Assembly: GCA_964603585.1 (NCBI GenBank) | Contig: CAZRVK010000005.1 | Location: 18,609-71,274, forward strand | Direction of reading: 5' to 3' | DNA from: an uncultured Planctomycetales bacterium | GTDB lineage: Bacteria; Omnitrophota; Gorgyraeia; Gygaellales; Profunditerraquicolaceae | DNA length: 52,666 nt | Part shown: piece after piece, positions 1-52,666 of the stretch | Layout: every line of letters starts with the position of its first letter | Position numbering within the stretch: the first letter of the stretch is position 1 | Position numbers and translations under genes: made by a program | Notes under the pieces: model-generated | Databases searched by the model: none | What the model saw: only the letters and a program-made list of their open reading frames with translations | Told to the model about the DNA's origin: nothing

Positions 1-711
1 GTTTTTACTGATTCCAAAGAAGTTGTCCCTTTAGCCTCCAGCCAGGATCACAAAAGAGTTTTTGACCATGATCAGGGCCCTAATACCGGAGGCATGGGGG
101 CATATTCTCCGGCGCCGGTCGTAACAGATAAATTATTTAAGGATATCCTGGATAAAATTGTTTATCGGGCGATTGATGGTTTAGCCAGAGAAGGCATAGA
201 ATACAGGGGTGTTTTATATGCCGGGGTGATGCTGACTAAAGATGGGCCTAAGGCTTTGGAATTTAATGTGCGTTTCGGAGATCCGGAAACCGAGGCGGTT
301 TTACCCCGGCTTAAATCGGACTTATTGGAAGTGATGCTGGCGACAGCAGATAGTAAATTAAGCAGGATTGTTAAGTCCGGCGGGTTAGTTTGGGATGACC
401 GCGCCTGTGTCTGTGTAGTTTGTGCTTCAGGAGGTTATCCGGGGGATTATGCAAAAGGCAAAGAGATCCTTGGTTTAGATGCCGCGGCTAAAATAAAAGA
501 TGTGGTAGTATTTCACTCCGGGACAAAATTATCTACTTCCGTTATTTCTCCCGCGTCTTTTAAATACGTAACTAACGGCGGACGGGTATTAGCGGTTACC
601 GGCTTGGGAGATACTATAAAAGAAGCCGTAGATAAAACATATCAGGCGGTAAACAAAATAAGTTTTGACGGGATGCATTATCGTAAAGATATCGGCGGAA
701 GGGCTGTCTGA
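1..711 (+). CDS. purD: Phosphoribosylamine-glycine ligase, 5'-truncated by window edge
   Basis: Frame is open from base 1 (VFTDSKEVVPLASSQDHKRVFDHDQGPNTGGMGAYSP); motifs EFNVRFGDPE, GGYPGDY, TNGGRVL, YRKDIG. Confidence 0.97.
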   Translation, partial: VFTDSKEVVPLASSQDHKRVFDHDQGPNTGGMGAYSPAPVVTDKLFKDILDKIVYRAIDGLAREGIEYRGVLYAGVMLTKDGPKALEFNVRFGDPETEAVLPRLKSDLLEVMLATADSKLSRIVKSGGLVWDDRACVCVVCASGGYPGDYAKGKEILGLDAAAKIKDVVVFHSGTKLSTSVISPASFKYVTNGGRVLAVTGLGDTIKEAVDKTYQAVNKISFDGMHYRKDIGGRAV

Positions 712-725
712 ATTCGGGAGGATGT

Positions 726-911
726 ATGTCAGATAAACGTCGAAATTGGCTTAAACCCAGGTTGATCTTATTGATCAGGAACACGGAGAATTTTACTTTA
801 GTGGCCTGTAAACATGGGGTTGGCCCCAGCGGGCCGGTTACTGTCGATTCTGCTTGTGATAACGGTGACCGGGATTGCATATCTAATTGCGATGCTCTGC
901 TTGTATCCTGA
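726..911 (+). CDS. 61-aa Cys-rich peptide, RiPP precursor-like
   Basis: GGGAGG RBS at 716-721; fills purD-purE gap on same strand; WLKPRL leader-like motif; Cys at 28, 44, 51, 55. Confidence 0.7.
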   Translation: MSDKRRNWLKPRLILLIRNTENFTLVACKHGVGPSGPVTVDSACDNGDRDCISNCDALLVS

Positions 912-950
912 TACACCGGTTTTTGGGTAAAGACGACAGGAGGTTTTATT

Positions 951-1433
951 ATGGGCAAAATAAGTATAATCATGGGAAGTGCAACGGATTTGGATACAGT
1001 GCAGGAAGGGATCAATTTGTTGAAAGAATTTAAGGCTGATTTTGAGGTCAAAGTCCTATCTGCGCACCGCACTCCCAAGGAATTAGCCGCGCATATTGAA
1101 TCATCTGGCCGGCGGGGAGTAAAGGTTTTTATCGCCGCCGCAGGCGGGGCTGCGGCTTTAGCCGGAGTAGTTGCCGCACATACGATTTTACCGGTCGTCG
1201 GTATCCCGATTGAAACCAGTAGTCTAAAAGGATTAGACTCTTTATTATCGACTGTTCAGATGCCAGCAGGGATTCCGGTTGCCTCTATGGCTATCGGTAA
1301 GGCAGGCGCTAAAAACGCCTCGCTTTTTGCCTTGGAGATCCTGGCCTTATCGGACAAATCGATTCAGCTAAAACTTATTGCCTATAAAAAAGCGATGAGA
1401 GAGAAAATTAAACAAACAAAACTCAAAGTTTAG
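951..1433 (+). CDS. purE: N5-carboxyaminoimidazole ribonucleotide mutase
   Basis: IIMGSATD, VLSAHRTP, IAAAGGAAALAGVVAA, QMPAGIPVA; AGGAGG RBS. Confidence 0.96.
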   Translation: MGKISIIMGSATDLDTVQEGINLLKEFKADFEVKVLSAHRTPKELAAHIESSGRRGVKVFIAAAGGAAALAGVVAAHTILPVVGIPIETSSLKGLDSLLSTVQMPAGIPVASMAIGKAGAKNASLFALEILALSDKSIQLKLIAYKKAMREKIKQTKLKV

Positions 1434-1457
1434 CAAGCCGCAGTATTTATATATACG

Positions 1458-1490
1458 TGTGACATTGTGACATTGTGACCTGGAAACCCA
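1458..1490. repeat. Octamer tandem repeat (GTGACATT)2-GTGACCTG
   Basis: tgtgacat tgtgacat tgtgacct read directly in purE-tsaC intergenic region. Confidence 0.8.
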
Positions 1491-1505
1491 TAGCTATTAA
1501 CTTAT

Positions 1506-2588
1506 ATGATTGCTACTAAAATCATTAAATTCGATCCTGCAAATCCCGAAGCTGCATATCTTAAAGAGGCAGCGCAGGTGATTAAAAGCGGGGGGCTGGT
1601 AATTATTCCTACAGAAACAGTTTATGGTATCGCGGCAAATGCCTTGGATAAATCCGCCTCTGCGAAACTTTATGAAATAAAAGGCCGGCCTAAGGAAAAA
1701 CGCTTTTCTTTGCACATTGCCATGAAAAGCCAGGTTAAGGATTTTGCTTATGATATACCTCTTGGCGCATGGAAATTGATGGACAAATTCTGGCCTGGGC
1801 CGATAACCTTGGTTTTAAAGGCGAAAGAATCATGGGTTAATTCCCAGGGGTCCGAGACTATCGGGATACGTATGCCGTCTGATGAAATAGCTTTAAGGGT
1901 GATCGCTCTATCCGGTGTCCCGGTAATTTGCCCTTCGGCTAATCTTTCGGGAAAACCTTCTCCGCTTGATTTTCCGGAGGCAATCAAGGATTTTGATGGC
2001 GTAGTCAACCTTGCCATTGATGCAGGCCGTACCCTCCTGGGGGTTGATTCCTCGGTGGTAGATTTGACCCGAACGCCGCCGAGCATTTTGCGCCGGGGGG
2101 CAATAAAAGAAGATGAGATCATTTCTACGGTTTCACGTAAGACTGTGCTTTTTGTTTGTACCGGGAACTCTTGCCGTTCGGTAATGGCTAAAGCGCTTCT
2201 GCTTGATAAACTTAAAAAAATGAAGCGCCTGGATGTGGAAGTTTTGTCTGCCGGTTTATTGATGTTAGATGGGACGGGGGCGACGAAAGCAACCCGGGAG
2301 GTCCTTGCCCGGGAAGGGATAGATGTTTCAGAACACCGTTCGCAGAAAATAACCGAGGATATGTTGAGGCGAGCGGATATTATCCTTGTGATGGAAAAGA
2401 TGCATGAAGAAAGGATTTTGCAGGCGGCCCCGGAAATAAAGAACCGGGTGTTCCTTTTGAAAGAGTTTGTCAAGTCACGGGATGCCAATTTGAATATTCC
2501 GGACCCGATCGGGCAGCCGGTAGAAGTTTATCGAGAGACTTTAGAGATGATTAAAGAAGCTGTGGAGAGGATGTATCCGATAATTTAA
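1506..2588 (+). CDS. tsaC: TsaC/Sua5 threonylcarbamoyl-AMP synthase fused to low-molecular-weight protein phosphatase domain
   Basis: N-half PTETVYGI, FWPGPITL, GIRMP, PSANLSGKPSP; C-half VLFVCTGNSCRS and IPDPIG. Confidence 0.9.
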   Translation: MIATKIIKFDPANPEAAYLKEAAQVIKSGGLVIIPTETVYGIAANALDKSASAKLYEIKGRPKEKRFSLHIAMKSQVKDFAYDIPLGAWKLMDKFWPGPITLVLKAKESWVNSQGSETIGIRMPSDEIALRVIALSGVPVICPSANLSGKPSPLDFPEAIKDFDGVVNLAIDAGRTLLGVDSSVVDLTRTPPSILRRGAIKEDEIISTVSRKTVLFVCTGNSCRSVMAKALLLDKLKKMKRLDVEVLSAGLLMLDGTGATKATREVLAREGIDVSEHRSQKITEDMLRRADIILVMEKMHEERILQAAPEIKNRVFLLKEFVKSRDANLNIPDPIGQPVEVYRETLEMIKEAVERMYPII

Positions 2589-2618
2589 AACAGTTATTCA
2601 CAAATAAAGGATGGTTTT

Positions 2619-3080
2619 ATGCGGCCGATACTTATTGCTTCTGACCATGCAGGGTTTGTTTTAAAGGAAAAAATCAAGGCTTATATGAAAGAAAACGGGT
2701 TTGCGGTAAAAGACCTGGGGGCTTATTCCAAAGAGCGCTGCGATTATCCCGGGTTTGCCGCTTCATTGGCCAAGGAGATTTCTAAAAGGCACAATGACCG
2801 CGGGGTGCTTGTTTGTAAATCAGGGATCGGCAACTCTATTGTCGCTAATCGTTTTCCGGGGGTGAGGGCCGCATTGGCTTATAACATCAAGGCCGCCCGG
2901 CTTTCCCGGGAGCATAACGATAGTAATGTCCTGGTGATGGGGTCGGCTTTTGTCAAACCGGTTTTAGCAAAGCGGATGTTCAAGATTTGGATGAATACGG
3001 AATTTCAAGGTGGCCGCCATACGAAGCGGCTTAACAGTATAAAAAAGATAGAAAAGGATATCAAGAAATGGAAAGCTTAA
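2619..3080 (+). CDS. rpiB: Ribose-5-phosphate isomerase B
   Basis: [44 protein letters not shown]. Confidence 0.95.
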
Positions 3081-4324
3081 AACATATCAAGAACACTGAT
3101 CCGGAGATTTATGCCGCAATTCATGCCGAATTGAAGCGGCAGGAAGATAATTTAGAGCTTATTGCCTCGGAGAATTTTACCTCCTTAAGCGTATTGGAGG
3201 CACAAGGCTCCATATTTACCAATAAATACGCTGAAGGCTACCCTGGCGCGCGCTGGTATGGCGGATGCCTCAATGTGGATGCCGCAGAAACCCTTGCTAT
3301 TGAACGGGCAAAGAAATTGTTTTTAGCAGAACATGCTAATGTCCAGGCGCATTCCGGGACACAGGCGAATATGGCGGTATATTTTGCAGTTTTAAAACCC
3401 GGAGATACGGTTTTAGCGCTTGACCTTGCCTGTGGCGGGCATCTGTCTCACGGGCATACGCATAATTTTTCCGGGATGTTTTACAATATCGTGACTTATG
3501 GTGTGGATAAGTTGACCGAGATGCTGGATTATGACTATATTATGGCTTTGGCAAAACAGCATAAGCCAAAGCTGATCTTGGCGGGCGCTTCTGCTTATCC
3601 CAGGATCATGGATTTTGAGAAATTCCGCAAGATCGCCGATAGTGTAGGAGCCTATTTATTCGTGGATATGGCTCATATTGCCGGATTGGTGGCTGCCGGG
3701 GTGCATCCATCCCCGGTTCCTTATGCGGAGTTCGTTACTTCTACTACCCATAAGACGTTGCGCGGGCCGCGGGGCGGATTCGTGCTTTGCAAAAAGGAAT
3801 TTGCCAAAAAGATCGATTCGCGTGTTTTTCCTGGGATCCAGGGTGGTCCGCTTATGCATGTGATCGCGGCCAAGGCAGTCGCTTTTCGCGAGGCAATGCA
3901 CGATGATTTCAAGGTTTATCAGCAGCAGATCGTTAAGAATTCTCAAGCGTTAAGTTCTGCATTGGCTAATCATAAATTCCGTATTGTTTCTGGAGGGACC
4001 GATACCCATCTTATGCTGGTTGATCTTAATTCTAAAGGTATTACCGGTAAAGAGGCATCTTTCTGTTTGGAAGAGGCTGGGATTACGGTAAACAAGAACC
4101 TTATCCCTTTTGATCAGAAGAACCCGGCAACTACCAGTGGGATCCGCCTGGGGAGTGCCGCGGTGACTACCAGAAAAATGAAAGAGCATGAGATGAACGA
4201 GATCGCCGGTTTCATTAACCAGGTGATCGAAAGAAGCGGCGATATTTCCGTGATTAAAGAGGTCAAAAGAAAAGTCATGGTTTTGACCAAGAAATTCCCT
4301 CTATACCCGGAGCTTATGGTATGA
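3068..4324 (+). CDS. glyA: Serine hydroxymethyltransferase
   Basis: [41 protein letters not shown]. Confidence 0.98.
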
Positions 4325-4803
4325 AAAATCCAGTAAAGAAAAATGTTAAGAAAAGTACGCGCCCTACCTGGGATGAATATTTCTTAGAAGTAGCCAGCCT
4401 GGTTTCTAAGCGGTCTACCTGCCTTAGGAGGCATGTGGGGGCGGTATTGGTAAAAGACAAGAAGATCCTGGCTACAGGTTATAATGGGGCCCCTTCTGGC
4501 CTTAGGCATTGCCTGGACATTGGCTGTGTACGCCAAAAAATGAATATCCCTTCCGGAGAACGGCATGAACTTTGCCGCGGCCTGCATGCGGAACAGAATG
4601 TTATTTTACAAGCGGCGCTTTCCGGGGTAAGCACCAAGGATAGCGCGCTTTATATCACTAATCAACCTTGTGTGATCTGTGCAAAAATGTTGATTAACGC
4701 CGGCATATCCGAGGTCATTATTTCCGACGGTTATCCGGACATTATGGCACAGGATTTCTTAAAAGCGGCCAAAATAAAGATAAGAAGGATAAACAGGAAA
4801 TGA
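4321..4803 (+). CDS. dCMP deaminase (cytidine/deoxycytidylate deaminase family)
   Basis: [36 protein letters not shown] zinc motifs. Confidence 0.92.
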
Positions 4804-5273
4804 AGTGCCCTTATTGTGCGCATAAAGAAGATAAGGTGGTAGATTCGCGTTCGACGCAAGGGGAGTTTTCTATCCGCCGGAGGCGTGAATGTTTAAGGTG
4901 CAAAAAGCGTTTTACGACCTATGAATATATTGAGAATGTTTCCTTGATGGTGATCAAAAAAGACGGACGGCGCGAAATATTCGACCGAAAAAAGATCCTC
5001 TCCGGCATATTACGGGCATGTGAAAAGCGCCCGATCAGTATTGAAAGGATGGAAGAAGTTGTTTCTCATGTCGAGCATGCGCTGCAAAAGAAGTATGACC
5101 GGGAGGTCCCGGCGTCCAAGATCGGAGAATTAGTCGTAGAGCGGTTAAAGATCTTAGACGATGTCGCTTATGTTAGGTTTGCTTCCGTTTATAAACAGTT
5201 CAAGGATGTTTCCCAGTTCATGATGGAACTCAAAGATATGTTAGGCCAGCAGAAATACAAGATGCGTAAATAG
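4800..5273 (+). CDS. nrdR: Transcriptional repressor NrdR
   Basis: [25 protein letters not shown]-cone, [12 protein letters not shown]. Confidence 0.97.
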
Positions 5274-5289
5274 ATCTATAGGAGCTTTT

Positions 5290-5706
5290 ATGGTTGAAAT
5301 GGAGCTGAATAAAATAGTGATTGATGAAAAACGCCATGATCAGCTGATCGTATTAAAGGAGAAAAACGGCCAGCGGCTTTTACCGATCGTGATCGGGTTG
5401 CCGGAGGCATCAGCGATAAAACTTAAGATCAGCGGGTTCAAAGCTCCTCGGCCGTTGACCCATGACCTGTTACATGCGGCCATTGAGCATTTAGAGGCAA
5501 AGATCGATAAGATCATCATTGATAAATTAGAAGAAAATACTTTCCATGCCAAGATCGTCCTTATTACCGCATCGGGAAAAACCAAGGTTATCGATGCCCG
5601 CCCATCGGATAGTATCGCCTTGGCGGTTAGAGCGCATCTTGCGATACATGTTGAAGATTCGGTAATAAAACAGTCCGCGATGTTCAATCAGGGTAATCCC
5701 GAGTAA
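5290..5706 (+). CDS. Bifunctional nuclease domain protein (DUF151)
   Basis: LPIVIGLPEASAI, RPLTHDL, FHAKI, IDARPSDSIALA. Confidence 0.92.
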   Translation: MVEMELNKIVIDEKRHDQLIVLKEKNGQRLLPIVIGLPEASAIKLKISGFKAPRPLTHDLLHAAIEHLEAKIDKIIIDKLEENTFHAKIVLITASGKTKVIDARPSDSIALAVRAHLAIHVEDSVIKQSAMFNQGNPE

Positions 5707-5760
5707 AAAGCACTTCTTTTTTGTGTGTTTGTCAGGCCATTGCAGGTAGATAAAAATAAA

Positions 5761-7209
5761 ATGCTTAAACTGCTAATTCCTCAAGATAAAATAATCTTAC
5801 GCCAGGTATTTAATTTCGCGCGCCGTAAAAACGTAAAACTTTATATTGTCGGCGGATACCTTAGGGATATTTTCTTAAAAAGAAAAAAAGAAAACCCCGA
5901 TATCGATTTTTGCATTTTAAACGGAGCGATCGCCTTTGGCAGGAAGTTAAGCAAAGAGCTTAAAGCCGGATTCGTAGTTTTAGACCAGGAGCATGGTTGT
6001 TGCCGGATAGTCAAGAAAACAGGCGCAATGGTATATACGTTGGATTTTGCGGATTTTCGCGGGCATGACCTGGCTGATGACCTTTTGCATCGTGATTTTA
6101 CTATAAATTCTCTTGTCCTGGAGCTGGATAAGCTGTTTGTTCCTCCGGCAAAGGACCTGTCCGGATTGATCTCCGACCATTATCATGCCGCAAGCGATAT
6201 TGCCTCAAAGCGGATTTGTGTTATCAACAAAAACACTTTTGATGAAGACCCGTTGCGTATTTTACGGGCTTTTAGCTTATCTGCGATTTTCGGTTTTGCT
6301 ATTGATAAAGATACGATTAAACTGATAAAATCAAAAAGGTCCCTGCTTGCCGGGGTTTCCGCAGAACGCATCCGGGATGAACTATTTAAGATCCTGGATT
6401 GCCCGAACGCCTTTGAATATTTGTTGATGCTGGATAAGTTCAAGATCCTGGGGATGATTTTCCCGGAGATCGAGATAATGCGGGGAGTTTCCCAGGGGCC
6501 TTATCACCACCTGGATGTTTTAAAGCATAGTTTTGAGACAGTCAGGCAATTAGAGCTGGTTTTTTCTCAAATTAAGTCCGACCGCCGGATCAATGATTAT
6601 CTGGATGAATTTATTGCCGGACAAAGGCGCCGCCGGGCTTTGCTTAAGATCGCGGCTCTTTTGCATGATCTGGGAAAGCCCAAGGCCAAGCGCCGTAAAG
6701 CCGGCAAAACCATGTTCCATGGGCATGAGGGATTTGGCGCCAGGTTATCGGTTGATATCGCAAGACGGCTTAAACTTTCTAATGATGAGATTGATGCCTT
6801 GCGAAAGATAATCTTCTGGCATTTGCGGCCAGGATACCTTGCGGATAACCAAACGATTACCCCTCGGGCGAAGTTCAGGTATTTCCGCGATGCTGCCTTA
6901 GAGGGGGTAAGCATACTTTTACTTTCAATTGCCGACCAGCGTTCTACCCGCGGGGTTTTGACCTCTAAAGGGGAGCGTGTGCATCACGAAAAAGTTATGC
7001 GCTGCCTGATCAATGAATATTTCCGCATGAAAAATGCCCCTAAGTTCACCCGCCTGATCAATGGTAACGACCTGATAAAACAATTGAAATTGGCTCCATC
7101 TCCACTCCTTGGTGAAATTCTTTCTGAAATAGAAGAATTGCAGGCTATTGGCCGGATTAAAACAAAAAAAGAAGCGTTAGCCGCCGCAAAAAGATTTATA
7201 AAAAAATAG
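5761..7209 (+). CDS. Class II tRNA nucleotidyltransferase with HD domain (probably CC-adding type)
   Basis: YIVGGYLRD, DIDF, RDFTINS, EDPLRILR, SAERIRDEL, HHLD/LLHDLGK; ATG 5761 preferred over GTG 5725. Confidence 0.88.
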   Translation: MLKLLIPQDKIILRQVFNFARRKNVKLYIVGGYLRDIFLKRKKENPDIDFCILNGAIAFGRKLSKELKAGFVVLDQEHGCCRIVKKTGAMVYTLDFADFRGHDLADDLLHRDFTINSLVLELDKLFVPPAKDLSGLISDHYHAASDIASKRICVINKNTFDEDPLRILRAFSLSAIFGFAIDKDTIKLIKSKRSLLAGVSAERIRDELFKILDCPNAFEYLLMLDKFKILGMIFPEIEIMRGVSQGPYHHLDVLKHSFETVRQLELVFSQIKSDRRINDYLDEFIAGQRRRRALLKIAALLHDLGKPKAKRRKAGKTMFHGHEGFGARLSVDIARRLKLSNDEIDALRKIIFWHLRPGYLADNQTITPRAKFRYFRDAALEGVSILLLSIADQRSTRGVLTSKGERVHHEKVMRCLINEYFRMKNAPKFTRLINGNDLIKQLKLAPSPLLGEILSEIEELQAIGRIKTKKEALAAAKRFIKK

Positions 7210-7217
7210 GAGGATTT

Positions 7218-7730
7218 ATGTCCGCTAAATTATTTTTAGTGATGCTATCCTTTTGTGCATGTTTTTTTGTCCGGGAAACAGCATATGCCCGGATAGATCT
7301 TGTAATCGAAAAATATCCTATAGAGAATTGGCAGATGCATGGGGCGAGGGTCTATTATGATACAGACAATGTGGTTACGATCGATAACTCCGGGCCGATG
7401 CCGGCTTTAACCAGCAGTATGCTGAATTTAGGCAAAGTCAATTTTGCCAAGTATGATTATTCCTTAAACTTGAATGTTTTAAAAGTTCAAGGGGAGTATG
7501 CATTGCGGATATATACAGGTGAAGCAATAAAAGACAAAAGCAGTTATTTAGAGCTTCAAGGCTTGACTGCCAATACTGGATCGGCCGAGTATAATATAGA
7601 TGAAAGCCGGATCGTTCATCCGGGGAATGATCAGGAAGTAGCGATAGAGTTCTTATTGAAGGATCCCGCGAATAGCCCGGGAGATGGGTTGTTAAGGCTG
7701 CAAGCTTTGAGTTTTGGGTCCAAGGAATAA
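7218..7730 (+). CDS. Hypothetical secreted protein, beta-rich
   Basis: AGGAGG RBS; N-terminal signal peptide ending TAYA; no family recognised. Confidence 0.75.
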   Translation: MSAKLFLVMLSFCACFFVRETAYARIDLVIEKYPIENWQMHGARVYYDTDNVVTIDNSGPMPALTSSMLNLGKVNFAKYDYSLNLNVLKVQGEYALRIYTGEAIKDKSSYLELQGLTANTGSAEYNIDESRIVHPGNDQEVAIEFLLKDPANSPGDGLLRLQALSFGSKE

Positions 7731-7745
7731 ACAGCAAAAATAAAT

Positions 7746-7771
7746 TGAAACTTTCTTTCTTCCCATGCGTT
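7746..7771 (+). promoter_or_regulatory. ECF-sigma promoter (TGAAAC-N16-CGTT)
   Basis: Matches SigW-type consensus TGAAAC-N16-CGT directly upstream of ECF sigma gene. Confidence 0.65.
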
Positions 7772-7798
7772 TAACCAGGTGGAGAAAGGAAAGGGTAT

Positions 7799-8386
7799 AT
7801 GCACAGCTTAAGCGATGAAGAGGTAATGCTGGGTTATAAGCGAGGCGAGGTGGAAGCCATGGATGAGCTTTTGAGGCGGTATAAAACTCCGGTATATCGT
7901 TTTGTCTGGCGGATATGCACTAACGCTACCGAGGCAGAGGATATTGCGCAGGAGGTGTTCTTAAAAATCCATGAGTTCAGAGGGGAGTATCAGGTGCGCG
8001 GCAAGTTTTCTACCTGGATATTCAGCATTGCCCATAACTTAAGCATTAGCCGCCTGCGTAGACGGCGACTGTTTGGGCTTTGGCCGCGTAAGCCTGATGA
8101 CCCGGATGCGGAAGTTGAGTTTAGAAGTCCTGATCCTTCTCCAAAGGAAATAGCGGGTTGTAATGAAGTGGCGGTGATTTTAGCCAAACACGTGCAAAGC
8201 CTTCCCTTTCTCCAGAGAGAAGCTTTGATCTTACGGGAGTATCAAGATATGGATTATGCCGAGATTGCGAAGATTTTAAAAAAATCACTGGGCACAGTCA
8301 AAACTCTTATCCGCCGGGCGCGGATGAACTTAAAGAATAAACTTCTTCCCTGTTTAGAAGAGTTAAAGGGAGGCTTACATGAATAA
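7799..8386 (+). CDS. ECF RNA polymerase sigma factor
   Basis: AEDIAQEVFLK, FSTWIFSIAHN (region 2); REALILREYQDMDYAEIA, GTVKTLIRRAR (region 4). Confidence 0.95.
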   Translation: MHSLSDEEVMLGYKRGEVEAMDELLRRYKTPVYRFVWRICTNATEAEDIAQEVFLKIHEFRGEYQVRGKFSTWIFSIAHNLSISRLRRRRLFGLWPRKPDDPDAEVEFRSPDPSPKEIAGCNEVAVILAKHVQSLPFLQREALILREYQDMDYAEIAKILKKSLGTVKTLIRRARMNLKNKLLPCLEELKGGLHE

Positions 8387-9773
8387 ATGCCATGTTTTAA
8401 AAGAGTTAAGCGGTTATTTGGACAATCAGCTGAATAATGCCAAGAAGCAGCATGTTGAGGAACATCTGCGTGATTGCCGACAGTGCCAGGAAGAGCTGGC
8501 CCGGTTAAGGGCGGTTTCAGAGAGCCTTAAGGCATGGCAGGCGCCGGAAGTTAATGCGGATTTTGATGTTCGGGTAAGGAATAAGATTGTGTCCCGGGAA
8601 CTTGAAAGGGGCGCAGTTAAAATGAAAAATAAGACTTGGGCGATTTTAGTGCCATCGAGTGCAATAGCCGGGATTTTACTCTTTGTGTTCTTGGGGGGAT
8701 TTTTACAGACGTATGTAAAGCGTGGTTTTCAGGGTAATTATAAAGTTTATAATGAAAAGCCAGTCAGGGTTAACATTGACAGGGAATATGACAAAATTAC
8801 TTTTTTGGCGATGGATGGAATTAATAATTCCCGAGGGGATGGGAGTTCCTCTTACATGAAAGTTGGGTCTTCATCTCCCCAGTATCAAGTTGGGAAAGGG
8901 GAGTTTCTCAGTAATATTGATAGCGCCAATTCAAGAGTTAGCAACGGTATTTCTTCTTGGGGGAAAAGAGGGGATATTTCTTCTGTGGCTGATGGCAGCA
9001 TAGGTGCTAAACCTGCATCGGAAAGCATTAATTATGAGGTTAATCCTTACGGCCAGGGGCAAGTGATCGTTATTCAGCCGAGCCTGCCTGCAACCGGGGT
9101 AGGAGAAAAGATCATCCGTACCGCCCAGGTGCAATTGGAAGTAACTGACGGCCAGGATGTCTATAAAAAAGCCGCGCAGGTTTGCCAGGAATTAGGCGGT
9201 TATTTATCCGCATCTAATTTCTATAAAGATGCCGAAGGACGTGAAGCGGGCATGATCACAATGCGTATCCCAAAGGATAAATTCCTCACTGCCTTGGATA
9301 AGCTGGGGACTTTAGGAAAAGTCAAGAACATGAATACCGACAGCCAGGATGTGGCGCAGGAGTATTCTAATTTGCAGAGCCGGCTGGATGCGGCAATGGT
9401 GGTTTATAATAAAATGCTGGAAGCTTTGAATAAAAGGCAGGTGAATATCCCTGAAGCAATGAGGCTGGAATCAGAGCTTACTCCGGTATTGCAAAGAGTC
9501 CAGGATCTCAAGAATCAGATCGAAGCATTGAACAACGCTATCTCATTTACTACCATCAGGTTGAGTTTTTATGAGCCGCAGGTATCGGAAAAGGTACTCA
9601 AGGAAAGCACCAGGTTTATTCAGGATGGCTTGATTACTGCCAAGATCAATGCTGTTAAGTTGTTTGCTAAAGCTATACCCGCGGTGATTGTTTTAGGGTT
9701 TTGGCTGGTAGTTGCCGTGGTATTGGCATTTTTACTGAAAGCTGTGATTGTAAAGCTTTTTAAACGGGGGTAG
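8379..9773 (+). CDS. Zinc-finger anti-sigma factor with TM segment and C-terminal DUF4349-like domain
   Basis: LSGYLD..HLRDCRQC (HxxxCxxC); TM at about residues 90-110; KIIRTAQVQLEV..DV..EY coiled coil; C-terminal TM. Confidence 0.85.
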   Translation: MNKCHVLKELSGYLDNQLNNAKKQHVEEHLRDCRQCQEELARLRAVSESLKAWQAPEVNADFDVRVRNKIVSRELERGAVKMKNKTWAILVPSSAIAGILLFVFLGGFLQTYVKRGFQGNYKVYNEKPVRVNIDREYDKITFLAMDGINNSRGDGSSSYMKVGSSSPQYQVGKGEFLSNIDSANSRVSNGISSWGKRGDISSVADGSIGAKPASESINYEVNPYGQGQVIVIQPSLPATGVGEKIIRTAQVQLEVTDGQDVYKKAAQVCQELGGYLSASNFYKDAEGREAGMITMRIPKDKFLTALDKLGTLGKVKNMNTDSQDVAQEYSNLQSRLDAAMVVYNKMLEALNKRQVNIPEAMRLESELTPVLQRVQDLKNQIEALNNAISFTTIRLSFYEPQVSEKVLKESTRFIQDGLITAKINAVKLFAKAIPAVIVLGFWLVVAVVLAFLLKAVIVKLFKRG

Positions 9774-9788
9774 AGTTTATAAAAATAC

Positions 9789-9821
9789 CAGGCCAGAATG
9801 ATCTCTTGTAGTTCTGGCCTG
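9789..9821 (+). terminator. Hairpin after anti-sigma gene
   Basis: 10-bp stem caggccagaa/ttctggcctg, 13-nt loop, short T-rich tail. Confidence 0.45.
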
Positions 9822-9829
9822 ATTTCTTA

Positions 9830-10477
9830 ATGAATAATATAGCCAGGATAATCAAATTGATCGAAAAGCAGAGCCGGGGATTTATTGTTCCTTCGGTGAC
9901 GCAATTTTCCTTTAGAAATGATCCATATTTGGTGTTGATTTCTTGTATTTTAAGTCTAAGGACAAAAGATAAGACTACTATTGAGGCAAGTAACCGACTT
10001 TTTAAGGCCGCGTCTAATCCCAAAAAGATGCTTAAACTTTCTGCGGGGAAGATCGAGAAACTAATTTATCCGGTAGGTTTCTATAGGAACAAAACCAGGG
10101 TTATCCTGGGTATAAGCAGCAAGCTTATTAAAGAACATCGCGGCAAAGTTCCAGGCAATTTGGATGAGCTATTGGAATTCAAAGGAGTGGGAAGAAAAAC
10201 GGCTAATCTGGTTTTAGGGTTAGGTTTTGCTACGCCGGCAATTTGCGTAGATACTCATGTTCACCGGATATCTAACCGTTTAGGCTGGGTTAAGACTAAA
10301 ACCCCGGAAGAAACCGAGTTTGCTCTGCAAAGAATCGTACCGAAAAAATACTGGATTGAGTTAAATACCTGGTTAGTAGCTTTTGGCCAAAATCTTTGCC
10401 TGCCAGTTTCTCCTTATTGCAGCAGATGCAGGGTGAAAAGATTTTGCAAACAGATGCATGTAAAAGTATCGCGCTAA
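9830..10477 (+). CDS. nth: Endonuclease III
   Basis: LISCILSLRTKD, HhH GVGRKTANLV, CVDTHVHRISNR, C-x6-C-x2-C-x5-C Fe-S motif. Confidence 0.96.
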   Translation: MNNIARIIKLIEKQSRGFIVPSVTQFSFRNDPYLVLISCILSLRTKDKTTIEASNRLFKAASNPKKMLKLSAGKIEKLIYPVGFYRNKTRVILGISSKLIKEHRGKVPGNLDELLEFKGVGRKTANLVLGLGFATPAICVDTHVHRISNRLGWVKTKTPEETEFALQRIVPKKYWIELNTWLVAFGQNLCLPVSPYCSRCRVKRFCKQMHVKVSR

Positions 10478-10487
10478 AAAGCGCGCT

Positions 10488-10605
10488 AAAAAGGGGACGT
10501 TTCTATTTTTCCGCTTCCCCTTTTTTCCTTCTTGACCAGCTTAGGTTTCTGGCATAAAATAACTTTCGCCAGGGAAAAGCGGAAAAATAGAAACGTCCCC
10601 TTTTT
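10488..10605. repeat. GGGGACGTTTCTA inverted-repeat element, locus A (29-bp arms, 60-nt loop)
   Basis: 10488-10516 is the exact reverse complement of 10577-10605. Confidence 0.95.
10532..10560 (+). promoter_or_regulatory. Sigma70-like promoter inside loop of locus A
   Basis: TTGACC-17-TAAAAT. Confidence 0.65.
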
Positions 10606-10615
10606 TCCTATAATT

Positions 10616-10640
10616 GTAGGGGGTGGTCGTGACCGCCCCT
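10616..10640 (+). repeat. GTAG-type REP hairpin
   Basis: gtagggggtggtcgtgaccgcccct. Confidence 0.85.
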
Positions 10641-10665
10641 GTATTTCTTAGTGAAGGGATTAAAT

Positions 10666-11325
10666 ATGAATGCAATAAAAACTAAGTCGTTGGAAAATCT
10701 GGAGCACAAAATGGCGGATATGGATGAGAATTCACTTAGGTACCATATCCTTAAGAATGCCAAAGACTTTAAGACTTCATGGATAGAACTTGGCCGCGCA
10801 CTTTATACGGTTTGGAAAGATAAGTTGTATAAAGAATGGGGTTATAGTGAATTCGACATTTATACTGCCAAAGAAATCGGTATCCGCAAACAAACAGCGA
10901 TGAAGCTGTTGAAATCGTATTATTTCCTGGAAAAGGAAGAGCCGACATATTTGGCTCAAGAGCATGTAGAAATCCAGGATACGGCATCTGTCCCTAGTTT
11001 TGAATCCGTGGATGTTTTGCGCCAGGCAAAAAACAAGAAGGATCTGGATAAAGAAGATTATTCAAGGTTAAGGAAGGATGTCCTGGAAAATGGCAAGGAT
11101 GCCAGCGATGTTAAGAAGAATCTGGCGGTGATCATTCGCCAAAGGCAGGAGTTGGATCCGGAAGAAGCCTGGGAAAAGAAGAAAATATCCGTGGTAAAAA
11201 GGATGATTGGCACTTTAAAATCGTTGAAGAATGAAGTGGAGGTGGCAAAGCTTTTGCCGGCAAAGATTATCGATGAAATCGCATCCTTAATCCGTAAATT
11301 AGAAGAGGACGCCGTTAAAGTATAG
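10666..11325 (+). CDS. Conserved-looking hypothetical helical protein (possible DUF3102-like N-terminal domain)
   Basis: Long ORF; WIELGRALY..LYKEWGYSEF..EIGIRKQTAMKL resembles DUF3102-type segments; ATG 10666 with GAAGGG RBS. Confidence 0.75.
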   Translation: MNAIKTKSLENLEHKMADMDENSLRYHILKNAKDFKTSWIELGRALYTVWKDKLYKEWGYSEFDIYTAKEIGIRKQTAMKLLKSYYFLEKEEPTYLAQEHVEIQDTASVPSFESVDVLRQAKNKKDLDKEDYSRLRKDVLENGKDASDVKKNLAVIIRQRQELDPEEAWEKKKISVVKRMIGTLKSLKNEVEVAKLLPAKIIDEIASLIRKLEEDAVKV

Positions 11326-11361
11326 CTGTGTTGGCATAGGGTAGAGCAAGAAATTTAATCC

Positions 11362-11390
11362 TTGCCAAAAATGAGTAAGAATAGTAATAT
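11362..11390 (+). promoter_or_regulatory. Sigma70-like promoter
   Basis: TTGCCA-17-TAATAT upstream of lipoprotein gene. Confidence 0.55.
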
Positions 11391-11430
11391 ATATTAATTA
11401 CAAATTTGCTATATTCGGAGGGTAAGTCAA

Positions 11431-11892
11431 ATGAAAAAGATCATTTTAATGATAGCGGTTTTATCATTTGCCGCGGTTAATGCTGGGTGTCAAAATGCTA
11501 AATCCAGGGCTGCAGAAGGGGCGGTGATCGGCGGGGTGTTGGGAGCCGCAGCAGGCGGGATCATTGGCCATCAGAGCCATAGTGGTGGAGCCGGGGCAGG
11601 GATTGGGGCGGCGGTTGGCGCTTTAAGCGGAGCGGTTATTGGCGCTCAAATCGAGAAAAAACCCGCAGGCGAGAGTGCGCCAAGCCAGCCTGTTACGGTG
11701 GCAAGTACCTCTGAAGCCCAAATGTCTGTTTTACAGGTGATTGAACTGTCAAAAAGCGGGGCCACAGAGAATATTATCATTGATAAGATTAAAAAAAGCA
11801 ATTCAAAGTTTAATTTAACGCCAGAAGATGTTGATTATCTGAAAAAAGAAGGCGTAAGCCAGAATATTATTAATGCGATGCAGGGTGTTTAA
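11431..11892 (+). CDS. Glycine-zipper lipoprotein
   Basis: Lipobox NAGC; GAVIGGVLGAAAGGIIG..GAGIGAAVGALSGAVIG; small helical C-terminal domain. Confidence 0.88.
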   Translation: MKKIILMIAVLSFAAVNAGCQNAKSRAAEGAVIGGVLGAAAGGIIGHQSHSGGAGAGIGAAVGALSGAVIGAQIEKKPAGESAPSQPVTVASTSEAQMSVLQVIELSKSGATENIIIDKIKKSNSKFNLTPEDVDYLKKEGVSQNIINAMQGV

Positions 11893-11903
11893 AGGAGGAT
11901 TAA

Positions 11904-12059
11904 ATGGTTGAAAGAAGCGAGTTTAAAGGTAAGCCGGTACTTATCTTGAAAAGGAATGAAGAGGATAAATACCCCTTCTCCTTCGGTATCTCCAAAGCCC
12001 GTTTGATAATGGAGAACCTTGATGAGATAAAGAAGTTTGTCGACGAGAATAAGGAATAA
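11904..12059 (+). CDS. 51-aa small protein absent from ORF track (possible PC4-like fold)
   Basis: AAGGAGG RBS; MVERSEFKGKPVLILKRNEEDKYPFSFGISKARLIMENLDEIKKFVDENKE. Confidence 0.8.
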   Translation: MVERSEFKGKPVLILKRNEEDKYPFSFGISKARLIMENLDEIKKFVDENKE

Positions 12060-12067
12060 ATATCGCC

Positions 12068-12096
12068 TTGACTGCCGGCGGTAAATATGCTAACTT
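12068..12096 (+). promoter_or_regulatory. Sigma70-like promoter for candidate sRNA
   Basis: TTGACT-17-TAACTT with TG extension. Confidence 0.55.
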
Positions 12097-12102
12097 ATTA
12101 AT

Positions 12103-12182
12103 GAGGCGAGGGGTAAAATTACCATTGGGCAGGCAATGCCCGAGCGCGTAAGCCAAAGAAAAAATTTCCCCTTGCCTTTTTT
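12103..12182 (+). ncRNA. Candidate ~80-nt structured small RNA
   Basis: Closing stem aggcgagggg/ccccttgcct plus aaa/ttt, internal GGGCA-GGCAA-TGCCC hairpin, T-tract end, own promoter. Confidence 0.45.
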
Positions 12183-12197
12183 ATTTTCTCCCCGGAC

Positions 12198-12226
12198 TTG
12201 AAATCCTGCCAAAGCCAAGCTATACT
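12198..12226 (+). promoter_or_regulatory. Sigma70-like promoter for PilZ gene
   Basis: TTGAAA-17-TATACT. Confidence 0.65.
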
Positions 12227-12274
12227 TAATCTGTAAGCTAAGATGATTACTGTCCCTTTTAAAGGGATATACTG

Positions 12275-12317
12275 CCACGGGTGAAAATGACCAGCTCCTT
12301 TTGACCGTGGCTTTTTT
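12275..12317 (+). terminator. Leader terminator/attenuator-like hairpin
   Basis: gccacgg/ccgtggc stem, 23-nt loop, T6; lies between promoter and PilZ start. Confidence 0.55.
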
Positions 12318-12343
12318 GTTGTCCTTCGATGGGAGGTTAGCAT

Positions 12344-12733
12344 ATGAATCTTCGATATTTGGGTAATGACCGGCGCAGGTTTCAGCGGCTAAATGTCAAT
12401 CTTTCGGTTTTTTATAAGGTGGTATCTCCGCTTGCGGCCCGTTTCTTGACTATGGACCGCGAGGTCGAAGCTGTCACTTTGGATATTAGCGGAGGGGGGA
12501 TGGCTTTTTTGAGCCGGTATAATATTCCGGTTAAAGCTATATTGAATATGCGTTTTATTTTATTTAAGATGGATAAGGAAGGTTTAGTCAGTTTCAATGA
12601 TCCTGTCGAAGTAACTGCCGAGGTGCGTTCTAATGTAAGCGCGCAAAACTCCAAAGAATACCGCCTGGGGGTTTATTTTAAGGGGATAAAAGAAGAAACT
12701 AAAGCCGGCCTAACCGATTTCTGCCGGATATAA
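12344..12733 (+). CDS. PilZ-domain protein (c-di-GMP receptor)
   Basis: RRRFQR (RxxxR) and DISGGG (D/NxSxxG); GGGAGG RBS. Confidence 0.9.
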   Translation: MNLRYLGNDRRRFQRLNVNLSVFYKVVSPLAARFLTMDREVEAVTLDISGGGMAFLSRYNIPVKAILNMRFILFKMDKEGLVSFNDPVEVTAEVRSNVSAQNSKEYRLGVYFKGIKEETKAGLTDFCRI

Positions 12734-12771
12734 AAGGTTTTATAAAATAAATGGTATTTGTTTCTTTGGGG

Positions 12772-13230
12772 CTATTTAAACAGGATCTTATCGGCGGCGG
12801 TTATTTCTCCACAAAAGATCCATAATGAGGTTTGCAGGCGCTCATCTTCAAGGCGGATGATTTTGCCGTCTTTTTGGATGTTTTGCCCTTTTTCCAGGTC
12901 TTTTACTTTGTCTTTATCTTTGAAAAGAAAGATTACCTGGTAGGGTGAGTTGTTTTTGGTTTTTAGTTGTTCTGTCGTAACCTGATAGTAAGTTGCGCCA
13001 ACATCGTTTGCAGTATCGAATGAATTATATACCTGGACATTGTTTACCTGGCCGCTTGCAGAGATCTCTTTACCGGTAGAGTCCGCTGATATTTGGGCTT
13101 TTTGTAAGCTGGTCGCTTTCTGGAAATCATCTATAATGTTTTCTACCGCAAGCTGCGCAGCATAAGAGAAGCTGCTTATTAATAATGCGCATAACATAAA
13201 TAAAAACCCGCGTATCAGTTTATTTTTCAT
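12772..13230 (-). CDS. Secreted protein, possible OB-fold
   Basis: GGAGGA RBS; signal peptide ending SYA; ISASGQV..DLEKGQNI pattern reminiscent of extracytoplasmic OB folds. Confidence 0.75.
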   Translation of the reverse strand: MKNKLIRGFLFMLCALLISSFSYAAQLAVENIIDDFQKATSLQKAQISADSTGKEISASGQVNNVQVYNSFDTANDVGATYYQVTTEQLKTKNNSPYQVIFLFKDKDKVKDLEKGQNIQKDGKIIRLEDERLQTSLWIFCGEITAADKILFK

Positions 13231-13263
13231 TTGTTCCTCCTTATTATTTTTCAGTCTAATTGT

Positions 13264-13291
13264 ATTTTATCCTTCAAAAAGCAATTTGCAA
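13264..13291 (-). promoter_or_regulatory. Divergent sigma70-like promoter
   Basis: TTGCAA-16-TAAAAT on minus strand. Confidence 0.4.
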
Positions 13292-13311
13292 GTGTTTTTT
13301 TGGAAAAATGC

Positions 13312-13340
13312 TTGACAATTGTATGCGTTAAGTATATAAA
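13312..13340 (+). promoter_or_regulatory. Sigma70 promoter of efflux operon
   Basis: TTGACA-17-TATAAA. Confidence 0.75.
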
Positions 13341-13381
13341 TATATGTAATAAATATATATCTATATATGAAAAGCATACAA
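13319..13381. promoter_or_regulatory. Candidate operator: inverted half-sites TTGTATGCGTT / AAAGCATACAA
   Basis: 13319-13329 and 13371-13381 are reverse complements at 10/11 positions. Confidence 0.45.
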
Positions 13382-13396
13382 CCCGGCGTGATGCCG

Positions 13397-14986
13397 ATGA
13401 AGTTTTCCCAGAATGCGGTAAAGATACTGGGGCTTTTTTATTCCCACCCAAAAGAGCAATTCTATATTCATCAGTTAGGCCGCCTGCTAAAAAAGAAACC
13501 CGGGGTTTTTCAGCGGGTCCTGTATAATCTTGAGAAGCAAGGGGTTCTAAAAAGCCGGTTTTTAGCCAATGCCCGGTATTTTAGCCTGAATGAGAAGTAT
13601 CCGTTTTATAAGGAGCTTAAGAGTATTATTCAGAAAATGACCCCGGTCATATCCCTGGTTTTTCTTTTGAATACGTTATTAATTTCTCCGAATACCGCCT
13701 TTTGCGATAATGAAATTCTCCAGACTCTTGAACTCTCTTCTTTTTCGGAAGCGGCTAAGATAGCGCTTAAGAATAATAAAGATATCCAGATCCAGGAGCA
13801 GGCGCTGAATATAGCCAGTGCAGATATTTTGAATGCAAAAAGCGAGTTTTTGCCTAAAGTGGATTTTAACTCAAGCTATACACATAATGGCGCGGTGCTT
13901 CATTCTGGAAACTCTACTGCCGCCAAGAAGGACCCCGGGATATTTTCCGGTTTCAAGAACGATAATGCTCTGGGGATAAGCGTCAGCGAAACTGTTTATA
14001 ACGGCGGTGCAAACACTGCTCTCCTTCGCCAGGCACAGCTTGCTTTAAAAGAACAGACACAAACCCTAAGGGCTACCAGGCTCAATGTTGAACTGGAAGC
14101 AAAAAGGCTTTATTATGGCTTGTTGCTTGCTTATGAGACACGGCGTATCGCCGCTAATCTCATTCAGCAGGCCCAGAGCCATTATGAACAGATAAAGCAA
14201 AACCTCTCCCAGGGGACATCTTCGCGGTTTGATCTTCTGCAATCCAAAGTGCAGGTTTCACTTCTTATGCCTCAATTGATCAATGCCGATAATTCCATAG
14301 ATTTGATAGTAGCAGAGTTTAATAAACTTTTAGGCAGGAATGTAATGGCTAAGATTATTGTTGTCGATAAATTGAATTATGAGCCTTTTGAAATTAAAGA
14401 ATCGGATTTCTTGAAAGAGGCTTATTTGAATGAGCCGGAAATGATCTTAAGGTCACTGGGCATAGATATCAGCAAGTGGGCGGTTAAATACGCCCGTGCC
14501 GGATGGCTGCCGCAGGTTGAGGCGGGTGCGGATTATTCATACAGGTCCAATAACCTGGGGAATATGGTTAACAGTAAGCATAATAACTGGAACATTGGTT
14601 TTACTGTGCGTGTACCGATATTCGATGGGTTCTCCACTAAGGCCAAGGTAGATGCTGCCCGGGCAAAATATATGCAGTCAGTGATCGGCAAGGATAATTA
14701 CGCTGATCAGGTGGCAGTGGATGTCAGGCAGGCCTGTCTTGATCTTAAGCAGGCGAGCGCGATCATTGAATCTCAAAGGGATAATTTAGAGGATGCCAGT
14801 GAAGCATTGGAGATCTCCTACGTTCGTTACAATAATGGTGTGGGGATAAACCTGGATGTAATGGATGCCCAGGTTTCTTTGGCGAATGTGGAAAAGAACT
14901 TTGCCGAGGGTGTTTATGACTATATTATGGCAAAGGCAAAACTGGATAGGTTAATGGGCAAGGGCGGGATCGAGGAGGCCAAATGA
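13397..14986 (+). CDS. Winged-HTH::TolC-family outer-membrane efflux protein fusion
   Basis: First ~80 aa wHTH-like (FYIHQLGRLL..PGVFQRVLYNLEKQGVL..NARYFSLN); internal signal-like segment from 13637; two OEP repeats (ALKNNKDI, FLPKVDF, WLPQV, VPIFDG). Confidence 0.85.
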   Translation: MKFSQNAVKILGLFYSHPKEQFYIHQLGRLLKKKPGVFQRVLYNLEKQGVLKSRFLANARYFSLNEKYPFYKELKSIIQKMTPVISLVFLLNTLLISPNTAFCDNEILQTLELSSFSEAAKIALKNNKDIQIQEQALNIASADILNAKSEFLPKVDFNSSYTHNGAVLHSGNSTAAKKDPGIFSGFKNDNALGISVSETVYNGGANTALLRQAQLALKEQTQTLRATRLNVELEAKRLYYGLLLAYETRRIAANLIQQAQSHYEQIKQNLSQGTSSRFDLLQSKVQVSLLMPQLINADNSIDLIVAEFNKLLGRNVMAKIIVVDKLNYEPFEIKESDFLKEAYLNEPEMILRSLGIDISKWAVKYARAGWLPQVEAGADYSYRSNNLGNMVNSKHNNWNIGFTVRVPIFDGFSTKAKVDAARAKYMQSVIGKDNYADQVAVDVRQACLDLKQASAIIESQRDNLEDASEALEISYVRYNNGVGINLDVMDAQVSLANVEKNFAEGVYDYIMAKAKLDRLMGKGGIEEAK

Positions 14987-15816
14987 AAAAAAGATTGAAG
15001 TTTGTGGTTATTGCGATAGTTTTGATCGCGGCAGTTTCTGCAGCCGCTGTTTTCTTTATAAACCAGAGGAACGGCCGTAATAAACTGATCAAGGTCTCCG
15101 GCAACATAGAAGGTGATGATGTGCGTATTTCATTCCGGGTCGCCGGTCAAATCGTAGAACTTCTTACCGATGAGGGGCTGGTAGTAAAAAAAGGCGATAT
15201 TGTCGCCCGCCTGAACAAGGATGAGTTGAGTAAAACCAAGGCGGAGGCGGAGGCATCTTTAAAATACGCCGAGTATCAGTATAAACTCGATCGCGATGAT
15301 TATATTCGGGCGGAAAATCTTTTTAAGGCCGGGGCGATTTCCGAACAAAAACGCGATGCCGCTAAAACCCGCATGGATACCGATTACGCCAATATTAAAC
15401 AGCTGCGTGCTTCTCTGGAACTGGCCAATACTAAATTAGGCTGGACCGATCTTGCCAGCCCGCTTGATGGCTATATCCTGGTAAAGAGTTCTTTGGCTGG
15501 TGAGGTGGTACAGGCGGGGACACCGGTTTTTACCGCCGTTAATCTCGATGAAGTCTGGGTTACCGCTTATATCAGCGAGTCGGATTTAGGTAAGGTCAAG
15601 TTAGGCCAAAAGGCTTATGTCCAGACTGACAGTTATAAGGATAAGCGTTATAACGGCTGGATCTCATTTATCTCGAATCAGGCAGAATTCACTCCTAAAT
15701 ATATCCAGACTTCCGAGGAACGGGTCAAGTATGTTTACCGCATAAAAGTCCGGGTCGATAATTCAAGCCTGGAATTAAAACCCGGAATGCCCGCGGATGC
15801 CTATATTATTGAATAA
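14983..15816 (+). CDS. HlyD/MFP efflux adaptor (YbhG-like)
   Basis: VSGNIE, GQIVELL..EG..VKKG, SPLDG, AEFTPKYIQT, LKPGMPAD. Confidence 0.93.
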   Translation: MKKRLKFVVIAIVLIAAVSAAAVFFINQRNGRNKLIKVSGNIEGDDVRISFRVAGQIVELLTDEGLVVKKGDIVARLNKDELSKTKAEAEASLKYAEYQYKLDRDDYIRAENLFKAGAISEQKRDAAKTRMDTDYANIKQLRASLELANTKLGWTDLASPLDGYILVKSSLAGEVVQAGTPVFTAVNLDEVWVTAYISESDLGKVKLGQKAYVQTDSYKDKRYNGWISFISNQAEFTPKYIQTSEERVKYVYRIKVRVDNSSLELKPGMPADAYIIE

Positions 15817-15819
15817 CGC

Positions 15820-16557
15820 ATGATCACCATTAAGACGGAAAATCTCACCCGCAAGTTCGGGGAATTGACTGCCTTGGACAGCCTGGATCTTGAAGTAAGT
15901 GAAGGCGAGATCTTTGGCCTGGTTGGTCCTGACGGGGCAGGTAAAACTACCACTATGCGCCTTTTAACCGGGATCCTGGATCCGACTGCCGGGCAAGCCT
16001 GGGTTTATGATAAGCATACGTTTAAGGAATCCGAAGCCCTAAAAGAAAATATCGCTTATATGTCCCAGCGATTCGGGCTTTACGAGGAATTAAGCGTTCA
16101 GGAGAATATAAATTTCTACGCCGATATTTACGGCGTAGATAAAAAAAAACGCGTTGAAACGATCGACCGGTTGCTTGAGTTTTCTGGACTCCTGCCTTTT
16201 AAACAGCGTTTTGCCGGTAAGCTTTCCGGAGGGATGAAGCAGAAGTTAGGTTTGGCCTGTGCTTTGATCCATACCCCAAAAGTTTTATTTCTGGATGAAC
16301 CCACTAATGGGGTTGATCCGGTTTCCCGCCGTGATTTCTGGAATATCCTCTATGATTTGCTTAAGGAGAAAGTCACCATCTTCTGCTCTACCTGTTATCT
16401 GGATGAAGCCGAACGCTGCGGCCGGGTGGGGCTTATGCATAAGGGCCGGCTTTTACGTTGTGACCCTCCGGGTAAGATTAAAAAGGAATACAATGCTAAA
16501 ACCCTGGAAGAGGCGTTTGTTATTATTATCAAGGAATATGAAGGAAAACACTCTTAA
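15820..16557 (+). CDS. ABC ATP-binding protein (YbhF N-half-like)
   Basis: GPDGAGKTT, LSGGMKQK, LFLDEP; H-loop reads STCY. Confidence 0.93.
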   Translation: MITIKTENLTRKFGELTALDSLDLEVSEGEIFGLVGPDGAGKTTTMRLLTGILDPTAGQAWVYDKHTFKESEALKENIAYMSQRFGLYEELSVQENINFYADIYGVDKKKRVETIDRLLEFSGLLPFKQRFAGKLSGGMKQKLGLACALIHTPKVLFLDEPTNGVDPVSRRDFWNILYDLLKEKVTIFCSTCYLDEAERCGRVGLMHKGRLLRCDPPGKIKKEYNAKTLEEAFVIIIKEYEGKHS

Positions 16558-17503
16558 CAATATCGCGGTTAGCGTATCTGATTTGGAGAAAAAATTCGGA
16601 GGATTTGTTGCGGTTAACCGGATTAATTTCGCTGTCAACCAAGGAGAGATCTTTGGTTTTTTAGGGCCTAACGGTGCGGGAAAATCTACCACCATCAGGA
16701 TGCTTTGCGGGATACTTAAGCCTACCTCCGGCAGCGGCAAGGTGGGGGGATTCGATATAATCAAGGAACAGGATAAAATAAAGGAAAATATCGGGTATAT
16801 GTCGCAAAAGTTTTCACTCTATAACGATTTGACTATCGAGGAGAATATTAATTTCTACAGCGGTATATACAAAATCCCTAAGAAGGACAAAGAGTCTCGT
16901 TTCAAAGAAACTATTCTTACTGCCGGCCTTGAAGGTATGGAGTCAAACCTGACCGCGACACTTGCCGGTGGATGGAAACAGCGGCTTGCCCTGGGGTGCG
17001 CGCTAATTCATAAGCCAAAGATAATCTTTCTCGATGAGCCTACTTCCGGGGTTGATCCGATAACCCGCGCTAACTTTTGGGGGGTAATTAAGGGCCTGGC
17101 CGCGCAAGGGGTAACGGTTTTTGTCACCACGCATTATATGGATGAAGCGGAAAACTGTAATCGCATGGTGATCATTTATCACGGAACGATTATTGCCAGC
17201 GGTACTCCCCAGGAGATGAAAACCAAATGTATGAAAAATGATGTGCTTGAGATAACCTTAGCTGATGCGCAAAAGTGGCTTGAGAAGATCAGTAAGATCA
17301 AAGGGATCAAAGAAGCGGCGCTTTTCGGGGCCAATATCCATACAGTTGTCGATGACAGCGCTCAAGCTATCCCTGAACTAAAAGAGTTCTTGAAAAAAGA
17401 GAATATAGGGGAGTTCAGTGTGAATAAGATCCTCCCTTCGCTAGAGGATGTGTTTGTTTCATCAATAGAGAATTATGATCGTTCAGAGCTTAAAAAGAAT
17501 TAG
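16538..17503 (+). CDS. ABC ATP-binding protein (YbhF C-half-like)
   Basis: GPNGAGKST, LAGGWKQR, FLDEP, TTHY; ATG 16538 with AAGGA RBS preferred over 16295. Confidence 0.93.
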   Translation: MKENTLNNIAVSVSDLEKKFGGFVAVNRINFAVNQGEIFGFLGPNGAGKSTTIRMLCGILKPTSGSGKVGGFDIIKEQDKIKENIGYMSQKFSLYNDLTIEENINFYSGIYKIPKKDKESRFKETILTAGLEGMESNLTATLAGGWKQRLALGCALIHKPKIIFLDEPTSGVDPITRANFWGVIKGLAAQGVTVFVTTHYMDEAENCNRMVIIYHGTIIASGTPQEMKTKCMKNDVLEITLADAQKWLEKISKIKGIKEAALFGANIHTVVDDSAQAIPELKEFLKKENIGEFSVNKILPSLEDVFVSSIENYDRSELKKN

Positions 17504-18617
17504 AGCTATCGCTTTAAAAGAGTTTATTCAGATCAAACGTGATCCGCGCAGCCTTGGCCTTGCGCTGGGGATCCCGATATTCCTTTTGCTCATTTTTGGC
17601 TATGGACTTTCTTTGGATATTGATCATGTACGCACGGTGATTTGGAACCAGGACGCTTCTTCAAAAGTTACGCGGGATTTCCTGCTCAATTTCAAGAATT
17701 CAAAATATTTCAATATTGTCGGGTATACGGATAATTACCGGGATATCCAGCATATGATAGACAGCGCAGAGGTGATGATGGCGATAGTGGTCCCTAAGGA
17801 TTTCTCACGTTATTTGGAATCCGGCAAGACTGCCCAGTTGCAGCTGATCGTAGATGGCAGTGATGCCAATACTGCGACTATCGCGATGGGGTATGTGCGT
17901 ACAGTGGTTGCCAATTATAACGTTTCGTTATTGAACACTGCCTTTGAATCGCATGGGTTTTTGCCTCCCCGGGCAGTGGATGCTCGATCGAGAGTCTGGT
18001 TCAATATGGGATTGACCAGTACCTGGTTTATCGTCCCTGGGGTAATTGCGATGATCATTATGATCATCGCCGCTCTTTTGACATCTATCTGTATTGCCCG
18101 GGAGTGGGAAAGAGGTACGATGGAACAGTTGATTTCTACTCCGGTAAAAGCGCCGGAACTGGTAATCGGTAAGTTTCTGCCATACTTTGCCATTGGTTTC
18201 TTCGATCTGGCGGTAGGGGTGTTGATGGCCAGGTTTTTATTCCATGTTCCTTTCCGGGGGAGTTATTTTTTACTTATCATCTTAAGCGCGCTTTTTCTTA
18301 CCGGGGCTTTATCGCAGGGGATATTGATCTCGGTAGTTGCCCGGACACAGCTCATGGCCTCTCAAATGGCCAGTTTGACTACGATGATCCCGACAATAAT
18401 CCTTTCCGGGTTTATCTATCCGATATTCAATATGCCCAAGGCGCTTCAGTTGGTCACCTATTTTATCCCTGCACGCTATTATATTATCGTAAACCGGGAG
18501 TTATTCTTAAAAGGAGGAGGGATCTCCACATTGTGGGATGATGCGATATTCCTGCTGTTGTTTGCTTTGATAATGTTTTTTTTGGCGGTAAAGAAATTCA
18601 AGAAGAAAGTAGCCTAA
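17475..18617 (+). CDS. ABC-2 permease (YbhS-like)
   Basis: KEFIQIKRD, VDGSDANTA, REWERGTMEQL, GKFLPY. Confidence 0.93.
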   Translation: MIVQSLKRIRAIALKEFIQIKRDPRSLGLALGIPIFLLLIFGYGLSLDIDHVRTVIWNQDASSKVTRDFLLNFKNSKYFNIVGYTDNYRDIQHMIDSAEVMMAIVVPKDFSRYLESGKTAQLQLIVDGSDANTATIAMGYVRTVVANYNVSLLNTAFESHGFLPPRAVDARSRVWFNMGLTSTWFIVPGVIAMIIMIIAALLTSICIAREWERGTMEQLISTPVKAPELVIGKFLPYFAIGFFDLAVGVLMARFLFHVPFRGSYFLLIILSALFLTGALSQGILISVVARTQLMASQMASLTTMIPTIILSGFIYPIFNMPKALQLVTYFIPARYYIIVNRELFLKGGGISTLWDDAIFLLLFALIMFFLAVKKFKKKVA

Positions 18618-18627
18618 GAGGAGACTG

Positions 18628-19755
18628 ATGTTTGAACGTGCCAGAGCGATATTTATAAAGGAATTCAAACAGATCTTCCGCGACCCGCGGATGAAGACGG
18701 TTATTTTTATCAGTCCTCTTTTTCAGATCATTTTGTTCGGATATGCCGCCAATAAAGATATTAACTATGTTCCTACCGCTATCTTTGACCGTGATAATAC
18801 TGTAGAGAGCCGTGAGCTTTTACGCAGGTTTACCTTTTCCAAGTATTTTGTCCCGAAAAAATATATTTATAATGAGCCCGAACAGGACTATCTTTTAAAC
18901 AGGGGTGAGGTGATCTCGGTCATTCATATTGACCGGGGGTTTGGCCGTGCACTTAACGCCGGTAAGCCTGCGAACATACAATTATCCTTTGACGGATCGG
19001 ATTCAAATACTGCGATGATCGTAATGGGCTATGCCAATACCATTATCAGCCAATACCAGTATGATGTGTTAAGGCAAAAGGCTGCGTTAAAAGGGCTAAT
19101 TGCAAGTGTCGCGAATGTGGAGTTGAGGGACCGGGCCTGGTTTAACGGCAATCTTGTTTCGACTAATTACTATCTGCCGGGGGTGATTGCGACTGTCGTA
19201 ACCATGATGTCTTTATTGTTGAGCGCTATGGCGATCGTCAAAGAAAAAGAGATCGGCACGATGGAACAGCTTATTGTCAGCCCGTTAAAGCCGATCGAAC
19301 TGATTGTAGGCAAACTGCTTCCATTCGGGATCATTGCGCTTATTCAGATCACCCTGGTTACATTACTCGGAGTGCTTTGGTTTCACGTCCCTTTAAGAGG
19401 CAACCTTATATTTCTGTTGTTTTCCACCTGTATATATTTATTCACTACTTTAGGCATAGGCTTGTTTATCTCTACGGTATCTGCGACCCAGCAGGAAGCG
19501 ATGATGTCGGTGTTCCTTTTTTATATGCCAACCGTTCTTTTATCGGGGTTTGCTTATCCGATCAATAATATGCCCAAGTTGATCCAGTGGTTTACTGTTT
19601 TCAATCCCTTACGCTATTTTATGGTGCTTATCCGCAGTATTTTCTTAAAAGGTATCGGGATCGAGATCCTCTGGACCCAACTTTTGCCATTACTGTTGAT
19701 GGGGGTATTAGTGATCACTTTCAGCACAATCCGTTTTAAGCGGAGTATGGGATAA
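18628..19755 (+). CDS. ABC-2 permease (YbhR-like)
   Basis: KEFKQIFRD, DGSDSNTA, KEKEIGTMEQL, NPLRYF. Confidence 0.93.
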   Translation: MFERARAIFIKEFKQIFRDPRMKTVIFISPLFQIILFGYAANKDINYVPTAIFDRDNTVESRELLRRFTFSKYFVPKKYIYNEPEQDYLLNRGEVISVIHIDRGFGRALNAGKPANIQLSFDGSDSNTAMIVMGYANTIISQYQYDVLRQKAALKGLIASVANVELRDRAWFNGNLVSTNYYLPGVIATVVTMMSLLLSAMAIVKEKEIGTMEQLIVSPLKPIELIVGKLLPFGIIALIQITLVTLLGVLWFHVPLRGNLIFLLFSTCIYLFTTLGIGLFISTVSATQQEAMMSVFLFYMPTVLLSGFAYPINNMPKLIQWFTVFNPLRYFMVLIRSIFLKGIGIEILWTQLLPLLLMGVLVITFSTIRFKRSMG

Positions 19756-19796
19756 ATCACCCGGGTTTATCCATTGTCCGGAGGAGACATAAGTAA

Positions 19797-20210
19797 ATGA
19801 AAATATCGAAAGAATCCATTATCAGGATCACATTCACTGTTATATTGCTGTTACTTTTTCTTTTTGCCAACATTTATACCTTCCGGCAGCTTTCCCGTAC
19901 CGGGCTTGAACTGTATTTTTACGATAAATTATTGGTTGCTTACCAAAGTGCCGGCCTGGCAGGTTTCAACAATGAGCTGGAGAGGATGCTTTTAGAGGAT
20001 AAGATGCCCAAGGAAGCGGTTCTTGCCAAGGAATTTCAGGCTAATTTGAATAAAATAGGCCCGGTAGATAAATTCTTAAAAGAAGTGATACAAGACAAGA
20101 AGATGAGGATTAACCATCTCAACCTGATGCGCAGAATCGCGTTTATTCTTATCCTCCTGATCATATCTTTTCGCCTGGCAGTTAATCTTTATTTTAGAAA
20201 GCGTAAATAA
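19797..20210 (+). CDS. Hypothetical membrane protein (2 TM)
   Basis: GGAGGAG RBS; hydrophobic segments at both ends. Confidence 0.75.
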   Translation: MKISKESIIRITFTVILLLLFLFANIYTFRQLSRTGLELYFYDKLLVAYQSAGLAGFNNELERMLLEDKMPKEAVLAKEFQANLNKIGPVDKFLKEVIQDKKMRINHLNLMRRIAFILILLIISFRLAVNLYFRKRK

Positions 20211-20283
20211 AACCGGATTCCGCTGGATTTTCTTATCTATGTGGGTTTTGTGATAATTATAGCCTGCGAGGAATGCTTGTTCT

Positions 20284-20306
20284 GTAGGGGCGGTCGTAAC
20301 CGCCCC
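20284..20306 (+). repeat. GTAG-type REP hairpin
   Basis: gtaggggcggtcgtaaccgcccc. Confidence 0.85.
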
Positions 20307-20375
20307 ATTTTCATAGTAAGAAAACGGTTAATAATCCTGGTGGGGGGATAATATATAGTTTGTTCTACGTGAATC

Positions 20376-20403
20376 GTAGGGGATGGTCGCGACCATCCAC
20401 TAC
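20376..20403 (+). repeat. GTAG-type REP hairpin (compensatory variant)
   Basis: gtaggggatggtcgcgaccatccactac. Confidence 0.85.
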
Positions 20404-20407
20404 AAAT

Positions 20408-20467
20408 AAAGGGGACGTTGCAATAAAGGGGACGCCTGCCTGCCGGCAGGCAGGTTTCTATTTTTCC
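20408..20467 (+). repeat. GGGGACGTTTCTA element locus B: truncated copy plus interrupted solo arm
   Basis: aaaggggacgtt (20408-19), then aaaggggacg[20-bp insert]tttctatttttcc. Confidence 0.9.
20435..20454. mobile_element. 20-bp perfect palindrome CCTGCCTGCCGGCAGGCAGG inserted in locus B
   Basis: Self-complementary; removing it restores the consensus arm exactly. Confidence 0.8.
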
Positions 20468-20526
20468 TATAATTCGCCCGCCGTTGTGTTATAATAACTT
20501 TCCTGATTAAAAGGAGTTTGTATCTT

Positions 20527-22512
20527 ATGTCTGATTTATTTAAAGAGCTTAATCCTGCCCAGCTTGAGGCGGTTCAATCTACTGAAGGACCGCATCTGAT
20601 TATTGCCGGTGCAGGGTCTGGTAAGACCCGGGTTTTGGTTTACCGGGTAGCATATCTTGTGCAAAAGGGGGTACGCCCGGATGAGATCCTCTTGCTTACT
20701 TTTACCCGTAAGGCCTCGGAAGAGATGCTTAAGCGCGCTTCTTTATTGCTGGATGAGCGCTGCCAGAGAGTTGCCGGAGGTACATTCCATTCTTTTGCTA
20801 ATATGCTTCTGCGTAAATATGCCGCTATTTTAGGTTTTTCCAATAATTTCACCATTCTTGATCAGTCTGATGCCGAAGACACCGTAAACCTTGTGCGCAC
20901 ACAGTTAGGGTATCATAAGATGGATAAACGTTTCCCCCGTAAAAAGGTTTTACTTGAAGTGATCTCGAAAAGCCTCAATAAATCACAGGATATCGGCGAT
21001 GTGCTTTATGAAGAGTATCCGCAGTTTATGGAGTGGCTTGAGGATATAAAGAAGATCAGAGATGAATATACAAAATACAAACAGGCTAAATCGCTTCTGG
21101 ATTATGATGACCTGCTGGTTTATTTAAAGAACCTGCTTCATCTGCATGCAGATGTGCGGAATTCTTTGTCACGTAAATACCGTTATATTATGGTGGATGA
21201 GTATCAGGATACGAATAAACTGCAGGCCCAGATCGTTTATCTTTTATCTTCGGCTCATAAGAATATCATGGTGGTTGGCGACGATTCGCAGAGCATTTAT
21301 TCCTTCCGCGGGGCGAATTTCAAGAACATCATTGATTTTCCCAAAATATTTGAGGGCGCCAAGATTATTACTTTAGAGGAAAACTACCGTTCCACTCAGC
21401 CGATCCTGAATTTAACCAATGAAGTGATCCGTTTTTCGGAGGAGAAATTCGAAAAAAACCTTTTTACCCGCAAGGCGGGAAGTAAACTTCCTGTGTTTGT
21501 GGATGCGCAAAATGAAAACGCGCAGTCCAGGTATATTGCGGATAAAATACTCGAATTGCGGGAAGAAGGGGTGGAATTAAAAGACATGGCTGTGCTTTTC
21601 AGGTCCGGATGGCATTCTAACGACCTGGAGATCGAGCTTGCCAGCCGTAATATCCCTTTTGTAAAATATGGTGGGCAAAAGTTCGTTGAGGCCGCGCATA
21701 TCAAGGATGTGATCTCGTATTTGCGTATTGTTTATAACCTGTTTGATGCAGTGAGTTGGCAAAGGGTGCTGTTATTGATGCGCGGAGTAGGGCCAAAGAC
21801 CGCTGAACGCATTATTAGCGAGATCACTTTGAGCAAGAAAACCGATGTTTTAGACAAAAAACTTCTGCAAAAATCCGAGGATATCCCGGCATTGTTCGTT
21901 CTTTTAGATAAGATCGATCCTGCGCATCAAGGCCCGGCAGAAATGATCCGCCTGTTCCTGGAGTATTACCAGCCGTTATTAAAAGACAAATACGATGATT
22001 TTAATAAACGCTTGAATGACCTGGATTCTTTGGAGCGTATTGCTTCGCGGTATAATTCTTTAGAACATTTTCTTACCGATATGGCTTTAGAGCCTCCGGA
22101 AAGAAGTATCTTTGAAGCCGGTAATAATGACCGGGATGACGATCCTCTTACTCTTTCTACCATTCATTCGGCAAAGGGGCTTGAGTGGCATACGGTATTC
22201 TTGATCTATGTAGCAGAGGGTCATTTGCCTTCGTATCTATCAATGGAAAACAAGGATGCGATTGAAGAGGAACGGCGGCTTTTTTATGTGGCAATGACCC
22301 GGGCTAAGGAGAACCTTTTTTTATTAAAGCCGCAGATTGACCGTGCGGCGCGAAGTTATATTAGCGGCCGGGAAAACTTCTCCGTGTTCACCGAAGTCTC
22401 ACGTTTTCTTGCCGCCGGAAGGATCATGCATAAATTCATTGATATCGAAGCCTCTGGGGATGCGCCCCAAAGCGAACTCGATGATATTGACCTGGAAGAT
22501 GTCTTTGATTAG
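20527..22512 (+). CDS. UvrD/PcrA-family (SF1) DNA helicase
   Basis: AGAGSGKT, LLTFTRKA, VDEYQD, VGDDSQSIYSFRGA, NYRS, TIHSAKGLEW, EERRLFYVAMTRA. Confidence 0.95.
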   Translation: MSDLFKELNPAQLEAVQSTEGPHLIIAGAGSGKTRVLVYRVAYLVQKGVRPDEILLLTFTRKASEEMLKRASLLLDERCQRVAGGTFHSFANMLLRKYAAILGFSNNFTILDQSDAEDTVNLVRTQLGYHKMDKRFPRKKVLLEVISKSLNKSQDIGDVLYEEYPQFMEWLEDIKKIRDEYTKYKQAKSLLDYDDLLVYLKNLLHLHADVRNSLSRKYRYIMVDEYQDTNKLQAQIVYLLSSAHKNIMVVGDDSQSIYSFRGANFKNIIDFPKIFEGAKIITLEENYRSTQPILNLTNEVIRFSEEKFEKNLFTRKAGSKLPVFVDAQNENAQSRYIADKILELREEGVELKDMAVLFRSGWHSNDLEIELASRNIPFVKYGGQKFVEAAHIKDVISYLRIVYNLFDAVSWQRVLLLMRGVGPKTAERIISEITLSKKTDVLDKKLLQKSEDIPALFVLLDKIDPAHQGPAEMIRLFLEYYQPLLKDKYDDFNKRLNDLDSLERIASRYNSLEHFLTDMALEPPERSIFEAGNNDRDDDPLTLSTIHSAKGLEWHTVFLIYVAEGHLPSYLSMENKDAIEEERRLFYVAMTRAKENLFLLKPQIDRAARSYISGRENFSVFTEVSRFLAAGRIMHKFIDIEASGDAPQSELDDIDLEDVFD

Positions 22513-22584
22513 CCGAATAATGGTTGCTGGAGGCTTTTAGGCATGGTAATATATGACGAAAGCATGATTTAGAAAGGATCGATA

Positions 22585-23187
22585 ATGAACCGCCTGAAGA
22601 AATATTTGATCACCGGACTTTTAGTGATCGCGCCGATTTTTCTGACGCTCTGGGTGTTATTTATAATCTTTAAATTCGCGGATAGTATTTTAGGACGCTT
22701 CATCAACACATATATTAAAGCCGAGCTGGGGTTTAATATCCCTGGGATAGGGGTCTTACTTTCCCTGGGTATTATCATTTTAGTCGGTTTTTTTGCCAGG
22801 TTCCTGGTTGGCAAGAAGATATTCCCTACTTTTGAAAGATGGTTTTGCGCTTTACCGTTTGTAAAGAATATCTACCCGGCATTTAAACAGCTGGTTTCAT
22901 TTATGTTAGCACAAAAGGAATTCGGCTTTAAACGGGTGGTGCTGGTAGAGTATCCTTCAAAAGGGATTTGGTCTTTGGGTTTCTTGACTAATGATAAGCA
23001 TGAGTTGATCAGTTTGGAATGTGATAAGGAAATGGTCCCTGTTTTTATCCCGACTACTCCGGGCCCGTTCTCCGGATTTGTGGTGTTTGTGCCGCGCCAA
23101 GAGGTCAAATTCATTAAAATGCCGGTTACAGAAGCCCTGAAGATAATTATTTCCGGAGGGGTCTTTCGGGATGAACTTAATAAATAG
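22585..23187 (+). CDS. DUF502 membrane protein
   Basis: YLITGLLVIAPI, VVLVEYP, VFIPTTPGPFSG, ALKIIISGG. Confidence 0.9.
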   Translation: MNRLKKYLITGLLVIAPIFLTLWVLFIIFKFADSILGRFINTYIKAELGFNIPGIGVLLSLGIIILVGFFARFLVGKKIFPTFERWFCALPFVKNIYPAFKQLVSFMLAQKEFGFKRVVLVEYPSKGIWSLGFLTNDKHELISLECDKEMVPVFIPTTPGPFSGFVVFVPRQEVKFIKMPVTEALKIIISGGVFRDELNK

Positions 23188-23225
23188 GTATAGTTTTTGA
23201 TTTATTTTATAAGAGGGGGATAATT

Positions 23226-23702
23226 ATGGATTCCGGAGATGTTTATTTGACGAGATCTGGATATGAAAAACTGGTTCAGGACCTTGAGCATCTTAAGACC
23301 GTAAAAAGGCGGGAAATCTCAAAGGCGATCGGTGAGGCCAGGGCGCATGGCGATATCAGTGAAAATGCCGAATACGATGCCGCTAAAGACGCACAAGGGA
23401 TGAATGAAAAAAAGATCGCCGATCTTGAAACTAAACTTGCGCATGCGCGTATTCTCGATGATACCAATATGTCTACGGATGAGGTTTTGATCGGAGCTAC
23501 GGTTAAACTTCAGGACCTGGATACTTCTGAAGAGATGGAGTACACCTTTGTTTCTGAAATGGAAGCCGATTACACGCAGAACAAGATATCTGTAACGTCT
23601 CCGGTAGGAAAAGGGTTGCTGGGGCATAAACTGGGGGAAGTAGTAGAAATTCCAATCCCTGCAGGAACGTTAAAATACAAGATTTTGAATATTTCACGAT
23701 AA
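23226..23702 (+). CDS. greA: Transcription elongation factor GreA
   Basis: ARAHGDISENAEYDAAK, ISVTSPVGKGL. Confidence 0.97.
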   Translation: MDSGDVYLTRSGYEKLVQDLEHLKTVKRREISKAIGEARAHGDISENAEYDAAKDAQGMNEKKIADLETKLAHARILDDTNMSTDEVLIGATVKLQDLDTSEEMEYTFVSEMEADYTQNKISVTSPVGKGLLGHKLGEVVEIPIPAGTLKYKILNISR

Positions 23703-23731
23703 TCATAAGGCGCGAGGCTTAAAATAAATTA

Positions 23732-24499
23732 ATGCGCATATTAAGGCTGGCGTATAGACATAAAGAATGTTGGGGCCTGTTAGAGGCGGGTTTAGTCAAA
23801 GTACTAAAATACCCGCCTTTTTCGCGTATTGTGTTTAACGGGGATAAAATTCCTTTTGGGAAAATCGAATTATTGCCTCCAGTTTATCCCAGTAAGGTTG
23901 TTTTAGCCGGGCTTAATTACATCGATCATGCTCGGGAAATGAAGATGCATCTACCCGAAGAGCCTCTGATCTTTCTTAAACCCCCTACTTCAGTTATTGC
24001 TTCCGGAGGCGATATAATTTATCCTGATTTCGCGACCCGGGTGGAATACGAAGCAGAATTGGCCGTGGTAATAAAAAAAGAAGCTAAAACCATCAGAGAA
24101 GATGAGGTAAATGAATATATCTTAGGTTATACCTGCCTTAATGATGTAACTGAACGCGATCTGCAGAAAAAAGACGGCCAGTGGACGCGCGCAAAGTCAT
24201 TTGACACTTTTTGTCCCATTGGCCCCTGGGTAGAGACTGAAATTGATCCATCGAACCTGGCGATCAAGGCTTATCTTAATGGCCAACTGCGCCAGGATTC
24301 ATCAACCAGTAATTTTATTTTTCCGGTGAACCGGCTGGTTTCTTTTATTTCGCAGGTTATGACCCTTTTGCCAGGGGATGTAATCTCGACTGGTACCCCT
24401 GCCGGAGTAGGGCAGATGCATCCAGAGGATATCATTGAAGTGGAGATATCCGGGATAGGTAAGCTGACCAATACTGTGAAAAAGGCTTGTTCGGCATAA
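23732..24499 (+). CDS. Fumarylacetoacetate hydrolase family protein
   Basis: GLNYIDH, FLKP, EYEAEL, NDVTERD, AKSFDTFCP, STGTPAGVG. Confidence 0.93.
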   Translation: MRILRLAYRHKECWGLLEAGLVKVLKYPPFSRIVFNGDKIPFGKIELLPPVYPSKVVLAGLNYIDHAREMKMHLPEEPLIFLKPPTSVIASGGDIIYPDFATRVEYEAELAVVIKKEAKTIREDEVNEYILGYTCLNDVTERDLQKKDGQWTRAKSFDTFCPIGPWVETEIDPSNLAIKAYLNGQLRQDSSTSNFIFPVNRLVSFISQVMTLLPGDVISTGTPAGVGQMHPEDIIEVEISGIGKLTNTVKKACSA

Positions 24500-24521
24500 T
24501 CCAGCATGTTATATTGTGTCC

Positions 24522-25298
24522 ATGAAAATGAGATCATCCATTAAATTATTTATTTCATGCTTGGGGAACGCGGTGTTTTTGTCTGTATTTTCCTCCGCGG
24601 GGTTTGCTGATATGCTTTACTTGAAGAATGGGCGCAGCCTGGAGGGGATCATAAAAAAACAAAGCTCCGAACAAATTGAGCTAGACGTTGGTTTTGGTTC
24701 GGTTACTTTCGAAAAAAGCGCCATTGACAGGATCCATATGTCTACGCCTGAAGAATTTGCCAGGATAAAAGAGAAATGGCAGGTTGAAAAAGTTAAATCC
24801 GAACTAATGCGCGAACGTGCCGAGGAAGAAAGGAACCGGCAGATCGCTTTGTGGAAACAGCGGCATGACAAAGAATTAGAAGACGCGCAATTTGACCCCA
24901 AAGAGATAGCCGCTGCCAAAAGCTCTGGGCATATGATGGTAGAGGCACTTTTAAATAAAAAAGTAACCGCGACCCTGATGGTGGATACGGGTGCGTCTTT
25001 AATGGTATTGACCCGAAAGACGGCGCGGAACCTGGGGATTAATCTTGATACCGAAGGCGCAGATGTAATAATGCAGGTGGCGGATGGCCGTAAGATCAAA
25101 GCCAAATATGTGGTTTTAGAGACTGTCAGTATTAAGGATGTGGTAGCGGAAAAAGTAGAGGCAGCAGTTTTATTGGATAAAACAACCGATTATGGCTTTA
25201 AGGATGGCCTGTTGGGGATGTCTTTCTTACGCCGGTTCAATTTTAAATTCGATTACAATAAAGGAAGCCTGGTGCTGGAAAAGCTTCGTTCTTCTTGA
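24522..25298 (+). CDS. Exported retropepsin-like (clan AA) aspartic protease
   Basis: Signal peptide; MVDTGAS catalytic motif; GLLGMSFL. Confidence 0.88.
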   Translation: MKMRSSIKLFISCLGNAVFLSVFSSAGFADMLYLKNGRSLEGIIKKQSSEQIELDVGFGSVTFEKSAIDRIHMSTPEEFARIKEKWQVEKVKSELMRERAEEERNRQIALWKQRHDKELEDAQFDPKEIAAAKSSGHMMVEALLNKKVTATLMVDTGASLMVLTRKTARNLGINLDTEGADVIMQVADGRKIKAKYVVLETVSIKDVVAEKVEAAVLLDKTTDYGFKDGLLGMSFLRRFNFKFDYNKGSLVLEKLRSS

Positions 25299-25329
25299 GT
25301 TGTTTTCTAACCTGCCCGGAATAAACAAG

Positions 25330-25758
25330 ATGCCTGTATTCATATTTGCGGCGATACTGTTTCATATTTGCGGCTCTTTTAGCTATGCGGAGGTTTATCC
25401 TTCCAGAGTCTGTATGCAAAATGTCTGCGTGCAGGTAGAGGTGGCAAAGAATTTCGAGGAAAGATCTGCCGGTCTTATGTCGCGGAAGAGCCTTCCGGAT
25501 GAGTCCGGGATGCTTTTTATTTTTGATCAGGCAGGATTTTATAATTTCTGGATGAAAAACATGCTGATCCCCCTGGATATTATTTGGATCGCAGATGACA
25601 GAACCGTTATTGATATCGCTAAATATGCTTATCCTTGCACAAAAGAATGTTTAAGCTTTAGCCCGAAGGCACCGGCTAAATATGTCTTAGAGGTTAATTC
25701 TGGTTTTTGCGATAAGAACAAGATTCAGACAGGGCAAAAGGTGGCTTTTAAGGATTGA
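25330..25758 (+). CDS. DUF192 protein
   Basis: VEVA..RSAGLM, GMLFIF, FWMKNMLIPLDIIWI, YVLEVNSG. Confidence 0.92.
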   Translation: MPVFIFAAILFHICGSFSYAEVYPSRVCMQNVCVQVEVAKNFEERSAGLMSRKSLPDESGMLFIFDQAGFYNFWMKNMLIPLDIIWIADDRTVIDIAKYAYPCTKECLSFSPKAPAKYVLEVNSGFCDKNKIQTGQKVAFKD

Positions 25759-25788
25759 AACTAGATCTGCCGTATTCTGTGATCTAAA

Positions 25789-27666
25789 TTACCCTTCCCG
25801 CAGTTGTTTTTCTGCATCTACCACATCGCGGTTAATTACCCTGACAGTTTCTTTTATCTTCTGGCGCAAGGTATTGGATGCTACCTGCGAGTCATTTATC
25901 TCTTTGAGGATTTGGATACTCATGCGGAAATAGCGGATCACTTCCCCTTCGTCTGTATCCGTAGATTGCAGGATCTTGGCAAAATTTGTTCCGCGCAGCC
26001 AGGCTTCTATGGTCAGACTTAAATTGAAATAGGGGGGTTTACTGAAAGGATATATCCGGTATTGAGTTTCTTTTTCCTGGATTTGAAGGTAAGTCTCATC
26101 ACATATCTTTTTGATCCTGCGGATATTTTTGGCCAGGTTAGGCATATGCTGGTTCTTGCGCGGCTCAAAAACCACCGCTGTAGTGAGTATCCCCAAACCA
26201 AATTCATCCAGTTCTTCTAAAATGCCTGCCGCAAAAAGCTCCGAGAGTATCAATTCATAGCCATAAACATTCCTGGCGAATTTTCCTTTTTGGGTGAGTC
26301 CTGAATTTTCGATATACCCCAGGTCTTTAAGCAGGTTCAATTTCGCCTCTAAAAGTCTGATCGCCTCATTGCGTTTATTTTTTCGCGACTGAAAATAGTG
26401 TAATGACCTGGGATATATCTCAAACAGGCCTTCTTTATGCTTTTCATAAAGGTTAAGCAGGGTAGCGTAAGATGTGTTTAGCTGGCTGTTTACTTCTTCC
26501 GGAGAAGAATAGACCACCAGTTTTGCTTCCTGTGGGCTGATACGGCGGGGATTGATCCGGCAGTAGATAAACCCCTCGGTATCTATCCCGCGCCTGCCGG
26601 CACGCCCAGCCATCTGGTAAAAATCACGGGTTTTTAAATTCCGCACATAATGGCCGTAAAACTTTCGCAGTTCATCAAAGATCACCGTGCGGCTGGGCAT
26701 GTTTATCCCTAAAGCGAAAGTTTCGGTGGTGAATATCACTTTTAAAAGCCGGCTGGTAAACAGGCGTTCGATCACTTCCTTTAAGGTCGGCAGCATCCCG
26801 GCGTGATGAAAGGCTATCCCTTTTTGCACCAAAGGGTACATCTCTTCTGCAGAGCGTTCATGCTTTAATTCAAATCTGCGGCAGAGGTCGTCATACAAGC
26901 TGGTTATCTGGGATTTTTCTTTAGAGTTAAGGAAATTATAACTGTAGAGCTCCCGTGCCAGGTCTTCGGCGCGCCTTCTGCCAAAAACAAAATAAATACA
27001 GGGCAGGCCTTCTTTCTGGCGTATATAATTGATCAGGGTGTTTAGCCTATTGGGGCGGACATCCTTAGTGGGCCGTAACCGGTTGATATTATCGACAATC
27101 TCGTTCTGGCATTGATAGAAGAAATGCAGTGGTACGGGGCGTTTTGGTTCGATGACGGTTTTAATCGGTTTTTTATGTATAGATTCCAGCCACTGGGCAA
27201 GTTGTTCGATGTTAGGGATAGTGGCAGACAGTGCCAGCATATTCATGTGTGCGGGTAAAAATATCAGGGATTCCTCCCAAACCGTACCTCGTTCCGGGTT
27301 ATCTATGTAATGTATTTCATCAAAGATCACCCACTGGTATTTTGCCAGGCTTTCTGGCTCATCCAGTATTTTGTTGCGGAATATTTCTGTCGTCATAATA
27401 AGTACTGGTGCCCCGGGGTTCAGAGAAACGTCTCCGGTCAAGATGCCAATGTTGTCTTTTAGCTGTAATTGAAAATCACGGAATTTCTGGTTAGAGAGGG
27501 CTTTGATAGGAGCGGTATAGATCACTCCGGTTTTGTCCTGGATACAGGTATTGATCACATGTTCGGCAATGGCGGTTTTTCCTGCCCCGGTAGGTGCGGA
27601 GACGATTACCGAATATTTCTGGTTTATATAATTGATTGCATCTTGCTGAAAAGGGTCGTAGATCAT
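25789..27666 (-). CDS. Ski2/HelY-like DEAD/DEAH RNA helicase
   Basis: APTGAGKT, PIKALSNQK, FDEIHY, LSATIPN, FHHAGMLP, QMAGRAGRRG, DSHCT-like end; ATG 27666 preferred over TTG 27702. Confidence 0.92.
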   Translation of the reverse strand: MIYDPFQQDAINYINQKYSVIVSAPTGAGKTAIAEHVINTCIQDKTGVIYTAPIKALSNQKFRDFQLQLKDNIGILTGDVSLNPGAPVLIMTTEIFRNKILDEPESLAKYQWVIFDEIHYIDNPERGTVWEESLIFLPAHMNMLALSATIPNIEQLAQWLESIHKKPIKTVIEPKRPVPLHFFYQCQNEIVDNINRLRPTKDVRPNRLNTLINYIRQKEGLPCIYFVFGRRRAEDLARELYSYNFLNSKEKSQITSLYDDLCRRFELKHERSAEEMYPLVQKGIAFHHAGMLPTLKEVIERLFTSRLLKVIFTTETFALGINMPSRTVIFDELRKFYGHYVRNLKTRDFYQMAGRAGRRGIDTEGFIYCRINPRRISPQEAKLVVYSSPEEVNSQLNTSYATLLNLYEKHKEGLFEIYPRSLHYFQSRKNKRNEAIRLLEAKLNLLKDLGYIENSGLTQKGKFARNVYGYELILSELFAAGILEELDEFGLGILTTAVVFEPRKNQHMPNLAKNIRRIKKICDETYLQIQEKETQYRIYPFSKPPYFNLSLTIEAWLRGTNFAKILQSTDTDEGEVIRYFRMSIQILKEINDSQVASNTLRQKIKETVRVINRDVVDAEKQLREG

Positions 27667-27701
27667 AAGTTTATTATATTCTAAAACAGTTGATTTAGCC
27701 A

Positions 27702-28277
27702 ATGAAAAAGGGTAAAATACATTTTATGGGTTATGAGGTTGCGGTTAATAAGGCTTGGGATGAACTTGCAGGTTTAGTAACTGAAAAAACGGTTTCAGCC
27801 AGGTTTTTAGCCGATGAATATACCGTGAACCTTTTAGCCCGGACGGTTATTTCTTCCTCCTGTAATGTGCCTGCCAAAGATTTTGTTACGGTGATAATCT
27901 TGCATTATCTTATCCGTAAGGTTTCCGGTTTACCGGATTTGACAGGGGAGTGGATGCCTTTTAGGGAATTGGCGGGGATCGAGGGCTATTACGATGCCTT
28001 TCGCAAAAGAGCGATCGATCCGGTCATCAGGAAGTATGGCAAGAATCCAGATAATATCTTTTCTGTATTAGAGCGGTTTCCTTCCAGAAAAGGCGATCTT
28101 GCGGATGCCAGTGTTGTTATTGATGCTTTGCCTGGGGTGCCGGTAATGGTAGAGTTGTGGCGTTCGGATGAGGATTTTGGCCCGGATGCCAATATTATGT
28201 TCGATAAAAGCGTCAGCGGTATTTTTTGCACGGAAGATATTATTGTCCTGGCAGGCCTTGTTGCCGCGAGCTTATAA
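27702..28277 (+). CDS. DUF3786-like protein
   Basis: GEWMPFREL, ALPGVPV..LW..DEDFGPDANIMFD..TEDI. Confidence 0.8.
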   Translation: MKKGKIHFMGYEVAVNKAWDELAGLVTEKTVSARFLADEYTVNLLARTVISSSCNVPAKDFVTVIILHYLIRKVSGLPDLTGEWMPFRELAGIEGYYDAFRKRAIDPVIRKYGKNPDNIFSVLERFPSRKGDLADASVVIDALPGVPVMVELWRSDEDFGPDANIMFDKSVSGIFCTEDIIVLAGLVAASL

Positions 28278-28311
28278 AATAGCGGCCTGTTTTCAAGAAA
28301 AGTCCTTTATA

Positions 28312-28854
28312 ATGAACTTGAGCAAGCTTTTAAAGAAAGCTGTTTTAGCGGTTTTGCCGGTTTTATTCATTGTTTTTTCTTCCTGGGGGAAAGGCCCTGT
28401 ATCAGGCGGATATGATAAAGGCCATAACGAAGAGAATGTTTATGTCAAGCGGGTAGTGGATGGAGATACGTTTGTATTGGAAAACGGCTTGCGGGTAAGA
28501 ATGATAGGGATAGATACTCCGGAGTTGCACCATTCCCAAAAGCTTTCACGCGATGCTAAGCGTACCCGCCAGGACATTGAGGCTATCCAGAAATTGGGCA
28601 AGCGCGCTTATGAATTCACCAGAAATTTGATTGAGGCTAAACAGGTTAAGCTGGAGTTCGATGTGGAAAGGCGTGATAAATACGGCCGGCTTCTGGCTTA
28701 TGTTTATCTGTCTGACGGGACATTTGTCAATGCCGAGATCGTGCATCAGGGATATGCGTCTTTAATGACTATTCCCCCGAATGTAAAGAATGCGGATTTA
28801 TTCGTAAAGTTATACAAAGAGGCGCGCCAAGAGCGCCGGGGGTTGTGGAAATAG
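28312..28854 (+). CDS. Thermonuclease (SNase) family secreted nuclease
   Basis: RVVDGDT, RMIGIDTPE, RDKYGRLLAYVY, EARQERRGLW. Confidence 0.93.
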   Translation: MNLSKLLKKAVLAVLPVLFIVFSSWGKGPVSGGYDKGHNEENVYVKRVVDGDTFVLENGLRVRMIGIDTPELHHSQKLSRDAKRTRQDIEAIQKLGKRAYEFTRNLIEAKQVKLEFDVERRDKYGRLLAYVYLSDGTFVNAEIVHQGYASLMTIPPNVKNADLFVKLYKEARQERRGLWK

Positions 28855-28871
28855 GATAGGCGGGTTTTGTG

Positions 28872-28898
28872 GTAGTGGGGGCGGTCGTGAACGTCCCT
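28872..28898 (+). repeat. Degenerate GTAG-type REP
   Basis: gtagtgggggcggtcgtgaacgtccct. Confidence 0.6.
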
Positions 28899-28938
28899 CG
28901 TAGGGATTTAATGTTTATAATCTAAAGCGGAGGCAATT

Positions 28939-30000
28939 ATGTTAAGGTATTTAACCGCAGGTGAATCGCATGGGCAGGCATTAATGGCAATTTTAGAAGG
29001 CCTGCCGGCAGGTTTAAAAGTAGATATAAATAAGATCAATTATGAGTTAAGGCGCCGCCAACAGGGATATGGCCGGGGAGCCCGGATGAAAATAGAACAT
29101 GACGCGGTCCAGGTGGTTTCAGGTTTGCGCCGCGGCTTAACTTTAGGAAGTCCGGTAGGTTTATTGATCCAAAACCGTGATTTTAGTATCGAAAAAATGC
29201 CGGATGTTTTTTGTCCCCGCCCCGGGCATGCTGATCTGTCTGGGGTTTTAAAATATGGCTTTCGGGATGTCCGGAATGTTTTAGAGCGTGCTTCTGCCAG
29301 GGAAACTGCCGCGAGGGTGGCGGTAGGCGCGGTTTGCAAGATATTGCTTGAACAGTTTGAGATCGTTTTTTCAAGTAAAGTTCTTATGATCGGCGGAGAA
29401 TGTTCTCCTCAAGCGATGATGAAAAAGGTCCGACAGTCGGCGGAAGCCAAGGATACTATAGGCGGTATTTTCCAAGTCGAGGCAAATGGTGTTCCGCCTG
29501 GACTGGGCAGTTATACCAGTGCGGATAAGCGTTTGGATGCGCAGTTGGCAGCCAATATTGTTTCTATTCCCGGGGTAAAGGCGGTGAGTTTCGGCCTGGG
29601 GTTTGGTTATGCTCACAGGTTTGGCTCTCAATGCCATGATGCGATTTATTATTCAAGATCCAAGGATCTTTCTTCTGGCCGGCAGGGGTATTTTCGTAAG
29701 ACCAATAATGCCGGAGGGATCGAGGGCGGTATTTCTAATGGAGAGGAGATTCTTATCCATGCCTGTATGAAACCGATAGCTACTTTACTTAAGCCTCTTG
29801 ATTCAGTAGATATTCGTACGCGGCAGGCTAAAAAAGCTACGGTAGAGCGTTCAGATATCTGTGCGGTAGAATCTGCCGCGGTTATTGGCGAGGCCGGGAC
29901 AGCTTTTGTTTTGGCAAGCGCTTTGCTGGATAAGTTTGGAGCCGATGTTTTAGGGGATATCCGCGCAAATTATACCAATTACCTTAAACGTATAAAATGA
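28939..30000 (+). CDS. aroC: Chorismate synthase
   Basis: TAGESHG, RRQQGYGRG, PRPGHAD, ERASARETA, GGIEGGISNG, MKPIATL, RSDIC. Confidence 0.97.
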   Translation: MLRYLTAGESHGQALMAILEGLPAGLKVDINKINYELRRRQQGYGRGARMKIEHDAVQVVSGLRRGLTLGSPVGLLIQNRDFSIEKMPDVFCPRPGHADLSGVLKYGFRDVRNVLERASARETAARVAVGAVCKILLEQFEIVFSSKVLMIGGECSPQAMMKKVRQSAEAKDTIGGIFQVEANGVPPGLGSYTSADKRLDAQLAANIVSIPGVKAVSFGLGFGYAHRFGSQCHDAIYYSRSKDLSSGRQGYFRKTNNAGGIEGGISNGEEILIHACMKPIATLLKPLDSVDIRTRQAKKATVERSDICAVESAAVIGEAGTAFVLASALLDKFGADVLGDIRANYTNYLKRIK

Positions 30001-30539
30001 TGAAAAAGAATTTATCAAAGTCCGGGGTTAAAGCCGGTAATATTTATCTGGTAGGTTTTATGGGCACAGGTAAGAGTGCCGTAGGAAGGCTTATAGCTAA
30101 AAAAAATAAATTCCAGTTTATTGATCTGGATGAGTTGATCGAGTTGCGCCAAAAGCGGCTTATCTCGGACATTTTTGCTAAAGACGGGGAAGCATATTTC
30201 CGTAAGGTTGAACGGCAGGCCTTGCGGGATGTTTCATGCGAAAGGCATTTTGTGGTTGCCTGCGGAGGAGGGATTGTCATCGATCCGGACAATATGAATA
30301 CCATGAAGAACACCGGCAGGGTTATTTGTTTAAGTGCTACTGCCGAGGCAATCTTAAAAAGGACATCCGGATGCAGCCACCGGCCATTATTGAATGTTAA
30401 AGACCCAAAGAAGCAGATAGAACTATTGCTTAAGTTGCGTGCTCCATATTATGCTGCAGCGGATAAGGTTATCGATACAACGCGTCTTTCTCTGAAACAA
30501 GTAGCAGACAAGATCACCCGATTGATAGGAGGAAAATGA
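29997..30539 (+). CDS. aroK: Shikimate kinase
   Basis: LVGFMGTGKS, DLDELIE, GEAYFR, CGGGIV, RPLL. Confidence 0.95.
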   Translation: MMKKNLSKSGVKAGNIYLVGFMGTGKSAVGRLIAKKNKFQFIDLDELIELRQKRLISDIFAKDGEAYFRKVERQALRDVSCERHFVVACGGGIVIDPDNMNTMKNTGRVICLSATAEAILKRTSGCSHRPLLNVKDPKKQIELLLKLRAPYYAAADKVIDTTRLSLKQVADKITRLIGGK

Positions 30540-31102
30540 TGACAGGTAATTTATCGGTTTTGGTTCTTTTTCCGATACTGGTTTTTAATACATTCTCTTG
30601 CGTTTTCGGCTTAGATTGCAAGGATGAATACGATTGCCTCAATCAGGCCAGCGATTACTATAAAAAAGGGGATTTAGCTACAGCGATCACCTATTATGAC
30701 CGGGCGATCGATATCGATCATAATTATGCCGAAGCTTTTTTAGCCCGGGGGAAAGCTTATTTTAAAGACAGTAATATTACCGAAGCGATGCGTAATTTCA
30801 ACCGGGCCATACAGATCAATCCCAGATATGTTGATGCTTATTTAGCCCGGGGAGTTGCTTTAGCGGCTACTGCTGATTTTGACGGTGCTCTTACCGAATA
30901 TAATAATGCTATCAGGTTCGATCCGGATAACGCCGCGGCATATTACCACAGGGCCGAAGCTTATTATGGCAAGTATATGTATGATAACAGCCGGCAAAGC
31001 TTGGATAAAGCCATACAGTTAGGTTATAAGCCTGACCCACAGTTCGTTAAGGACCTGGTTAAGATGCAGCGTTCGACCGGAGACGTCATAGGTCTCCAAT
31101 AA
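30536..31102 (+). CDS. Exported TPR-repeat protein
   Basis: Hydrophobic N-terminus; repeated A..YDRAI.I..NYAEAF..RG pattern. Confidence 0.88.
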   Translation: MMTGNLSVLVLFPILVFNTFSCVFGLDCKDEYDCLNQASDYYKKGDLATAITYYDRAIDIDHNYAEAFLARGKAYFKDSNITEAMRNFNRAIQINPRYVDAYLARGVALAATADFDGALTEYNNAIRFDPDNAAAYYHRAEAYYGKYMYDNSRQSLDKAIQLGYKPDPQFVKDLVKMQRSTGDVIGLQ

Positions 31103-31114
31103 CAAAAGTCGCAT

Positions 31115-31209
31115 GCAAAAAAGCAAAAAAGGGGACGTTTCTATTTTTTGAAAAAAATAGAAACGTCCCCTTTTTGCTTTTTGCCCTTTTTGCAAACGTC
31201 CCCTTTTTG
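31115..31209. repeat. GGGGACGTTTCTA element locus D (near-perfect palindrome plus extra partial arm)
   Basis: Arms 31125-31149 / 31151-31175, complementary outer GCAAAAAA/TTTTTGC tandems, third partial arm 31194-31209; lies between convergent genes. Confidence 0.95.
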
Positions 31210-31218
31210 TCCAGAAAC

Positions 31219-31530
31219 TTATTTCGTGCTTTCTATATCACATATCGCAACTTCAGCGAATACCGTATCTGGCTCAACAGGTAAACCGTTTAATGCGGGG
31301 ATGATAACCGTGTTTCCGCCCAATTTGGTAGCTTCCATAGTCAATTCAGTATCTATGAGCCATTGTCTTTTTCCCCGCGTATTTACTGTAATATTACTAA
31401 TGACTCTACATTTATATCCGTCAGGAAGAATGCCTTTAGGGGCGATTATTATTTCTACTTTCGGAGTAGTTTTATTTGCACATCCACTAATTAGCATTAC
31501 CATAAGGAATAGATAAATTAATTCTCTTAT
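31219..31530 (-). CDS. Small lipoprotein (possible YbjQ/DUF4156-like fold); start ATA 31530 or ATG 31503
   Basis: Lipobox ISGC; EATKLGGNTVII; AGGAGG RBS precedes in-frame ATA. Confidence 0.65.
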   Translation of the reverse strand: MRELIYLFLMVMLISGCANKTTPKVEIIIAPKGILPDGYKCRVISNITVNTRGKRQWLIDTELTMEATKLGGNTVIIPALNGLPVEPDTVFAEVAICDIESTK

Positions 31531-31685
31531 TTCTCCTCCTTCAGCGTTCTAACTAACCGGATGTTAAACTAATTACTTGAATTGCTCCTTTACTTTGGGG
31601 CGTGTAAGAAAAAAGGGTATCCCGAATCAGCCACTATTTTTATTCCTATTGATGATTTATCTTCCATCCCCCCGTGTATATTTAA

Positions 31686-31714
31686 ATAATACCGCTATGA
31701 CGCATAAAAGTCAA
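31686..31714 (-). promoter_or_regulatory. Sigma70-like promoter for lipoprotein gene
   Basis: TTGACT-17-TATTAT on minus strand, abutting locus E. Confidence 0.65.
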
Positions 31715-31718
31715 CTTT

Positions 31719-31792
31719 GCAAAAAAGGGGACGTTTCTATTTTTCGGGAAAAAATAGAAACGTCCCCTTTTTTGGAAACGTCCCCTTTTTTG
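31719..31792. repeat. GGGGACGTTTCTA element locus E
   Basis: Arms about 31720-31745 / 31748-31774, extra partial arm 31775-31792. Confidence 0.95.
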
Positions 31793-31946
31793 CTTTTACT
31801 GAAAAATAGGTGTTAGATTTAGCGGGGGTTTGCGTCTGTTATATTAGCGAGCAGGATTAGCTTTAGAGATTATTAGACGGCTTTGTGAAAATTTGCTTTG
31901 CTTTATAGATTAAAGATAGTAAAATAAAACAGTCAATTTAAATGCA

Positions 31947-33050
31947 ATGACGAAATTCGAGCTTTTGGTTGGTTTGAATATGGTTTCGGGGATTGGCAGC
32001 GTCCGGTTAAGGAAGCTGTTGGAATATTTCCCTGAACCCGCAGATGTTTTAAATGCTTCCCAAAAAGAGTTGATGTTTACCTGTGGGTTAAGCCAAAAAG
32101 CTGCCGCGCAGGTTTGTTCTTTAAAGAAAGTTGATTTGGCTGGTGAGTTTGCTTCTGTAAAAAAACACGGCCTGACGATTATTACCCAAGATGATGCGCG
32201 TTATCCTGATAATTTGCGGCAGATCCCAGCGCCGCCAATAGTTTTGTATGTCTTAGGCGAATTAAGGGGATCGGATAAACTTAGTATTGGAGTTGTCGGC
32301 AGCCGCAGAGCATCATATTATGGATTGTCCCTGGCTGAACAGTTTTCTTTGGAGTTGGCCTTATCCGGGCTTACAATCGTTTCCGGCTTGGCTCGGGGAG
32401 TAGATACCGCATCCCATAACGGTGCTTTAAAATCAGGCGGCCGTACTATTGCAGTTATGGGCAGCGGATTTGGGCATATTTACCCGCCGGAAAATAAGAA
32501 GTTAGCGAAAAGGATATCTGAACATGGCGCGGTAATTTCGGAATTTGCCATGGATACTCGGCCGTTTCGGGAGAATTTTCCCAGGCGTAACCGTATCGTT
32601 AGCGGCCTAAGCCTAGGAGTATTAGTTGTAGAAGCGGCCCGCAACAGTGGGGCATTGATTACTGCAGACTTTGCCTTAGAGCAGGGCAGGGAAGTTTTTG
32701 CCTTGCCCGGGGCGGTGAATTCACCGAATGCCTTTGGTACGAATGAGTTGATTAAGCAGGGGGCGAAACTGGTTTCTTCCAAAGAGGATGTTTTGGAAGG
32801 TTTGAATTTATTTCTGGCGACAGGTGTACCGCAAGAAAACAGGGGCCTGGATCCGGCAGATGATTTTTCTGATGAAGAGCGTATTTTATATGATTTGATC
32901 TCTGCTCAACCATTATTTTTAGATGAAATCCTTGGAAAGGTTTCATTGGCCATGCCCTTGGCATACGAATTATTATTAAAGTTGCAAATGAAAAAGCTGA
33001 TCAAACAGCTTCCGGGGAAACGATTTGTCAGGGCAAATCAGGCGCTATAA
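31947..33050 (+). CDS. dprA: DNA-processing protein DprA
   Basis: PPIVLYVLG, VVGSRRAS, VSGLARGVD, FPRRNRIVSG, VEAARNSGALITA, GREVFALPG. Confidence 0.96.
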   Translation: MTKFELLVGLNMVSGIGSVRLRKLLEYFPEPADVLNASQKELMFTCGLSQKAAAQVCSLKKVDLAGEFASVKKHGLTIITQDDARYPDNLRQIPAPPIVLYVLGELRGSDKLSIGVVGSRRASYYGLSLAEQFSLELALSGLTIVSGLARGVDTASHNGALKSGGRTIAVMGSGFGHIYPPENKKLAKRISEHGAVISEFAMDTRPFRENFPRRNRIVSGLSLGVLVVEAARNSGALITADFALEQGREVFALPGAVNSPNAFGTNELIKQGAKLVSSKEDVLEGLNLFLATGVPQENRGLDPADDFSDEERILYDLISAQPLFLDEILGKVSLAMPLAYELLLKLQMKKLIKQLPGKRFVRANQAL

Positions 33051-33123
33051 TTAATCTTGGTATAGGTCACTGTGGTGTCGTTTCCTGAAGCGGAGAAAAT
33101 TACAATTATCATGAAAGGATGCT

Positions 33124-35094
33124 ATGAAAAGTAAGAATCTGGTAATAGTCGAATCTCCTACCAAGGCTAAAACCATCAGCAAGATCCTGGGGGATGAATA
33201 TGATGTTATCTCCTCGATGGGGCATTTGATCGATCTGCCTAAGAAAAGCCTGGGGGTGGATATCGAAGGCGGATTTCAGCCGGAGTATGTAGTGATCATG
33301 GGGAGGAAAAAACTTCTTGCTGATCTCAAAAAAGAAGCTAAGAAAAGCGAGAATGTTTATATCGCTACCGACCCTGACCGGGAAGGGGAAGCTATTGGCT
33401 GGAACATCCGGGAACAGATCGCAAAGAAAGATAAGAAGATCTTGCGTGTGGAATTCCATGAGATCACCTCTAGTGCTATCAAAGAGGCATTCAAGCATGC
33501 CCGTGATTTCGACCCTAACATGATCGAAGCACAGATTGGCCGCCGGGTGCTGGACCGGATCGTGGGTTATTTCTTAAGCCCGTTGCTTTGGAAAAAGCTG
33601 GCCCGCGGTTTAAGTGCTGGTCGGGTGCAGTCTGTGGCGCTTCGCCTGGTAGTAGAAAGGGAAAAGGCGATCCGTGATTTTATCCCGCAGGAATACTGGG
33701 AGGTAGAGGCTGAACTTAGCCGGGGAACAGATCAGTTTACTGCTAAACTGGATAAGATCGATGATAAGAAAGCGGAATTAAAGAGCCAACAGGATGCGGA
33801 TGATCTGGTGGCGCACTTAAAGGATAAACCTTTTACGGTTATTAATATCGAGAAAAAAGAAAAAAACCGGTATCCCAGCCCGCCTTTTATTACCAGCACC
33901 TTACAGCAGGATGCCTTTAATAAGTTGAAGTTCAACGCCGTTAAAACCATGATCATTGCCCAACAGCTTTATGAAGGTATTGATATTGGAGAACAAGGCC
34001 CGGTGGGTTTGATCACTTATATGCGTACAGATTCTCCCCGCTCTGCTCCAGAGGCGATCAAAGAAGTCCGGGGTTTAATTGCCGATAATTTCGGTAAGGA
34101 TTATTTGCCTGCAGAACCTAATGCTTATAAGGTAAAAAAACATGCGCAGGAAGCCCATGAGGCGATCCGGCCTACTTTGATCGGCCGCCCTCCCCAAGCC
34201 TTAAAGGATTTCTTGACCGAAGAGCAGTATGAGTTATACACATTGATCTATAACCGTTTTCTTGCCAGTCAAATGACCCCAGCCCGTTATTTAAACATCG
34301 CGGTAGATATTGTTGCCGGCCATTGTTTGTTCAGGGCATCGGGCTCAACTTTGGTTTTTAACGGGTTCATGGCTGTTTATGATACGGATAAAGAGGAAAA
34401 TAAAAAAAACAATCTCCCAGACCTGGAGAGTAATGATGTTTTAACCCTGGTAAAACTGGTCCCTTCCCAGCATTTTACCAAGCCTCCGGCGCGTTTCTCT
34501 GACAGCTCTCTGGTCAAGGTCCTGGAAGAAGAAGGGATTGGACGTCCTTCTACTTATGCCCCGATCATTCAGACGCTGATCTTACGCGATTACATGCGTC
34601 GGATCAAAGGATATTTTCATGCGACAGAATTAGGGTTTAAGGTTTGTGATATGCTGGTGGAATATTTCCCAAAGATCATGGATATTAAGTTTACCGCTTT
34701 GATGGAAGAAGAACTTGACGAAATTGAAGAAGGCAGGTTCGACCGGAAAAAAGTCCTTACGGATTTCTATGCGCCGTTTAAGGAAAGCCTGGATTATGCC
34801 CAGGCTAATATCAAAAAGGAAGTGGTGACGACAGATGAAGTTTGCGAAAAATGCGGTAAGCCGATGATCGTCAAATGGGGAAGAAAAGGTAAATTCTTGA
34901 GTTGTTCGGCGTATCCGGCATGCACCAACTCTAAATCCATTACTACAAAAGTTAAGTGCCCTCAAGAAGACTGCGGCGGAGAGTTGATCGAGCGCCGTTC
35001 AGCGCGCGGATTCTTTTATGGATGCTCCAATTTTCCTAAATGCCGGTTTACCTCGCGTAATTTACCAGATGATAAACCGCAAAGCGAAGAATAA
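33124..35094 (+). CDS. topA: DNA topoisomerase I
   Basis: VIVESPTKAKTI, ATDPDREGEAI, SAGRVQS, ITYMRTDS, GIGRPSTYA, C4 zinc ribbons. Confidence 0.98.
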   Translation: MKSKNLVIVESPTKAKTISKILGDEYDVISSMGHLIDLPKKSLGVDIEGGFQPEYVVIMGRKKLLADLKKEAKKSENVYIATDPDREGEAIGWNIREQIAKKDKKILRVEFHEITSSAIKEAFKHARDFDPNMIEAQIGRRVLDRIVGYFLSPLLWKKLARGLSAGRVQSVALRLVVEREKAIRDFIPQEYWEVEAELSRGTDQFTAKLDKIDDKKAELKSQQDADDLVAHLKDKPFTVINIEKKEKNRYPSPPFITSTLQQDAFNKLKFNAVKTMIIAQQLYEGIDIGEQGPVGLITYMRTDSPRSAPEAIKEVRGLIADNFGKDYLPAEPNAYKVKKHAQEAHEAIRPTLIGRPPQALKDFLTEEQYELYTLIYNRFLASQMTPARYLNIAVDIVAGHCLFRASGSTLVFNGFMAVYDTDKEENKKNNLPDLESNDVLTLVKLVPSQHFTKPPARFSDSSLVKVLEEEGIGRPSTYAPIIQTLILRDYMRRIKGYFHATELGFKVCDMLVEYFPKIMDIKFTALMEEELDEIEEGRFDRKKVLTDFYAPFKESLDYAQANIKKEVVTTDEVCEKCGKPMIVKWGRKGKFLSCSAYPACTNSKSITTKVKCPQEDCGGELIERRSARGFFYGCSNFPKCRFTSRNLPDDKPQSEE

Positions 35095-35963
35095 TGGAAA
35101 GGTATATTGAAAAATTCATCCGTTACCTTGAAGTAGAAAAGAATTATTCTAAATATACCGTGATCAATTATACCGTAGATCTGGAGGATTTTAGGGTTTT
35201 TTTGGCGGATAAACCGGTTGAAAGCGTGGATTACCTGTTTTTGCGGAAATACCTTGCGCATTTGAAAGAGAAGAACATGCATTCACGGACCTTAGGCCGC
35301 CGGCTTTCTACCCTAAGGTCATTTTTTAAGTTTCTTACCCGAGAAGGGTTCTTAAAAGTTAACCCGATCCTTACTCTTTCCAGCCCAAAATTGGATAAGC
35401 ATCTGCCGCAGTTCTTGACAGAAGAAGAAGTGACAAAGTTAATAGATGCGGTTATCCCCAAAGATGCAAAGGACAATCTCAAATTCCGCGACCGGGCTAT
35501 ATTGGAAACATTTTATAGTACCGGGATAAGGATCTCGGAATTAGTAGGCCTTGATATTACGGATATTGATTTTATCGGTTGTGTTTTAAAGGTCATGGGG
35601 AAAGGCAAGAAGGAACGCCTTGTACCTATCGGTGACCATGCGATCAGGGCGATCCGGGATTATCTGGAGTTACAAAAGAACCAGACGGCTGCAGTGTTTT
35701 TGAATAAATTCGGCCGGCGTATTTCTGACCGCGGGGTACGCATGATCGTGGATAAATATTTGCGCCTGGCGAGTATCCGCCGCGGGGTATCTGTGCATAC
35801 GTTGCGGCATTCCTTTGCGACCCATATGCTGAACCACGGAGCGGATCTAAGAAGCGTGCAGGAGCTATTGGGTCATGTTAACCTTTCGACGACACAGATA
35901 TATACTCATCTTACGACCGAACGATTAAAAATCGTTTACGACAAAGCGCATCCCCGGGCGTAA
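35094..35963 (+). CDS. xerC: Tyrosine recombinase XerC
   Basis: RDRAILETFYSTGIRISEL, VMGKGKKER, HTLRHSFATH, LLGH, TQIYTH; follows topA. Confidence 0.9.
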   Translation: MERYIEKFIRYLEVEKNYSKYTVINYTVDLEDFRVFLADKPVESVDYLFLRKYLAHLKEKNMHSRTLGRRLSTLRSFFKFLTREGFLKVNPILTLSSPKLDKHLPQFLTEEEVTKLIDAVIPKDAKDNLKFRDRAILETFYSTGIRISELVGLDITDIDFIGCVLKVMGKGKKERLVPIGDHAIRAIRDYLELQKNQTAAVFLNKFGRRISDRGVRMIVDKYLRLASIRRGVSVHTLRHSFATHMLNHGADLRSVQELLGHVNLSTTQIYTHLTTERLKIVYDKAHPRA

Positions 35964-35987
35964 TCATCGCCTAAGGGAAAAGGGCTT

Positions 35988-37244
35988 ATGAGCATATTTT
36001 ACGATTTAATATTTCTAATTGTAGTTTTGATCTATCTGCCGATATATTTGTTTCGAGGTAAATTCCATCGAGGATTTTTATCCCGTTTGGGATTTAACAG
36101 GTTTGATTCAAGATCTCGCCTGCCGATATGGATCCATGCGGTAAGTGTCGGAGAGGCAGTTTCAATCAAGAATATCTTAAATCTATTGCATTTGGCTTAT
36201 CCGGACAAAGGATTTGTTATTTCCACAGTTACTTCAACCGGGAACCAGATCGCTCAAGGCCTTGCCAGGAAGAATGACCTGGTTACTTACTTGCCTTTAG
36301 ATTTTAGCTTCACGGTGAATTCGGTTCTGGATAAAATAAAACCTTGTGCCTTCATTATTACCGAGACAGAACTCTGGCCTAATTTGATCGCTTGCCTTTA
36401 TAAACGAAAGATCCCGGTCATCCTTATAAACGGCAGGATCTCCCCGCGTTCTTTTAAAAGGTATTTTATGGTCAGGTTTTTATTGAAAATGTGGCTAAAC
36501 CGGGTAAGCCTGTTTTGTGTTCAAACCCCCCGTGATGCAGAACGATTGCTTCAACTGGGGGTTTTGCCGGATAAAGTTAAGGTGACCGGGAATATGAAAT
36601 TTGATTTCATTCATGACAAGGTGGATACCGATGATTTACGGCACAGGTTAGCCTTGGATTCCAAGGATAAGATATTGGTTGCTGGATCTACTCATCAGGG
36701 TGAAGAAGAGATCATTTTAGGCGTTTACAAAAAGATATTAACTGAATTTCCTGGGTCTAAGCTGATAATTGCCCCCCGCCATCCCGAGCGGGCAAAGGTG
36801 ATCGCCGAGATGGTTTCTGGTTTTGGTTTTCGCCCGGTTTTATTCTCTATCCTTCAGGGTAAATGCAAGACTTGCCTTACCGTTCCGGTAGTGATCGTTG
36901 ATACAATCGGAGAACTGATGAAATTCTACAGTATTGCGGATATTGTTTTTGTAGGAGGCAGTTTGATCAAAAAGGGGGGGCATAATATCTTAGAGCCGGC
37001 TGTGCTGGCAAAACCGGTGATTTTTGGAGCGCATATGTTCAATTTTGCGGATATTGCCGATTTGTTCCTGGAAAACAAGGCCGCGGTCATGGTCAATAAC
37101 CAGGAAGAGTTAAAGTGTGCCATATCTAAGTTGTTACAGGATCCCGGGAGTGCAAAGGTTTTAGGCAACAGGGCAAGAGAATTGATTCTTCAAAATCAAG
37201 GGGCAACGCAAAAAAACCTGGAATTGATCAAGAAATATTTATGA
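35988..37244 (+). CDS. waaA: Kdo transferase
   Basis: WIHAVSVGEA, YLPLD, ETELWPN, INGRIS, AGSTHQGEE, APRHPER, GGHNILEPA. Confidence 0.95.
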   Translation: MSIFYDLIFLIVVLIYLPIYLFRGKFHRGFLSRLGFNRFDSRSRLPIWIHAVSVGEAVSIKNILNLLHLAYPDKGFVISTVTSTGNQIAQGLARKNDLVTYLPLDFSFTVNSVLDKIKPCAFIITETELWPNLIACLYKRKIPVILINGRISPRSFKRYFMVRFLLKMWLNRVSLFCVQTPRDAERLLQLGVLPDKVKVTGNMKFDFIHDKVDTDDLRHRLALDSKDKILVAGSTHQGEEEIILGVYKKILTEFPGSKLIIAPRHPERAKVIAEMVSGFGFRPVLFSILQGKCKTCLTVPVVIVDTIGELMKFYSIADIVFVGGSLIKKGGHNILEPAVLAKPVIFGAHMFNFADIADLFLENKAAVMVNNQEELKCAISKLLQDPGSAKVLGNRARELILQNQGATQKNLELIKKYL

Positions 37245-37291
37245 ACACTTCTGGGTATAAACTGCAATATTCTGAATATCAATGTTGAAGG

Positions 37292-37714
37292 ATGGTTGTT
37301 ATGATCAAAAAGATCAGTCGAAATAATTTTAAGCGTTACGGATGGGTTATTGAATATCCGGATAAGGGTGCCTCAAATAGGAAAGAAAATCTTTTTTGTA
37401 TCATTATCAGGGAGGTGCGAAAAACCGGATGGCGTATCGCTTATCTTGTGGTCAGAGATAAGGTGATTGATAAGTTAGAACAGCATCCTGGATCTTACGA
37501 GAGTTTTGAGCCGGTTAAAGGGTCCAGCCTGCTTTTTGTTTCCGGCTGCCGGAATCCTGCCAGGATCGAAAAATTCATTTTAGACAGGCCGGTGATCTTA
37601 AAGAAAAATGTTTGGCACGGTGTGGTTACCTGTGGAGTTGAGTCTGAAATAAAAATCACTGAAAATGCTAAGGTTAAGTGTATTTATTGGGGCCTTGGTT
37701 TTAAGCTTAAGTAA
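37292..37714 (+). CDS. Ureidoglycolate-lyase-like cupin protein
   Basis: NFKRYG, LEQHPGSYESFEP, LKKNVWH. Confidence 0.65.
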   Translation: MVVMIKKISRNNFKRYGWVIEYPDKGASNRKENLFCIIIREVRKTGWRIAYLVVRDKVIDKLEQHPGSYESFEPVKGSSLLFVSGCRNPARIEKFILDRPVILKKNVWHGVVTCGVESEIKITENAKVKCIYWGLGFKLK

Positions 37715-37810
37715 CCTTTTCCGCGTTGGGATCTTACCTTTGAGTTTCGCTATATAATTTCTGTTAAACAGTATTTTTTTTGCTATAATATATTGTAGAG
37801 AGGGTTAAAT

Positions 37811-38533
37811 ATGGAAATTAGATTGCGCGTAAAGGATAATGTGGTCATTCTTGATCTGTCCGGCAGGATTGATGTCAATTCGGCGAACCTGGTGGAAACC
37901 GTTGGCCAGTGCGTGCATGATGGTTATACCGATATCCTTTGTAATTTAGAGGGGGTGGATTTTATCGATTATTTAGGGGTTTCTGCGGTTGTCCTTGCCT
38001 ATAAAGAAGTGGTTAATAACTCCGGAAGGATGAAAGTCTCGAATTTGGCGGCGCATTTGAGGAACCTTTTCTCTGTGACCGGCTTGGATAAGACGATCGA
38101 GATTTATCCGGATGTTGATTTGGCAGTAAATACCTTTAAAGAAGATAAGGTGATCGAGAATATTAAGAAAATGCAGCTTAGGCGCCGGTTTAAACGCCTG
38201 CCTATTGATATTAAAATGGAGTTAGCCGGTAAATCCGGGGGTGTGTCGGTTTGCCTGAAAGTAGACACGTTGAATATAAGCGCGATCGGAGCATACCTTT
38301 ACGGCTGTGATAAGTTCAAACTTGGCGATGAAGTGATGCTTAAATTTAATTTGCCTCCGGATTATCAAAAAATGCAAATTGCCGGCAAGGTGGTATGGCT
38401 TTCGGATAAACAGGTCCAGCCGCATATCCATCCCGGGATGGCAGTGGAATTCAGCAATATTTCGAACTCTGAACAGGAAAAGATATTTGAGTTTATTCAA
38501 AGGAACCTTTCCCTCATTTCCAATAATGATTAA
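37811..38533 (+). CDS. STAS (anti-anti-sigma)::PilZ fusion
   Basis: ILDLSGRID..LCNLEGVDFID..LFSVTGLD (STAS); RRRFKR and NISAIG (PilZ). Confidence 0.88.
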   Translation: MEIRLRVKDNVVILDLSGRIDVNSANLVETVGQCVHDGYTDILCNLEGVDFIDYLGVSAVVLAYKEVVNNSGRMKVSNLAAHLRNLFSVTGLDKTIEIYPDVDLAVNTFKEDKVIENIKKMQLRRRFKRLPIDIKMELAGKSGGVSVCLKVDTLNISAIGAYLYGCDKFKLGDEVMLKFNLPPDYQKMQIAGKVVWLSDKQVQPHIHPGMAVEFSNISNSEQEKIFEFIQRNLSLISNND

Positions 38534-38536
38534 AAG

Positions 38537-38827
38537 ATGCTGAATTACAAAAAGATCAAGGTTGGTAAGAAGTATGTCCAGGCAATACTCCTGCCGCTTT
38601 TAGAGAAAAACCTGATTGTCTTTAAGGGGGCGAGGGGGTATGTGATGTGTGGTTACCTGAATTTAAGTGTTGCTGAAAGGTTTCATGATGTGGCAATAAA
38701 AATAGTGGGGGTTTCTACGTTGAATTCTGCTTTCAACTCAAAGGTGCATTCCTGCACTTCCGCGGCGAAAAAGATCGGCATATATAAAGGCCAGCCGGTC
38801 AAAGAAGTCCTTAAGATCATTGTTTGA
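38537..38827 (+). CDS. YunC/DUF1805 family protein
   Basis: GYVMCGYLN, AIKIVGV, GIYKGQPVKEVL. Confidence 0.85.
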   Translation: MLNYKKIKVGKKYVQAILLPLLEKNLIVFKGARGYVMCGYLNLSVAERFHDVAIKIVGVSTLNSAFNSKVHSCTSAAKKIGIYKGQPVKEVLKIIV

Positions 38828-38833
38828 GACCTT

Positions 38834-39880
38834 ATGCTAAAATATCTTTATGCGTTGGCTACTGGAGAAAAAAAAGGGATTATTGCTGATCTCTTAAGAG
38901 CGATCCTGTTCTTATTATCACTTGTTTATGGGATAGCGGTGCGCATTTTGATCAAATGCCATTCATTGTTTAGCTGCCGCCTTGATTGTAAGGTGGTCAG
39001 TGTCGGCAATATCACTTTAGGTGGGACAGGAAAGACGTCTTTTGTGGAATATCTTGCAAGGTATTTACTGGAACAAGACCTTCATCCGGCGATCTTGAGC
39101 CGGGGGTATAAAAAGGACGGCGCATATCTTCAGGGTTTGGGGGATGAACCTTATATGTTAAAGGCGCGCCTTAAGGATGTTCCGGTTATTGTAGATACTG
39201 ACCGTATAAATGGGGCAAGGCGGGCGATAGTTGACCATGGGGTGGATACCGTTATTTTAGATGACGGATTCCAGCAATGGAAAATAAGAAAAGATTTAGA
39301 GATCGTAATGATCGATGCGGCATTCTCTTTTGCGGGATCTTATATGCTGCCGCGCGGATTTTTGCGTGAGCCGTTATCGTCTCTTAAACGTGCCGATATT
39401 TTTGTCCTGGCAAAAACCAACCTTTATCCTGACACGGACAATTTAGAAAGATATCTGCGCCTTAATAATCCCCGGGCTCTGATCGTAAAATCAGAGCACC
39501 AGCCGGTGGGTTTGTATGCTTTGGATGACCATAACCGGGTTTTTACAGTTGATCATATAAAGGATAAATCCGTGGTTTTGTTTTCCGGGATTGCCGATCC
39601 TTCTTCATTCGATAATTTAATGCATGAACTAGGGGCGCATATCCTGCACTCGTTTCAATTCCCGGACCATCATTATTATTCGGATGCGGAATTAAATGGG
39701 ATATTCCAGACGGCACGCAAAGCGCATAGTGATATGGTGGTGACTACAGAAAAAGATGCGGCCAGGATCGCAGGGGTCAAGGCGGATGACATGGCAGTAT
39801 TTGTTCTGCGCATTGAATTAAAGGTTACCCATAATGAAAACGAATTACGTTCTCGATTACATAAGCTGTATTTGCCTTAA
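38834..39880 (+). CDS. lpxK: Tetraacyldisaccharide 4'-kinase
   Basis: SVGNITLGGTGKT, LSRGY, GDEP, ILDDGFQ, LPRGFLREP, FPDHH, TTEKD. Confidence 0.95.
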   Translation: MLKYLYALATGEKKGIIADLLRAILFLLSLVYGIAVRILIKCHSLFSCRLDCKVVSVGNITLGGTGKTSFVEYLARYLLEQDLHPAILSRGYKKDGAYLQGLGDEPYMLKARLKDVPVIVDTDRINGARRAIVDHGVDTVILDDGFQQWKIRKDLEIVMIDAAFSFAGSYMLPRGFLREPLSSLKRADIFVLAKTNLYPDTDNLERYLRLNNPRALIVKSEHQPVGLYALDDHNRVFTVDHIKDKSVVLFSGIADPSSFDNLMHELGAHILHSFQFPDHHYYSDAELNGIFQTARKAHSDMVVTTEKDAARIAGVKADDMAVFVLRIELKVTHNENELRSRLHKLYLP

Positions 39881-41792
39881 GCTGTTAGGCCCGGTTTTAC
39901 GCTTCCTTCCGCTTGGCGTCAGCCTTTTTATCGGAAAAAGTATCGGGAATATTTTATATATTCTTGATCGTAAACATCGGGCAATAGTTTATGCAAATGT
40001 AAAACGCGCCCTTTCCAGTGAACTTTCCTGCCAGGAAATATCCAGGATTACCCGTAAATTCTACACAAACATCGGGCAAAGCCTGATTGAGATATTTCTT
40101 TTTCCGTTAATTGACAAGAAGTATATGGATAAATACGTTGAGATCGAAGGGCGCGATAATCCGAAGGAGGCCTTTAGAAAAGGCAAAGGAGTGATTTTGG
40201 TCGCCATGCATACCGGTAATTGGGAGCTTTCCAGTATCGTTTGTGCGAACCTGGGATTTTCTTTTAATCTGCTTGTAGGCGACCAAAGGTTGCCGCGGTT
40301 GAATGATCTTTTGAACTTCTACCGTATAAATAAAGGGTATAAGATCCTTGAGCGGCAGAATCAAACCCGCCAGCTGATCAAGGTTTTGCGGGCCAATGAG
40401 GCGATCGGTATAACCGTGGATCAGGGGGGCAAAGGGGGACAGATCGTGAAGTTTTTTGGCAAAGAAGCCTCGATGTCCACCGGAGCGATCAAGATGGCTT
40501 TAAAATACGGGTCAGTGATCTTGCCGGCTTTTTATACGCGTATCAATGGTCCATATCAGAAGGTGATTATTGGAAAGCCTTTGGAAATAAGCGTTACCGG
40601 GGATTTAGAAACCGATGTCAGGGATAATTTACAGCGCCTGATCAGCCATTATGAAGGGTTGATCAGGAAATACCCTGAGGAGTATCTTTGGACATATAAA
40701 GTCTGGAAATACGGGCGTCAAAAGGATATTTTGATCTTAAGCGACGGCCGGCCCGGGCATTTACGGCAGTCCGAAGCCGTCGGTAATATCGTTTCCGCAA
40801 TTTACTCCGAAAAAGGGATCAAGGCCGATATCAGTATTTTAAAGGTAGAGTTTAAAAGCAGATTAGCCGCTAAATTGCTGGGGATCGGTTGCTGTTTTTC
40901 CGGTAAATATAATTGCCAAGGATGCCTGTGGTGCCTGCGGCATGCCTTGACCGAACCCGGTTATAAAAATCTTATTGCGGCTAAACCGGATATTGTTATT
41001 TCTGCCGGATCTTCGCTTGCTCCGGTAAATTACATTCTTTGCCGGCAAAACCTGGCGAAATCCATTGTCCTGATGCGCCCGGGATATTTAAGTGCCCGCC
41101 GGTTTGATCTGGTGGTTATGCCGTATCACGACCGCAGGATCCTGCATAAGAATGTGGTAACAACTCAAGGTGCATTGAATTTGATCGATACAGAGTATTT
41201 GAAGAAGCAAAGCCAGGAGTTCATGGATGCGTTATCATCTAAGGATGGCCGGGTTTGTTTTCTGCATGAGCCGATAGGATTGCTGGTAGGCGGAAACAGC
41301 AAAGGTTTTGTTCTTAGCCTAAATGCGTTAAAAGAAGTTACAAAACAGTTAAAAACCGCTTTGGATCGCATAAATAACGATATTCTTATAACCACTTCCC
41401 GGCGGACATCAGCCGAGATAGAGGGTTTATTGGAAAAAGAGTTTAGCGGATATCCATTATGCAAGAAATTGATTATCGCCAATAAAGAAAATCCGCCTTT
41501 TGCCGTAGGAGGGATCATGGGATTGGCCTGGCTGCTGGTTGTTTCTCCGGAAAGCATTTCGATGATCTCCGAGGCGGTTACCAGCGGCCGGCAGGTATTA
41601 GTGATTGACTTGCCGGGATTAAGCAAGAAACACCGGAGGTTCCTGGATAATTTTGCCAAAGAAAAATATATCTCTTTAGTAAAACCAGAAGGATTAGCAG
41701 AAGCAGTACAAAATGCACGGCGTATTAAAACCCCCGCGCGTATCTTAAACGATAATGAGATGGTTAAGGAGGCATTAAAGAAGACCTTATGA
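39834..41792 (+). CDS. Lipid A acyltransferase (LpxL/HtrB-like)::ELM1/DUF1022-like fusion
   Basis: HTGNWE, DQG, FFG, PEEYLWTYKVW; then ILSDGRPGHLRQS, PDIVISAG, FDLVVMPYHD, TTSRRT, ESISMISEA. Confidence 0.85.
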   Translation: MKTNYVLDYISCICLKLLGPVLRFLPLGVSLFIGKSIGNILYILDRKHRAIVYANVKRALSSELSCQEISRITRKFYTNIGQSLIEIFLFPLIDKKYMDKYVEIEGRDNPKEAFRKGKGVILVAMHTGNWELSSIVCANLGFSFNLLVGDQRLPRLNDLLNFYRINKGYKILERQNQTRQLIKVLRANEAIGITVDQGGKGGQIVKFFGKEASMSTGAIKMALKYGSVILPAFYTRINGPYQKVIIGKPLEISVTGDLETDVRDNLQRLISHYEGLIRKYPEEYLWTYKVWKYGRQKDILILSDGRPGHLRQSEAVGNIVSAIYSEKGIKADISILKVEFKSRLAAKLLGIGCCFSGKYNCQGCLWCLRHALTEPGYKNLIAAKPDIVISAGSSLAPVNYILCRQNLAKSIVLMRPGYLSARRFDLVVMPYHDRRILHKNVVTTQGALNLIDTEYLKKQSQEFMDALSSKDGRVCFLHEPIGLLVGGNSKGFVLSLNALKEVTKQLKTALDRINNDILITTSRRTSAEIEGLLEKEFSGYPLCKKLIIANKENPPFAVGGIMGLAWLLVVSPESISMISEAVTSGRQVLVIDLPGLSKKHRRFLDNFAKEKYISLVKPEGLAEAVQNARRIKTPARILNDNEMVKEALKKTL

Positions 41793-43879
41793 ATATCTTA
41801 CAAGTTCTACCGGAATTGCGCGTAGGTGGCGTAGAAACCGGCACAGTTGATCTTGCAGGTGAGCTGGTTAAGCTTGGGCACAAGGCTGTAGTAGTATCTT
41901 TTGGCGGACAGTTGGTGAAGGATCTTGAGCCTTTAGGCGCGACGCACTATCAATTACCAGTGCATAAAAAATCTATTTTTACCATGGCTAAGATGGTGCG
42001 GGAATTAGTTAAGATCATCAAAAAGGAGAATATCGATATTGTGCATGCGCGTTCCCGTGTTCCGGCCTGGCCGGCATATTTTGCCTGTTTATTGACTAAA
42101 CGCGTTTTTATTACAACCTGCCATGGGTATTACAGCCGGCATCTTTTCAGTTATGTAATGAGCTGGGGCAAACGGGTGATCGTTTTAAGTAATGTGATCG
42201 CCCGGCATATGATTGATGATTTTGGCACGCCGCACGACCGGATCAGATTGATCCCGCGCAGTGTCGATACCTCTAAATTCAAATATTTGAACCCGGAGTC
42301 TAAACGCCGGGAGGAATTCAATGTGGGGATAATCGGGAGGCTTACTCCTTTAAAAGGGCATATGGATTTTATCAAGGCGATGCATAAGGTGCTTAAAAGA
42401 GTGCCTGGCCTTAAGGTCTGGATCGTAGGGGATGCCCCGGCATCCAAGGAAGATTACAAGGAGCAGTTGGAAGTTCTGGTTAAGCGCCTTGGCCTTGCAG
42501 GGCATACGCAGTTCTTAGGCACACAGCGGGATATTCCCTATATCCTTTCCGGATTAGATGTTTTGGTTTTATCTACAACTACACAGGAGGCTTTTGGCCG
42601 GGTAGTGATCGAAGCCCAGGCCTCCGGGGTACCGGTGGTGGCGACAAAAGTCGGCGGGGTAATCGATATTATCGATGATGGGGCGACCGGGTTACTTGTG
42701 CCGCCTTCTGATCCGGATAGCATCAGTAATGCGGTAGTAAAAATATACAATGATAAAAACCTCGCCCGCCGCATGTCGGAGGCCGCCTTAGCGAAAGTAA
42801 AAGAAAAATATACTTTAGAGATCATGGTAAACAAAACCGTTGAAGTTTATACCGAGGCGCTTTCTACTTTCAAGATCCTGGTAATAAAATTCAGTTCCGT
42901 TGGCGATGTCGTGCTTTCTACTGCGGCTATCCGTGCAATCCGCAACAAATTCCCTCCTAACCATAAAATCACTTTTTTGGTCGGCGAAGAGTCCAAAGAG
43001 GTGCTTTTAAGGTGTCCCTATATCGATGATTTAATGGTTTGTGATCTGAAAAACCGGGATAAAGGGTTTTCCGGGTTAATGAAGTTAGGCGGATTATTAC
43101 GCAAAAAAGGGTTTGATATGGTAATTGATCTGCAGAATAATCGTAAAAGCCATCTTTTATCCGGCTTAACTATGGCAAACGACAGATACGGTTATCAAAA
43201 TAAGAAGTGGTCTTTTTTCCTTAATCATAAGGTTGAGGATGATTTGTCTCCGATTGCTCCGGTAGCGCATCAGTTTAGGATCTTAAAGATGCTGGGAATA
43301 GATTTAAGATCCCCTGATTTAGAGCTTTGGCCTTGCGAAAGCGATGAGCGCTACATCAAGGATTTATTAAGCGCCGAATGGTTAAGCGATAAGCAGAAGA
43401 TCGTCGGCATAAATATTGGAGCATCCCTGCGCTGGAAGGCCAAAAATCTTTCCCTGCCGCATTTAGTTAAACTTTGTGAGGAATTAGGAGCGCATAAGAT
43501 GCGCATAGTCATAACTGGTACGCAGTATGATTATGATCTTGGCATGGCTCTTTCCACGGCGGTTAAGAATACAAAAATTATTAATGCCTGCGGAAAGACC
43601 ACTATGAACCAACTGGCATGTTTAATAAAACAGTGCGGGGTTTTTATTTCCGGGGATTCTGCCCCTCTGCATGTGGCGAGTGCGGTAAAAACGCCTTTTG
43701 TCGCCATCTTTGGGCCAACTGATCCCCGCCGGCATTTGCCTCCGGCTGAAAAATTCGTTTTATTGCAAAGTGACCTGCCTTGCAGCCCCTGTTATAAGGC
43801 TAATTGTAAAAAGGCCCAATGTGTCGCCGGTGTAAGTGTGGCGGAAATAGTAAGCGCGGTGGATAAATTATTGAAATGA
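41789..43879 (+). CDS. GT4::GT9 glycosyltransferase fusion
   Basis: GGVETG, HARSRVPAW, EAFGRVVIEAQASG; then KFSSVGDVVLS, SGDSAPLH, FGPTDP. Confidence 0.9.
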   Translation: MNILQVLPELRVGGVETGTVDLAGELVKLGHKAVVVSFGGQLVKDLEPLGATHYQLPVHKKSIFTMAKMVRELVKIIKKENIDIVHARSRVPAWPAYFACLLTKRVFITTCHGYYSRHLFSYVMSWGKRVIVLSNVIARHMIDDFGTPHDRIRLIPRSVDTSKFKYLNPESKRREEFNVGIIGRLTPLKGHMDFIKAMHKVLKRVPGLKVWIVGDAPASKEDYKEQLEVLVKRLGLAGHTQFLGTQRDIPYILSGLDVLVLSTTTQEAFGRVVIEAQASGVPVVATKVGGVIDIIDDGATGLLVPPSDPDSISNAVVKIYNDKNLARRMSEAALAKVKEKYTLEIMVNKTVEVYTEALSTFKILVIKFSSVGDVVLSTAAIRAIRNKFPPNHKITFLVGEESKEVLLRCPYIDDLMVCDLKNRDKGFSGLMKLGGLLRKKGFDMVIDLQNNRKSHLLSGLTMANDRYGYQNKKWSFFLNHKVEDDLSPIAPVAHQFRILKMLGIDLRSPDLELWPCESDERYIKDLLSAEWLSDKQKIVGINIGASLRWKAKNLSLPHLVKLCEELGAHKMRIVITGTQYDYDLGMALSTAVKNTKIINACGKTTMNQLACLIKQCGVFISGDSAPLHVASAVKTPFVAIFGPTDPRRHLPPAEKFVLLQSDLPCSPCYKANCKKAQCVAGVSVAEIVSAVDKLLK

Positions 43880-44982
43880 AGATATTGTATTTGACCAATC
43901 ATTTAAATGTCGGGGGGATAAGCAGTTACCTTTTTACTCTGGCTAAAGGGATGCAGGAACGCGCTCATCAGGTTTATCTGGCAAGCGGGCCGGGAGAGTT
44001 AGTCGGTAAATTCAGCGAAAGCGGGATAAAACATATCCTTGTCCCGCTTTCAACCAAGGCCGAATTAAGCCCGAAAGTATTGATTTCTTTCTTTAAATTA
44101 CTGCCCTTAATAAAAAAAGAGAATATTCAGGTTATTCACGCCAATACCCGGGTAACACAGGTATTGGCATGCCTGCTTAGCCGTTATACCGGCAGGGCGT
44201 TTATTTCTACCTGCCATGGTTTCTTTAAACCTAAATTATCCAGGAGCCTTTTCCCCTGCTGGGGTGATAAGGTCATTGCGATCAGCGCTCAAGTCCAGGA
44301 GCATTTGATAAAAGACTTTCATTTGGAAGAAGAAAATATACGCTTGATAAATAATGGGGTAGATGTGGAGAGGTTTGTGTTACGAGGATCGAATGATAAA
44401 GATCAAATGATGAGGTCGAGGTTTGGTTTAAAAGAAGGGCCGATAGTAGGGATTATCGCTCGGCTTTCCGAAGTCAAAGGCCATGTTTATTTGATCCAGG
44501 CGATGAAAGAAGTGTTGCGCAGATTCCCCGATACGCAATTACTCATTGTTGGCCAGGGCAAGATTAAGGATGACTTGATCTTTTTAGTAAAAAAACTGGG
44601 GATCGATGATAAAGTATTTTTTGTCCCCAATATTATCGATACTGCCGCAGCACTTTCTATTATGGATCTATTTGTTTTGCCTTCTTTGCATGAAGGTTTG
44701 GGTTTAAGCCTGATGGAAGCGATGGCGGCTGGTTTGCCTTGTATCGCTTCAAATGTCGGGGGGATAAAAAGTTTGATCCAGGATCAAGTAACCGGGCTTT
44801 TAACCGCGCCTAAAAATCCCGGGGAGTTATCGAAGGCGGTCATGACGTTGCTTAGTGACCCGGATAGGGCAAGGGTTTACGGATATAATGCCCGGAAGTT
44901 TATCCTGGATAATTTTTCCAAGGATGGGATGTTAGAAAAAACAGAAAAGGTGTATAAAGAATGCTTAAAAACAAAAGGTTGA
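43876..44982 (+). CDS. GT4 glycosyltransferase
   Basis: GGISSY, IARLSEVKGH, EGLGLSLMEAMAAG. Confidence 0.92.
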   Translation: MKILYLTNHLNVGGISSYLFTLAKGMQERAHQVYLASGPGELVGKFSESGIKHILVPLSTKAELSPKVLISFFKLLPLIKKENIQVIHANTRVTQVLACLLSRYTGRAFISTCHGFFKPKLSRSLFPCWGDKVIAISAQVQEHLIKDFHLEEENIRLINNGVDVERFVLRGSNDKDQMMRSRFGLKEGPIVGIIARLSEVKGHVYLIQAMKEVLRRFPDTQLLIVGQGKIKDDLIFLVKKLGIDDKVFFVPNIIDTAAALSIMDLFVLPSLHEGLGLSLMEAMAAGLPCIASNVGGIKSLIQDQVTGLLTAPKNPGELSKAVMTLLSDPDRARVYGYNARKFILDNFSKDGMLEKTEKVYKECLKTKG

Positions 44983-45761
44983 TTGTTGTCATCGGCGGGA
45001 TAGCGATACTTGTTTCTGCTTTTGTGGTTGTCGTCAGGCCTAAATATGTCGTGCCGATACTTATGTATCATTATTTTCATCCTGATGCTACGGTGCGTGA
45101 TTCTCTGGTAGTCCGGCCCGAGAGTTTCCAGAGTCAGATGGCTTTTTTGAAAAAGCACCGGTACAATGTCATTTCCTTGGAAGCATTGGCGGCTTTGATC
45201 AGGCAAAATAAGCCTATACCCGGCCGTACAATTGTCATTACCTTTGATGATGGGTATAAAAGCATTTTAGAGTATGCTTTTCCTGTATTGGAAAAATACC
45301 ATTTCCCGGCAACGATATTTGTGATCGTTAGTGAAGTAGGCAGAGCTACTCATTTGAGCTGGCAGGATATGCATAAGATGCAAGCCACCGGGCTTATCAC
45401 TATTGGTAGTCATTGCTTGGACCCGGAGCCATTAATTAATATAAAATCCGAGCAGGAGTTAAAAAAAGAGATTTTTGATTCAAAGCGTATTATCGAGGAT
45501 AAGTTGGGAATTAAGGTGAATACCTTTAGTTATCCGGAGGGCAGGTTTGATCCGAGGATCAGGCAGCTGGTGATTGATGCCGGTTACACTGTCGCGGTTG
45601 CGACCAACCCCGGACGTGATTCAGCGGACCGCGATTTGTTCGCTCTAAAAAGGCTTAGGATTTCGGAGAATTGCGCAAATATGCTTTCATTTGCCGGAGT
45701 GACCTCGGGTTTTTATACCTTTATGAAGGAATATAAAAAGCACCGCCATGCAAAAAAATAA
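44961..45761 (+). CDS. Polysaccharide deacetylase (NodB-like)
   Basis: PILMYH, ITFDDGY, GSHC, FSYPEG. Confidence 0.9.
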   Translation: MLKNKRLIVVIGGIAILVSAFVVVVRPKYVVPILMYHYFHPDATVRDSLVVRPESFQSQMAFLKKHRYNVISLEALAALIRQNKPIPGRTIVITFDDGYKSILEYAFPVLEKYHFPATIFVIVSEVGRATHLSWQDMHKMQATGLITIGSHCLDPEPLINIKSEQELKKEIFDSKRIIEDKLGIKVNTFSYPEGRFDPRIRQLVIDAGYTVAVATNPGRDSADRDLFALKRLRISENCANMLSFAGVTSGFYTFMKEYKKHRHAKK

Positions 45762-46773
45762 GCGCATAGTTATTTTTAATGTTAACTGGTTGGGGGATGT
45801 GTTGTTTTCTACTCCGGTGATCCGCGCTTTGCGTCAAAGTTATCCGCAGGCTTATTTGGCCTGCATTATCCCCGCACGCTGCCTGCCGGTTTTAGAGGCA
45901 AATCCTTACTTGGATGAGATCATATTTTTCGATGACAGATCGACACATAAAAGCCTCTTTGCCAAGATCAATTTTATTTTTACCCTGAAAAAAAGGAGAT
46001 TCGATACGGCGATTTTACTGCATGGATCACTTACCCGGGCGTTAATTTCTAAGCTGGCGGGTATCCCCGAGAGGATAGGTTATGATACTAAGCGCCGGGG
46101 TTTTCTCTTGACCCGTAAGATCAATCCTCCCCGCGTGGATAGCCTGCACCGGGTTGATTATTATCTCGGAGTTATTCAGGCCTGGGGAGTAAAGCCTGTT
46201 GGGCAGAGGCTTGATCTTTTCCTGGATCCAAATGACCAAAAGGGTTGCGATGATTTTCTTGGCCGCAGCGGCCTGACCCCGGATGATATTATCGTAGGGA
46301 TAAATCCCGGAGGGAATTGGCTTCCTAAACGCTGGCCAACGGAGTCATGGAAAAAACTTTCTGATAAATTGATCGCGGATTTAGGAGTAAAGGTGGTAGT
46401 TACCGGAGGTTTAGAGGATTTGGCGTTTGCCGAAGAGATCGCGCATGGAGGGGGGGCGGTTATTGCTGCAGGTAAACTCAACTTAAGGCAATCCGCGGCT
46501 TTGTTCAAGAGGCTGAATATCTTTATTTGTGCGGATACCGGGCCGCTGCATATTGCGAATGCAGTAGGTGCAAAGAAAATTATTGCCCTGTTTGGTCCAA
46601 CTGACGCGTGTTTAACCGGGCCGATCCCGGATGAGAATGTATGTATTTTGCAAAAGAATATCGGATGCACTATCCCTTGTTATCAGAAGAATTGTCCGGA
46701 TAACCGGTGCATGAAAGCAATAGGGGTAGATGAGGTTTTTACGCAAGTAAGAAAAATGATTGGAGTTAATTAG
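45748..46773 (+). CDS. waaF: Lipopolysaccharide heptosyltransferase II-like (GT9)
   Basis: NWLGDVLFSTP, INPGGNWLPKRWP, DTGPLHIA, LFGPT. Confidence 0.8.
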   Translation: MQKNKRIVIFNVNWLGDVLFSTPVIRALRQSYPQAYLACIIPARCLPVLEANPYLDEIIFFDDRSTHKSLFAKINFIFTLKKRRFDTAILLHGSLTRALISKLAGIPERIGYDTKRRGFLLTRKINPPRVDSLHRVDYYLGVIQAWGVKPVGQRLDLFLDPNDQKGCDDFLGRSGLTPDDIIVGINPGGNWLPKRWPTESWKKLSDKLIADLGVKVVVTGGLEDLAFAEEIAHGGGAVIAAGKLNLRQSAALFKRLNIFICADTGPLHIANAVGAKKIIALFGPTDACLTGPIPDENVCILQKNIGCTIPCYQKNCPDNRCMKAIGVDEVFTQVRKMIGVN

Positions 46774-46780
46774 CATTGTA

Positions 46781-46836
46781 GCAATAAAGGGCAATAAAGG
46801 CAATAAAGGGCAATAAAGGGGACGTTTCTATTTTTT
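46781..46836 (+). repeat. (GCAATAAAGG)x4 tandem leading into solo GGGGACGTTTCTA arm, locus F
   Basis: gcaataaagg gcaataaag gcaataaagg gcaataaagg ggacgtttctatttttt. Confidence 0.92.
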
Positions 46837-46854
46837 CGAACTAAACTCATTTTC

Positions 46855-46876
46855 GGGGCGGTCGCAACCGCACCCC
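46855..46876 (+). repeat. REP hairpin lacking GTAG foot
   Basis: ggggcggtcgcaaccgcacccc. Confidence 0.7.
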
Positions 46877-46913
46877 ACAGGGTATATCCCTTTATAAGGG
46901 GATAAGGATAAAT

Positions 46914-48956
46914 ATGGTTAGGAAGATCCTTTTTATCACTTTAAGTAATCTCGGGGATATGGTTCTTACTTTTCCGTCACTGGATTATTTGCGGGTGGTA
47001 TTTAGCGAGGCCAGTATAACCGTTATTTCCGGTGAGCGCGGCAAAGAATTATTTGAAAACAATCCGTCGGTTTTTCGTTGGATAGCTTTTGATAAGCATG
47101 CCGCTCTAAGGGAAAAATTTTCTTTACTGCAAACTCTCCAAAAAGAAAGATTTGATTTGATCATAGATTTACGTAACAGTTTTTTTGGGGTATATCTTAA
47201 GGCCCAATATAAAACCAGTCTTTTTTTACTTCCTCCGAAGCAGATCCTGCATATGCGGGACCGGCACCTGTATAAGATCCAAAGTGTTTTATCCAATATA
47301 GGCCTTTCAAAGGTAAGGGATGTTCAGAAAGTAGCATTACATATAACGGAATCCGATAAAGATTATGTGGGGGATTTGCTAAAAAAGAATGGCGTGATCT
47401 GGGAGGATCGTATCATTGCGATCTCCGTTGGCGCGCGCAGCCACATTAAGCGCTGGAAAGAAGAGAAATTTGCGGAATTAGTATTCTCTTTGGCTAAGGA
47501 ACCAAAGGTAAAAATGGTTCTGGTGGGAGACTCCCAGGATGCACCGATTGCTGAACGCATTATTGAACTTAGTAAAGTCCCGGCAATCAATTTTACCGGT
47601 AAAACCACTTTTTTACAGTTGGCAAGTTTATTTCAAATGTCGGCTTGTGTAATTACTAATGACAGCGCGGCTTTGCACCTGGCAAGTTATCTGGACCGTC
47701 CGGTTGTGGCGATCTTCGGGCCGACGGATGAATCGAAATACGGCCCTTGGTCAAGAATCAGCGCAGTGGTAAAAAAAGAAGTCTTCTGCCGTCCGTGTGA
47801 ATTGGCGCAATGCCAGTTTGGCACGTTAAAGTGTATGGAGATCATTAAGACAGAAGATGTGTTAGGGCAAGTAAGGAATATCCTGGATACAGGTATGTTC
47901 CTGGCTGTAAGTAGAAGCGAATTTAAGCGCATACTCATCGTACGCACGGACAGGATCGGAGATGTTGTGCTTTCTACCCCGGTCATTAAAGCATTGAGGG
48001 ATGGGTTTCCCCAGGCATATATTACAATGATGGTTTCTCCTTATGCTGCGGGAGTAGTTGAGGGGAATCCGTATTTGGATGAGGTGATTGTTTATGATAA
48101 AGATAAAGAACACAAAAGCTGGTGGAGTTCTTTTAACTTTTGTCGAGAGCTCTCCAGAAGAAAATTTGACCTGGCGGTCATTTTGCATCCGACGAACCGG
48201 GCACACCTTTTAGCTTTTCTTGCCGGGATTCCCCGGCGGGTTGGGTATGACAAGAAACTGGGGTTTTTGCTCACTGATAAATTATTACATTCCAAGCAGT
48301 TGGGTGAAAAACACGAAATAGGATACAATCTGGATCTGGTACGTGTGCTTGGACTTGATCCTAAAGATTGCCTGCCTTTTGTGCCGATTAAGCCCGAGGC
48401 AGAAGCCTGGGCAAACCAGGAATTGGCTGCTGCCGGGATCAAAAAAACCGAGAAGATATTAGTAATCCACCCCGGGGCAAGCTGTCCTTCGAAGATTTGG
48501 CCTCCGGATCGTTTCGCGGCAAGCGGGGATAGATTGATCGAACGGTACGGTTTTAAAGCCGTGATTATTTCTGGGCCAAAAGATATTGGTTTGGCTGATG
48601 ATCTGGAAAAAATGATGAAACATTCTGCATTGAATCTTGCTGGTAAGACTACAGTGGAACAGATGGCGAGTATTTTAAAAAGAAGCCGGCTTTTTATCTC
48701 CAACGACTCTGGTCCAGTGCATATTGCTTCAGCTTTAGGGGTGCCGGTTGTTTCTATTTTTGGCCGTTCCCAGGCTGGATTAAGCCCTAAACGTTGGGGG
48801 CCGAGCGGTTCAAACAGCCGTATTTTGCATAGAGAAGTGGGTTGTATCGAATGCCTGGCGCACAATTGTGTTAAGGGTTTTGCATGTTTAAAAGCGATTA
48901 CTGTAGAGGATGTAATGATGGCTGTCTCGGAATTATTGGAAGTAAATAAAACTTAA
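46914..48956 (+). CDS. Tandem GT9::GT9 heptosyltransferase-like fusion
   Basis: SNLGDMVL..TNDSAALH..FGPT, then DRIGDVVLSTP..SNDSGPVH..FGRS. Confidence 0.9.
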   Translation: MVRKILFITLSNLGDMVLTFPSLDYLRVVFSEASITVISGERGKELFENNPSVFRWIAFDKHAALREKFSLLQTLQKERFDLIIDLRNSFFGVYLKAQYKTSLFLLPPKQILHMRDRHLYKIQSVLSNIGLSKVRDVQKVALHITESDKDYVGDLLKKNGVIWEDRIIAISVGARSHIKRWKEEKFAELVFSLAKEPKVKMVLVGDSQDAPIAERIIELSKVPAINFTGKTTFLQLASLFQMSACVITNDSAALHLASYLDRPVVAIFGPTDESKYGPWSRISAVVKKEVFCRPCELAQCQFGTLKCMEIIKTEDVLGQVRNILDTGMFLAVSRSEFKRILIVRTDRIGDVVLSTPVIKALRDGFPQAYITMMVSPYAAGVVEGNPYLDEVIVYDKDKEHKSWWSSFNFCRELSRRKFDLAVILHPTNRAHLLAFLAGIPRRVGYDKKLGFLLTDKLLHSKQLGEKHEIGYNLDLVRVLGLDPKDCLPFVPIKPEAEAWANQELAAAGIKKTEKILVIHPGASCPSKIWPPDRFAASGDRLIERYGFKAVIISGPKDIGLADDLEKMMKHSALNLAGKTTVEQMASILKRSRLFISNDSGPVHIASALGVPVVSIFGRSQAGLSPKRWGPSGSNSRILHREVGCIECLAHNCVKGFACLKAITVEDVMMAVSELLEVNKT

Positions 48957-49019
48957 GATTATTGATTAAATGCCGATTTAAAGTATGCTAATACTATTAT
49001 CTTTAGATTAAGTTTCATT

Positions 49020-49047
49020 GCAGGGGTCAGTCGTGACCGCCCATTAC
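49020..49047 (+). repeat. Degenerate GTAG-type REP (GCAG)
   Basis: gcaggggtcagtcgtgaccgcccattac. Confidence 0.7.
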
Positions 49048-49061
49048 AGAAAAAAAAAAGA

Positions 49062-49147
49062 AAAAAAGGGGACGTTTCTATTTTTTATCTATCTTAATTG
49101 CTAAAAAAATAGAAACGTCCCCTTTTTTGGAAACGTCCCCTTTTTTG
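49062..49147. repeat. GGGGACGTTTCTA element locus G
   Basis: Arms 49062-49086 / 49104-49128, 17-nt loop, extra partial arm 49130-49147. Confidence 0.95.
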
Positions 49148-49167
49148 CCCTTTTTTGATAAAAAGTC

Positions 49168-49196
49168 TTGATATTGCTAATTTATTCTAATATACT
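49168..49196 (+). promoter_or_regulatory. Sigma70-like promoter
   Basis: TTGATA-17-TATACT; implies true start at ATG 49234 rather than TTG 49168. Confidence 0.65.
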
Positions 49197-49233
49197 AATA
49201 TTATTATTTTTCAGTCAAAAATCCCGCAGGCTT

Positions 49234-50829
49234 ATGAATAAACTGCTCATTTTGTTTTTAAAGTTTATTTCCATTCCAGTTTTTTTATTTTGTTTTTCCT
49301 CCTTCCAGTATGCTTTCGCTAACAATATGGCGGTAAGTAGTGTGATTTTGACCTCACAAGATACAGGTGCTGATACCGTCAAGGTCCAATTCAATATCTC
49401 TTGGGCTAATTCCTGGCGGGACGCTGCAAATTACGATGCCGCCTGGGTGTTTGCTAAATATTCTACCGATGGAGCGACTTGGAAACACCTGACTTTAAAG
49501 AGTTCAGGGACTAATCCTTCGGGATTTGTTACCGGAAGCGGCACATCGATACAGATCGTGGTGCCAACTGATAAAAAGGGGTGTTTTATCCAGCGTTCCG
49601 GCAATGGCACAGGCACTTTGACCACCACCGGTATAAACCTGGTTTGGGACTATGGCACTGACGGATTAGGAGACAGCGATATCTTTACTGCGAATATGCG
49701 CCTGAAAGTATTTGCGATCGAGATGATATATATCCCAGCCGCAAGTTTTTATATTGGCGATGGCAATGGGACAACCGAGTCGGTTTATGCATTTCATAGC
49801 GGTACCAGTAATTCTGCGGCATTGATCGGTACGTCTTTGACTAGAAATATCCGGACTGATTTTGCTCTAAATAATGATGATACTCAGCTTACTGGTACGG
49901 GAGCAGGTTCAGGCCTGGGTATTGGCGGTTCGGGTGTATGGTCGGGCTTAGATACTAATAATGACGGCACTATTGATAATGCCAGTTTCCCTACTGGATA
50001 TAATCCATTTTACCTGATGAAGTATGAAGTCACCGAAGGCCAATGGGTGGAATTCTTTAATACTTTAACCAGTGCCCAAAAAACCGCAAGAGACCTTACG
50101 GGTGCAGCCGGTAAAAACAGTCAGGCAGTAGAGTCTCGCAACACTATTGCCTGGTCTGGTGGGACAAGTGATGCGACTACTATCCGGGAAAATCGGGCAT
50201 GTAATTATCTTTCCTGGTCAGATTTGATGGCTTATGCGGATTGGGCGGGTTTGCGACCTATGACAGAACTGGAATTCGAAAAAGCCTGCCGTGGCTCTAC
50301 TGCTTCTGTGTATGCAGAATATGCCTGGGGTAATAGCAGTGTAACACAGGCAGCGACTATTTCTGGTAGTGAAGATGGGACAGAAACGGTTACTAATTCC
50401 GGAGCAAATTGTAATTTTAATGCGATAACTTTTACTGGAGGAGATGGAGGGCAAGGCCCATTACGCGCAGGCATTTTTGCTACCAGTGCTTCTACTCGAG
50501 CGGTTGCTGGAGCAGGTTATTATGGGAATATGGAGTTATCTGGCAATAATTGGGAAAGAGCTGTAACTGTAGGTAATAGTACTGGAAGGTCATTTCAAGG
50601 TACGCATGGAGATGGCAGTTTAACCACTGCAGGTTTCGGCACTAATACTGATTGGCCGGGATATATTACCGGTAGTGGTATATCAGATGTTCAAGGTTCT
50701 GGTCTTCGCGGTAGCAGCTGGGCCGATGATTCAGACAAAGCACGTTCATCCAATCGTAGTTATGCTTCTTTCGCGTATGATGGCCGTGAAAATTTTACCG
50801 GAGGCAGGTTGGCCAGAACTTTAAATTAA
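49234..50829 (+). CDS. Secreted FGE-sulfatase/SUMF1-fold (CLec-like) protein
   Basis: Signal peptide ending AFA; FYLMKYEVT, SWSDLMAYADWAGLRPMTELEFEKACRG, MELSGNNWE, RGSSW, GGRLAR. Confidence 0.88.
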   Translation: MNKLLILFLKFISIPVFLFCFSSFQYAFANNMAVSSVILTSQDTGADTVKVQFNISWANSWRDAANYDAAWVFAKYSTDGATWKHLTLKSSGTNPSGFVTGSGTSIQIVVPTDKKGCFIQRSGNGTGTLTTTGINLVWDYGTDGLGDSDIFTANMRLKVFAIEMIYIPAASFYIGDGNGTTESVYAFHSGTSNSAALIGTSLTRNIRTDFALNNDDTQLTGTGAGSGLGIGGSGVWSGLDTNNDGTIDNASFPTGYNPFYLMKYEVTEGQWVEFFNTLTSAQKTARDLTGAAGKNSQAVESRNTIAWSGGTSDATTIRENRACNYLSWSDLMAYADWAGLRPMTELEFEKACRGSTASVYAEYAWGNSSVTQAATISGSEDGTETVTNSGANCNFNAITFTGGDGGQGPLRAGIFATSASTRAVAGAGYYGNMELSGNNWERAVTVGNSTGRSFQGTHGDGSLTTAGFGTNTDWPGYITGSGISDVQGSGLRGSSWADDSDKARSSNRSYASFAYDGRENFTGGRLARTLN

Positions 50830-50837
50830 ATTTCATT

Positions 50838-50865
50838 GTAGGGGGCGGTTATGACCGCCCCCTAC
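50838..50865 (+). repeat. GTAG-type REP hairpin
   Basis: gtagggggcggttatgaccgccccctac. Confidence 0.88.
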
Positions 50866-50883
50866 CTGTTAGAAAAAAAAGGT

Positions 50884-50952
50884 AAAAAAGGGGACGTTTC
50901 TATTTTTTCGCGAATTAAGGAAGGATGAAAAATAGAAACGTCCCCTTTTTTT
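50884..50952. repeat. GGGGACGTTTCTA element locus H
   Basis: Arms about 50884-50909 / 50927-50951, ~17-nt loop. Confidence 0.95.
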
Positions 50953-51004
50953 GAGCCTTTTTTAATTGATTTAATTTGGTTTTGTGATAAAATTAAACGT
51001 TCGA

Positions 51005-51934
51005 ATGATTGATACCACTAAAATAAAGACATACTCCATAAAAAAACGGTATAGCAAGGTAAACCTGGCGGATTTTGCCGGGGCTCCTAAGCTAGGGATT
51101 TCTTTTGCCAAATTCTTAGATTCCTTGCCCAATATTTTAAAGGCAAAAGATATTCTTTCGGCCAGAGATGCGATCGTTAAAGCGCATAAGAAAAACAAGG
51201 CCGTGATTTTTATGGCTGGCGCTCATGTGATCAAATGTGGGCTTAATCCGGTAGTGATTGATTTGATCCGCCGTAAGGTCATCACCTGTATTGTCCTGAA
51301 TGGCGCCTGTGTGATCCATGATTTCGAGCTGGCTTTTCAAGGCAAGACTTCCGAGGATGTTGCGGTTAACCTGGAATGCGGGACATTTGGCATGGGCAAG
51401 GAAACCGCGGATTTTATAAATTATGCGGTTAAAGATGGAGTTTCCCGTGGCCTGGGGTTTGGCGCGTCTGTAGCAAAAGCGCTTGCGAAGGCGAATTTGC
51501 CGCATAAAGATTTAAGCCTGCTTTATAACGCTTATAAATATAAAGTCCCGGTTTGTGTGCAGGTAGCGATCGGAACAGATATTATCCACCAGCATCCTTC
51601 TTTTGATGCCGCATCTGCTGGAGAAGGTTCAGGCAGGGATTTTAAACAACTTGCAGAGAGTATTATCCGCCTTGACAACGGCGGGGTGGTCTTAAATTTC
51701 GGGTCAGCGGTGATCTTGCCGGAAGTATTTCTAAAGGCGTTGAATCTATCGCGCAATCTGGGTTATAAAGTAAAAGATTTCACCACCGCAAACTTCGATA
51801 TGATCTATCAATACCGGCCCAGCCAGAATGTAGTTACCCGGCCGGTGATCGGCGGAGGCAAAGGGTATTATATAATTGGCCACCATGAGATTATGCTGCC
51901 GCTTTTGGCACAGGCGGTAGTGGATAAGTTATAG
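51005..51934 (+). CDS. Conserved hypothetical protein with deoxyhypusine-synthase-like fold
   Basis: FMAGAHVIKCGL, NGACVIHDFE, TSEDV, AIGTDIIH, GSAVILPEVFLKAL, GHHEIMLPLL. Confidence 0.75.
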   Translation: MIDTTKIKTYSIKKRYSKVNLADFAGAPKLGISFAKFLDSLPNILKAKDILSARDAIVKAHKKNKAVIFMAGAHVIKCGLNPVVIDLIRRKVITCIVLNGACVIHDFELAFQGKTSEDVAVNLECGTFGMGKETADFINYAVKDGVSRGLGFGASVAKALAKANLPHKDLSLLYNAYKYKVPVCVQVAIGTDIIHQHPSFDAASAGEGSGRDFKQLAESIIRLDNGGVVLNFGSAVILPEVFLKALNLSRNLGYKVKDFTTANFDMIYQYRPSQNVVTRPVIGGGKGYYIIGHHEIMLPLLAQAVVDKL

Positions 51935-51940
51935 ATAAGT

Positions 51941-51972
51941 GTGGCGTTGTGACCGGGTGACTTTGTGCCCAA
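51941..51972. repeat. Degenerate octamer tandem (GTGnCnnn)4
   Basis: gtggcgtt gtgaccgg gtgacttt gtgcccaa. Confidence 0.55.
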
Positions 51973-51992
51973 TATTACTTTACGTGTAAACT

Positions 51993-52666
51993 ATGGATTT
52001 AAAGAATCTCCCAAAGATCATTTCCAGGTTCCCTAAGGCTAATATTTTAGTCATCGGCGACCTTATCCTTGACCAGTATATCTGGGGCGGGGTGGACAGG
52101 GTTTCTCCAGAAGCTCCTGTGCCGGTAGTTTGGGCGAATAAACGCACCTATGTCCCGGGTGGGGCGGCTAATGTCGCAAATAATATCCGTTCCCTTGACG
52201 GCCGGGTTACTTTATTGGGCGTGACCGGGGATGATGAACATTCCAGGATATTGCTTGCAGGCCTTAAGAAAAGGGATATTGATACCCGGGGGATTTTCCC
52301 TCAACAACGGCGTTATACTACCTTAAAGACCAGGGTGATTGCCGGGCATCAGCAGGTGGTCAGGGTCGATTGGGAAGACCGTGAGGTTTTATCTGAAAAG
52401 TTGAATCAGAGGATCCTCGAATTCATCAAGGATAATTTATCTGATTTTGATGCTGTCGTGATCGAAGATTACGGAAAAGGTGTGGTTAATGCCAACCTGC
52501 TAAAAGAATTAAGTTCGTTGACCAGAAAAAACAAAACGATCGTGACTGTTGACCCCAAAGAGGAAAACTTCCAGTATTATACCGGGGTTACTTCGATCAC
52601 TCCTAACCGCAAGGAATTGGAAAACGCGATCCGGAATTTAAAGATTAAAGACAATACCAACCGGTT
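51993..52666 (+). CDS. rfaE1: Heptose-7-phosphate kinase (HldE/RfaE kinase domain), 3'-truncated by window edge
   Basis: MDLKNLPK..ILVIGDLILDQYIWG.VDRVSPEAPVPV..PGGAANVANN..DYGKG..VDPK..TPN; not in ORF track because incomplete. Confidence 0.92.
   Translation, partial: MDLKNLPKIISRFPKANILVIGDLILDQYIWGGVDRVSPEAPVPVVWANKRTYVPGGAANVANNIRSLDGRVTLLGVTGDDEHSRILLAGLKKRDIDTRGIFPQQRRYTTLKTRVIAGHQQVVRVDWEDREVLSEKLNQRILEFIKDNLSDFDAVVIEDYGKGVVNANLLKELSSLTRKNKTIVTVDPKEENFQYYTGVTSITPNRKELENAIRNLKIKDNTNR

Follow-up and report, generated by a model that had tools for sequence, protein, structure and literature searches.

Gene content of the window

The window, by which we mean the whole stretch of 52.7 kb of DNA that was analyzed, begins inside purD, and between this gene and purE it contains a gene encoding a peptide of 61 amino acids. 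The features of this region are listed here with coordinates, strand and the evidence for each.

1–711 (+): 3′ part of purD (phosphoribosylglycinamide synthetase), truncated at position 1 of the window; Pfam GARS_A 2.9e-41 and GARS_C 3.8e-33; stop codon at 709–711
716–721 (+): Shine-Dalgarno-like GGGAGG, 4 nt upstream of the ATG, read from the sequence
726–911 (+): 61-aa precursor-family gene; open reading frame (ORF), coding-like codon usage, homologs and leave-one-out HMM
726–812 (+): conserved leader, residues 1–29, with basic N-terminus, W8-x-K10-P11-x-L13-I14, E21, L25 and C28-K29; alignment columns; putative PqqD/RRE-binding segment
813–908 (+): hypervariable core, residues 30–61, with Cys44, Cys51 and Cys55; 58-sequence alignment, family statistics and pLDDT < 50
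888–908 (+): C-terminal C-x5-S-COOH motif (C55 D A L L V S61); family statistics
951–1433 (+): purE (AIR carboxylase/mutase); Pfam AIRC 5.6e-55; RBS AGGAGG; 39 nt after the stop of the peptide

The ORF at 726–911 (+) starts with ATG, is closed by the stop codon at 909–911 and encodes the product MSDKRRNWLKPRLILLIRNTENFTLVACKHGVGPSGPVTVDSACDNGDRDCISNCDALLVS. A sequence-only reading of this DNA had described an RBS and a 61-aa ORF between purD and purE, encoding a WLKPRL leader and a Cys-rich core ending in Ser, and every detail it listed is found in the sequence and its translation, i.e., WLKPRL, a Gly/Pro stretch, Cys28/44/51/55 beside Asp/Asn residues and the terminal Ser. Its coding character was assessed with a log-likelihood of codon usage, for which the genes of the window served as training set. 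The frame of the ORF is the best of all six (+0.13 per codon), its score lies at the 11th percentile among 61-codon windows of real genes, a level reached by just 0.35% of off-frame windows. The ORF at 726–911 is a genuine gene. An overlapping ORF in the +2 frame at 814–930 (+; 38 aa, MGLAPAGRLLSILLVITVTGIAYLIAMLCLYPDTPVFG) is probably not a gene because an RBS is lacking and its codon score is poorer; it contains a hydrophobic stretch that resembles a transmembrane segment. The region is also present in an independent assembly, the Logan contig L001 (SRR15237810), in which the same 1479 nt differ by two substitutions, at positions 214 and 232, both in purD. The end of L001 coincides with position 1 of the window, at the same base inside purD, and both assemblies appear to break there.

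AlphaFold, supplied with the 58-sequence alignment, predicts no secondary structure for the peptide (pLDDT 57, pTM 0.18); the confidence is highest in the leader (69–78) and below 50 in the core. A profile search of the PDB with the precursor family returned no match to a solved structure. As no fold is predicted and this search was empty, the reading of the peptide as a folded mini-protein was rejected.

For the remaining gene content, all window ORFs of at least 100 aa were scanned with Pfam, excluding shadows of larger genes on the other frame or strand. Besides purD and purE, the window genes comprise Sua5/TsaC-LMW-PTP, rpiB, glyA, dCMP deaminase, nrdR, the CCA-adding enzyme, a sigma/anti-sigma pair, an efflux cluster, uvrD, greA, aroC, aroK, dprA, topA, an xerC/D-like gene, kdtA, lpxK and LPS-core glycosyltransferases. 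Two of the encoded proteins are fusions. The product of 1506–2588 (+), 360 aa in length, joins a Sua5/YciO/YrdC (TsaC-like) domain to a low-molecular-weight phosphotyrosine phosphatase domain, and the product of 39834–41792 (+), 652 aa, joins a lipid A biosynthesis acyltransferase domain to an ELM1-like (Mito_fiss_Elm1) domain; the latter gene lies within the LPS-core cluster of kdtA, lpxK and GT4/GT9 genes. In the efflux cluster, two ABC ATPase ORFs at 15820–16557 and 16295–17503 (+) overlap by ~260 nt in different frames, which may be due to a mis-assigned start or a frameshift.

The purD-purE gap and its counterparts in related genomes

The window comes from a Candidatus Omnitrophota bacterium. 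The adjacency of purD and purE is kept in 61 related Omnitrophota loci (purE at least 63% identical). The gap between the two genes measures at most 100 nt in 49 of these 61 loci, and the larger gaps of the other 12 hold low-complexity palindromic repeats or unrelated genes. Using tblastn with the peptide, nothing below E = 0.7 was obtained from the purD-purE gaps of the relatives, and HMMs for the precursor family, PqqD and radical SAM (rSAM) proteins had no match in 160 related purE loci covering 818 kb in total. The check whether the gap is empty in relatives, which the sequence-only reading had suggested, thus finds the peptide absent from all 160 purE loci, and the possibility that the ORF is conserved at this place was rejected. 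Since the gap mostly does not exceed 100 nt and the peptide has no relative in the 160 loci, the ORF is a lineage-specific insertion that almost exactly fills the purD-purE gap.

The Rfam scan of the whole window yielded nothing at gathering score, and the scan of 600–1100 returned only a chance match to Mu-gpT-DE (E = 2). The folding of the gap is not unusual (z = −1.5), and on the Rfam result together with this z-score a riboswitch or other known RNA was rejected; neither a promoter nor a terminator consensus was found in the gap. These results bear on the explanation that the ORF is a chance open frame in a non-coding spacer, or that the segment acts as a cis-regulatory RNA or a leader-peptide attenuator of purE. 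Several Omnitrophota relatives do have non-coding, repeat-filled purD-purE spacers of 140–315 nt, and an open frame of 61 codons within 239 nt is by itself not very improbable. However, besides the lack of an Rfam match at gathering score, of unusual folding and of a terminator, codon usage looks coding, and the peptide has full-length homologs with motifs conserved across phyla, as described below. Its leave-one-out profile score refutes this explanation in practice. We regard it as highly improbable.

Spacers with low-complexity inverted repeats are found between purD and purE of other Omnitrophota at L002:2801–3000, L090:2860–3000 and L011:2858–3000 as well as in L091, L023, L028 and L106; an example of such a repeat is AATCCCAAATCCCAAAT...TTTGGAATTTGGAATTT. 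In the window, the GC-rich perfect palindrome CCTGCCTGCCGGCAGGCAGG is located at 20435–20454 upstream of uvrD. Its close variants in the spacers of L002 and L011 suggest that it is a REP-like element common to the phylum.

A family of precursor-like peptides with conserved leader and variable core

With the peptide encoded by 726–911 as single query, neither Pfam nor NCBIfam gave a match at E ≤ 10, and a word-indexed homolog search returned only the peptide itself. An exhaustive phmmer (HMMER) search of 1.84e9 representatives, in which the window peptide carries the label P0001, revealed four homologs of 60–64 aa (E 1.6e-4 to 6.8e-4), which are 34–43% identical to the window peptide in full-length alignment. 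A profile search expands the family to about 60 clusters of 58–86 aa, two shorter, fragment-like entries aside, none of which has a Pfam domain and which are named 'hypothetical protein' at most.

The sequence pattern of this family divides the peptides into two parts. The first ~29 residues are nearly invariant in the alignment of 58 sequences (consensus M-DEPTRRAWSRPELIVLVRSGPEEAVLxxCK), and the following ~30 residues are hypervariable except for the Cys positions. Invariant across this alignment are W8, P11, L13, I14, C28 and C44, and K29, which forms the Cys-Lys junction ~20 residues past the Trp, is at least 90% conserved; the window peptide and its four homologs additionally share L25, K29, G36, C55 and S61. 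Exactly four Cys are present in 48 of the 60 family members, the last Cys lies exactly six residues from the C-terminus in 56 of 60, and the C-terminal residue is Ser in 56 of 60; the window peptide has all three features. The C-x5-S ending recurs in an independently retrieved set of reference genomes, archaeal copies included. Homologs with the same leader and Cys pattern, on which the earlier interpretation depended, hence exist by phmmer, profile search and family statistics.

The window peptide itself fits the pattern W-x-[KR]-P-x-L-I-[VIL]-[LI]-[VI]-[RK] with W8 L K10 P11 R L13 I14 L L I R18. A profile from which the window peptide was left out still recognizes it with 44.9 bits (E 1e-6, Z = 1.84e9), and one from which P0001–P0005 were all omitted gives it 37.8 bits (E = 1.7e-4). 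Its leader is the most divergent of the family and deviates at four of ten nearly invariant positions, of which V15L and V17I are conservative and E22N and V24T are not. Curated NCBIfam models matched P0001–P0005 with 0 families at E ≤ 10, and curated precursor models gave only chance-level matches to the 58 members at E ≤ 1. In the literature search, no paper mentioning SynChlorMet or the leader-motif strings was found, and the papers on RiPPs and BGCs of Omnitrophota give general counts only and do not describe the family. The window peptide is a divergent, lone and new member of an unannotated precursor family.

Many family members lie beside PqqD and radical SAM/SPASM genes

The genes directly beside family members encode PqqD proteins, one to three rSAM/SPASM enzymes and proteins with an ScmC-like domain. 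The family member P0046 (L166–L168) directly follows genes for a 654-aa rSAM protein with a precomputed Pfam match for an ScmC domain, a 396-aa rSAM, a 100-aa PqqD and a 394-aa rSAM, and downstream of it are a PRMT-like methyltransferase, a B12-binding rSAM and a second PqqD. The cluster of P0004, which belongs to the same Lys-rich leader subtype as the window peptide, has the order precursor, PqqD, rSAM/SPASM, 368-aa signal-peptidase-I-like protein, precursor and ABC exporter. The second family member of this cluster (L170:448–621, MVMKKQKWKKPKLIVLVRGDGQESVLVTCKQGNQSGSNDSSDMECRNSSCKNCSARSGS) is encoded upstream of PqqD, and the cassette is flanked by two different precursors. It adjoins rplM-rpsI-argCJBD, and since its rplM is 91% identical to that of the MAG Omnitrophica CG1_02_40_15, the contig can be assigned to Omnitrophota, which on this identity makes the closest full cassette one from the same phylum as the window.

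Pairs of PqqD and precursor genes also occur in L163–L165, and on the contig of P0051 they are repeated within a toxin-antitoxin-rich island with one rSAM. In L163 the pairs are located at 2687–3324, 8108–8736 and 14643–14942 (L164 and L165 are arranged likewise), the single rSAM lies at L163:715–2097, and the island includes HEPN/MNT, HicA, PIN, BrnT/A, HipA and AbiEii. Some PqqD and precursor copies of L163–L165 look degraded, e.g., L164:5477–5665, which is without the C-x5-S end. The genes after P0051 are bAvd, which encodes a DGR accessory protein, and ORF fragments that resemble reverse transcriptase (L163:10368–11838), the canonical position for a DGR target, and P0003 adjoins an RVT_1 fragment (L162:1152–1517). 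The idea of a diversity-generating retroelement that targets the core was dropped because no VR/TR-type repeat was found in L163:9800–12200.

The leader pattern was also used to scan 185,579 species-representative genomes; the 24 confirmed loci are from Planctomycetota, Methanothrix, Methanomicrobiales, Actinomycetes/Thermoleophilia, Desulfomonilia, Desulfobacterales, Anaeromyxobacter, Bacteriovoracaceae, Poribacteria, Chloroflexota and Omnitrophota (L184). We scored the neighborhoods within 8 kb using our own PqqD and rSAM HMMs. PqqD and/or rSAM genes lie within this distance at 14 of the 24 loci, with up to five precursors per locus. Counting identical contigs once, 12 loci encode an ScmC-like domain and 11 an S24-like peptidase, and ABC exporters related to that of the P0004 cluster occur in six more loci. 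The rSAM proteins adjacent to family members contain CX3CX2C and a C-terminal CX2CX5CX2C...C cluster. The family is genomically tied to PqqD/rSAM cassettes. The proposal that the leader is of the kind read by PqqD/RRE domains, and that the Cys-rich peptides form a substrate family of rSAM/SPASM enzymes, is supported by the homologs encoded beside PqqD, rSAM/SPASM and ScmC-like genes.

This leader might also be seen as a signal peptide, which would make the product a secreted lipoprotein or Tat substrate instead of a RiPP precursor. The Tat consensus is S/T-R-R-x-F-L-K and the lipobox is L-[ASTVI]-[GAS]-C, and in the window peptide K-R-R-N-W-L-K resembles the twin-arginine motif and L-V-A-C the lipobox. 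However, the would-be hydrophobic region is broken by R18, N19 and E21 (R-S-G-P-E-E in the family consensus), the second of the two Arg varies among family members (K-x-W, T-W), and the lipobox is often broken before the conserved Cys (LDVC, LGFC, LVNC, LTVC). Moreover, methanogenic archaea have the same leader, and it goes together in the genomes with PqqD/rSAM genes. There is little room for a signal peptide, which we consider scarcely credible here.

Lone copies of the precursor gene

In the window, no ORF of at least 150 aa contains CX3CX2C. Neither did tblastn of the window with three rSAMs, the B12-rSAM, five PqqDs, the ScmC domain, both peptidases and the methyltransferase give any match, and our own HMMs, run over the 52.7 kb, found only the precursor and no PqqD or rSAM. 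A second precursor within the window, for which a tBLASTn/HMM search had been suggested, is likewise absent; an apparent copy at 20375–20470 is a chance similarity (RRGWSRP) in a palindrome-rich spacer. No cassette-type exporter and no S24-like peptidase is encoded anywhere in the 52.7-kb window, the sole exporter match being the ATPase of a generic ABC-2 efflux system at 16.6–17.2 kb, to which the ATPase of the cassette-type ABC exporter is 23.5% identical. The earlier statement that no rSAM, RRE or transporter gene lies nearby therefore holds for rSAM and RRE genes over the whole window and has to be qualified for transporters, as a generic TolC-HlyD-ABC-2 efflux cluster is present at 13.4–19.8 kb. 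Because no cassette gene was found in the window, which starts inside purD, the gene at 726–911 is a lone copy over at least 51.7 kb downstream.

Such lone copies, without PqqD or rSAM within 8 kb, account for 10 of the 24 reference-genome loci. The genome CAWDSQ01 contains a cassette (L199) and in addition two lone copies (L189 and L197), whose leaders are almost identical to that of the cassette precursor; this pattern is expected if one RRE and one set of maturases serve dispersed precursors. The orphan status described for the window gene is thus shared by many family members, and one genome has lone copies alongside a cassette. The lone copies of L186, L193 and L197 (regions L186:4547–7573, L193:6763–7392 and L197:4320–7081), from deltaproteobacterial and Chloroflexia MAGs, have near-identical cores (CNRGPxGC.VI..S). 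Sequence inspection reveals upstream of all three a multi-PAS regulator with LuxR-type HTH, and L186 and L197 have a PilZ-like gene in common; a PilZ gene also follows P0002. An alternative maturase beside lone copies was rejected, the shared neighbor of L186, L193 and L197 being this PAS-LuxR-type regulator, which has no homolog in the window.

The isolation of the window gene could also mean that it is a stranded relic, i.e., a true family member whose cassette was lost or was never present and whose product is an unmodified, decaying or co-opted small Cys peptide with a role such as metal binding or regulation. This would agree with the absence of a maturase from the 52.7 kb, with the most divergent leader of the family and its E22N and V24T exchanges at nearly invariant positions, with the closest relative P0002, for which no maturase is visible on its short contig either, and with a purD-purE insertion that is unique among 160 purE loci. 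However, the ORF is intact and preceded by a strong RBS. With only 35–45% identity to relatives, its product still has the invariant residues, the full set of four Cys and the C-x5-S ending in exact form, and this speaks for ongoing selection on modification-linked features. Lone copies furthermore constitute ~40% of the family, and one genome has them alongside a cassette. A relic is accordingly a minority view that we judge unlikely, with somewhat more to be said for it than for a chance ORF or a signal peptide.

Proposed maturation and significance

We favor, and hold to be probable, that 726–911 is a functional RiPP precursor gene of a cassette-linked family, present as a lone copy that would need maturases encoded outside the 52.7-kb window and is probably co-transcribed with purD and purE. 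The RiPP reading is based on the observed coupling to PqqD and rSAM genes, on the conserved leader followed by a variable core, on tandem multi-copy precursors and on the lack of a predicted fold. PqqD-family RiPP recognition elements bind leader peptides, as in PqqA-PqqD, the YxxPxL motif of lasso leaders and MftA-MftB, and rSAM/SPASM enzymes cross-link Cys residues or modify C-termini in sactipeptides, ranthipeptides, PQQ and mycofactocin. By analogy, the 29-residue leader (W-x-K/R-P-x-L-I-V-L-V-R...EE.VL..C-K) would be bound by a small stand-alone PqqD-family RRE protein, with the W-x-K-P-x-L-I-V strand as the putative RRE-binding element, and the PqqD protein would present the variable Cys-containing core to the rSAM/SPASM enzymes. 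The cassettes encode two or three of these enzymes, one often fused to an ScmC-like domain, and from the enzyme class the most likely products are Cys-derived, thioether-type cross-links. From the constancy of the C-x5-S-COOH end, the product may carry a defined ring or a modification at its C-terminus. The leader would then be removed by an S24/S26-type peptidase and the product secreted by the ABC exporter. For the window gene, lying between purD and purE and probably transcribed with both, maturation would occur in trans by enzymes encoded elsewhere.

A more far-reaching interpretation is that the family constitutes the substrate class of ScmC-type multi-radical-SAM cassettes and a new RiPP class whose hallmark is a ring or modification at the invariant C-x5-Ser-COOH end, and that lone copies in housekeeping or regulator loci (purD-purE; PAS-LuxR) are matured in trans and couple product output to the metabolic state, e.g., as signals. 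We lean against this interpretation in its full extent but take it to be a conceivable one.

The analysis provides a sequence definition, with leader/core boundaries and an invariant C-terminus, for a family of which we found no description in any curated library or paper. Its members occur in bacteria as well as in methanogenic archaea, and the link to cassettes that encode two or three radical SAM/SPASM enzymes makes an uncharacterized class of peptide modification directly testable. About 40% of the copies lie far from any maturase and would be missed by cluster-based genome mining; the copy in the purine operon of this Omnitrophota bacterium illustrates the dispersed type of precursor with unusual clarity.

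Comparison with known systems

The system that the sequence-only reading had named is SynChlorMet, represented by the NCBIfam models TIGR04248 (ScmD), TIGR04250 (ScmE) and TIGR04251 (ScmF) and by Pfam PF27840 (ScmC). In both systems at least two PqqE-like rSAM/SPASM enzymes and a PqqD homolog are found together, around the precursors in the case of the present family, where a putative ScmC-type domain joins them, and the distribution is similar, with deltaproteobacterial lineages and methanogens. The 654-aa protein (L166/L167) has a precomputed match to PF27840; the Pfam scan run here did not list this domain, and the Pfam version used may predate the model. The C-terminal 294 residues of this protein are 43–52% identical over most of their length to proteins at 10 other loci, and a match of 34 residues to its C-terminal domain lies at the end of L184. 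However, the rSAMs of the family cassettes score 68–99 bits against the ScmE/ScmF cutoff of 400 (11 of 13 rSAMs from seven family loci scored, the other two having no match at E ≤ 1e-20), and the PqqDs reach 24.8 and 26.0 bits against the ScmD cutoff of 100. In contrast to SynChlorMet, the ScmC-like domain is often fused to an rSAM in the family cassettes, which add an S24-like peptidase, an ABC exporter and sometimes a PRMT-like methyltransferase and a B12-rSAM. The proposed resemblance therefore extends to gene architecture, and as the enzymes fall below the curated ScmE/ScmF/ScmD thresholds, 'SynChlorMet-type' describes architecture and not membership. To our knowledge, no precursor is identified in the description given by the SynChlorMet curators. 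The models for AhbD, NirJ, StsB, AlbA, PapB, PqqE and mycofactocin match the cassette rSAMs at similar sub-threshold levels, all far below any curated family cutoff, which points to generic rSAM/SPASM peptide maturases that form a distinct clade.

The family resembles PqqA/PqqD/PqqE in that a short peptide opening with W-x-K-P-x-hydrophobic occurs together with a PqqD chaperone and an rSAM/SPASM enzyme, and the PqqD and PqqE models are among the matches for the cassette proteins, but below their cutoffs. Different from PQQ biosynthesis, the window peptide has no E-x3-Y pair and no Tyr at all, none of the 58 family members matches the PqqA model, and the core of ~30 residues is Cys-rich and hypervariable.

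Sactipeptides and ranthipeptides including SCIFF, with the maturases AlbA, StsB, PapB and CteB, are most likely the chemical analogy of the family. They likewise have a Cys-rich core, often with Asp/Asn/Ser/Thr neighbors, and rSAM/SPASM maturases, and the StsB, AlbA and PapB models match the cassette rSAMs over nearly the full length, though sub-threshold. Their precursor models do not match the family, however, in which the RRE is a separate PqqD protein and not the N-terminal domain of the maturase, several rSAMs occur per cassette, and the precursors have a conserved C-K junction and the C-x5-S-COOH end.

Lasso leaders, with the YxxPxL motif and a PqqD-like B1 protein, resemble the family in the aromatic-x-x-P-x-L motif and in the stand-alone PqqD-family protein, and lasso PqqD models match the cassette PqqDs at E ~1e-5. 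In contrast, neither a lasso cyclase nor a B2 protease is present at the inspected family loci, the 'rhodolasso' model matches only two of 58 members (E = 0.016), and the family peptides are Cys-rich and end in Ser.

Finally, mycofactocin biosynthesis (MftA/MftB/MftC) also combines a PqqD-like chaperone with an rSAM/SPASM enzyme, which acts on the extreme C-terminus of a short peptide, and the mycofactocin rSAM model is among the top matches for the rSAM-ScmC fusions at 97–106 bits, sub-threshold to its cutoff of 265. The C-terminus of the family is C-x5-S and not G-V-Y, its core is hypervariable and its precursors are multi-copy, yet by this analogy the invariant C-terminal residue hints at C-terminal chemistry. 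The family can be placed with a known kind of system, RRE-dependent radical-SAM RiPPs, in which it has defining features of its own, and the interpretation given in the sequence-only reading is essentially supported.

Follow-up and report, generated by a model that had tools for sequence, protein, structure and literature searches.

Miniature TIRtron-like inverted repeats dispersed in a Candidatus Omnitrophota genome and their association with a subclass 2.1 Y1 transposase

The window analysed here, a 52.7-kb stretch of a Candidatus Omnitrophota genome taken from a 180-kb contig, contains seven intergenic loci built from one 21-nt arm, AAAGGGGACGTTTCTATTTTT. With a probability of roughly three in four, these loci are gene-less miniature copies of TIRtrons that are mobilised by a Y1 transposase of subclass 2.1 (TIRYT). 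The proposed role of this enzyme is suggested by association, as the same arms bracket its gene in other genomes. The miniature form consists only of two 21-26-nt arms and a short spacer, and a single strand of it, as DNA or as RNA, folds into a 25-35-bp hairpin. The family is apparently undescribed, while the kind of element is already known. We know of no TIRYT that has been shown biochemically to mobilise anything.

Eleven exact copies of AAAGGGGACGTTTCTATTTTT occur in the window against 0.01 expected, and none of 100 shuffles of the window gave 11 copies. Allowing one to three mismatches revealed no additional copies in the window. Five of the seven loci are long hairpins, another is a solo arm, and in the remaining one a foreign 20-nt palindrome interrupts the arm; this gives 5 dimers and 2 singles, to which 5 truncated copies are added. 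Truncated additional arms are seen as CGTCCCC at 31197, 31779 and 49134 (loci D, E and G) and as GGGGACG at 20411 (locus B), and within the window GGGGACG/CGTCCCC is confined to the seven loci. A preliminary description of this DNA had recognised a dispersed non-autonomous family with inverted arm pairs and these truncated arms, all of which we recover. Its positions lay 2-4 nt too far out, as the A-tract had been included; the pairs begin at 10490/10583, 31128/31153, 31724/31750, 49065/49105 and 50887/50928. Of its two solo arms, the one at 46815 stands, but the one at 20425 is a complete arm cleanly split by the palindrome. The features are as follows.

Locus A, 10488..10605, unstranded: hairpin element, arms 10490-10510 (forward) and 10583-10603 (reverse) with 72 nt between; inner ends CCGCTT/AAGCGG lengthen the stem (DNA fold -46 kcal/mol, z -10.6); interior with a partial arm end CCCCTTTTTTCC and a promoter-like TTGACC-17-TAAAAT.
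Locus B, 20408..20419, plus strand: additional truncated forward arm AAAGGGGACGTT.
Locus B, 20425..20465, plus strand: complete forward arm without partner arm, split into 20425-20434 and 20455-20465 by the 20-nt palindrome CCTGCCTGCCGGCAGGCAGG at 20435-20454 (order AAAGGGGACG / CCTGCCTGCCGGCAGGCAGG / TTTCTATTTTT).
Locus D, 31115..31184, unstranded: hairpin element, arms 31128-31148 and 31153-31173, 4-nt gap; stem lengthened by GCAAAAAAGCAAAAAA / TTTTTGCTTTTTGC; flanking genes convergent; terminator-like on both strands.
Locus D, 31185..31209, plus strand: terminal stutter, units CCTTTTTG and CAAACGTCCCCTTTTTG (truncated reverse arm).
Locus E, 31719..31774, unstranded: hairpin element, arms 31724-31744 and 31750-31770, 5-nt gap; in a divergent intergenic region, upstream of dprA.
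Locus E, 31775..31792, plus strand: second copy of the 18-nt GAAACGTCCCCTTTTTTG, a tandem duplicate of 31757-31774, also present in Logan contig L179.
Locus F, 46782..46835, plus strand: solo forward arm (46815-46835) without a fold, preceded by a stutter of three CAATAAAGG(G) units at 46782-46810.
Locus G, 49061..49129, unstranded: hairpin element, arms 49065-49085 and 49105-49125, 19-nt loop.
Locus G, 49130..49157, plus strand: second GAAACGTCCCCTTTTTTG copy (49130-49147) and unit CCCTTTTTTG (49148-49157).
Locus H, 50875..50963, unstranded: hairpin element, arms 50887-50907 and 50928-50948, 20-nt loop; outer stutter AAAAAAGG / CCTTTTTT lengthens the stem; directly upstream of the conserved promoter TTGATT-16-TAAAAT of a DS-like gene.

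DNA folding of the five pairs yields -30 to -46 kcal/mol; the corresponding z-scores range from -7.8 to -10.6. The single 21-mer displays neither self-complementarity nor GTAG, and no fold was obtained for the solo arm at locus F. Gaps between the paired 21-mers (A, D, E, G and H) measure 72, 4, 5, 19 and 20 nt, in agreement with the loops of 1 to 60 nt given previously once additional complementary bases are counted. Complementarity continues past the core at loci A, D and H, as had been pointed out for A and D. The arms are identical and the loops mutually unrelated. The spacers of the five hairpins range from 4 to 72 nt, and these hairpins do not represent recent copies of a single master. 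An identical, derived 18-nt tandem duplication is common to loci E and G, which implies either unit copying or a site-specific recurrent event. GTAG-type REPs, seven of which occur in the window, lie 9-20 nt from five of the seven loci, bearing out an earlier remark; these adjoining REPs are a separate family. No direct repeat (target-site duplication) was found flanking the window copies.

No Y1 transposase gene was found in the 52.7 kb searched, consistent with the earlier statement that the window holds no mobiliser. Seven loci of other genomes (L094, L081, L066, L013, L055, L012 and L060) each have a Y1_Tnp gene between the two arms; it encodes a ~ 220-aa Y1/HUH transposase of the RAYT type (199-234 aa). 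The forward arm is located 30-170 nt upstream of the transposase start, and the reverse arm overlaps or abuts the stop codon, where L013 and L012 carry a forward/reverse arm pair. These transposases score 57-63 bits with Pfam Y1_Tnp, 72-77 bits with NCBIfam REP_Tyr_transpos (model cut-off 80) and 22 bits with NCBIfam transpos_IS200 (model cut-off 55); among PDB entries they match E. coli TnpA-REP (4ER8) best. N59, H60, H62, W99, Q100, Y120, I121, E122, N124 and P125 are invariant in our alignment A1, giving the motifs NHVH, WQ and YIELNP. Subclass 2.1 of TnpA-Y1 is defined by NHVH, W[EQ] and YIELNP at ~ 238 aa (Quentin et al. 2018, PMC6006769), and it equals TIRYT and RAYT Group 1, the latter being the name of Bertels et al. 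(2017, PMC5581495); TIRtrons and TIRYT were described with the repeat motif GGGGWSAS (Di Nocera et al. 2013, PMC3733652). Judged by its motifs, the transposase is a member of Quentin subclass 2.1, that is, of Bertels Group 1 or the "TIRYT" of Di Nocera. The preliminary description had favoured a REP-associated HUH tyrosine transposase, and this was largely correct: a Y1 gene bracketed by the same arms does exist elsewhere, but it is of the TIRYT rather than the GTAG-REP type.

The link between arm and enzyme extends beyond these loci. Most of 45 metagenomic homologues have inverted repeats at the same two positions, and the same arm-gene geometry is found in cultured R. rubrum. The repeat grades with protein identity from GGGGACG[T/C/G]TTCTATTTTT through GGGACAGCG.. 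to GGGGACAGAC, the published GGGGWSAS type. The arm GGGGACGT itself fits six of the eight positions of GGGG[AT][CG]A[CG], and remoter homologues in this graded series carry GGGGACAG / GGGACAGC. Identical 21-mers accompany transposases that are only 43-55% identical, whereas REP-RAYT pairs are usually less tightly conserved.

At least 36 species-level MAGs of several phyla contain the same 21-mer, and ~ 18 of these MAGs are Omnitrophota. It occurs in more than 95 eight-kb tiles from those MAGs, on contigs of up to 1.19 Mb. The partner of an exact arm is also exact in 109 of 136 cases. Arm mismatches fall mostly outside GGGGACGTTTC, and spacers are unalignable between genomes, with loop lengths near 19 nt in 32 of 53 cases (modal spacer 19 nt). 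All copies seen are non-coding except one, in frame within lepA of another genome (L086). Empty orthologous sites were found at locus F in three relatives and at locus E in three relatives. Locus D lies in the same variable region as E, where gene content differs between relatives, and one relative carries a variant family at site G. Occupied sites thus differ between lineages. Active spreading of the family, as proposed earlier, is plausible.

One MAG, MFD03726, contains at least 32 tiles of 8 kb with the 21-mer and encodes an arm-flanked RAYT. Six identical 61-nt arm-loop-arm units occur there with unrelated flanks and in both orientations; the strand-orientation bias is weak (21:8). Neither a target duplication nor a flanking direct repeat was found at 22 aligned MFD03726 copies; on these and the window copies, a DDE cut-and-paste MITE was rejected. 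Besides the seven loci with a complete gene, an eighth, L025, is a deletion intermediate: it measures 297 nt from arm to arm and retains remnants of the N- and C-termini of the transposase. Partial copies of the outer end occur in direct orientation in 24 of 168 cases, compared with 6 of 168 in the control orientation. The terminal stutter is best read as secondary in-situ duplication.

We hypothesize that this Omnitrophota genome encodes a TIRYT outside the window and that this enzyme recognises the arms when the DNA is single-stranded, a state in which the stem would bring both element boundaries together. The enzyme would cut and rejoin at the stem base without target-site duplication, like other Y1 transposases, and this would move or copy the unit into intergenic DNA. 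Under a strong enzyme-recognition constraint the core GGGGACGTTTC would hardly vary, while spacers would be free to drift. The truncated additional arms, the solo arms and the locus B palindrome could go back to secondary events at copies already in place, namely slippage at the stem base, abortive processing there, or deletions from one T-run to another. The A6/T6-flanked hairpins, positioned after stop codons and before promoters, would probably end transcription both ways, as a by-product or a co-opted function; such a role as bidirectional terminators is plausible. A further version has a small but appreciable chance: the arms would owe their identity not to recent copying but to a TIRYT that would continually re-process resident hairpins by a nick at the stem base, followed by hairpin-templated resynthesis or gene conversion, so that the core stays invariant across phyla, spacers drift and stutters are left behind. 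The hairpins would then be the main bidirectional terminators of Omnitrophota, and the system domesticated rather than selfish.

The preliminary description had pictured each copy as made anew at its site by templated DNA synthesis rather than copied as a unit; fold-back or template switching from a short core would be the means. Such rebuilding would account for the identical arms and unrelated loops of the window, the complementarity past the core at A, D and H, and the stutters, which are real and enriched as direct-orientation partial ends. However, identical 61-nt units at unrelated MFD03726 loci in both orientations, loop lengths that cluster near 19 nt across genomes and the derived 18-nt duplication common to E and G all count against this mechanism, and the full-length and deletion-intermediate forms offer an ordinary origin for miniatures. 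We consider rebuilding unlikely. It is quite unlikely, too, that the hairpins are primarily host terminators or insulators under selection, with the transposase association incidental, for example because the gene uses the same terminator. Their placement fits this reading: all seven loci are intergenic, the median distance to a facing stop codon is 42 nt (82 sites), and the element of locus H lies exactly in the interval from a stop codon to a promoter conserved in relatives. The terminator consensus fits on both strands at D and E, and A, G and H qualify by folding, as their loops exceed the limit of the scanner; beyond these, terminator-like sites are no more frequent in the window than after shuffling. 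Yet a GC stem and a U-tract suffice for termination, which does not need an identical 21-mer across phyla, and the arm sequence co-varies with the protein. A terminator would, moreover, have no role ahead of the transposase start, where a forward arm is found; termination is impossible for solo and split arms, locus E occupies a divergent promoter region, and one copy is in frame within lepA.

A signal for DNA uptake or another recognition protein, set in inverted pairs downstream of genes as in the DUS/USS of Neisseria and Haemophilus, could explain an invariant core, pairs in terminator positions and solo copies, and dprA adjoins locus E. DUS/USS were nevertheless rejected: they are 9-12 nt long, occur about once per kb, also within genes, and belong to one competent lineage, whereas this motif has 21 nt, is non-coding save for the lepA copy, is common to unrelated phyla and brackets a transposase gene with fixed geometry. 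An uptake signal is unlikely, and strongly so. Short-read contigs do break at the repeat, as does a contig (L179) from a separate Logan assembly of this organism, which could hint at chimerism or misassembly. That contig is base-for-base identical to the window over the right side of locus E, and therefore the repeats are not an assembly artefact, a concern the preliminary description had itself raised. With the same elements in dozens of independent assemblies and on contigs of up to megabase length, an artefact is scarcely credible.

To our knowledge, Group 1 or subclass 2.1 is the branch of the RAYTs that is largest and least understood, and none of its enzymes has been assayed. Its members reportedly lacked REP-like partners in one survey and showed only low-copy flanking words in another. 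The present family provides a sharply defined candidate substrate, a 21-nt arm with a nearly invariant 11-nt centre, together with full-length, intermediate and miniature forms, the last reaching REPIN-like density in some genomes; enzyme-substrate tests can therefore be designed directly. It also accounts for intergenic breaks in short-read Omnitrophota assemblies and is a likely source of terminators in a phylum without a cultured model. The general picture of bacterial miniature elements is unchanged.

Among known systems, TIRtrons share with this family a RAYT-like Y1 gene enclosed by long terminal inverted repeats, of which the first precedes the gene by tens of nt and the second meets or overlaps the stop codon. 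Also shared are a G-rich GGGGAC core within A/T runs and the dispersal of additional copies as singles, dimers and clusters. Their proteins carry the same NHVH, WQ and YIELNP motifs at about 220-240 aa. Unlike in TIRtrons, the core here is GGGGACGT instead of GGGGWSAS, the identical 21-mer spans at least 36 species of several phyla, the hosts are uncultured Omnitrophota and terminal stutter is prominent. Density is also far higher, with seven loci in 52.7 kb against the ~ 12 flanking-16-mer occurrences per replicon reported for Group 1.

REPIN-RAYT systems (Bertels & Rainey 2011, PMC3116915) likewise combine two inverted units and a short spacer into a hairpin that is the replicating unit, a property matched here by the folds and by the identical 61-nt units at different MFD03726 sites; they also keep repeats more conserved than spacers, and are non-autonomous, intergenic and linked to a RAYT gene flanked by the same repeats. 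In contrast, the arm here is not palindromic and lacks a GTAG head, the RAYT belongs to Group 1 instead of Group 2/3, and the repeat is conserved across phyla where REPIN repeats are lineage-specific. The GTAG-headed imperfect palindromes of Groups 2/3 were rejected, as the 21-mer has neither property and the solo arm is unfolded. IS200/IS605 elements and their miniature derivatives (PATEs) resemble the family in their Y1/HUH enzyme, DNA secondary structure and absence of target-site duplication, with single-strand transposition as the likely mode. Subclass 1.1 (Y---Q) was rejected, given the score below the model cut-off, Y---NP (YIELNP) in the enzyme, and terminal inverted repeats in place of the small subterminal hairpins of IS200 ends. 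Neisseria Correia elements and Rickettsia palindromic elements (RPEs) are also abundant intergenic inverted-repeat miniatures and possible terminators or promoters, and RPEs, like the copy in lepA, occasionally insert in frame within genes. Correia elements, however, duplicate a TA target and lack a known cognate Y1 enzyme, and RPEs, small palindromes with a CGTC tag, have no transposase associated with them.

The 21-nt arm AAAGGGGACGTTTCTATTTTT occurs 11 times in the window, and all 11 matches are exact in a search of the whole window that allowed up to 3 mismatches, where shuffled sequences lead to an expectation of 0.01. The matches are arranged as five inverted pairs and one solo arm.

Exact arms in the window
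10490/10583: inverted arm pair, locus A
31128/31153: inverted arm pair, locus D
31724/31750: inverted arm pair, locus E
49065/49105: inverted arm pair, locus G
50887/50928: inverted arm pair, locus H
46815: solo arm, exact 21-mer match, locus F

Reading the loci and listing all GGGGACG/CGTCCCC heptamers revealed that loci B, D, E and G carry additional truncated arms, while no such heptamer lies outside the family loci anywhere in the window. Almost all of the window's genes lie on the plus strand, and all loci are intergenic, with tandem genes around five of them, convergent genes around D and divergent genes around E. The dispersed intergenic inverted-repeat family of the preliminary description is thereby recovered, including its truncated arms. 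That description also listed a solo arm at 20425 (locus B); it is indeed a single arm that forms no hairpin, but not a plain one, being an entire arm split by the 20-nt palindrome CCTGCCTGCCGGCAGGCAGG, whose insertion neither removed nor duplicated any base. Folded as single-stranded DNA, the five pairs reach -30 to -46 kcal/mol (z-scores -7.8 to -10.6), whereas the solo and split arms give no fold. A known RNA gene as the source of the hairpins is ruled out by the empty results of Rfam at the gathering threshold (no family in the window) and of ARAGORN (no tRNA or tmRNA in the window).

Directly beside an arm at both locus A (10598-10611) and locus B (20460-20473) lies the 14-mer TTTTTCCTATAATT, which includes a perfect TATAAT box, with the start of the next gene 55-75 nt downstream. 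It may represent an outward promoter, belong to some longer unit, or be the scar left by a deletion between T-runs. The perfect palindrome CCTGCCTGCCGGCAGGCAGG (window 20435-20454) is found again, at 0-2 mismatches, in several assemblies of Omnitrophota type and looks like a third dispersed palindromic element of very small size.

Recurrences of CCTGCCTGCCGGCAGGCAGG in fetched loci (L-numbers)
L096: 37 and 6370
L097: 8112 and 12844
L003: 5396
L037: 63 and 4789
L043: 1796 and 2593
L107: 100

The window further contains seven REP palindromes headed by GTAG, GCAG or GTGG (GGGGCGGTCGYGACCGCCCC).

REP palindromes in the window
10616-10641
20284-20306
20376-20403
about 28872-28906
46854-46880, minus strand
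49020-49047
50838-50865

Five of the seven sit 9-20 nt from a hairpin element, in agreement with the earlier remark that most loci lie near a GTAG REP. The GTAG-type REPs are a family separate from the hairpin arms, presumably served by their own RAYT, and their co-location with the hairpins may reflect merely the scarcity of permissive intergenic sites.

Other genomes offer a direct view of the likely mobiliser. Several apparently solo matches there are really arm pairs 300-830 nt apart, enclosing an ORF of about 220 aa that scores 57-63 bits with Pfam Y1_Tnp, 72-77 bits with the NCBIfam model for REP-associated tyrosine transposases (cut-off 80) and 22 bits with the IS200 model. By tblastn the gene is present in ten fetched loci and not found in the window, as the preliminary description had stated; MFD03726, a MAG with many family copies, and the genome STC_87 each encode an arm-flanked copy. 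The geometry is constant, with the forward arm 30-170 nt upstream of the transposase start and the reverse arm over or directly after the stop codon, where L013 and L012 carry a forward/reverse arm pair. Where the reverse arm overlaps the gene, the stop codon TAG falls within AAAAATAG and the protein ends in ..RGRPRKxxK. The residues invariant in six arm-flanked proteins include NHVH, WQ and YIELNP, the signature of subclass 2.1, which equals Bertels' Group 1 and the 'TIRYT' of Di Nocera et al. 2013 (Quentin et al. 2018, PMC6006769); the inverted repeats flanking TIRYTs have GGGGWSAS in common (Di Nocera et al. 2013, PMC3733652). An alignment profile found E. coli TnpA-REP (4ER8) as the best solved relative, which only the profile reached, as phmmer with one transposase returned no match in the PDB. 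The direct association of the arms with this gene in other genomes supports reading the hairpins as a putative non-autonomous element that relies on a REP-associated Y1 transposase. The HUH tyrosine transposase proposed earlier thus stands as a Y1 enzyme bracketed by the arms, with the amendment that it is of the TIR-associated type.

In two Desulfobacterota-type MAGs (L017:5980-6492 and L079:400-512), a common non-coding stretch ending ..ATTATTCCCCTG....GATG precedes the reverse arm; it lacks a recognisable transposase ORF, and in L017 it is present (at least 90 nt) in two tandem copies 401 nt apart. It may be other cargo or a decayed element.

The miniature copies can be compared as units. 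In MFD03726 the spacer between the arms is conserved (CTTCTGATTAGGAAACGTT or its complement), and an identical 61-nt arm-spacer-arm unit occurs in six copies with unrelated flanks and in both orientations, none with a target-site duplication. The earlier proposal that copies are rebuilt at each site and not moved as a fixed unit is not supported by these units. Spacer orientation in this MAG shows a 21:8 bias against the coding strand, in weak agreement with strand-specific single-strand transposition. Exact arms at L025:7115-7432 enclose a 297-nt unit that still encodes N- and C-terminal transposase fragments; it is an intermediate, formed by internal deletion, between the full-length element and its miniature hairpin form. 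Spacer length falls within 17-22 nt for 48 of the 53 pairs (mode 19), with sequences that are unalignable across genomes. The partner of an exact arm is also exact in 109 of 136 cases, and where partners deviate, the mismatches concentrate in the outer AAA and the inner T-run and spare GGGGACGTTTC. When the window spacers and flanks were compared by BLAST with all 184 fetched loci, only chance-level matches appeared, except for a partial arm end within the interior of locus A; the idea that the window copies share one master spacer was rejected on this basis.

Partial copies beside the elements retain the outer end in every case, right-side units ending in ..TTTTTG and left-side units starting with CAA(T)AAAG... 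Across all fetched elements, same-orientation partial copies adjoin 24 of 168 outer flanks, as compared to 6 of 168 in the control orientation. We infer that these stutters arose secondarily, by duplication in situ at the G+C-rich base of the stem. Loci E and G have an 18-nt tandem duplication, GAAACGTCCCCTTTTTTG, in common.

Three relatives with conserved LPS gene order allowed a comparison of orthologous sites. Site F is empty in all three, with a spacing of 18-22 nt in two; at site G, L098 has a hairpin of variant type (arms GGAAACGTTTCTATTTTT), and L097 has other repeats. Upstream of dprA, where gene content varies, three relatives carry no family element. Occupancy of orthologous positions is thus not fixed. 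With protein identity at 60%, such site differences show turnover over long times and are not evidence of current activity. Genes between the hairpins vary as well.

Lineage-specific genes between hairpin pairs
31219-31503, minus strand: 94-aa ORF between D and E, the sole minus-strand gene in its neighbourhood, with no Pfam match
49168-50829, plus strand: 553-aa protein between G and H, carrying an FGE-sulfatase domain

The 553-aa gene is missing in L097 and swapped for another gene in L098, where a different, GGGGTCAG-type hairpin precedes the conserved promoter. The two genes may be insertions whose borders the hairpins mark. Since hairpins of the same design but other families (e.g. AAAAATGGGGTCAGAATTATTTTTT and its complement) occupy equivalent intergenic positions in related Omnitrophota (L098:9085-9240, L097:8070-8110), several TIR families of the TIRtron/TIRYT class appear to coexist in this phylum.

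A terminator role, which would not exclude mobility, is plausible. Loci D and E match a simple terminator consensus on both strands; other sites of this appearance occur in the window no more often than in shuffled sequence. Over 82 sites, the median distance is 42 nt to a facing stop codon and 69 nt to a facing start. Flanking gene pairs (tandem/convergent/divergent 70/7/5) do not differ from the background (520/37/34), and a special preference for convergent gene ends was rejected accordingly.

Homologues of two window proteins all belong to Candidatus Omnitrophota, the closest being only about 60% identical. The exact 21-mer, scanned with one genome per species, is present in at least 95 eight-kb tiles. 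Among the matches listed, about 18 are Omnitrophota MAGs and about 18 are MAGs labelled as other phyla (Desulfobacterota-type 'delta proteobacteria', Aminicenantes, Planctomycetes, Desantisbacteria, Parcubacteria, Terriglobales), several of these on contigs 138-590 kb long. Viral contigs of IMG/VR lack the 21-mer, and a phage vector is therefore without evidence. Logan contigs recruited with the window dprA are short and terminate at the repeat; one from the same organism (L179:1-40, short-read run SRR15237810) starts within the stutter of locus E and matches window 31764-31803 without a difference. This family probably causes contigs to break in short-read assemblies of Omnitrophota. In Parcubacteria GW2011_GWA2_47_26 (L086:3757-3823), a slightly degenerate family hairpin lies in frame within lepA (EF4), adding ..KKRDVSDFSERKIETSPFL.., similar to the in-frame palindromic elements of Rickettsia.

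A metagenome scan with the transposase alignment confirmed 565 relatives of the transposase. In most of the best 45 of these, which we examined, inverted repeats flank the gene at the same two positions, and among those 45 the repeat sequence follows protein identity.

Repeat sequence by protein identity
48-52%: GGGGACG[T/C/G]TTCTATTTTT and GGGACCGTTTCTATTTT
39%: AATAGGGACGTGCACATTTTT
33-35%: GGGACAGCGMCC.. and GGGGACAGACACC (published motif)

Plasmid records contain distant homologues only (at most 42% identity). One of them, from a Rhodospirillum rubrum plasmid, is a 'transposase' of 35% identity whose gene has the perfect 19-nt repeat TTAAAAGGGGTCAGACCCC on both sides, one copy ending 37 nt before the start and the other beginning 4 nt after the stop. 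Because the repeat grades with protein identity into the published motif, and given the R. rubrum geometry, the window family is, on sequence grounds, a branch of the TIRtron class, in which a TIRYT gene lies between terminal inverted repeats. The literature searched yielded no description of these repeats in Omnitrophota, and the kind of element is already published; we file the family under the TIRtron/TIRYT class as a new member of unusual density and unusual conservation.

Follow-up and report, generated by a model that had tools for sequence, protein, structure and literature searches.

The fused gene and its efflux operon

Within the analyzed stretch of DNA from an Omnitrophota bacterium (52,666 nucleotides, hereafter the window), the open reading frame at 13397-14986 encodes a winged helix-turn-helix (wHTH) domain, a signal-like segment, and a complete TolC protein. 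This agrees with the original prediction, which had read about 80 aa of wHTH-like sequence running without a stop into a signal-like segment and TolC: frame +2 is open throughout, from 13367 to the stop codon at 14984-14986 (539 aa from 13367). Three in-frame ATG codons are located near the 5′ end (13367, 13391, and 13397). On sequence grounds, a translation start at 13397 (or 13391) is favored over 13367, because the N-termini of the homologs read M-x-x-FSKN and because ATG 13367 lies inside the third candidate operator (O3), which makes this codon an unlikely start; the earlier choice of 13397 fits both observations. The precursor then comprises 529 aa. A clear Shine-Dalgarno (SD) sequence is absent before the window's own wHTH start. 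The coordinates of all features are summarized in Table 1.

Table 1. Features of the fused gene, its upstream region, and the efflux operon in the window.
Feature	Position	Strand	Basis and remarks
Sigma-70-type promoter: -35 TTGACA (13312-13317), 17-nt spacer, -10 TATAAA (13335-13340)	13312..13340	+	by eye and conservation
Candidate operator O1, TGTATGCGTTAAGTATATA	13320..13338	+	palindrome TATATGC-N5-GCATATA, 2 mismatches to consensus
Candidate operator O2, TATATGTAATAAATATATA	13341..13359	+	21-bp step from O1; covers the presumed transcription start
Candidate operator O3, TATATATGAAAAGCATACA	13362..13380	+	21 bp after O2; includes ATG 13367
wHTH domain, 80 aa, MKFSQN...KSIIQK	13397..13636	+	AF2, Foldseek, identity, dN/dS
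Internal Sec-type signal-peptide-like segment, MTPVISLVFLLNTLLISPNTAFC	13637..13705	+	rule-based n/h/c check, AF2
Predicted mature TolC-family outer-membrane factor, 426 aa + stop	13706..14986	+	Pfam, PDB sequence matches, AF2
HlyD-type membrane fusion protein	14983..15816	+	Pfam HlyD_D23 and HlyD_3; start overlaps TolC stop (ATGA)
ABC ATPase 1	15820..16557	+	Pfam ABC_tran; kept in relatives
ABC ATPase 2	16538..17503	+	Pfam ABC_tran and DrrA1-3_C; start probably ATG 16538 (MKENTL...), picked from ORF translation
Two ABC-2 permeases (17475-18617 and 18628-19755)	17475..19755	+	Pfam ABC2_membrane_3

The fused gene is the first of an efflux operon that encodes TolC, HlyD, two ABC ATPases, and two ABC-2 permeases, and Pfam hereby recovered the membrane fusion protein, ATPases, and permeases of a ybhGFSR-type operon, the type to which the original prediction had referred. 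In all fused loci, as well as in all loci where wHTH and TolC are split, the HlyD gene directly follows TolC on the 3′ side. The TolC part consists of two tandem Pfam OEP (PF02321) repeats over approximately 400 aa (E 5e-69), and residues 13-423 of the mature part match SilC, CmeC, TolC, and CusC chains among the PDB sequences. The AF2 model showed the TolC fold from residue 121 onwards, with strands at 164-173, 198-211, 383-394, and 406-415 and helices of about 65 residues. Both this fold and the adjacent, conserved genes for a partner membrane fusion protein and an inner-membrane transporter place the protein in the TolC family.

With regards to the wHTH domain, the AF2 model (pLDDT 91.7) displayed the winged-helix topology H1-b-H2-H3-b-hairpin-H4 for residues up to ...KSIIQK, with helices at 6-17, 25-32, 36-48, and 72-80 and strands at 52-57 and 60-65. 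The best folds in a Foldseek search against the PDB included MexR as well as MepR, HlyU, SqrR, and SmtB (E from 1.6e-4 to 3e-3), which are repressors of the MarR/ArsR type and not of the OmpR type; their TM-scores, normalised by the length of the query, were 0.70-0.78. Pfam gave no match at E ≤ 1 for the window's N-terminal 90 aa, and for this reason the domain was assigned from its predicted structure together with the profile of its family, whose more distant members match Pfam HTH_24, MarR_2, and HTH_5. The alignment profile run against PDB sequences returned noise (an inositol phosphatase) and weak matches to transcriptional regulators (E ~0.09). The mean pairwise identity was 65% for the wHTH domain versus 19% for the hydrophobic linker, and dN/dS values of 0.01-0.065 correspond to strong purifying selection; judged by its sequence conservation, the wHTH part is translated and functional. 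Its product is predicted to be a cytoplasmic DNA-binding module and autorepressor. No ligand domain is obvious within the 80 aa.

The 23-aa segment directly after the wHTH domain has a positive n-region, a 13-aa hydrophobic core, and an A-F-C site followed by D, and signal peptidase I (SPase I) is predicted to cut in the window after A-F-C, before DNE. Signal-peptide calls were made by rule-based checks. Among the 117 homologs, a charge of +2/+3 precedes the hydrophobic stretch in 110, small residues occupy -3/-1 in 101, and the uncharged stretch has a mean length of 19.5 aa (range 13-25 aa). The c-region after the short core is polar and contains Pro/Gly, and the Velamenicoccus clade carries a textbook A-Q-A site. 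This anatomy is of the SPase I type (positive n-region, h-region of 7-15 aa, polar c-region, small residues at -3/-1), apart from the extreme N-terminal location of a Sec signal peptide: the h-region begins about 85 residues after the start codon. A signal sequence approximately 80 residues in from the N-terminus is atypical for an SPase I substrate. In the AF2 model, a helix at 81-105 is continuous with H4 and is followed by disorder at 106-117 across the cleavage site (numbering from 13367); only 0-4 residues link H4 to the hydrophobic core. A lipoprotein reading of the conserved G-F-C/A-F-C was rejected, with F, Y, or L at position -1, Cys absent in about half of the homologs, and no lipobox (L-[ASTVI]-[GAS]-C) in the window segment.

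Promoter, candidate operators, and distribution of the fusion

The promoter layout TTGACA-17-(CA)TATAAT is also present upstream of nearly all homologous loci. The window promoter was missed by the promoter scanner because the latter demands a T at -10 position 6, and the window -10 ends in A. As Rfam gave nothing at E ≤ 1 across 12500-15200, this region holds no known leader or riboswitch.

Nearly all genes of the wHTH family are preceded by 2-5 TATATGC-N5-GCATATA palindromes that overlap the promoter. In total, 120 sites were counted in 10.4 kb upstream of wHTH genes versus 25 in 539 kb elsewhere, equivalent to a 250-fold enrichment. The palindromes are spaced by 21, 42, or 63 bp, with 21 bp dominant across loci, and they occur upstream of fused, split, and nucleotidyltransferase-fused wHTH genes alike. 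In the window, O1-O3 span the -35/-10 spacer, the -10, the transcription start, and the 5′ UTR, with O1 located in the spacer and overlapping the -10; since they lie over the promoter, wHTH binding should repress the operon. The phased palindromes across the family point to the wHTH as a putative autoregulator of its own operon that acts in the cytoplasm.

The same family also occurs as stand-alone proteins (82-94 aa) in Omnitrophota, Aminicenantes, Firestonebacteria, and Planctomycetota, and elsewhere it is joined to a nucleotidyltransferase (proteins of ~190 aa), a zeta-toxin-like kinase, MEDS, a methylase, and other domains. The stand-alone and nucleotidyltransferase-fused proteins belong to one family with the TolC fusion (profile E down to 1e-39) and share its phased upstream palindromes; comparative evidence shows the wHTH to be one of a family of N-terminal, predicted autoregulatory modules. 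Because their partner domains are cytoplasmic, the wHTH-nucleotidyltransferase proteins pose no topological problem, and within the family only the TolC fusion puts the domain ahead of a signal sequence. The original prediction had proposed a search for HTH-signal-other architectures; an exhaustive profile search with this wHTH family yielded none, the partners being mostly cytoplasmic. One protein with a wHTH and FN3 repeats (P0206) shows no obvious hydrophobic segment.

The search for HTH-signal-TolC architectures in related genomes, proposed likewise, was more productive. More than 100 database homologs were found (516-562 aa, 55-72% identity, 94-99% query coverage), and of the 80 species-representative loci, 47 carry the complete in-frame fusion; one of these lies in the closed genome of Ca. 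Velamenicoccus archaeovorus (L048). The fusion is found on the deepest branches of the tree and has been retained across TolC divergence down to approximately 50% identity. An assembly or frameshift artefact was ruled out because the same fusion recurs in independent assemblies and in the closed genome. These sequence comparisons show a real fusion of ancient origin that is subject to selection.

In three lineages (L002/L003, L031, and L049), a stop or frameshift separates wHTH and TolC. The original prediction had named such a break as a sign against itself; it was found in this minority of relatives, and the continuous frame stood in the 47 loci. The split lineages fall among fused ones in the tree. 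In each of them, TolC has acquired a start codon and a signal peptide of its own, and a free wHTH of 82-89 aa and a TolC with a canonical signal peptide are encoded in the same operon behind the same candidate operators. Separate expression hence works. Three independent fissions make the fusion dispensable, and it may therefore have no particular regulatory significance, but they do not mark it as an error. The predicted mature N-terminus of TolC in the fused loci aligns with the independently started TolCs of the split relatives.

A signal peptide as candidate repressor and competing explanations

Taking sequence, the predicted structure, and comparative genomics together, we consider it somewhat probable that the cytoplasmic N-region of the TolC precursor's cleavable signal peptide is itself the autorepressor. 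The wHTH would fold in the cytoplasm, the internal signal sequence would engage Sec in the N-in orientation, the TolC part would be translocated, and SPase I would cut after A-F-C. Mature TolC would proceed to the outer membrane, and a stub of about 103 aa (wHTH plus spent signal peptide) would be left behind in the inner membrane, directed towards the cytoplasm. Repression would be exerted by this stub, either tethered or after release by an RseP-type intramembrane protease, and the n-region of a signal peptide would be a transcription factor of which one copy is produced per TolC. As H4 runs straight into the membrane helix, the DNA-reading face would lie on the side far from the membrane, matching the arrangement in ArsR/MarR dimers; tethered DNA binding might be sterically hindered due to the very short linker behind H4.

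Spent signal peptides are usually degraded quickly, which counts against a lasting stub. An intramembrane release, as inferred here by analogy, has precedent in the action of RseP, which cleaves spent signal peptides, including that of E. coli TolC (PMC9360617), and also the membrane-bound wHTH regulators ToxR and TcpP (PMC10202637). The full circuit can be put forward tentatively, with somewhat less than even expectation: SPase I would serve as the site-1 protease, the stub would repress in its tethered or RseP-type-released form, and its supply would be set by the TolC precursors that are engaged and processed by export. Any special advantage of the fusion is speculative, since an autorepressor encoded by the first gene already gives roughly 1:1 production.

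The fusion could also be neutral and frozen, which we regard as rather unlikely. A first-gene autorepressor would have lost its stop and joined the TolC signal peptide, SPase would still separate the two parts, export-coupled logic would be lacking, and the fusion would persist because a reversal needs a new stop, start, and n-region simultaneously. Such a history is consistent with the split forms, which work in three lineages with operon and candidate operators unchanged, with the promiscuous joining of the wHTH family to regulated partners (nucleotidyltransferase, zeta-toxin-like kinase, MEDS, methylase), and with the co-production of a first-gene repressor with TolC in any case. However, the fusion was kept in 47 species representatives over the full depth of TolC divergence, with only three reversions; as reversion demonstrably can occur, this persistence suggests at least the absence of a cost and possibly a benefit. 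It is improbable that the wHTH represses mainly from within the untranslocated precursor, in which case the stub would be degraded and repression would report a backlog of unexported TolC. An N-terminal wHTH would indeed fold before the signal sequence emerges, but outer-membrane protein precursors are usually short-lived. The normal degradation of spent signal peptides by RseP, SppA, or oligopeptidase A (PMC9360617) would fit a backlog sensor as well. The free wHTH of the split lineages, in contrast, is a constitutively present predicted repressor with the same candidate operators, which argues for steady-state occupancy as the ancestral logic instead of a stress-only response.

Two further readings concern the fate of the junction itself. 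A wHTH with a single hydrophobic helix and an extracytoplasmic domain recalls ToxR and CadC, and ToxR and TcpP are listed as membrane regulators (PMC10202637), so an uncleaved segment could act as a permanent inner-membrane anchor in a ToxR-like topology. We hold this to be very improbable: the core is short (~13 aa), the c-region is polar with Pro/Gly, small residues prevail at -3/-1 (101/117), and the Velamenicoccus clade has its A-Q-A site. The agreement of the predicted mature N-terminus with the independently started TolCs of split relatives and the AF2 disorder exactly at the cleavage site likewise speak against an anchor. Moreover, the first TolC helix follows only about 8 residues after the site, and, going by known TolC structures, these would be too few to span from the inner membrane to the TolC equatorial region, as a TolC tethered to the inner membrane would require. 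Least probable of all, and to be given hardly any weight, is that wHTH and TolC are made separately by internal initiation or that faulty annotation or assembly has created the fusion. A Met opens the signal segment in the window and in about one fifth of the homologs, and M-K-Y-E-K-L-F-K-K in the Velamenicoccus clade resembles an old TolC N-terminus. As claimed earlier, ATG 13637 has no nearby ribosome-binding site: no SD-like 4-mer occurs in the preceding 16 nt, and the only AAGGAG in the vicinity (13610-13615) lies 21 nt upstream and encodes a conserved K-E. None of the 11 internal ATGs is preceded by an SD-like motif, and 13 fused loci contain no in-frame ATG, GTG, or TTG at the junction, so that TolC is obtainable there only as the fusion. 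Internal initiation was on these grounds rejected as a general mechanism, and an independent TolC start at the junction, set out earlier as the alternative, is precluded in 13 or more relatives and lacks an SD where the Met exists. No stop codon interrupts the frame in the 47 species representatives, the closed genome included, and ribosomes from the upstream start would read through to the fusion even with internal starts. A minor extra product from an internal start may arise in the window itself or in the clade of Velamenicoccus, where M-K-Y-E-K-L-F-K-K has been retained.

Relation to known systems

Signal peptides are normally regarded as disposable address labels. In the open-access literature on Omnitrophota TolC, DNA-binding signal peptides, and tethered regulators, no description of a wHTH-signal-TolC fusion was found. 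The regulators ToxR, CadC, and TcpP share with the fusion an N-terminal cytoplasmic winged helix, one membrane helix, and an extracytoplasmic C-terminal part. However, they have an OmpR-type wHTH, long linkers, a permanent anchor, and a periplasmic sensor domain, whereas the fusion combines a minimal MarR/ArsR-like fold with an apparently cleavable signal peptide and a complete outer-membrane channel that must leave; with neither the OmpR-type wHTH nor the stable anchor nor the periplasmic sensor, it falls outside the ToxR-like class. The extended signal peptide region (ESPR) of autotransporters and two-partner secretion proteins, an unfolded stretch of ~25 aa thought to modulate targeting, is likewise a conserved N-terminal extension before the ordinary Sec signal peptide of an outer-membrane or secreted protein, but it is not a DNA-binding domain.

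In other systems, pieces of signal peptides act as regulators. Enterococcal and staphylococcal pheromones are removed by signal peptidase (SPase II) and processed by an intramembrane protease (Eep/RseP) (PMC10202637), and MntS evolved from the SitA signal peptide (bioRxiv 10.1101/2023.06.02.543501). These are peptides of 7 to 40 residues that act on receptors or transporters, in contrast to a folded 80-aa DNA-binding domain that is proposed to act on its own promoter. The signal peptide of HERV-K HML-2 Env (13 kDa; retroviral Env/Rem type) resembles the proposal in its length of ~100 aa and its functional, nucleic-acid-related N-terminal part, and in this type the N-terminal part, once cut off by signal peptidase, enters the cytosol or nucleus (PMC2649029). 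It differs in being eukaryotic/viral, in using the ER membrane with SPP, and in a product other than a DNA-binding repressor of its own gene, and it has no evolutionary relation to the fusion.

As a putative local repressor of an adjacent efflux operon, the fusion compares with E. coli CecR (YbiH)-ybhGFSR, MepR, and MexR. Those regulators are free-standing proteins that sense ligands (TetR or full MarR; 140-220 aa), whereas the wHTH here is covalently part of the TolC precursor. The composition of the window operon resembles ybhGFSR (PMC12998191), from which it differs by two separate ATPase genes, an operon-encoded TolC, and the absence of a TetR regulator.

Possible second lives of bacterial signal peptides are described as an open question (bioRxiv 10.1101/2023.06.02.543501, section 15), and here a predicted folded 80-aa DNA-binding domain occupies the signal-peptide position in dozens of species, with candidate operators adjoining. 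If the stub is an active repressor, tethered and proteolytically released regulators would extend to signal peptidase substrates, gene expression would be coupled to export flux by a natural design, and internal signal sequences behind folded domains would be compatible with outer-membrane protein biogenesis. If the circuit built on SPase I and the stub holds, it would represent the first case in bacteria of a transcription factor supplied as a side product of protein export. Because the candidate operator (TATATGC-N5-GCATATA with 21-bp phasing) is well defined and the domain is small, the hypothesis can be put to a direct test in E. coli. Signal-peptide predictors that read only the N-terminus would label the fused proteins cytoplasmic, and proteins of this type are annotated merely as "TolC family protein".

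Architecture and distribution of the fused gene

The frame joining the winged helix-turn-helix (wHTH) domain to TolC is open throughout, as the original prediction had read it, and contains three candidate starts (ATG 13367, 13391 and 13397). The start is most likely 13397, as first proposed, giving a precursor of 529 aa, since homologs begin 2-3 residues ahead of a conserved F-S-K-N and 13367 lies inside a conserved operator. Two OEP (TolC-family) repeats occupy the C-terminal ~430 aa (Pfam, E 5e-69), the first 90 aa gave no Pfam match, and the mature part matches solved SilC, CmeC, TolC and CusC chains. The operon resembles ybhGFSR efflux systems and brings an outer-membrane factor of its own; Rfam returned no family matches in the region. 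For the second ABC ATPase, ATG 16538 is the most likely start, which gives a 20-nt overlap with the end of the first ATPase gene (16538-16557); a mechanical ORF list extends it to 16295.

More than 100 Omnitrophota proteins (516-562 aa) matched the full-length query at 54-72% identity, covering 94-99% of it, N-terminal extension included. A locus scan with the N-terminal domain, using one genome per GTDB species, returned 80 loci (L-numbers), and in 47 of them the wHTH is followed in frame, with no intervening stop, by a complete TolC of 500-558 aa. Two further loci are in frame as far as the contig end, and one fused locus (L048) lies on the closed chromosome of Ca. Velamenicoccus archaeovorus LiM (NZ_CP019384.1). 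HlyD and ABC ATPase genes are kept downstream in all fused loci. The exception in length is L047 (993-3248), where the ORF continues from TolC into HlyD (752 aa); together with L019 (2058-3188, TolC cut to 376 aa) and L023 (4001-4414, stop at 138 aa, right after the first TolC helix), it probably represents an assembly error or pseudogene. Mean pairwise identity among 64 full-length homologs was 65% for the N-terminal domain, 19% for the hydrophobic segment and 64% for TolC, and the middle segment is constrained in physical character only. Within fused genes, dN/dS of the N-terminal domain was 0.01-0.065 for closely related pairs, and it is therefore translated and selected as a protein. The fusion is real and old, which confirms and generalises the initial observation.

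Features around the fused gene, in window positions, and palindrome pairs in relatives, in positions of the named locus (slash, cleavage site)
Feature	Position	Strand	Remarks
PilZ-domain protein	12344-12733	+	129 aa, Pfam E 1.6e-10; directly upstream of divergent secreted-protein gene
Divergently transcribed protein	12772-13230	-	152 aa, own signal peptide MKNKLIRGFLFMLCALLISSFSYA/AQ
-35	13312-13317
O1	13320-13338
-10 (TATAAA)	13335-13340
O2	13341-13359
O3	13362-13380
Open frame +2	13367 to stop 14984-14986	+	539 aa
HlyD gene			next in operon after TolC; start overlaps TolC stop
Two ABC ATPases, then two ABC-2 permeases			in operon, after HlyD
Second palindrome pair, L005	2775-2815
Second palindrome pair, L013	3187-3227
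Second palindrome pair, L014	2770-2810
Second palindrome pair, L015	3323-3363
Second palindrome pair, L028	3187-3227
Second palindrome pair, L029	3319-3359
Second palindrome pair, L030	3185-3225
Second palindrome pair, L033	3046-3086

The wHTH family and its operators

AlphaFold2 modelling of the N-terminal domain from a 40-sequence alignment (pLDDT 91.7) predicts a winged helix with the order H1, short strand, H2, H3, beta-hairpin wing and H4. Foldseek against the PDB retrieved the MarR/ArsR-type repressors MepR, HlyU, SqrR, ZitR, SmtB/CzrA and MexR with TM-scores of 0.70-0.78, normalised to query length. Profile searches recovered stand-alone members of 82-94 aa, and the commonest form of the family is the N-terminal module of ~190-aa nucleotidyltransferase proteins (among them L044, L054, L055, L059, L063 and L064, with two copies in L058 and L061). 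Among 1668 cluster representatives recovered exhaustively at E<=1e-3, further fusion partners were zeta-toxin-like kinases, a MEDS domain, a DNA methylase, FN3 repeats and K/E-rich tails, and some relatives match Pfam HTH_24, MarR_2 or HTH_5. Across these forms the domain is a portable N-terminal module, predicted to bind DNA, and its nucleotidyltransferase and zeta-toxin-like partners suggest modules of the toxin-antitoxin type.

Almost every gene of the family is preceded by an array of the palindrome TATATGC-N5-GCATATA. With sites defined by at least 12 matches at the 14 specified positions, 120 were found in 10.4 kb of -130 to +5 regions against 25 in the remaining 539 kb of locus sequence, which amounts to an enrichment of 250-fold. 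Adjacent sites lie 21 bp apart in 22 cases and 41-42 bp apart in another 22; others are about 63 bp apart. Arrays precede 37 of 44 fused genes and all four split genes. They also precede 24 of 28 ORFs of intermediate length, in which the wHTH is followed by about 90-220 residues and which are mostly nucleotidyltransferase-type. In the aligned upstream regions, the first operator lies between a TTGACA -35 and the -10, its right arm forming the -10 (CATATAAT), and later operators cover the transcription start and 5' UTR; O1-O3 are the sole clustered matches in the 52.7-kb window. The layout is that of an autorepressed promoter, unchanged in fused genes, so the fused wHTH should bind DNA and could do so only in the cytoplasm. 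The same consensus precedes genes with differing partners in Omnitrophota, Aminicenantes, Firestonebacteria and Planctomycetota, so paralogs within one genome might cross-regulate.

The divergent 152-aa gene, whose product has no Pfam match, also adjoins the operon in relatives (L005, L013, L015, L028, L033), and the two may have a common regulatory region. Several relatives carry a second palindrome pair, 21 bp apart, just past the 3' end of this gene, which is thus flanked by operator pairs there; the window lacks this second pair. Such flanking pairs could indicate DNA looping or a second promoter.

The signal-like segment, internal starts and split relatives

A survey of 117 homologs upheld the signal-like character first noted for the middle segment. 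It comprises an uncharged stretch of 13-25 residues (mean 19.5) with a strongly hydrophobic core, preceded by a net charge of +2/+3 (110/117), with Pro or Gly among its last eight positions (95/117) and small residues at -3/-1 directly before the first acidic residues (101/117). The junction is QK-MTPVISLVFLLNTLLI-SPNTAFC/DNE in the window and ...ACAPAQA/A in the Velamenicoccus clade, and the segment has the look of a cleavable signal peptide. The G-F-C found in many homologs is no lipobox, given an aromatic residue at -1 and the absence of the Cys from half of the family. The predicted mature N-terminus lies ~8 residues ahead of the first conserved TolC helix (L-S-S-L-K-D-A...) and aligns with that of own-start TolCs in split relatives. 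AlphaFold2 of the full protein (pLDDT 82; residues counted from 13367) places after the wHTH a single continuous helix of H4 and hydrophobic core (81-105), a disordered stretch across the predicted cleavage site (106-117) and the TolC fold from residue 121.

TolC generally cannot be made separately from the fusion, and many species have no separate source of it. The Met at 13637 occurs in about a fifth of homologs only, and its lack of a nearby ribosome-binding site, already remarked on in the original prediction, is borne out: the window's AAGGAG (13610-13615) lies 21 nt upstream and encodes a conserved K-E, and an SD-like 4-mer is absent from the 16 nt ahead of each of 11 internal ATGs. In 13 fused loci the stretch from H4 to the hydrophobic core contains no in-frame ATG, GTG or TTG. 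In the Velamenicoccus clade (L048, L038, L052, L066), V-M-K-Y-E-K-L-F-K-K-G before the core resembles the relic N-terminus, with Met and basic n-region, of a TolC signal peptide that was once independent, and an additional internal start is conceivable there.

Some relatives have split genes. In L002, which lies on a JGI contig of 714 kb, the wHTH stops at 82 aa and a 455-aa TolC with a textbook signal peptide (MMKKINLCFALIFLISQTGLC/QE) begins 19 nt later in a different frame, with the same operon and the same operators, in an array of five sites; L003, from an independent Logan assembly, is arranged alike. An in-frame stop (L031) or a frame change (L049) separates wHTH and TolC elsewhere, each with a separate TolC start, and L001/L051 keep a truncated TolC remnant after the wHTH. 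When TolC parts were compared by neighbour joining, the three split forms lay apart, each within a clade of fused genes, and fused genes made up the deepest branches. On this tree the fusion seems to be the ancestral state of this TolC clade, lost secondarily by fission at least three times. These fissions show that a free wHTH of 82-89 aa is a workable regulator and that the fusion is not indispensable.

Probable mechanism and known analogues

We infer that the wHTH would remain in the cytoplasm while the internal signal sequence inserts N-in, and that TolC would be translocated and then cleaved off by signal peptidase I, leaving a ~103-aa stub of wHTH plus signal segment to repress the operon. 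The stub could act from the membrane. H4 runs straight into the membrane helix, and ArsR/MarR dimers use their terminal helices as the dimer interface, on the side away from the DNA-reading face, which makes such a geometry plausible. Alternatively, an RseP-type protease might release the stub before repression. RseP cleaves spent signal peptides, that of E. coli TolC among them (PMC9360617), and cuts the membrane-bound wHTH regulators ToxR and TcpP (PMC10202637). The original prediction is supported in part: its architecture, regulator role and signal-peptide character have support, whereas cleavage, release and 1:1 export coupling are conjectural steps. As far as sequence goes, the fusion may add export-coupled control or may be a tolerated accident that is hard to reverse.

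Functional analogues are the membrane-tethered regulators ToxR and CadC, signal peptides with second functions such as Eep/RseP-made pheromones and the MntS/SitA signal peptide (bioRxiv 10.1101/2023.06.02.543501), and long retroviral signal peptides, for example the 13-kDa one of HERV-K Env (PMC2649029). The fusion belongs to none of these groups: its wHTH is MarR/ArsR-like, whereas that of membrane-tethered regulators is OmpR-like, its anchor is apparently cleavable and its "signal peptide" carries a folded domain. E. coli ybhGFSR has a separate TetR regulator, CecR (PMC12998191), whereas here the wHTH is part of the TolC precursor. In line with the initial impression of an undescribed design, we found no description in the open-access literature of a DNA-binding domain ahead of the signal sequence of TolC or another outer-membrane protein. 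The arrangement varies on known kinds, namely membrane-tethered or proteolytically released regulators and functional signal peptides, and as far as found no bacterial precedent for it has been described. NCBI and JGI name the fused proteins just "TolC family protein" or "outer membrane protein TolC".

Follow-up and report, generated by a model that had tools for sequence, protein, structure and literature searches.

The palindrome and its filled site

The window, that is, the whole stretch of 52,666 nucleotides of Omnitrophota DNA analysed here, contains a repeat arm interrupted by a 20-bp perfect palindrome (hereafter P), which raises the question of whether a sequence of this size can be a mobile unit and, if so, what moves it. 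The filled site consists of the following features:

20435..20454, no strand assigned: P, the 20-bp perfect palindrome CCTGCCTGCCGGCAGGCAGG, a solo copy without an adjoining GIY-YIG gene
20425..20465, + strand: host repeat copy split by P into AAAGGGGACG and TTTCTATTTTT (the filled site)
20408..20421, + strand: partial tandem unit of the host repeat, AAAGGGGACGTTGC, directly upstream of the split copy

The palindrome and the surrounding repeat make up the span 20408-20467. Even with up to 3 mismatches allowed, P has a single match in the window, where shuffled sequences are expected to give none. Removal of positions 20435-20454 gives back the 21-mer consensus of the host repeat exactly, so that the site has gained exactly 20 nt with 0 duplicated target bases. 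P splits the host 21-mer as ACG/P/TTTC (slashes marking the insertion boundaries), a boundary that is uncertain by 1 base, because AC/GCCTG...CAG/GTTTC gives an identical reading. The uninterrupted host repeat, AAAGGGGACGTTTCTATTTTT, occurs in the window as 11 exact copies against the one filled copy (about 0.01 expected by chance), starting at 10490, 10583(-), 31128, 31153(-), 31724, 31750(-), 46815, 49065, 49105(-), 50887 and 50928(-), with partial tandem units also standing beside other copies, e.g. at 31197 and 31779. The copies are arranged as follows:

10490..10510, + strand: uninterrupted host repeat, a paralogous empty site, with its inverted partner at 10583-10603
31128..31173: hairpin pair of uninterrupted host repeats (31128-31148 on the + strand, 31153-31173 on the - strand), inverted repeat I6
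31724..31770, no strand assigned: hairpin pair of uninterrupted host repeats, inverted repeat I7
46815..46835, + strand: solo uninterrupted host repeat arm, the nearest structural counterpart to the filled copy
49065..49125, no strand assigned: uninterrupted host repeat pair, inverted repeat I18
50887..50948, no strand assigned: uninterrupted host repeat pair

No orthologous empty site is available for the window locus, as the nearest non-identical relative of the adjacent helicase gene is only 77% identical and offers no alignable intergenic region. The immediate neighbourhood of P is composed of two further hairpins and two genes:

20283..20306, + strand: REP-like hairpin GTAGGGGCGGTCGTAACCGCCCC, family D4
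20375..20398, + strand: REP-like hairpin GTAGGGGATGGTCGCGACCATCC, family D4
19797..20210, + strand: upstream gene, a 137-aa predicted membrane protein, with its stop codon 224 nt before P
20527..22512, + strand: downstream gene, a UvrD/PcrA-type helicase (Pfam UvrD-helicase), with its ATG 72 nt after P
20434..20465, + strand: terminator-like structure from a pattern scan, the P hairpin (8-bp stem, 4-nt loop) followed by the T-rich host-repeat half

Family D4 (GTAGGGG... hairpins) has 6 copies in the window, and both of the hairpins listed lie upstream of P. The original prediction had placed a perfect palindrome precisely in a repeat arm without duplication, taken it to be younger than its host and counted three repeat classes within about 190 bp; restoration of the consensus and the 11 uninterrupted copies confirm the first of these claims, the second, insertion into an older repeat, belongs to the core reading, which is supported, and the two upstream hairpins bear out the third. 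GTAG-headed REP-like hairpins are abundant in the window in general. The helicase has its best named relatives in Candidatus Omnitrophota. The 12-mer CCTGCCGGCAGG at 29001, considered as a short relative of P, was discarded, since it is native sequence that codes for the conserved EGLPAGL motif of chorismate synthase.

T tails follow 13.9% of 165 P copies, compared with 16.5% of random positions, and because they are not enriched a terminator role is not general to P and was rejected as such. Locally the insertion creates, by chance, a GC hairpin and a T-run between the membrane-protein and helicase genes, and it is otherwise probably neutral.

Distribution of P among bacterial genomes

Species-representative genomes yielded at least 120 stretches with the exact P 20-mer. 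Among the matches listed, the taxa carrying it include Patescibacteria, Omnitrophota, Bacteroidota and Planctomycetota, and further Gammaproteobacteria, Bdellovibrionales, Thermodesulfovibrionales and Chloroflexi; Winogradskyella, Flagellimonas, Longitalea and Flavivirga are among its cultured carriers, and 35 viral-contig stretches also contain it. Two composition-matched control palindromes, one arm-swapped and one C/T-swapped, gave 0 matches each. Identical copies of P occupy more than 150 unrelated sites, the flanks of which share no relatedness. Exact P is absent from the 72,556 plasmid records of PLSDB and the 50,697 phage records of INPHARED, where only chance partial matches occur (the best, in Runella, being a 17-nt match within a gene). 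An Rfam search returned tRNAs and nothing else, and no published description of P, of its peptides, or of a cassette combining a GIY-YIG gene, a tRNA and a palindrome was found in a literature search.

These data bear on two of the alternative explanations. Carriers of P are often metagenome-assembled genomes, which leaves room in principle for an artefact of sequencing, adapters or assembly. A separate Logan assembly (SRR15237810), however, spans window positions 10527-26236 with 1 mismatch and has the filled allele too; cultured isolates carry P; the insertions are precise, removal restores the tRNA or repeat, and frames are kept open; and P is missing from plasmid and phage records made with the same technologies. 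We regard an artefact as practically ruled out, and P is not unique either, two outcomes each of which would have undone the original prediction. A GC-rich hairpin arising on the spot, by slippage or by selection for a terminator, and not mobile at all, would suit the terminator-like score of P and its T-run at the window site, yet the identical 20-mer at those unrelated sites, the empty-handed controls, the lack of T-tail enrichment and the 11 sister repeats without an insert make such an origin scarcely credible.

Insertion sites of P

P is a precise 20-nt insertion without target duplication. Over 165 copies, flanking identity amounted to 0 nt in 97 and 1 nt in 50, with no consistent target duplication, and the few 7-nt flanking identities fall in heptamer tandem repeats. 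In loci selected by the nuclease described below, a 22-nt empty site was present in the same locus for 31 of 53 P copies, mostly with 0 mismatches, and 28 of these 31 sites sit within an intact tRNA. Locus L005 contains, upstream, an uninterrupted copy of its P-split repeat unit, and P is nested within P at L019, L043, L022 and L171. The earlier claim of a non-coding 20-nt mobile unit is upheld by the occurrence of the same 20-mer with unrelated flanks in many phyla, by the 31 further same-locus empty sites and by the nesting. Solo copies constitute about 96% of the sequence-sampled P copies.

The flanking bases (n = 123; before/after P) were A/T in 33 cases and G/G or C/C in 33, with A at position -1 in 41%; neither conservation beyond position -1 nor a conserved head tetranucleotide was found in the P flanks. 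The bias is real but not simple, and one cleavage rule cannot account for it. Folding energy, a blunt measure, did not distinguish 40-nt empty sites from random positions. Shared 6-mers are about fourfold enriched at empty sites (direct, 16.4% vs 3.8%; inverted, 11.5% vs 2.9%), an enrichment that may reflect only their intergenic location. Within genes, P occurs in frame as LPAGRQ or PACRQAG peptides, inserts that the original prediction had mentioned and that do exist in other bacteria, and the reading frames stay open. Coding-region inserts add a multiple of 3 nt, whereas the unit measures 20 nt, so that imprecise events or later adjustment are required.

The possibility that P represents the joined ends of a larger transposon was rejected: solo half-sites are decayed or variant copies rather than paired ends, no pairing of half-sites at kilobase distances was seen, and no full-length element ending in P half-sites was found. 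In-silico excision of P brought back an ARAGORN tRNA call at a single P-selected locus, L031. At L016, L038, L100 and L107 the tRNA-like flanks are 5' fragments and do not represent whole tRNAs that were broken, and at L086 the contig end cuts off the sequence.

Association of P with a small GIY-YIG nuclease and tRNA genes

At loci L038, L153, L119, L107 and L061, P precedes a GIY-YIG ORF by 10-40 nt. In 80 metagenome loci chosen solely by similarity to this nuclease of about 80 aa, and not by P, exact P was present within 120 nt upstream of the gene in 41 and a variant (up to 3 errors) in another 15. All-against-all ORF clustering of 155 P-selected loci tied no other ORF family to P, and no integrase family recurs near P or the cassettes. 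An HUH nuclease or a reverse transcriptase had been proposed as the partner to look for; the co-occurring gene is instead that of the mini GIY-YIG nuclease. The protein matches Pfam GIY-YIG (PF01541; E 3e-15 to 5e-17) and no specific NCBIfam model, and its nearest solved relatives in the PDB, UPF0213 and SLX1, show only weak similarity (E about 5e-5). Conservation of the catalytic-type positions Y5, Y15, G17, R25, H29 and E61 is 93% or higher across 86 domains. P is identical at 20 of 20 positions beside proteins that are only 45-57% identical to one another; its conservation far exceeds that of the nuclease.

Gene and palindrome form part of a cassette in which a duplicated tRNA fragment split by P is followed by 5-20 nt more of tRNA, a short linker, the nuclease ORF and an intact tRNA. 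The intact tRNA begins 0-16 nt after the ORF, and the stop codon of the latter is frequently located within its 5' end. The cultured Algoriphagus machipongonensis and Ekhidna lutea have the identical layout. Carrier loci have a tRNA copy disrupted by P together with an intact copy, and cassette-free orthologous alleles were absent among the loci retrieved. The earlier reading changes in one respect, in that P belongs for the most part to a tRNA-linked cassette and is not solely a free agent. Insertion of the cassette seems to require 14-46 nt of homology to a tRNA, and the layout is compatible with a single crossover that joins a small circle (about 330 bp) to a tRNA gene, an inference for which the circle itself has not been observed.

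Four cassettes (L172, L175, L187 and L224) have P on both sides and a duplicated target. In these, recombination between the P copies would leave target-P-target, so that solo P might be a footprint, comparable to a solo LTR, of a P-flanked cassette that was inserted and then lost. Most cassettes, though, have P on a single side, the window site lacks the tRNA homology that cassette insertion seems to need, no tRNA or ORF sequence traces were found near 20435, and solo half-sites are unpaired at kilobase distances; we therefore consider this origin improbable.

Within tRNA, the insertion points of P concentrate at loop-stem junctions (positions 14/15, 20-24, 32 and the T-loop). For the window copy, no convincing hairpin was detected on either strand of the empty site, and a stem-loop-junction rule thus fails to explain it. 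Clustering at these junctions would also be expected if some unidentified machinery preferring tRNA-like loops moved P, the link to the GIY-YIG gene being an indirect one, through the dead tRNA fragments that insertion of this gene creates and in which insertions do no harm. The tRNA fragments hold other small palindromes as well, often at least two different ones in a single fragment (L168, L172, L191, L192, L199 and L239), so part of the association of P could be tolerance of insertions, and the majority of P copies are distant from any GIY-YIG gene. Against this stand the occupancy of about 70% of the tRNA fragments by one exact 20-mer beside proteins of about 50% identity, which is hard to obtain through independent hits, the failure of ORF clustering to tie any other family to P, and the matching of palindrome type to nuclease subfamily rather than to phylum, described next. 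This reading is in our judgement unlikely, and it is the strongest of the competitors.

A second palindrome accompanies a sister nuclease subfamily

In the cassettes of a sister nuclease subfamily, distinguished by a different C-terminal tail, the spot of P is taken by a 32-bp palindrome (Q). Proteins with the tail ..YLKSGxG[KR] were accompanied by exact P in 49 cases, variant P in 19, neither in 12 and Q in none, whereas all 9 proteins with the tail ..YLKSAAGRR were accompanied by Q and none by P (68 with P and 0 with Q in the former, 0 with P and 9 with Q in the latter). Members of both subfamilies are found in Patescibacteria as well as in Bacteroidota. The linkage of P to one nuclease subfamily is tight and specific; it is a statistical one, for which no enzyme activity has been shown. 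Loci L242 and L243 have identical protein and flanks and differ by a 24-nt GC-rich insert within Q, and the orientation of Q is inverted between L241 and L242; these changes, like the nesting of P in P, suggest recent activity.

Mobilisation of P as single-stranded DNA by an HUH (Y1, RAYT-like) transposase, in the manner of REP or IS200/IS605-type elements, was weighed against this link. Hairpin-forming DNA and the lack of target duplication are, as is well established, typical of the IS200/IS605-type family (PATE), the latter being shared by P, and GTAG-headed REP-like hairpins abound in the window. Elements of that family insert 3' of a fixed tetra- or pentanucleotide, and the target of P shows biases only (A at -1; A/T; G/G or C/C). 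Such elements, however, need distinct left and right hairpin ends and a TnpA, while P is a perfect palindrome forming one 20-nt hairpin, without a conserved head tetranucleotide or flank. P is moreover identical across phyla where REPs are lineage-specific, and no Y1 transposase or TnpA recurs near P in the 155 clustered loci, as the GIY-YIG nuclease does. An HUH-driven origin appears very improbable.

Proposed origin of the window copy

The explanation that we favour, with somewhat better than even confidence, is that P is a 20-bp non-coding palindromic insertion element present in many bacterial phyla, that the window harbours a solo copy of it, and that P and the single-domain GIY-YIG nuclease of about 80 aa, located at tRNA genes, are respectively the DNA and the protein component of a selfish system with two parts. 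The nuclease would recognise the palindrome cognate to it, probably in the form of an extruded hairpin, and would cut at the base of that hairpin or at exposed junctions elsewhere, of the single-strand or stem-loop type; neither binding nor cleavage has been demonstrated. Cutting at the palindrome base would render the 20-nt hairpin releasable and ligatable elsewhere, and its ligation into a break could add exactly 20 nt without duplication. The window copy may have arisen by that route after the host repeat had spread, although the insertion route has not been observed. No GIY-YIG gene of the partner family is present in the 52-kb window, and the enzyme is assumed to be encoded elsewhere in the Omnitrophota genome or to have been supplied transiently. 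The broader proposal of a new class of mobile elements with two components, in which P (20 bp) or Q (32 bp) acts in cis and the GIY-YIG protein serves as a palindrome-specific transposase or homing enzyme, is for now tentative and rather doubtful.

Comparison with known elements and enzymes

REP/REPIN sequences are short, palindromic, non-coding DNA that outnumbers the gene of a dedicated RAYT protein thought to act on the repeats, each RAYT clade having its own cognate palindrome (PMC3116915, PMC2817692). P too far outnumbers its partner gene, and again each protein clade has a cognate palindrome. The partner of P, in contrast, is a GIY-YIG nuclease of about 80 aa encoded in a tRNA-linked cassette, not an HUH Y1 transposase, and P is a perfect palindrome without a GTAG-type head, occurring as singlets rather than doublets, with a sequence common to several phyla and 1 copy in 52 kb, whereas REPs are imperfect palindromes that stay within one lineage and reach high copy numbers in a single genome.

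Small dispersed repeats (SDR) are restricted to some cyanobacteria, and we know of no enzyme that has been linked to them. The SDR of Nostoc, called "very small mobile repeated elements" (Elhai et al. 2008, Genome Res 18:1484, cited in PMC3116915), are reported to measure 21-27 nt, to form hairpins and to be precisely inserted in other repeats, often nested, their presence or absence reportedly being visible between otherwise identical sequences. P resembles them as a hairpin unit precisely inserted in repeats, with nesting and with filled copies next to empty ones, and differs in its 20-nt length, its sequence, its range across phyla and its candidate protein partner; because neither sequence nor taxa are shared, P lies outside the SDR families and the resemblance is one of kind only.

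Rickettsia palindromic elements are small palindromic inserts tolerated in RNA genes and, in frame, in protein genes; both they and the GC clusters of yeast mitochondria measure about 30-150 bp and are confined to a single lineage or organelle, and to our knowledge neither has an assigned enzyme. P is likewise found in frame in genes, but is shorter and crosses phyla, and GC clusters show a target duplication that P does not. GC clusters are also small palindromic inserts tolerated in genes (PMC4478555).

A DDE-derived MITE should show terminal inverted repeats and a target duplication of fixed length; P has no such duplication, and no full-length element ending in P half-sites was found. The cassette resembles integron attC cassettes in combining a single small ORF with a palindrome as the apparent recombination site (the attC palindrome being imperfect), but lacks a tyrosine integrase or an attI platform, and its ORF would encode its own enzyme.

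Among GIY-YIG proteins, I-TevI cuts at some distance from the insertion point of its gene, SegB/I-TevI-type enzymes have 200-250 aa with a separate DNA-binding domain, and we are aware of no palindrome associated with them. SLX1 is a structure-specific endonuclease that cuts branched and stem-loop DNA and acts with SLX4 in repair; no cognate DNA element of SLX1 is known to us. SLX1 and UPF0213 (YhbQ-like) are the nearest solved relatives, and the activity of SLX1 fits a nuclease acting on extruded hairpins or on cloverleaf-like tRNA-gene DNA. Phage T4 SegB is a free-standing GIY-YIG homing endonuclease at tRNA genes (PMC2330249). The P-linked gene similarly lies among or next to tRNA genes, and the distance of 5-20 nt between P and the ORF module recalls the I-TevI geometry, whereas its product is a bare catalytic domain with a short tail, its cassette has a conserved palindrome and a duplicated tRNA fragment, and homing has not been shown.

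Implications

P appears to be among the smallest mobile DNA elements seen so far, and it now has a candidate enzyme. For annotation, P accounts for recurrent LPAGRQ, PACRQAG and CLPAGR stretches in predicted proteins, for N-terminally over-extended GIY-YIG gene calls and for tRNA genes missed by detectors. Cassettes that duplicate tRNA fragments, and ORFs that end in tRNA genes, bear on the evolution and expression of tRNA genes in many uncultured lineages, and cultured carriers such as Algoriphagus machipongonensis make experiments possible. The nuclease of about 80 residues apparently uses a short C-terminal tail to recognise a site of 20 bp or 32 bp, which is of interest both for the question of specificity and as a compact tool. 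If the link to the nuclease holds, a 20-bp sequence identical from Patescibacteria to Bacteroidota would be a mobile unit, lowering the known size limit, and an orphan class of very small mobile repeats would gain its first candidate enzyme. If the two-component reading is true, the autonomous unit of about 330 bp (ORF, palindrome and tRNA arm) would rank with the smallest known DNA elements that mobilise themselves, and its 20-bp solo copies, such as that of the window, would be the smallest non-autonomous elements, exchanged between phyla.

Insertion site of P in the window

The palindrome P (CCTGCCTGCCGGCAGGCAGG) is present as a single copy in the window of this Candidatus Omnitrophota bacterium, and no second match was detected there even allowing three mismatches, none being expected by chance. 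The features concerned are the following.

19797-20210, + strand: gene for a 137-aa membrane protein, upstream side of the P spacer
20435-20454: P, in a spacer of 316 nt between two + strand genes
20527-22512, + strand: UvrD/PcrA-type helicase gene, downstream side of the P spacer
10488-10605, 31119-31208, 31716-31794, 46792-46836, 49056-49166, 50864-50954: host repeat family, always intergenic
10613-10639, 20280-20306, 20373-20399, 28871-28897, 49017-49043, 50835-50861: REP-like hairpins with a GTAG head (GTAGGGG.GGTCGTGACC.CCCC)

The host repeat, a 21-mer (AAAGGGGACGTTTCTATTTTT), has 11 exact copies in the window versus approximately 0.01 expected, mostly arranged in inverted pairs that form long hairpins. 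In the copy at 20425-20465 it is interrupted as ACG/P/TTTC (slashes mark insertion points throughout), and removal of 20 nt restores the 21-mer to the base with no duplicated bases, with a one-base uncertainty in the junction, since a G both precedes P and closes it. The original prediction of a palindrome inserted into a repeat arm without target duplication thus holds in every particular, as does its mention of two REPs just upstream: two of the six GTAG-headed hairpins lie 40-150 nt upstream of P. The insertion of P in the window postdates the spread of the host repeat. A separate Logan assembly of SRR15237810 spans window positions 10527-26236 with one mismatch and has an identical filled site. 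Read on the minus strand, the target is GAAA/CGTC, consistent with the A-before-P bias described below, and no clear hairpin was seen at the empty site of the window. No orthologous empty site was recovered for this locus, because the nearest non-identical relative is just 77% identical in the helicase. The sole local effect of P is that it forms a GC hairpin with TTTCTATTTTT behind it, 72 nt short of the helicase start, a structure that scored as a terminator in a pattern scan; terminator-like tails are not a general feature of P copies.

As to the surroundings, the host repeat arms (AAAAAGGGGACGTTTCTATTTTT) pair as near-perfect inverted copies separated by loops of 2-60 nt; degenerate tandem units (AAAGGGC, GGGGACGTTTCC) often precede them, and the REP-like hairpins usually lie beside a host repeat. 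Every 2-kb bin shows a positive GC skew and almost all long ORFs run on the + strand, indicating that the window belongs to a single replichore with strongly co-oriented genes. The sequence CCTGCCGGCAGG (29001-29012) resembles a shortened P; it was rejected as such, being native coding sequence for a conserved EGLPAGL motif near the chorismate synthase N-terminus.

Distribution and targets of P

When one genome per species was scanned, at least 120 stretches proved to contain the exact 20-mer; carriers among the matches listed belong to Patescibacteria (many classes), Omnitrophota, Planctomycetota, Bacteroidota (including cultured Winogradskyella echinorum, Flagellimonas yonaguniensis, Longitalea luteola and Flavivirga), Gammaproteobacteria, Bdellovibrionales, Thermodesulfovibrionales and Chloroflexi. 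In the viral-contig collection P was found in 35 stretches, with 3-6 copies on some contigs, while two control palindromes of the same composition (arms swapped; C/T exchanged) gave no matches in that collection. These genome counts and controls contradict both a local origin of P as a terminator and an artefact; its absence as an exact match from PLSDB plasmids and INPHARED phages is further evidence against a technical artefact. Exact copies number 168 in the 1.25 Mb of loci that were fetched, as against only a few dozen that are decayed or variant.

The copies share no related flanks. Among 123 genome copies, base -1 is A in 41% and T in 9%, and A/T pairs (33) and G/G plus C/C pairs (33) flanking P are three to four times over-represented; no signal was detected beyond the bases touching P, and no regular target duplication was found.

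Approximately 96% of sampled copies are solo, i.e., without an adjoining GIY-YIG gene. P copies in general occupy spacers, often separating units of heptamer tandem repeats, but also loop-stem junctions of other hairpins (L020, L026, L068, L080, L011), other P copies (L019, L043, L022) and, in frame, real genes. The LPAGRQ/PACRQAG peptide inserts mentioned originally were recovered in this last group: a Saccharibacterium FtsK reads ..YNAN-LPAGRQA-ADVREPLPY.., and a dTDP-glucose dehydratase carries a nested double insert in frame (LPALPAGRQAVRQG).

Several individual loci deserve description. Solo P stands exactly between 7-nt units (TTCGTCA, CCTCACC, AATTACG, GGTGAGA, AATGCCA and others) in L046, L081, L083, L102, L122, L127, L130, L140 and L145, and an apparent 7-nt target duplication is thereby mimicked. 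Viral contig L155 (3915-4124) has ten tandem copies of a 21-nt variant, CCATGCCTACCGGCAGGCAGG, with several other 21-nt variants nearby; this length, a multiple of three, would keep the reading frame. At L051 (3400-3797) a four-helix-bundle ORF resembling the '23S rRNA intervening sequence protein' starts 18 nt downstream of P; relatives of this ORF occur in three other P loci, none adjoining P.

A GIY-YIG nuclease and its tRNA cassette

All-against-all clustering of ORFs from the 155 P-selected loci yielded a single informative family, a small single-domain GIY-YIG protein, in place of the HUH nuclease or RT gene that had been proposed for checking. The ORF begins 10-40 nt past P in L038, L153, L119, L107 and L061 and lies downstream of a variant P in L078. 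That P is moved by an HUH/REP-type mechanism is highly improbable, since P lacks a head motif, has one hairpin only, has spread across phyla and has a GIY-YIG nuclease as its neighbour. In a second set of 80 metagenome loci, picked solely by similarity to this protein, exact P lies no more than 120 nt upstream of the ORF in 41 and a variant with up to three errors in a further 15; several more have nested or different GC-rich palindromes where P would be. No GIY-YIG gene of this family was found within the 52-kb window, so the presumed nuclease of the window copy must be encoded elsewhere.

The cassette has a constant order: tRNA 5' part (from position 1), P, 5-20 nt of tRNA, short linker, ORF and complete tRNA, the latter 0-16 nt from the stop codon or overlapping it. 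Cultured Ekhidna lutea has this form with two decayed P copies. A mirror-image form (intact tRNA, ORF, short arm, P, tRNA 3' part) also occurs, as in cultured Algoriphagus machipongonensis, with P at the T-loop/stem junction. At L061 (3861-4200) a type I restriction specificity (HsdS) gene has the P and GIY-YIG module in frame within its conserved central helix, leaving a continuous 714-codon reading frame. A 22-nt empty site was located within the same locus for 31 of 53 exact copies in the nuclease-selected loci, mostly with 0 mismatches, 28 of them inside the intact tRNA. Every one of the many independent filled/empty pairs differs by a gain of 20 nt without duplication, bearing out the predicted 20-nt mobile unit; P is demonstrably a discrete 20-bp unit, inserted precisely. 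Insertion points in tRNA are positions 14/15, 20-24 and 32, with A nearly always preceding P on the tRNA strand.

There is only a slim chance that solo copies are leftovers of lost cassettes, a route possible where two P copies flank the cassette (L172, L175, L187, L224) but dependent on tRNA homology, of which the window site has none.

The ORF can end within the intact tRNA, ..MGD* being ATGGGCGATTAG of tRNA-Val and ..PRGATE* lying in tRNA-Arg; since the last codons and stop are tRNA sequence, gene and tRNA 5' end evolve together. Such endings are seen in L241 (833-843), L248 and relatives (proteins P0242, P0319, P0358). The GIY-YIG catalytic-type residues are all present and at least 93% conserved (86 domains), and among solved structures UPF0213 proteins and SLX1 are its closest relatives. 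SLX1 cleaves branched and stem-loop DNA. Database entries for the nuclease are often 90-133 aa versus approximately 78 (e.g. P0121, P0123, P0131); gene callers probably extended the start upstream through P, which would yield over-long N-termini with PACRQAG or CLPAGR.

Co-variation of palindrome and protein

P-linked proteins have the C-terminal tail ..REKYLKSGxG(K/R)E(F/Y)LK. In three loci of the first nuclease-selected set, the D-loop position holds instead a different palindrome, Q (CCCGCCCG..CGGGCGGG; 32-nt unit CCCGCCCGAACGTACCGTTCGGTACGGGCGGG, in both orientations), and the proteins end in ..REKYLKSAAGRR(F/W/Y)R. Relatives of this second type were searched, and seven independent loci were read, from Scalindua, another planctomycete, Roseivirga, Patescibacterium, Winogradskyella and Aequorivita-like contigs: all seven have Q, at GGCTA/GAGC or GAATA/GCGC, and none has P at that position.

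Tail type and associated palindrome, identical proteins removed
SGxG[KR] tail: exact P 49, variant P 19, Q 0, neither 12
SAAGRR tail: exact P 0, variant P 0, Q 9, neither 0
QGSR tail: exact P 0, variant P 0, Q 0, neither 3

Loci with Q, an element tied to the SAAGRR-tailed GIY-YIG subfamily
L241-L249, L200, L223, L226, L040 (886-918), L073 (1571-1602)

The SGxG[KR] and SAAGRR types each occur in both Patescibacteria and Bacteroidota, and the palindrome therefore tracks the protein, not the phylum. P is 20/20 identical beside proteins sharing only about half their residues, a pattern that, as far as sequences can tell, marks a recognised site and not recent common descent. That P is moved by another agent and merely survives in dead tRNA fragments would account for several palindromes crowding the same fragments; it is nevertheless unlikely, as it leaves unexplained both how cleanly the palindrome co-varies with the protein tail and why no other gene recurs near P. 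Of two contigs that have the same protein and identical flanks, one carries an extra 24-nt GC-rich insert within Q, and Q is inverted between two related loci; judged without experiment, both appear to be signs of current activity.

At least once, in L073, Q is remote from a SAAGRR-type gene. A third subfamily (tail ..YLKT(S/N)QGSRLLK; L183, L203, L205, L229) has neither P nor Q by its ORFs and no obvious tRNA, with a longer inverted repeat, CCGGGTAGTGAAACTTTG.., upstream. A small GC-rich palindrome, TCCGCCAGCTGGCGGA, occurs in five P loci (L012, L017 and three more), with CCGCC..GGCGG-type relatives in tRNA fragments (L191, L199); GGACAGGTCGCGACCTGTCC occurs three times in L113, and TCCCGATAAAATCGGGA in an Algoriphagus tRNA-Leu fragment (L239, 1309-1325). 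Units of this kind may be numerous and diverse.

Proposed mechanism and relation to known systems

The data establish that P goes together with a single subfamily of mini GIY-YIG nucleases, whose gene resides in a compact cassette at tRNA genes. We infer that the nuclease uses its C-terminal tail, the part that co-varies with the palindrome, to recognise its own palindrome, plausibly in the form of an extruded hairpin or cruciform. In steps not observed, it would cut the hairpin base as well as exposed junctions in other DNA, such as cloverleaf-like folds of tRNA genes and loops of other repeats, and the freed 20-nt hairpin or 20-bp duplex would be ligated into the break, giving exactly the insertions seen. 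The cassette itself might arise, likewise unobserved, when a chromosomal tRNA gene and a unit of ORF, tRNA arm, palindrome and short arm undergo a single crossover in the long tRNA arm. The unit could be a circle of approximately 330 bp; such a crossover would explain the ORF stop inside the tRNA 5' end.

Closest in concept is REPIN-RAYT, with many short palindromes, a dedicated protein and clade-specific pairing; Nostoc small dispersed repeats are closest in size and behaviour, Rickettsia palindromic elements are likewise tolerated inside genes, and T4 SegB, a free-standing GIY-YIG endonuclease at tRNA genes, has a similar gene context. The P system differs from these in enzyme class, perfect 20-bp palindrome, cross-phylum identity and tRNA-fragment cassette, and is a member of none of them. 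No published description of the P sequence, its peptides or the cassette was found in the literature searched, nor any model for them in Rfam or NCBIfam. If the nuclease were shown to move the palindrome, the P system would be a new class.

Follow-up and report, generated by a model that had tools for sequence, protein, structure and literature searches.

How does a small gene come to lie between two nearly identical palindromes in the middle of a run of core genes, and are such palindromes sites at which genes are acquired? The question is raised by a locus in a 52,666-nucleotide stretch of DNA, here called the window, whose closest DprA loci among species-representative genomes are found in Omnitrophota MAGs at 56 to 60% identity. 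On one flank of the locus are aroC, aroK, and a gene for a TPR protein, and on the opposite flank are dprA, topA, and xerC, the last lying 3.3 kb from the bracketed segment. A first-pass annotation had described palindromes D (31119 to 31209) and E (31716 to 31792) as enclosing an AT-rich, minus-strand lipoprotein gene together with its TTGACT-17-TATTAT site, and had pointed to a recurrence of the layout near 49020 to 50952. All of these features were seen in the sequence (Table 1). The lipoprotein gene has a GC content of 0.369 (z = -3.2) and a GC3 of 0.288 (z = -4.1), the lowest GC3 among the 53 genes of the window, and is compositionally foreign. The recurrence consists of two elements of the same family around a gene with an FGE-sulfatase domain.

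Table 1. Positions of the features discussed, numbered from the first nucleotide of the window
Feature	Coordinates	Strand	Remarks
Same-family element	10488-10605		I5; perfect 29-nt arms (100% complementary); 60-nt centre containing TTGACC-17-TAAAAT
Degenerate family member	20405-20474		Left arm stuttered and split by GC palindrome CCTGCCTGCCGGCAGGCAGG
Segment missing in X4 relative	31108-31719 (612 nt)		One element copy, lipoprotein gene, and promoter-like site
Element D, palindrome	31119-31182		Arm AAAAGCAAAAAAGGGGACGTTTCTATTTTTT 31119-31149; 2-nt centre; complementary arm 31152-31182
Element D, outer-end stutter	31183-31209		Nested partial outer-arm copies CTTTTTG, CCCTTTTTG, CAAACGTCCCCTTTTTG, all ending TTTTTG
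Small lipoprotein gene	31219-31530	-	Mechanical ORF 31219-31503 with ATG start; sole ORF between D and E
RBS-like stretch GAAGGAGGAG	31542-31531	-	Upstream of ATA 31530-31528
9-mer TTAGTTAGA	31548-31556	-	5 nt upstream of the RBS-like stretch; single copy in the window
Promoter-like TTGACT-17-TATTAT	31714-31686	-	About 155 nt upstream of the lipoprotein start; within the strain-variable segment
Element E	31716-31778, extending to 31792		Palindrome arms 31716-31744 and 31750-31778; centre CGGGA (5 nt)
Singlet, left arm alone	46792-46836		Stuttered CAATAAAGG(G) units in front
Same-family element	49056-49157		I18; 25-nt arms (100% complementary); 17-nt centre; outer-unit stutter
FGE-sulfatase-domain protein gene	49168-50829	+	Pfam PF03781, 3e-16
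Same-family element	50884-50951		25-nt arms; 18-nt centre

The lipoprotein gene and its promoter-like site

The lipobox LISGC and a full signal peptide require translation from the ATA codon upstream of the ATG used by the mechanical ORF. The sole close homologue, P0002, is 82% identical and 103 amino acids long and begins MKKLIYLF..ISGC, and the window has ATA where P0002 has its starting ATG. Given this beginning of P0002, the true start of the window gene is probably ATA 31530 and its product probably a lipoprotein of about 103 amino acids. The contig of P0002, for which we have the gene layout only, carries another gene on the same strand that ends 10 nt upstream, so its context is unlike that in the window.

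The lipoprotein is a rare protein. It belongs to no Pfam family, it was represented by 2 proteins in a 5.8-billion-protein index, and it gave 3 matches among 1.84 billion protein representatives; neither it nor the TPR protein had a homologue in any of the fetched loci. Its predicted structure (pLDDT 73) has a beta-beta-alpha-beta-beta fold that weakly matches the envelope proteins YdgH/DUF1471, RcsF, and SrfN, with every E value at or above 0.065. The promoter-like site agrees with the consensus at 10 of 12 positions and was the best match between 28 and 34 kb in a consensus scan; over the scanned region as a whole there was no excess of such sites (13 found versus 12 expected).

Structure and distribution of the palindromes

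An 11-nt core, GGGGACGTTTC, occurs in 16 copies in the window at no more than one mismatch, against 0.85 expected, and none of 100 shuffled sequences reached 16. Elements of the family occupy 7 of the window's 52 intergenic gaps. A scan of the whole window against Rfam at gathering thresholds returned zero families. D is placed between the convergent TPR and lipoprotein genes and E between the divergent lipoprotein and dprA genes. The arms are 90% complementary in D (inverted repeat I6) and 97% complementary in E (I7), and the RNA folds have energies of -45 and -50 kcal/mol for D (z about -8) and -46 and -48 kcal/mol for E (z about -9); the fold of the element at 10488 reaches -62.8 kcal/mol. 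To the right of both D and E, the outer arm recurs in partial tandem copies. The stutter of D includes the core with one mismatch at 31193 to 31203, and E carries an 18-nt outer unit, GAAACGTCCCCTTTTTTG, in tandem at 31757 to 31774 and 31775 to 31792. Stutters resembling that of D are present in E, at 49123 to 49157, and at metagenome loci L078, L096, L113, and L127, and the outer boundary of the stutters is constant, 6 to 7 nt past CCCC.

Each of the two dimers forms a hairpin of about 20 to 25 bp (about 20 bp or more in D) with A- and T-runs alongside, an A-run before and a T-run after in the case of D, and each has the shape and score of an intrinsic terminator on both strands. Dimers of the D/E type are predicted to act, and probably do act, as bidirectional terminators. 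D, which follows two convergent genes, would terminate the aroC-aroK-TPR operon and the lipoprotein gene alike. E stands in a divergent gap, where no terminator is needed.

A Y1 transposase unit with the same arms

Metagenome contigs were scanned with an 18-mer of the arm, which is part of a 25-nt terminal repeat (AAAAAAGGGGACGTTTCTATTTTT), and at least 120 loci were obtained. Viral contigs scanned for the arm gave 0 matches, and a literature search on the arm sequence gave chance primer matches only. Among the matches listed, at least 89 were inverted arm pairs, and the host contigs ranged from 30 to 70% GC. In the 84 pairs scored from these listed matches, the centres between 17-nt arms extended from none to about 80 nt, and 46 pairs had perfectly complementary 17-nt arms.

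Clustering of the ORFs near the repeats brought out one protein cluster, found between arms in at least 8 loci. The protein matched Pfam Y1_Tnp (6e-14), its best NCBIfam model was NF047646, the REP-associated tyrosine transposase (57 to 71 bits versus an equivalog cut-off of 80), and its sole PDB match was E. coli TnpA-REP (4ER8). Invariant features are an HUH motif, NHxHL, and a tyrosine in YIELNP, and the C terminus reads KRGRPKK. A transposase of 224 to 231 amino acids lies between the same arms in at least 7 loci, including L027/L126, L038, L061, L105, and L111. The unit is ordered as left arm, conserved leader, transposase ORF, and right arm, with the ORF ending in the right arm, whose GAAAAATAG supplies the stop codon. 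In the five loci just named, the left arm is about 60 to 85 nt upstream of the start codon. The leader after the left arm, for which a consensus was drawn from L027, L034, L038, L061, L062, L089, and L111, reads TTAGTTAGATTTyCCCTCTTT...AGAAGGAGGGATTTTTTATG. It opens with the motif of the 9-mer TTAGTTAGA, of which the window has 1 match versus 0.36 expected anywhere, and the copy near the lipoprotein RBS may on this ground be a remnant of a transposase-unit leader. L062 is a paralogous unit with different arms, GGGGTCAGAATTA, and decayed transposase units are present in L089, whose contig shows moderate similarity to the window.

No transposase was found in the 52.7-kb window, and none at 80% identity or above in the source metagenome runs X1 (the likely source) and X2; the run searches covered X1, X2, X4, and X5 with locus L038 and X1, X2, X3, and X6 with locus L061. 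The source runs matched the transposase units only by the arms and by one 32-nt remnant of the transposase 3' end, which is enclosed by an arm pair in an X1 contig at matching depth. Judged by their arms, the repeats fall within a class already on record, that of the inverted-repeat arms of Y1 transposase elements of the RAYT/TIRYT kind, and the short dimers with variable centres are best read as derivatives of the Y1 unit that have no transposase. With the TIRtron/TIRYT architecture at the other loci, D and E would accordingly be classed as two such dimers of arms.

Presence and absence of the segment in relatives

The interval between the TPR gene and dprA, which the first-pass annotation had singled out for comparison, was examined at two distances. 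In four family-level relatives (L001 to L004) the gene order is helicase, SNase, aroC, aroK, dprA, topA, xerC, and waaA. There aroK abuts dprA (the two are 8 nt apart in L001), the TPR and lipoprotein genes are absent, and the loci contain no repeats. The lipoprotein gene is lineage specific, and so is the TPR gene, located outside the bracket. We also looked for the lipoprotein gene in a syntenic position in relatives that lack the repeats, an arrangement that would mean that the repeats had simply landed in available intergenic space, and found no such case.

A closer relative, 93 to 98% identical in the flanks, was covered in patches by a landfill metagenome run (X4). A 321-nt contig from this run contains 31076 to 31107, the end of the TPR gene, then 12 unrelated nucleotides, ACAACAATAAAA, and then 31720 to 31986; this junction rests on one Logan contig at a low depth of about 4x. 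Depth in X4 is zero over 31212 to 31670; still present are the region upstream of dprA and the TPR gene, the latter with 6 mismatches over 287 nt. Since the contig skips 612 nt and the depth over the gene is zero, the X4 relative has one element and lacks the gene. The 612-bp segment is thus a strain-level presence/absence polymorphism. The gene had been proposed to be accessory and to form a self-contained, removable unit with its promoter, and both proposals are supported by its GC3, its three matches among protein representatives, its absence from the four relatives, and an X4 allele that is without the segment and left with one element.

In X1, contigs break at D and at E. The depth was 7.2 for the cargo contig, 7.6 for D-specific and 9.1 for E-specific sequence, and 11.3 and 11.1 for the flanks, and this drop over the cargo is a hint that the source sample may be heterogeneous. 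No circle junction turned up in the metagenome runs, which were searched as assembled contigs, a form of data that drops rare variants. A second copy of the cargo was likewise found neither in the window nor in the fetched loci nor among the 1.84 billion protein representatives. The enzyme-mediated excision that had been suggested for the unit therefore finds no counterpart in these data, in which neither such an event nor a circle nor a second cargo copy was seen.

Other genes between the arms

At several other loci a different gene takes the place of the transposase. L089 has, at 5120 to 6065, a left arm, the conserved leader, an ATG, a HEPN/nucleotidyltransferase pair replacing the transposase, and a right arm. 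In L034 the leader precedes an ORF6N gene, in an insert that has a dimer on each side and pgk and tpiA as neighbours; in L045 the leader is followed by an uncharacterised ORF of 278 amino acids in the transposase's place. Across the loci, the repeat-bounded units seen include a lipoprotein gene, toxin-antitoxin pairs, ORF6N-type genes, and a GDSL-like enzyme. Bracketed genes had a lower GC3 than their neighbours in 12 of 18 cases (p = 0.045), a weak trend that becomes 6 of 9 when counted per locus (p = 0.3). The suggestion that the repeats mark sites of gene acquisition is borne out in part: the swapped cargo speaks for it, and the per-locus GC3 test lends it little. We consider it doubtful that the arms serve as portable sites of recombination or homology that allow single-gene expression units to be taken up, exchanged, and shed across lineages. 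If they did, there would be cassette exchange across distant lineages that is built on the repeat of a Y1 transposase rather than on an integron.

Origin of the polymorphism

Our preferred reading, to which we give a probability of roughly 0.6, is that D and E are REPIN-like dimers of the terminal repeat of a Y1/HUH RAYT/TIRYT element and that the polymorphism arose by recombination between copies; recombination at repeat copies is the most likely mechanism. Because each copy is palindromic, the pair D and E can be read both as direct and as inverted repeats. What separates the X4 allele from that of the window is exactly one element copy together with the cargo, as expected of a product of homologous recombination between copies. 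Two routes could lead there. A circle with one element and the gene would integrate into a resident single element, or recombination between D and E would delete the segment and one element would stay. The left junction in X4, ACAACAATAAAA, differs from that in the window, GTCGCATGCAAAAAAG, and the X4 allele is therefore not a simple recent product of deletion between D and E from a window-like sequence. Composition favours a gain in the window's lineage rather than a loss. As the X4 relative has one repeat copy and no gene, the locus is better described as a strain-variable insertion or deletion than as a new cassette system.

A bracketed gene might also be no more than the outcome of repeats landing separately around a resident small gene, with the absence in X4 due to an unrelated deletion. 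With 7 element loci in 52 gaps, chance alone should yield one bracketed gene (P = 0.60 for at least one gene flanked on both sides by elements at this density), REP-type repeats favour intergenic space (PMC3733652), and the GC3 test on bracketed genes is not significant per locus. The three adjacent element pairs observed are mildly unusual (P = 0.026). We nevertheless hold coincidence to be quite unlikely, since in X4 both ends of the gap fall at the repeat, of which exactly one copy is left. Moreover, the two genes bracketed by complete elements, the lipoprotein gene and the FGE-sulfatase-domain gene (GC3 of 0.363), have the two lowest GC3 values of the 53, a pair that a random pick would return once in 1378. 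The position of E in a divergent gap is a further point against chance landing, as this placement was seen in 0 of 44 classifiable pairs at other loci among the matches listed, a count that rests on crude gene calling (longest-ORF calling was unreliable in high-GC contigs and placed 35 of 89 pairs falsely inside ORFs).

Transposition offers another account, in which the segment is a mobile insertion cassette: the shell of a Y1 element (outer left arm, leader, lipoprotein gene, and outer right arm), with its ORF replaced by cargo, would have moved as single-stranded DNA by means of a TIRYT acting in trans. The units in L089, L034, and L045, with other genes behind the leader, speak for this account, and the window's sole copy of the leader motif stands beside the lipoprotein RBS. 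That leader match is just 9 nt, however, and the window cargo is set between two complete hairpins, not within one arm pair. The X4 allele keeps a complete element, whereas insertion into an empty target would leave none. Together with the searches that found no second cargo copy and no TIRYT in the window or in X1 and X2, these points render transposition of a shell unlikely. We regard as very improbable a reading of the palindromes as attC-like sites at which a tyrosine recombinase acts, XerC being the candidate close at hand. Palindromic sites with conserved arms and variable centres and an xerC gene close by speak for it, but xerC is a conserved housekeeping gene that keeps its topA-xerC-waaA synteny in relatives whose loci have no repeats. 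No integron integrase is present among the genes near the bracket, the arms are unlike attC core sites and are linked to a Y1 transposase instead, and the cargo comes with a promoter-like site of its own and belongs to no co-oriented array.

Comparison with described repeat systems

The closest known systems are TIRtrons, or TIRYTs (Di Nocera, De Gregorio & Rocco 2013, PMC3733652), in which long inverted repeats with GGGGWSAS in common stand on either side of RAYT-like genes. The terminal inverted repeats (TIRs) of RAYT-like genes are also scattered in the form of dimers and clusters (PMC3733652; PMC6006769), and TIRYTs correspond to TnpA-Y1 subclass 2.1 and RAYT group 1 (PMC6006769, PMC5581495). 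The first-pass annotation had proposed an integron-free cassette system; the repeats are instead assigned to this described class (PMC3733652). As in TIRYTs, the loci that share the arms encode a Y1 transposase of RAYT-like, not IS200-like, type with HUH motif and tyrosine, longer than E. coli TnpA-REP and scoring below the equivalog cut-off. The gene is flanked by the dispersed repeat's own TIRs (L027/L126, L038, L061, L105, and L111), and these are long inverted repeats at the termini, not hairpins of the GTAG type. The repeats start with GGGG, and copies are dispersed as dimers and clusters. There are differences as well. The start of the window arm, GGGGACGT, fits the shared motif, GGGG[AT][CG]A[CG], at 6 of 8 positions, and the L062 paralogue, GGGGTCAG, fits at 8 of 8. 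The host here is an omnitrophotan, with the same arms in contigs of very different GC content (30 to 70%), and some units have swapped cargo, while the window holds copies of the repeat only.

REPIN-RAYT systems (Bertels & Rainey 2011; PMC3116915, PMC3337134) resemble the present one in how they work. Two inverted short repeats and a spacer make a hairpin; the elements are nonautonomous, mostly intergenic, and dispersed in many copies, with singlets as decay products; and a cognate Y1 transposase of the RAYT kind is flanked by the same repeats. Unlike canonical REPs, which have a 5' GT[AG]G tag and a hairpin in each unit, a single arm here has no self-complementarity and no GTAG head. The centre length is much more variable, and the best NCBIfam score falls short of the RAYT equivalog cut-off. 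The match to REPINs is therefore one of likeness in working and not of strict membership, and the units are not REPs themselves. CGTC-tagged REPs were considered and dropped, as the CGTC is inside the stem and is not an unpaired tag.

In mobile insertion cassettes, passenger genes are enclosed by IS-type inverted repeats and a transposase is lacking (PMC3129680, PMC4337579). Their architecture, a repeat-bounded unit with one or a few nontransposase genes, is present in the window's lipoprotein unit, in L089, and in L034, and every cargo unit was seen in one copy only. Known mobile insertion cassettes derive from IS families with DDE transposases and have target-site duplications, whereas the parent here is a Y1/HUH element. 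Integron cassettes share with the locus the single genes between imperfect palindromes, the conserved ends and variable centres, and the strain-variable presence. The locus differs in having no IntI, no attI, and no co-oriented promoterless array. Its arms have 25 conserved nucleotides in place of 7-nt core sites, and by inspection they are unlike RYYYAAC/GTTRRRY; the enzyme is a Y1 transposase, and the sole tyrosine recombinase seen near the bracket is the syntenic xerC.

Pairs of Neisseria uptake sequences and Correia elements are inverted short repeats that, placed behind genes, also serve as intrinsic terminators. D and E are like them in being short inverted repeat pairs with a terminator shape, and differ from the uptake sequences in that the repeat is tied to a transposase and common to very different genomes. 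DNA uptake sequences were dropped as a candidate on the same two grounds, the link to a transposase and the occurrence in unrelated genomes.

The locus gives a concrete, datable case, in the poorly studied Omnitrophota, of a gene gained or lost at strain level, with a transposase-derived hairpin repeat marking precisely where the change begins and ends. Were recombination or transposition at such repeats a general process, small accessory genes could be moved cheaply by this route, and the ready-made terminators that accompany them would be accounted for; we give repeat-bounded cargo exchange a modest chance of being a general mechanism. For annotation, the repeats should be recognised as elements of the TIRYT/REPIN type, and terminator predictions made at them call for caution. 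The window also contains a second repeat family, ATTGTAGGGGGCGGTCGTGACCGCCCC, which does have the canonical REP feature, a GT[AG]G tag with a hairpin formed by a single unit.

Arms, enzymes, and cargo in metagenome loci

Among the listed metagenome loci matched by an arm 18-mer (L008 to L127), the same arms of 17 to 25 nt, the terminal inverted repeats of the Y1/HUH transposase unit, were found in contigs ranging from 30% to 70% GC and from many habitats, whereas the transposases lying between these arms were only 36 to 66% identical to each other. The arms are thus far more conserved than either the enzyme or the hosts. The contig L062 contains a paralogous Y1 transposase (4690-5480) that is preceded by the same leader, the conserved stretch after the left arm, but has different arms (GGGGTCAGAATTATTTTT). 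That contig also carries two first-family dimers, each consisting of two inverted arms, and two cognate repeat-enzyme pairs may therefore coexist. Several transposase units had their cargo swapped, and both the arms and the conserved leader were retained in L089 and L034.

Coordinates of swapped-cargo units, second-family repeats, and outer-end stutters
Feature	Location	Coordinates	Description
Swapped cargo	L089	5120-6065	HEPN/nucleotidyltransferase pair
Swapped cargo	L034	717-2804	ORF6N and nucleotidyltransferase-type genes
Swapped cargo	L045	about 800-1714	Uncharacterised 278-aa ORF behind conserved leader
Swapped cargo	L096	175-1970	GDSL-like gene, 31% GC, flanked by two dimers
Second-family repeat	Window	10613-10638	
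Second-family repeat	Window	20280-20305	
Second-family repeat	Window	20373-20398	
Second-family repeat	Window	28871-28896	
Second-family repeat	Window	46852-46878	
Second-family repeat	Window	49017-49042	
Second-family repeat	Window	50835-50860	
Outer-end stutter	Window	31183-31209	Element D
Outer-end stutter	Window	31757-31792	Element E
Outer-end stutter	Window	49123-49157	
Outer-end stutter	Window	46792-46815	
Outer-end stutter	Window	10470-10492	

Repeat structure in the window

The outer ends of some first-family arms stutter, with partial copies of the outer arm standing in tandem, and the same was seen in metagenome loci L078, L096, L113, L117, L118, and L127. The outer boundary of the copies is fixed, 6 to 7 nt past CCCC (for example, GAAACGTCCCCTTTTTTG twice), and their inner start points vary. 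The stutters may be footprints of the transposase cut site or of hairpin-induced slippage; no published description of them was found in the literature.

In the element at 10488-10605, a 60-nt center holds TTGACC-17-TAAAAT (10532-10560), directed toward the downstream gene at 10651, and this copy could supply a promoter besides a terminator. The left arm of the element at 20405-20474 is degenerate and split: a GC palindrome of 20 nt, CCTGCCTGCCGGCAGGCAGG, separates GGGGACG from TTTCTATTTTT and has the appearance of a further small palindrome nested in the arm by insertion.

The window also contains repeats of a second family, ATTGTAGGGG(G)CGGTCGTGACCGCCCC, which combines a GTAG head with a short GC hairpin and is of the canonical REP type. 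One of its members lies within about 25 nt at five of the seven first-family loci in the window, the exceptions being D and E, the palindromes bracketing the lipoprotein gene.

Genes beside elements D and E

The expected ATG start of the lipoprotein gene reads ATA (31528-31530, minus strand); the homologue begins ATG-AAA-AAA. Starting at the next ATG (31503) would cost the protein most of its signal peptide. The gene may either use a rare start codon or be beginning to decay. A distant homologue, 43% identical, is encoded on contig L128 (3-561) as part of a tandem array whose small paralogues have the motif LGGNTIIIP in common; the array sits inside a tight same-strand gene row without first-family repeats.

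The TPR gene beside element D (30536-31102) is of ordinary composition and is translationally coupled to aroK via an ATGA overlap. It is missing in the family-level relatives (L001 to L004), where aroK abuts dprA, and is present in the close relative from the landfill metagenome, run X4.
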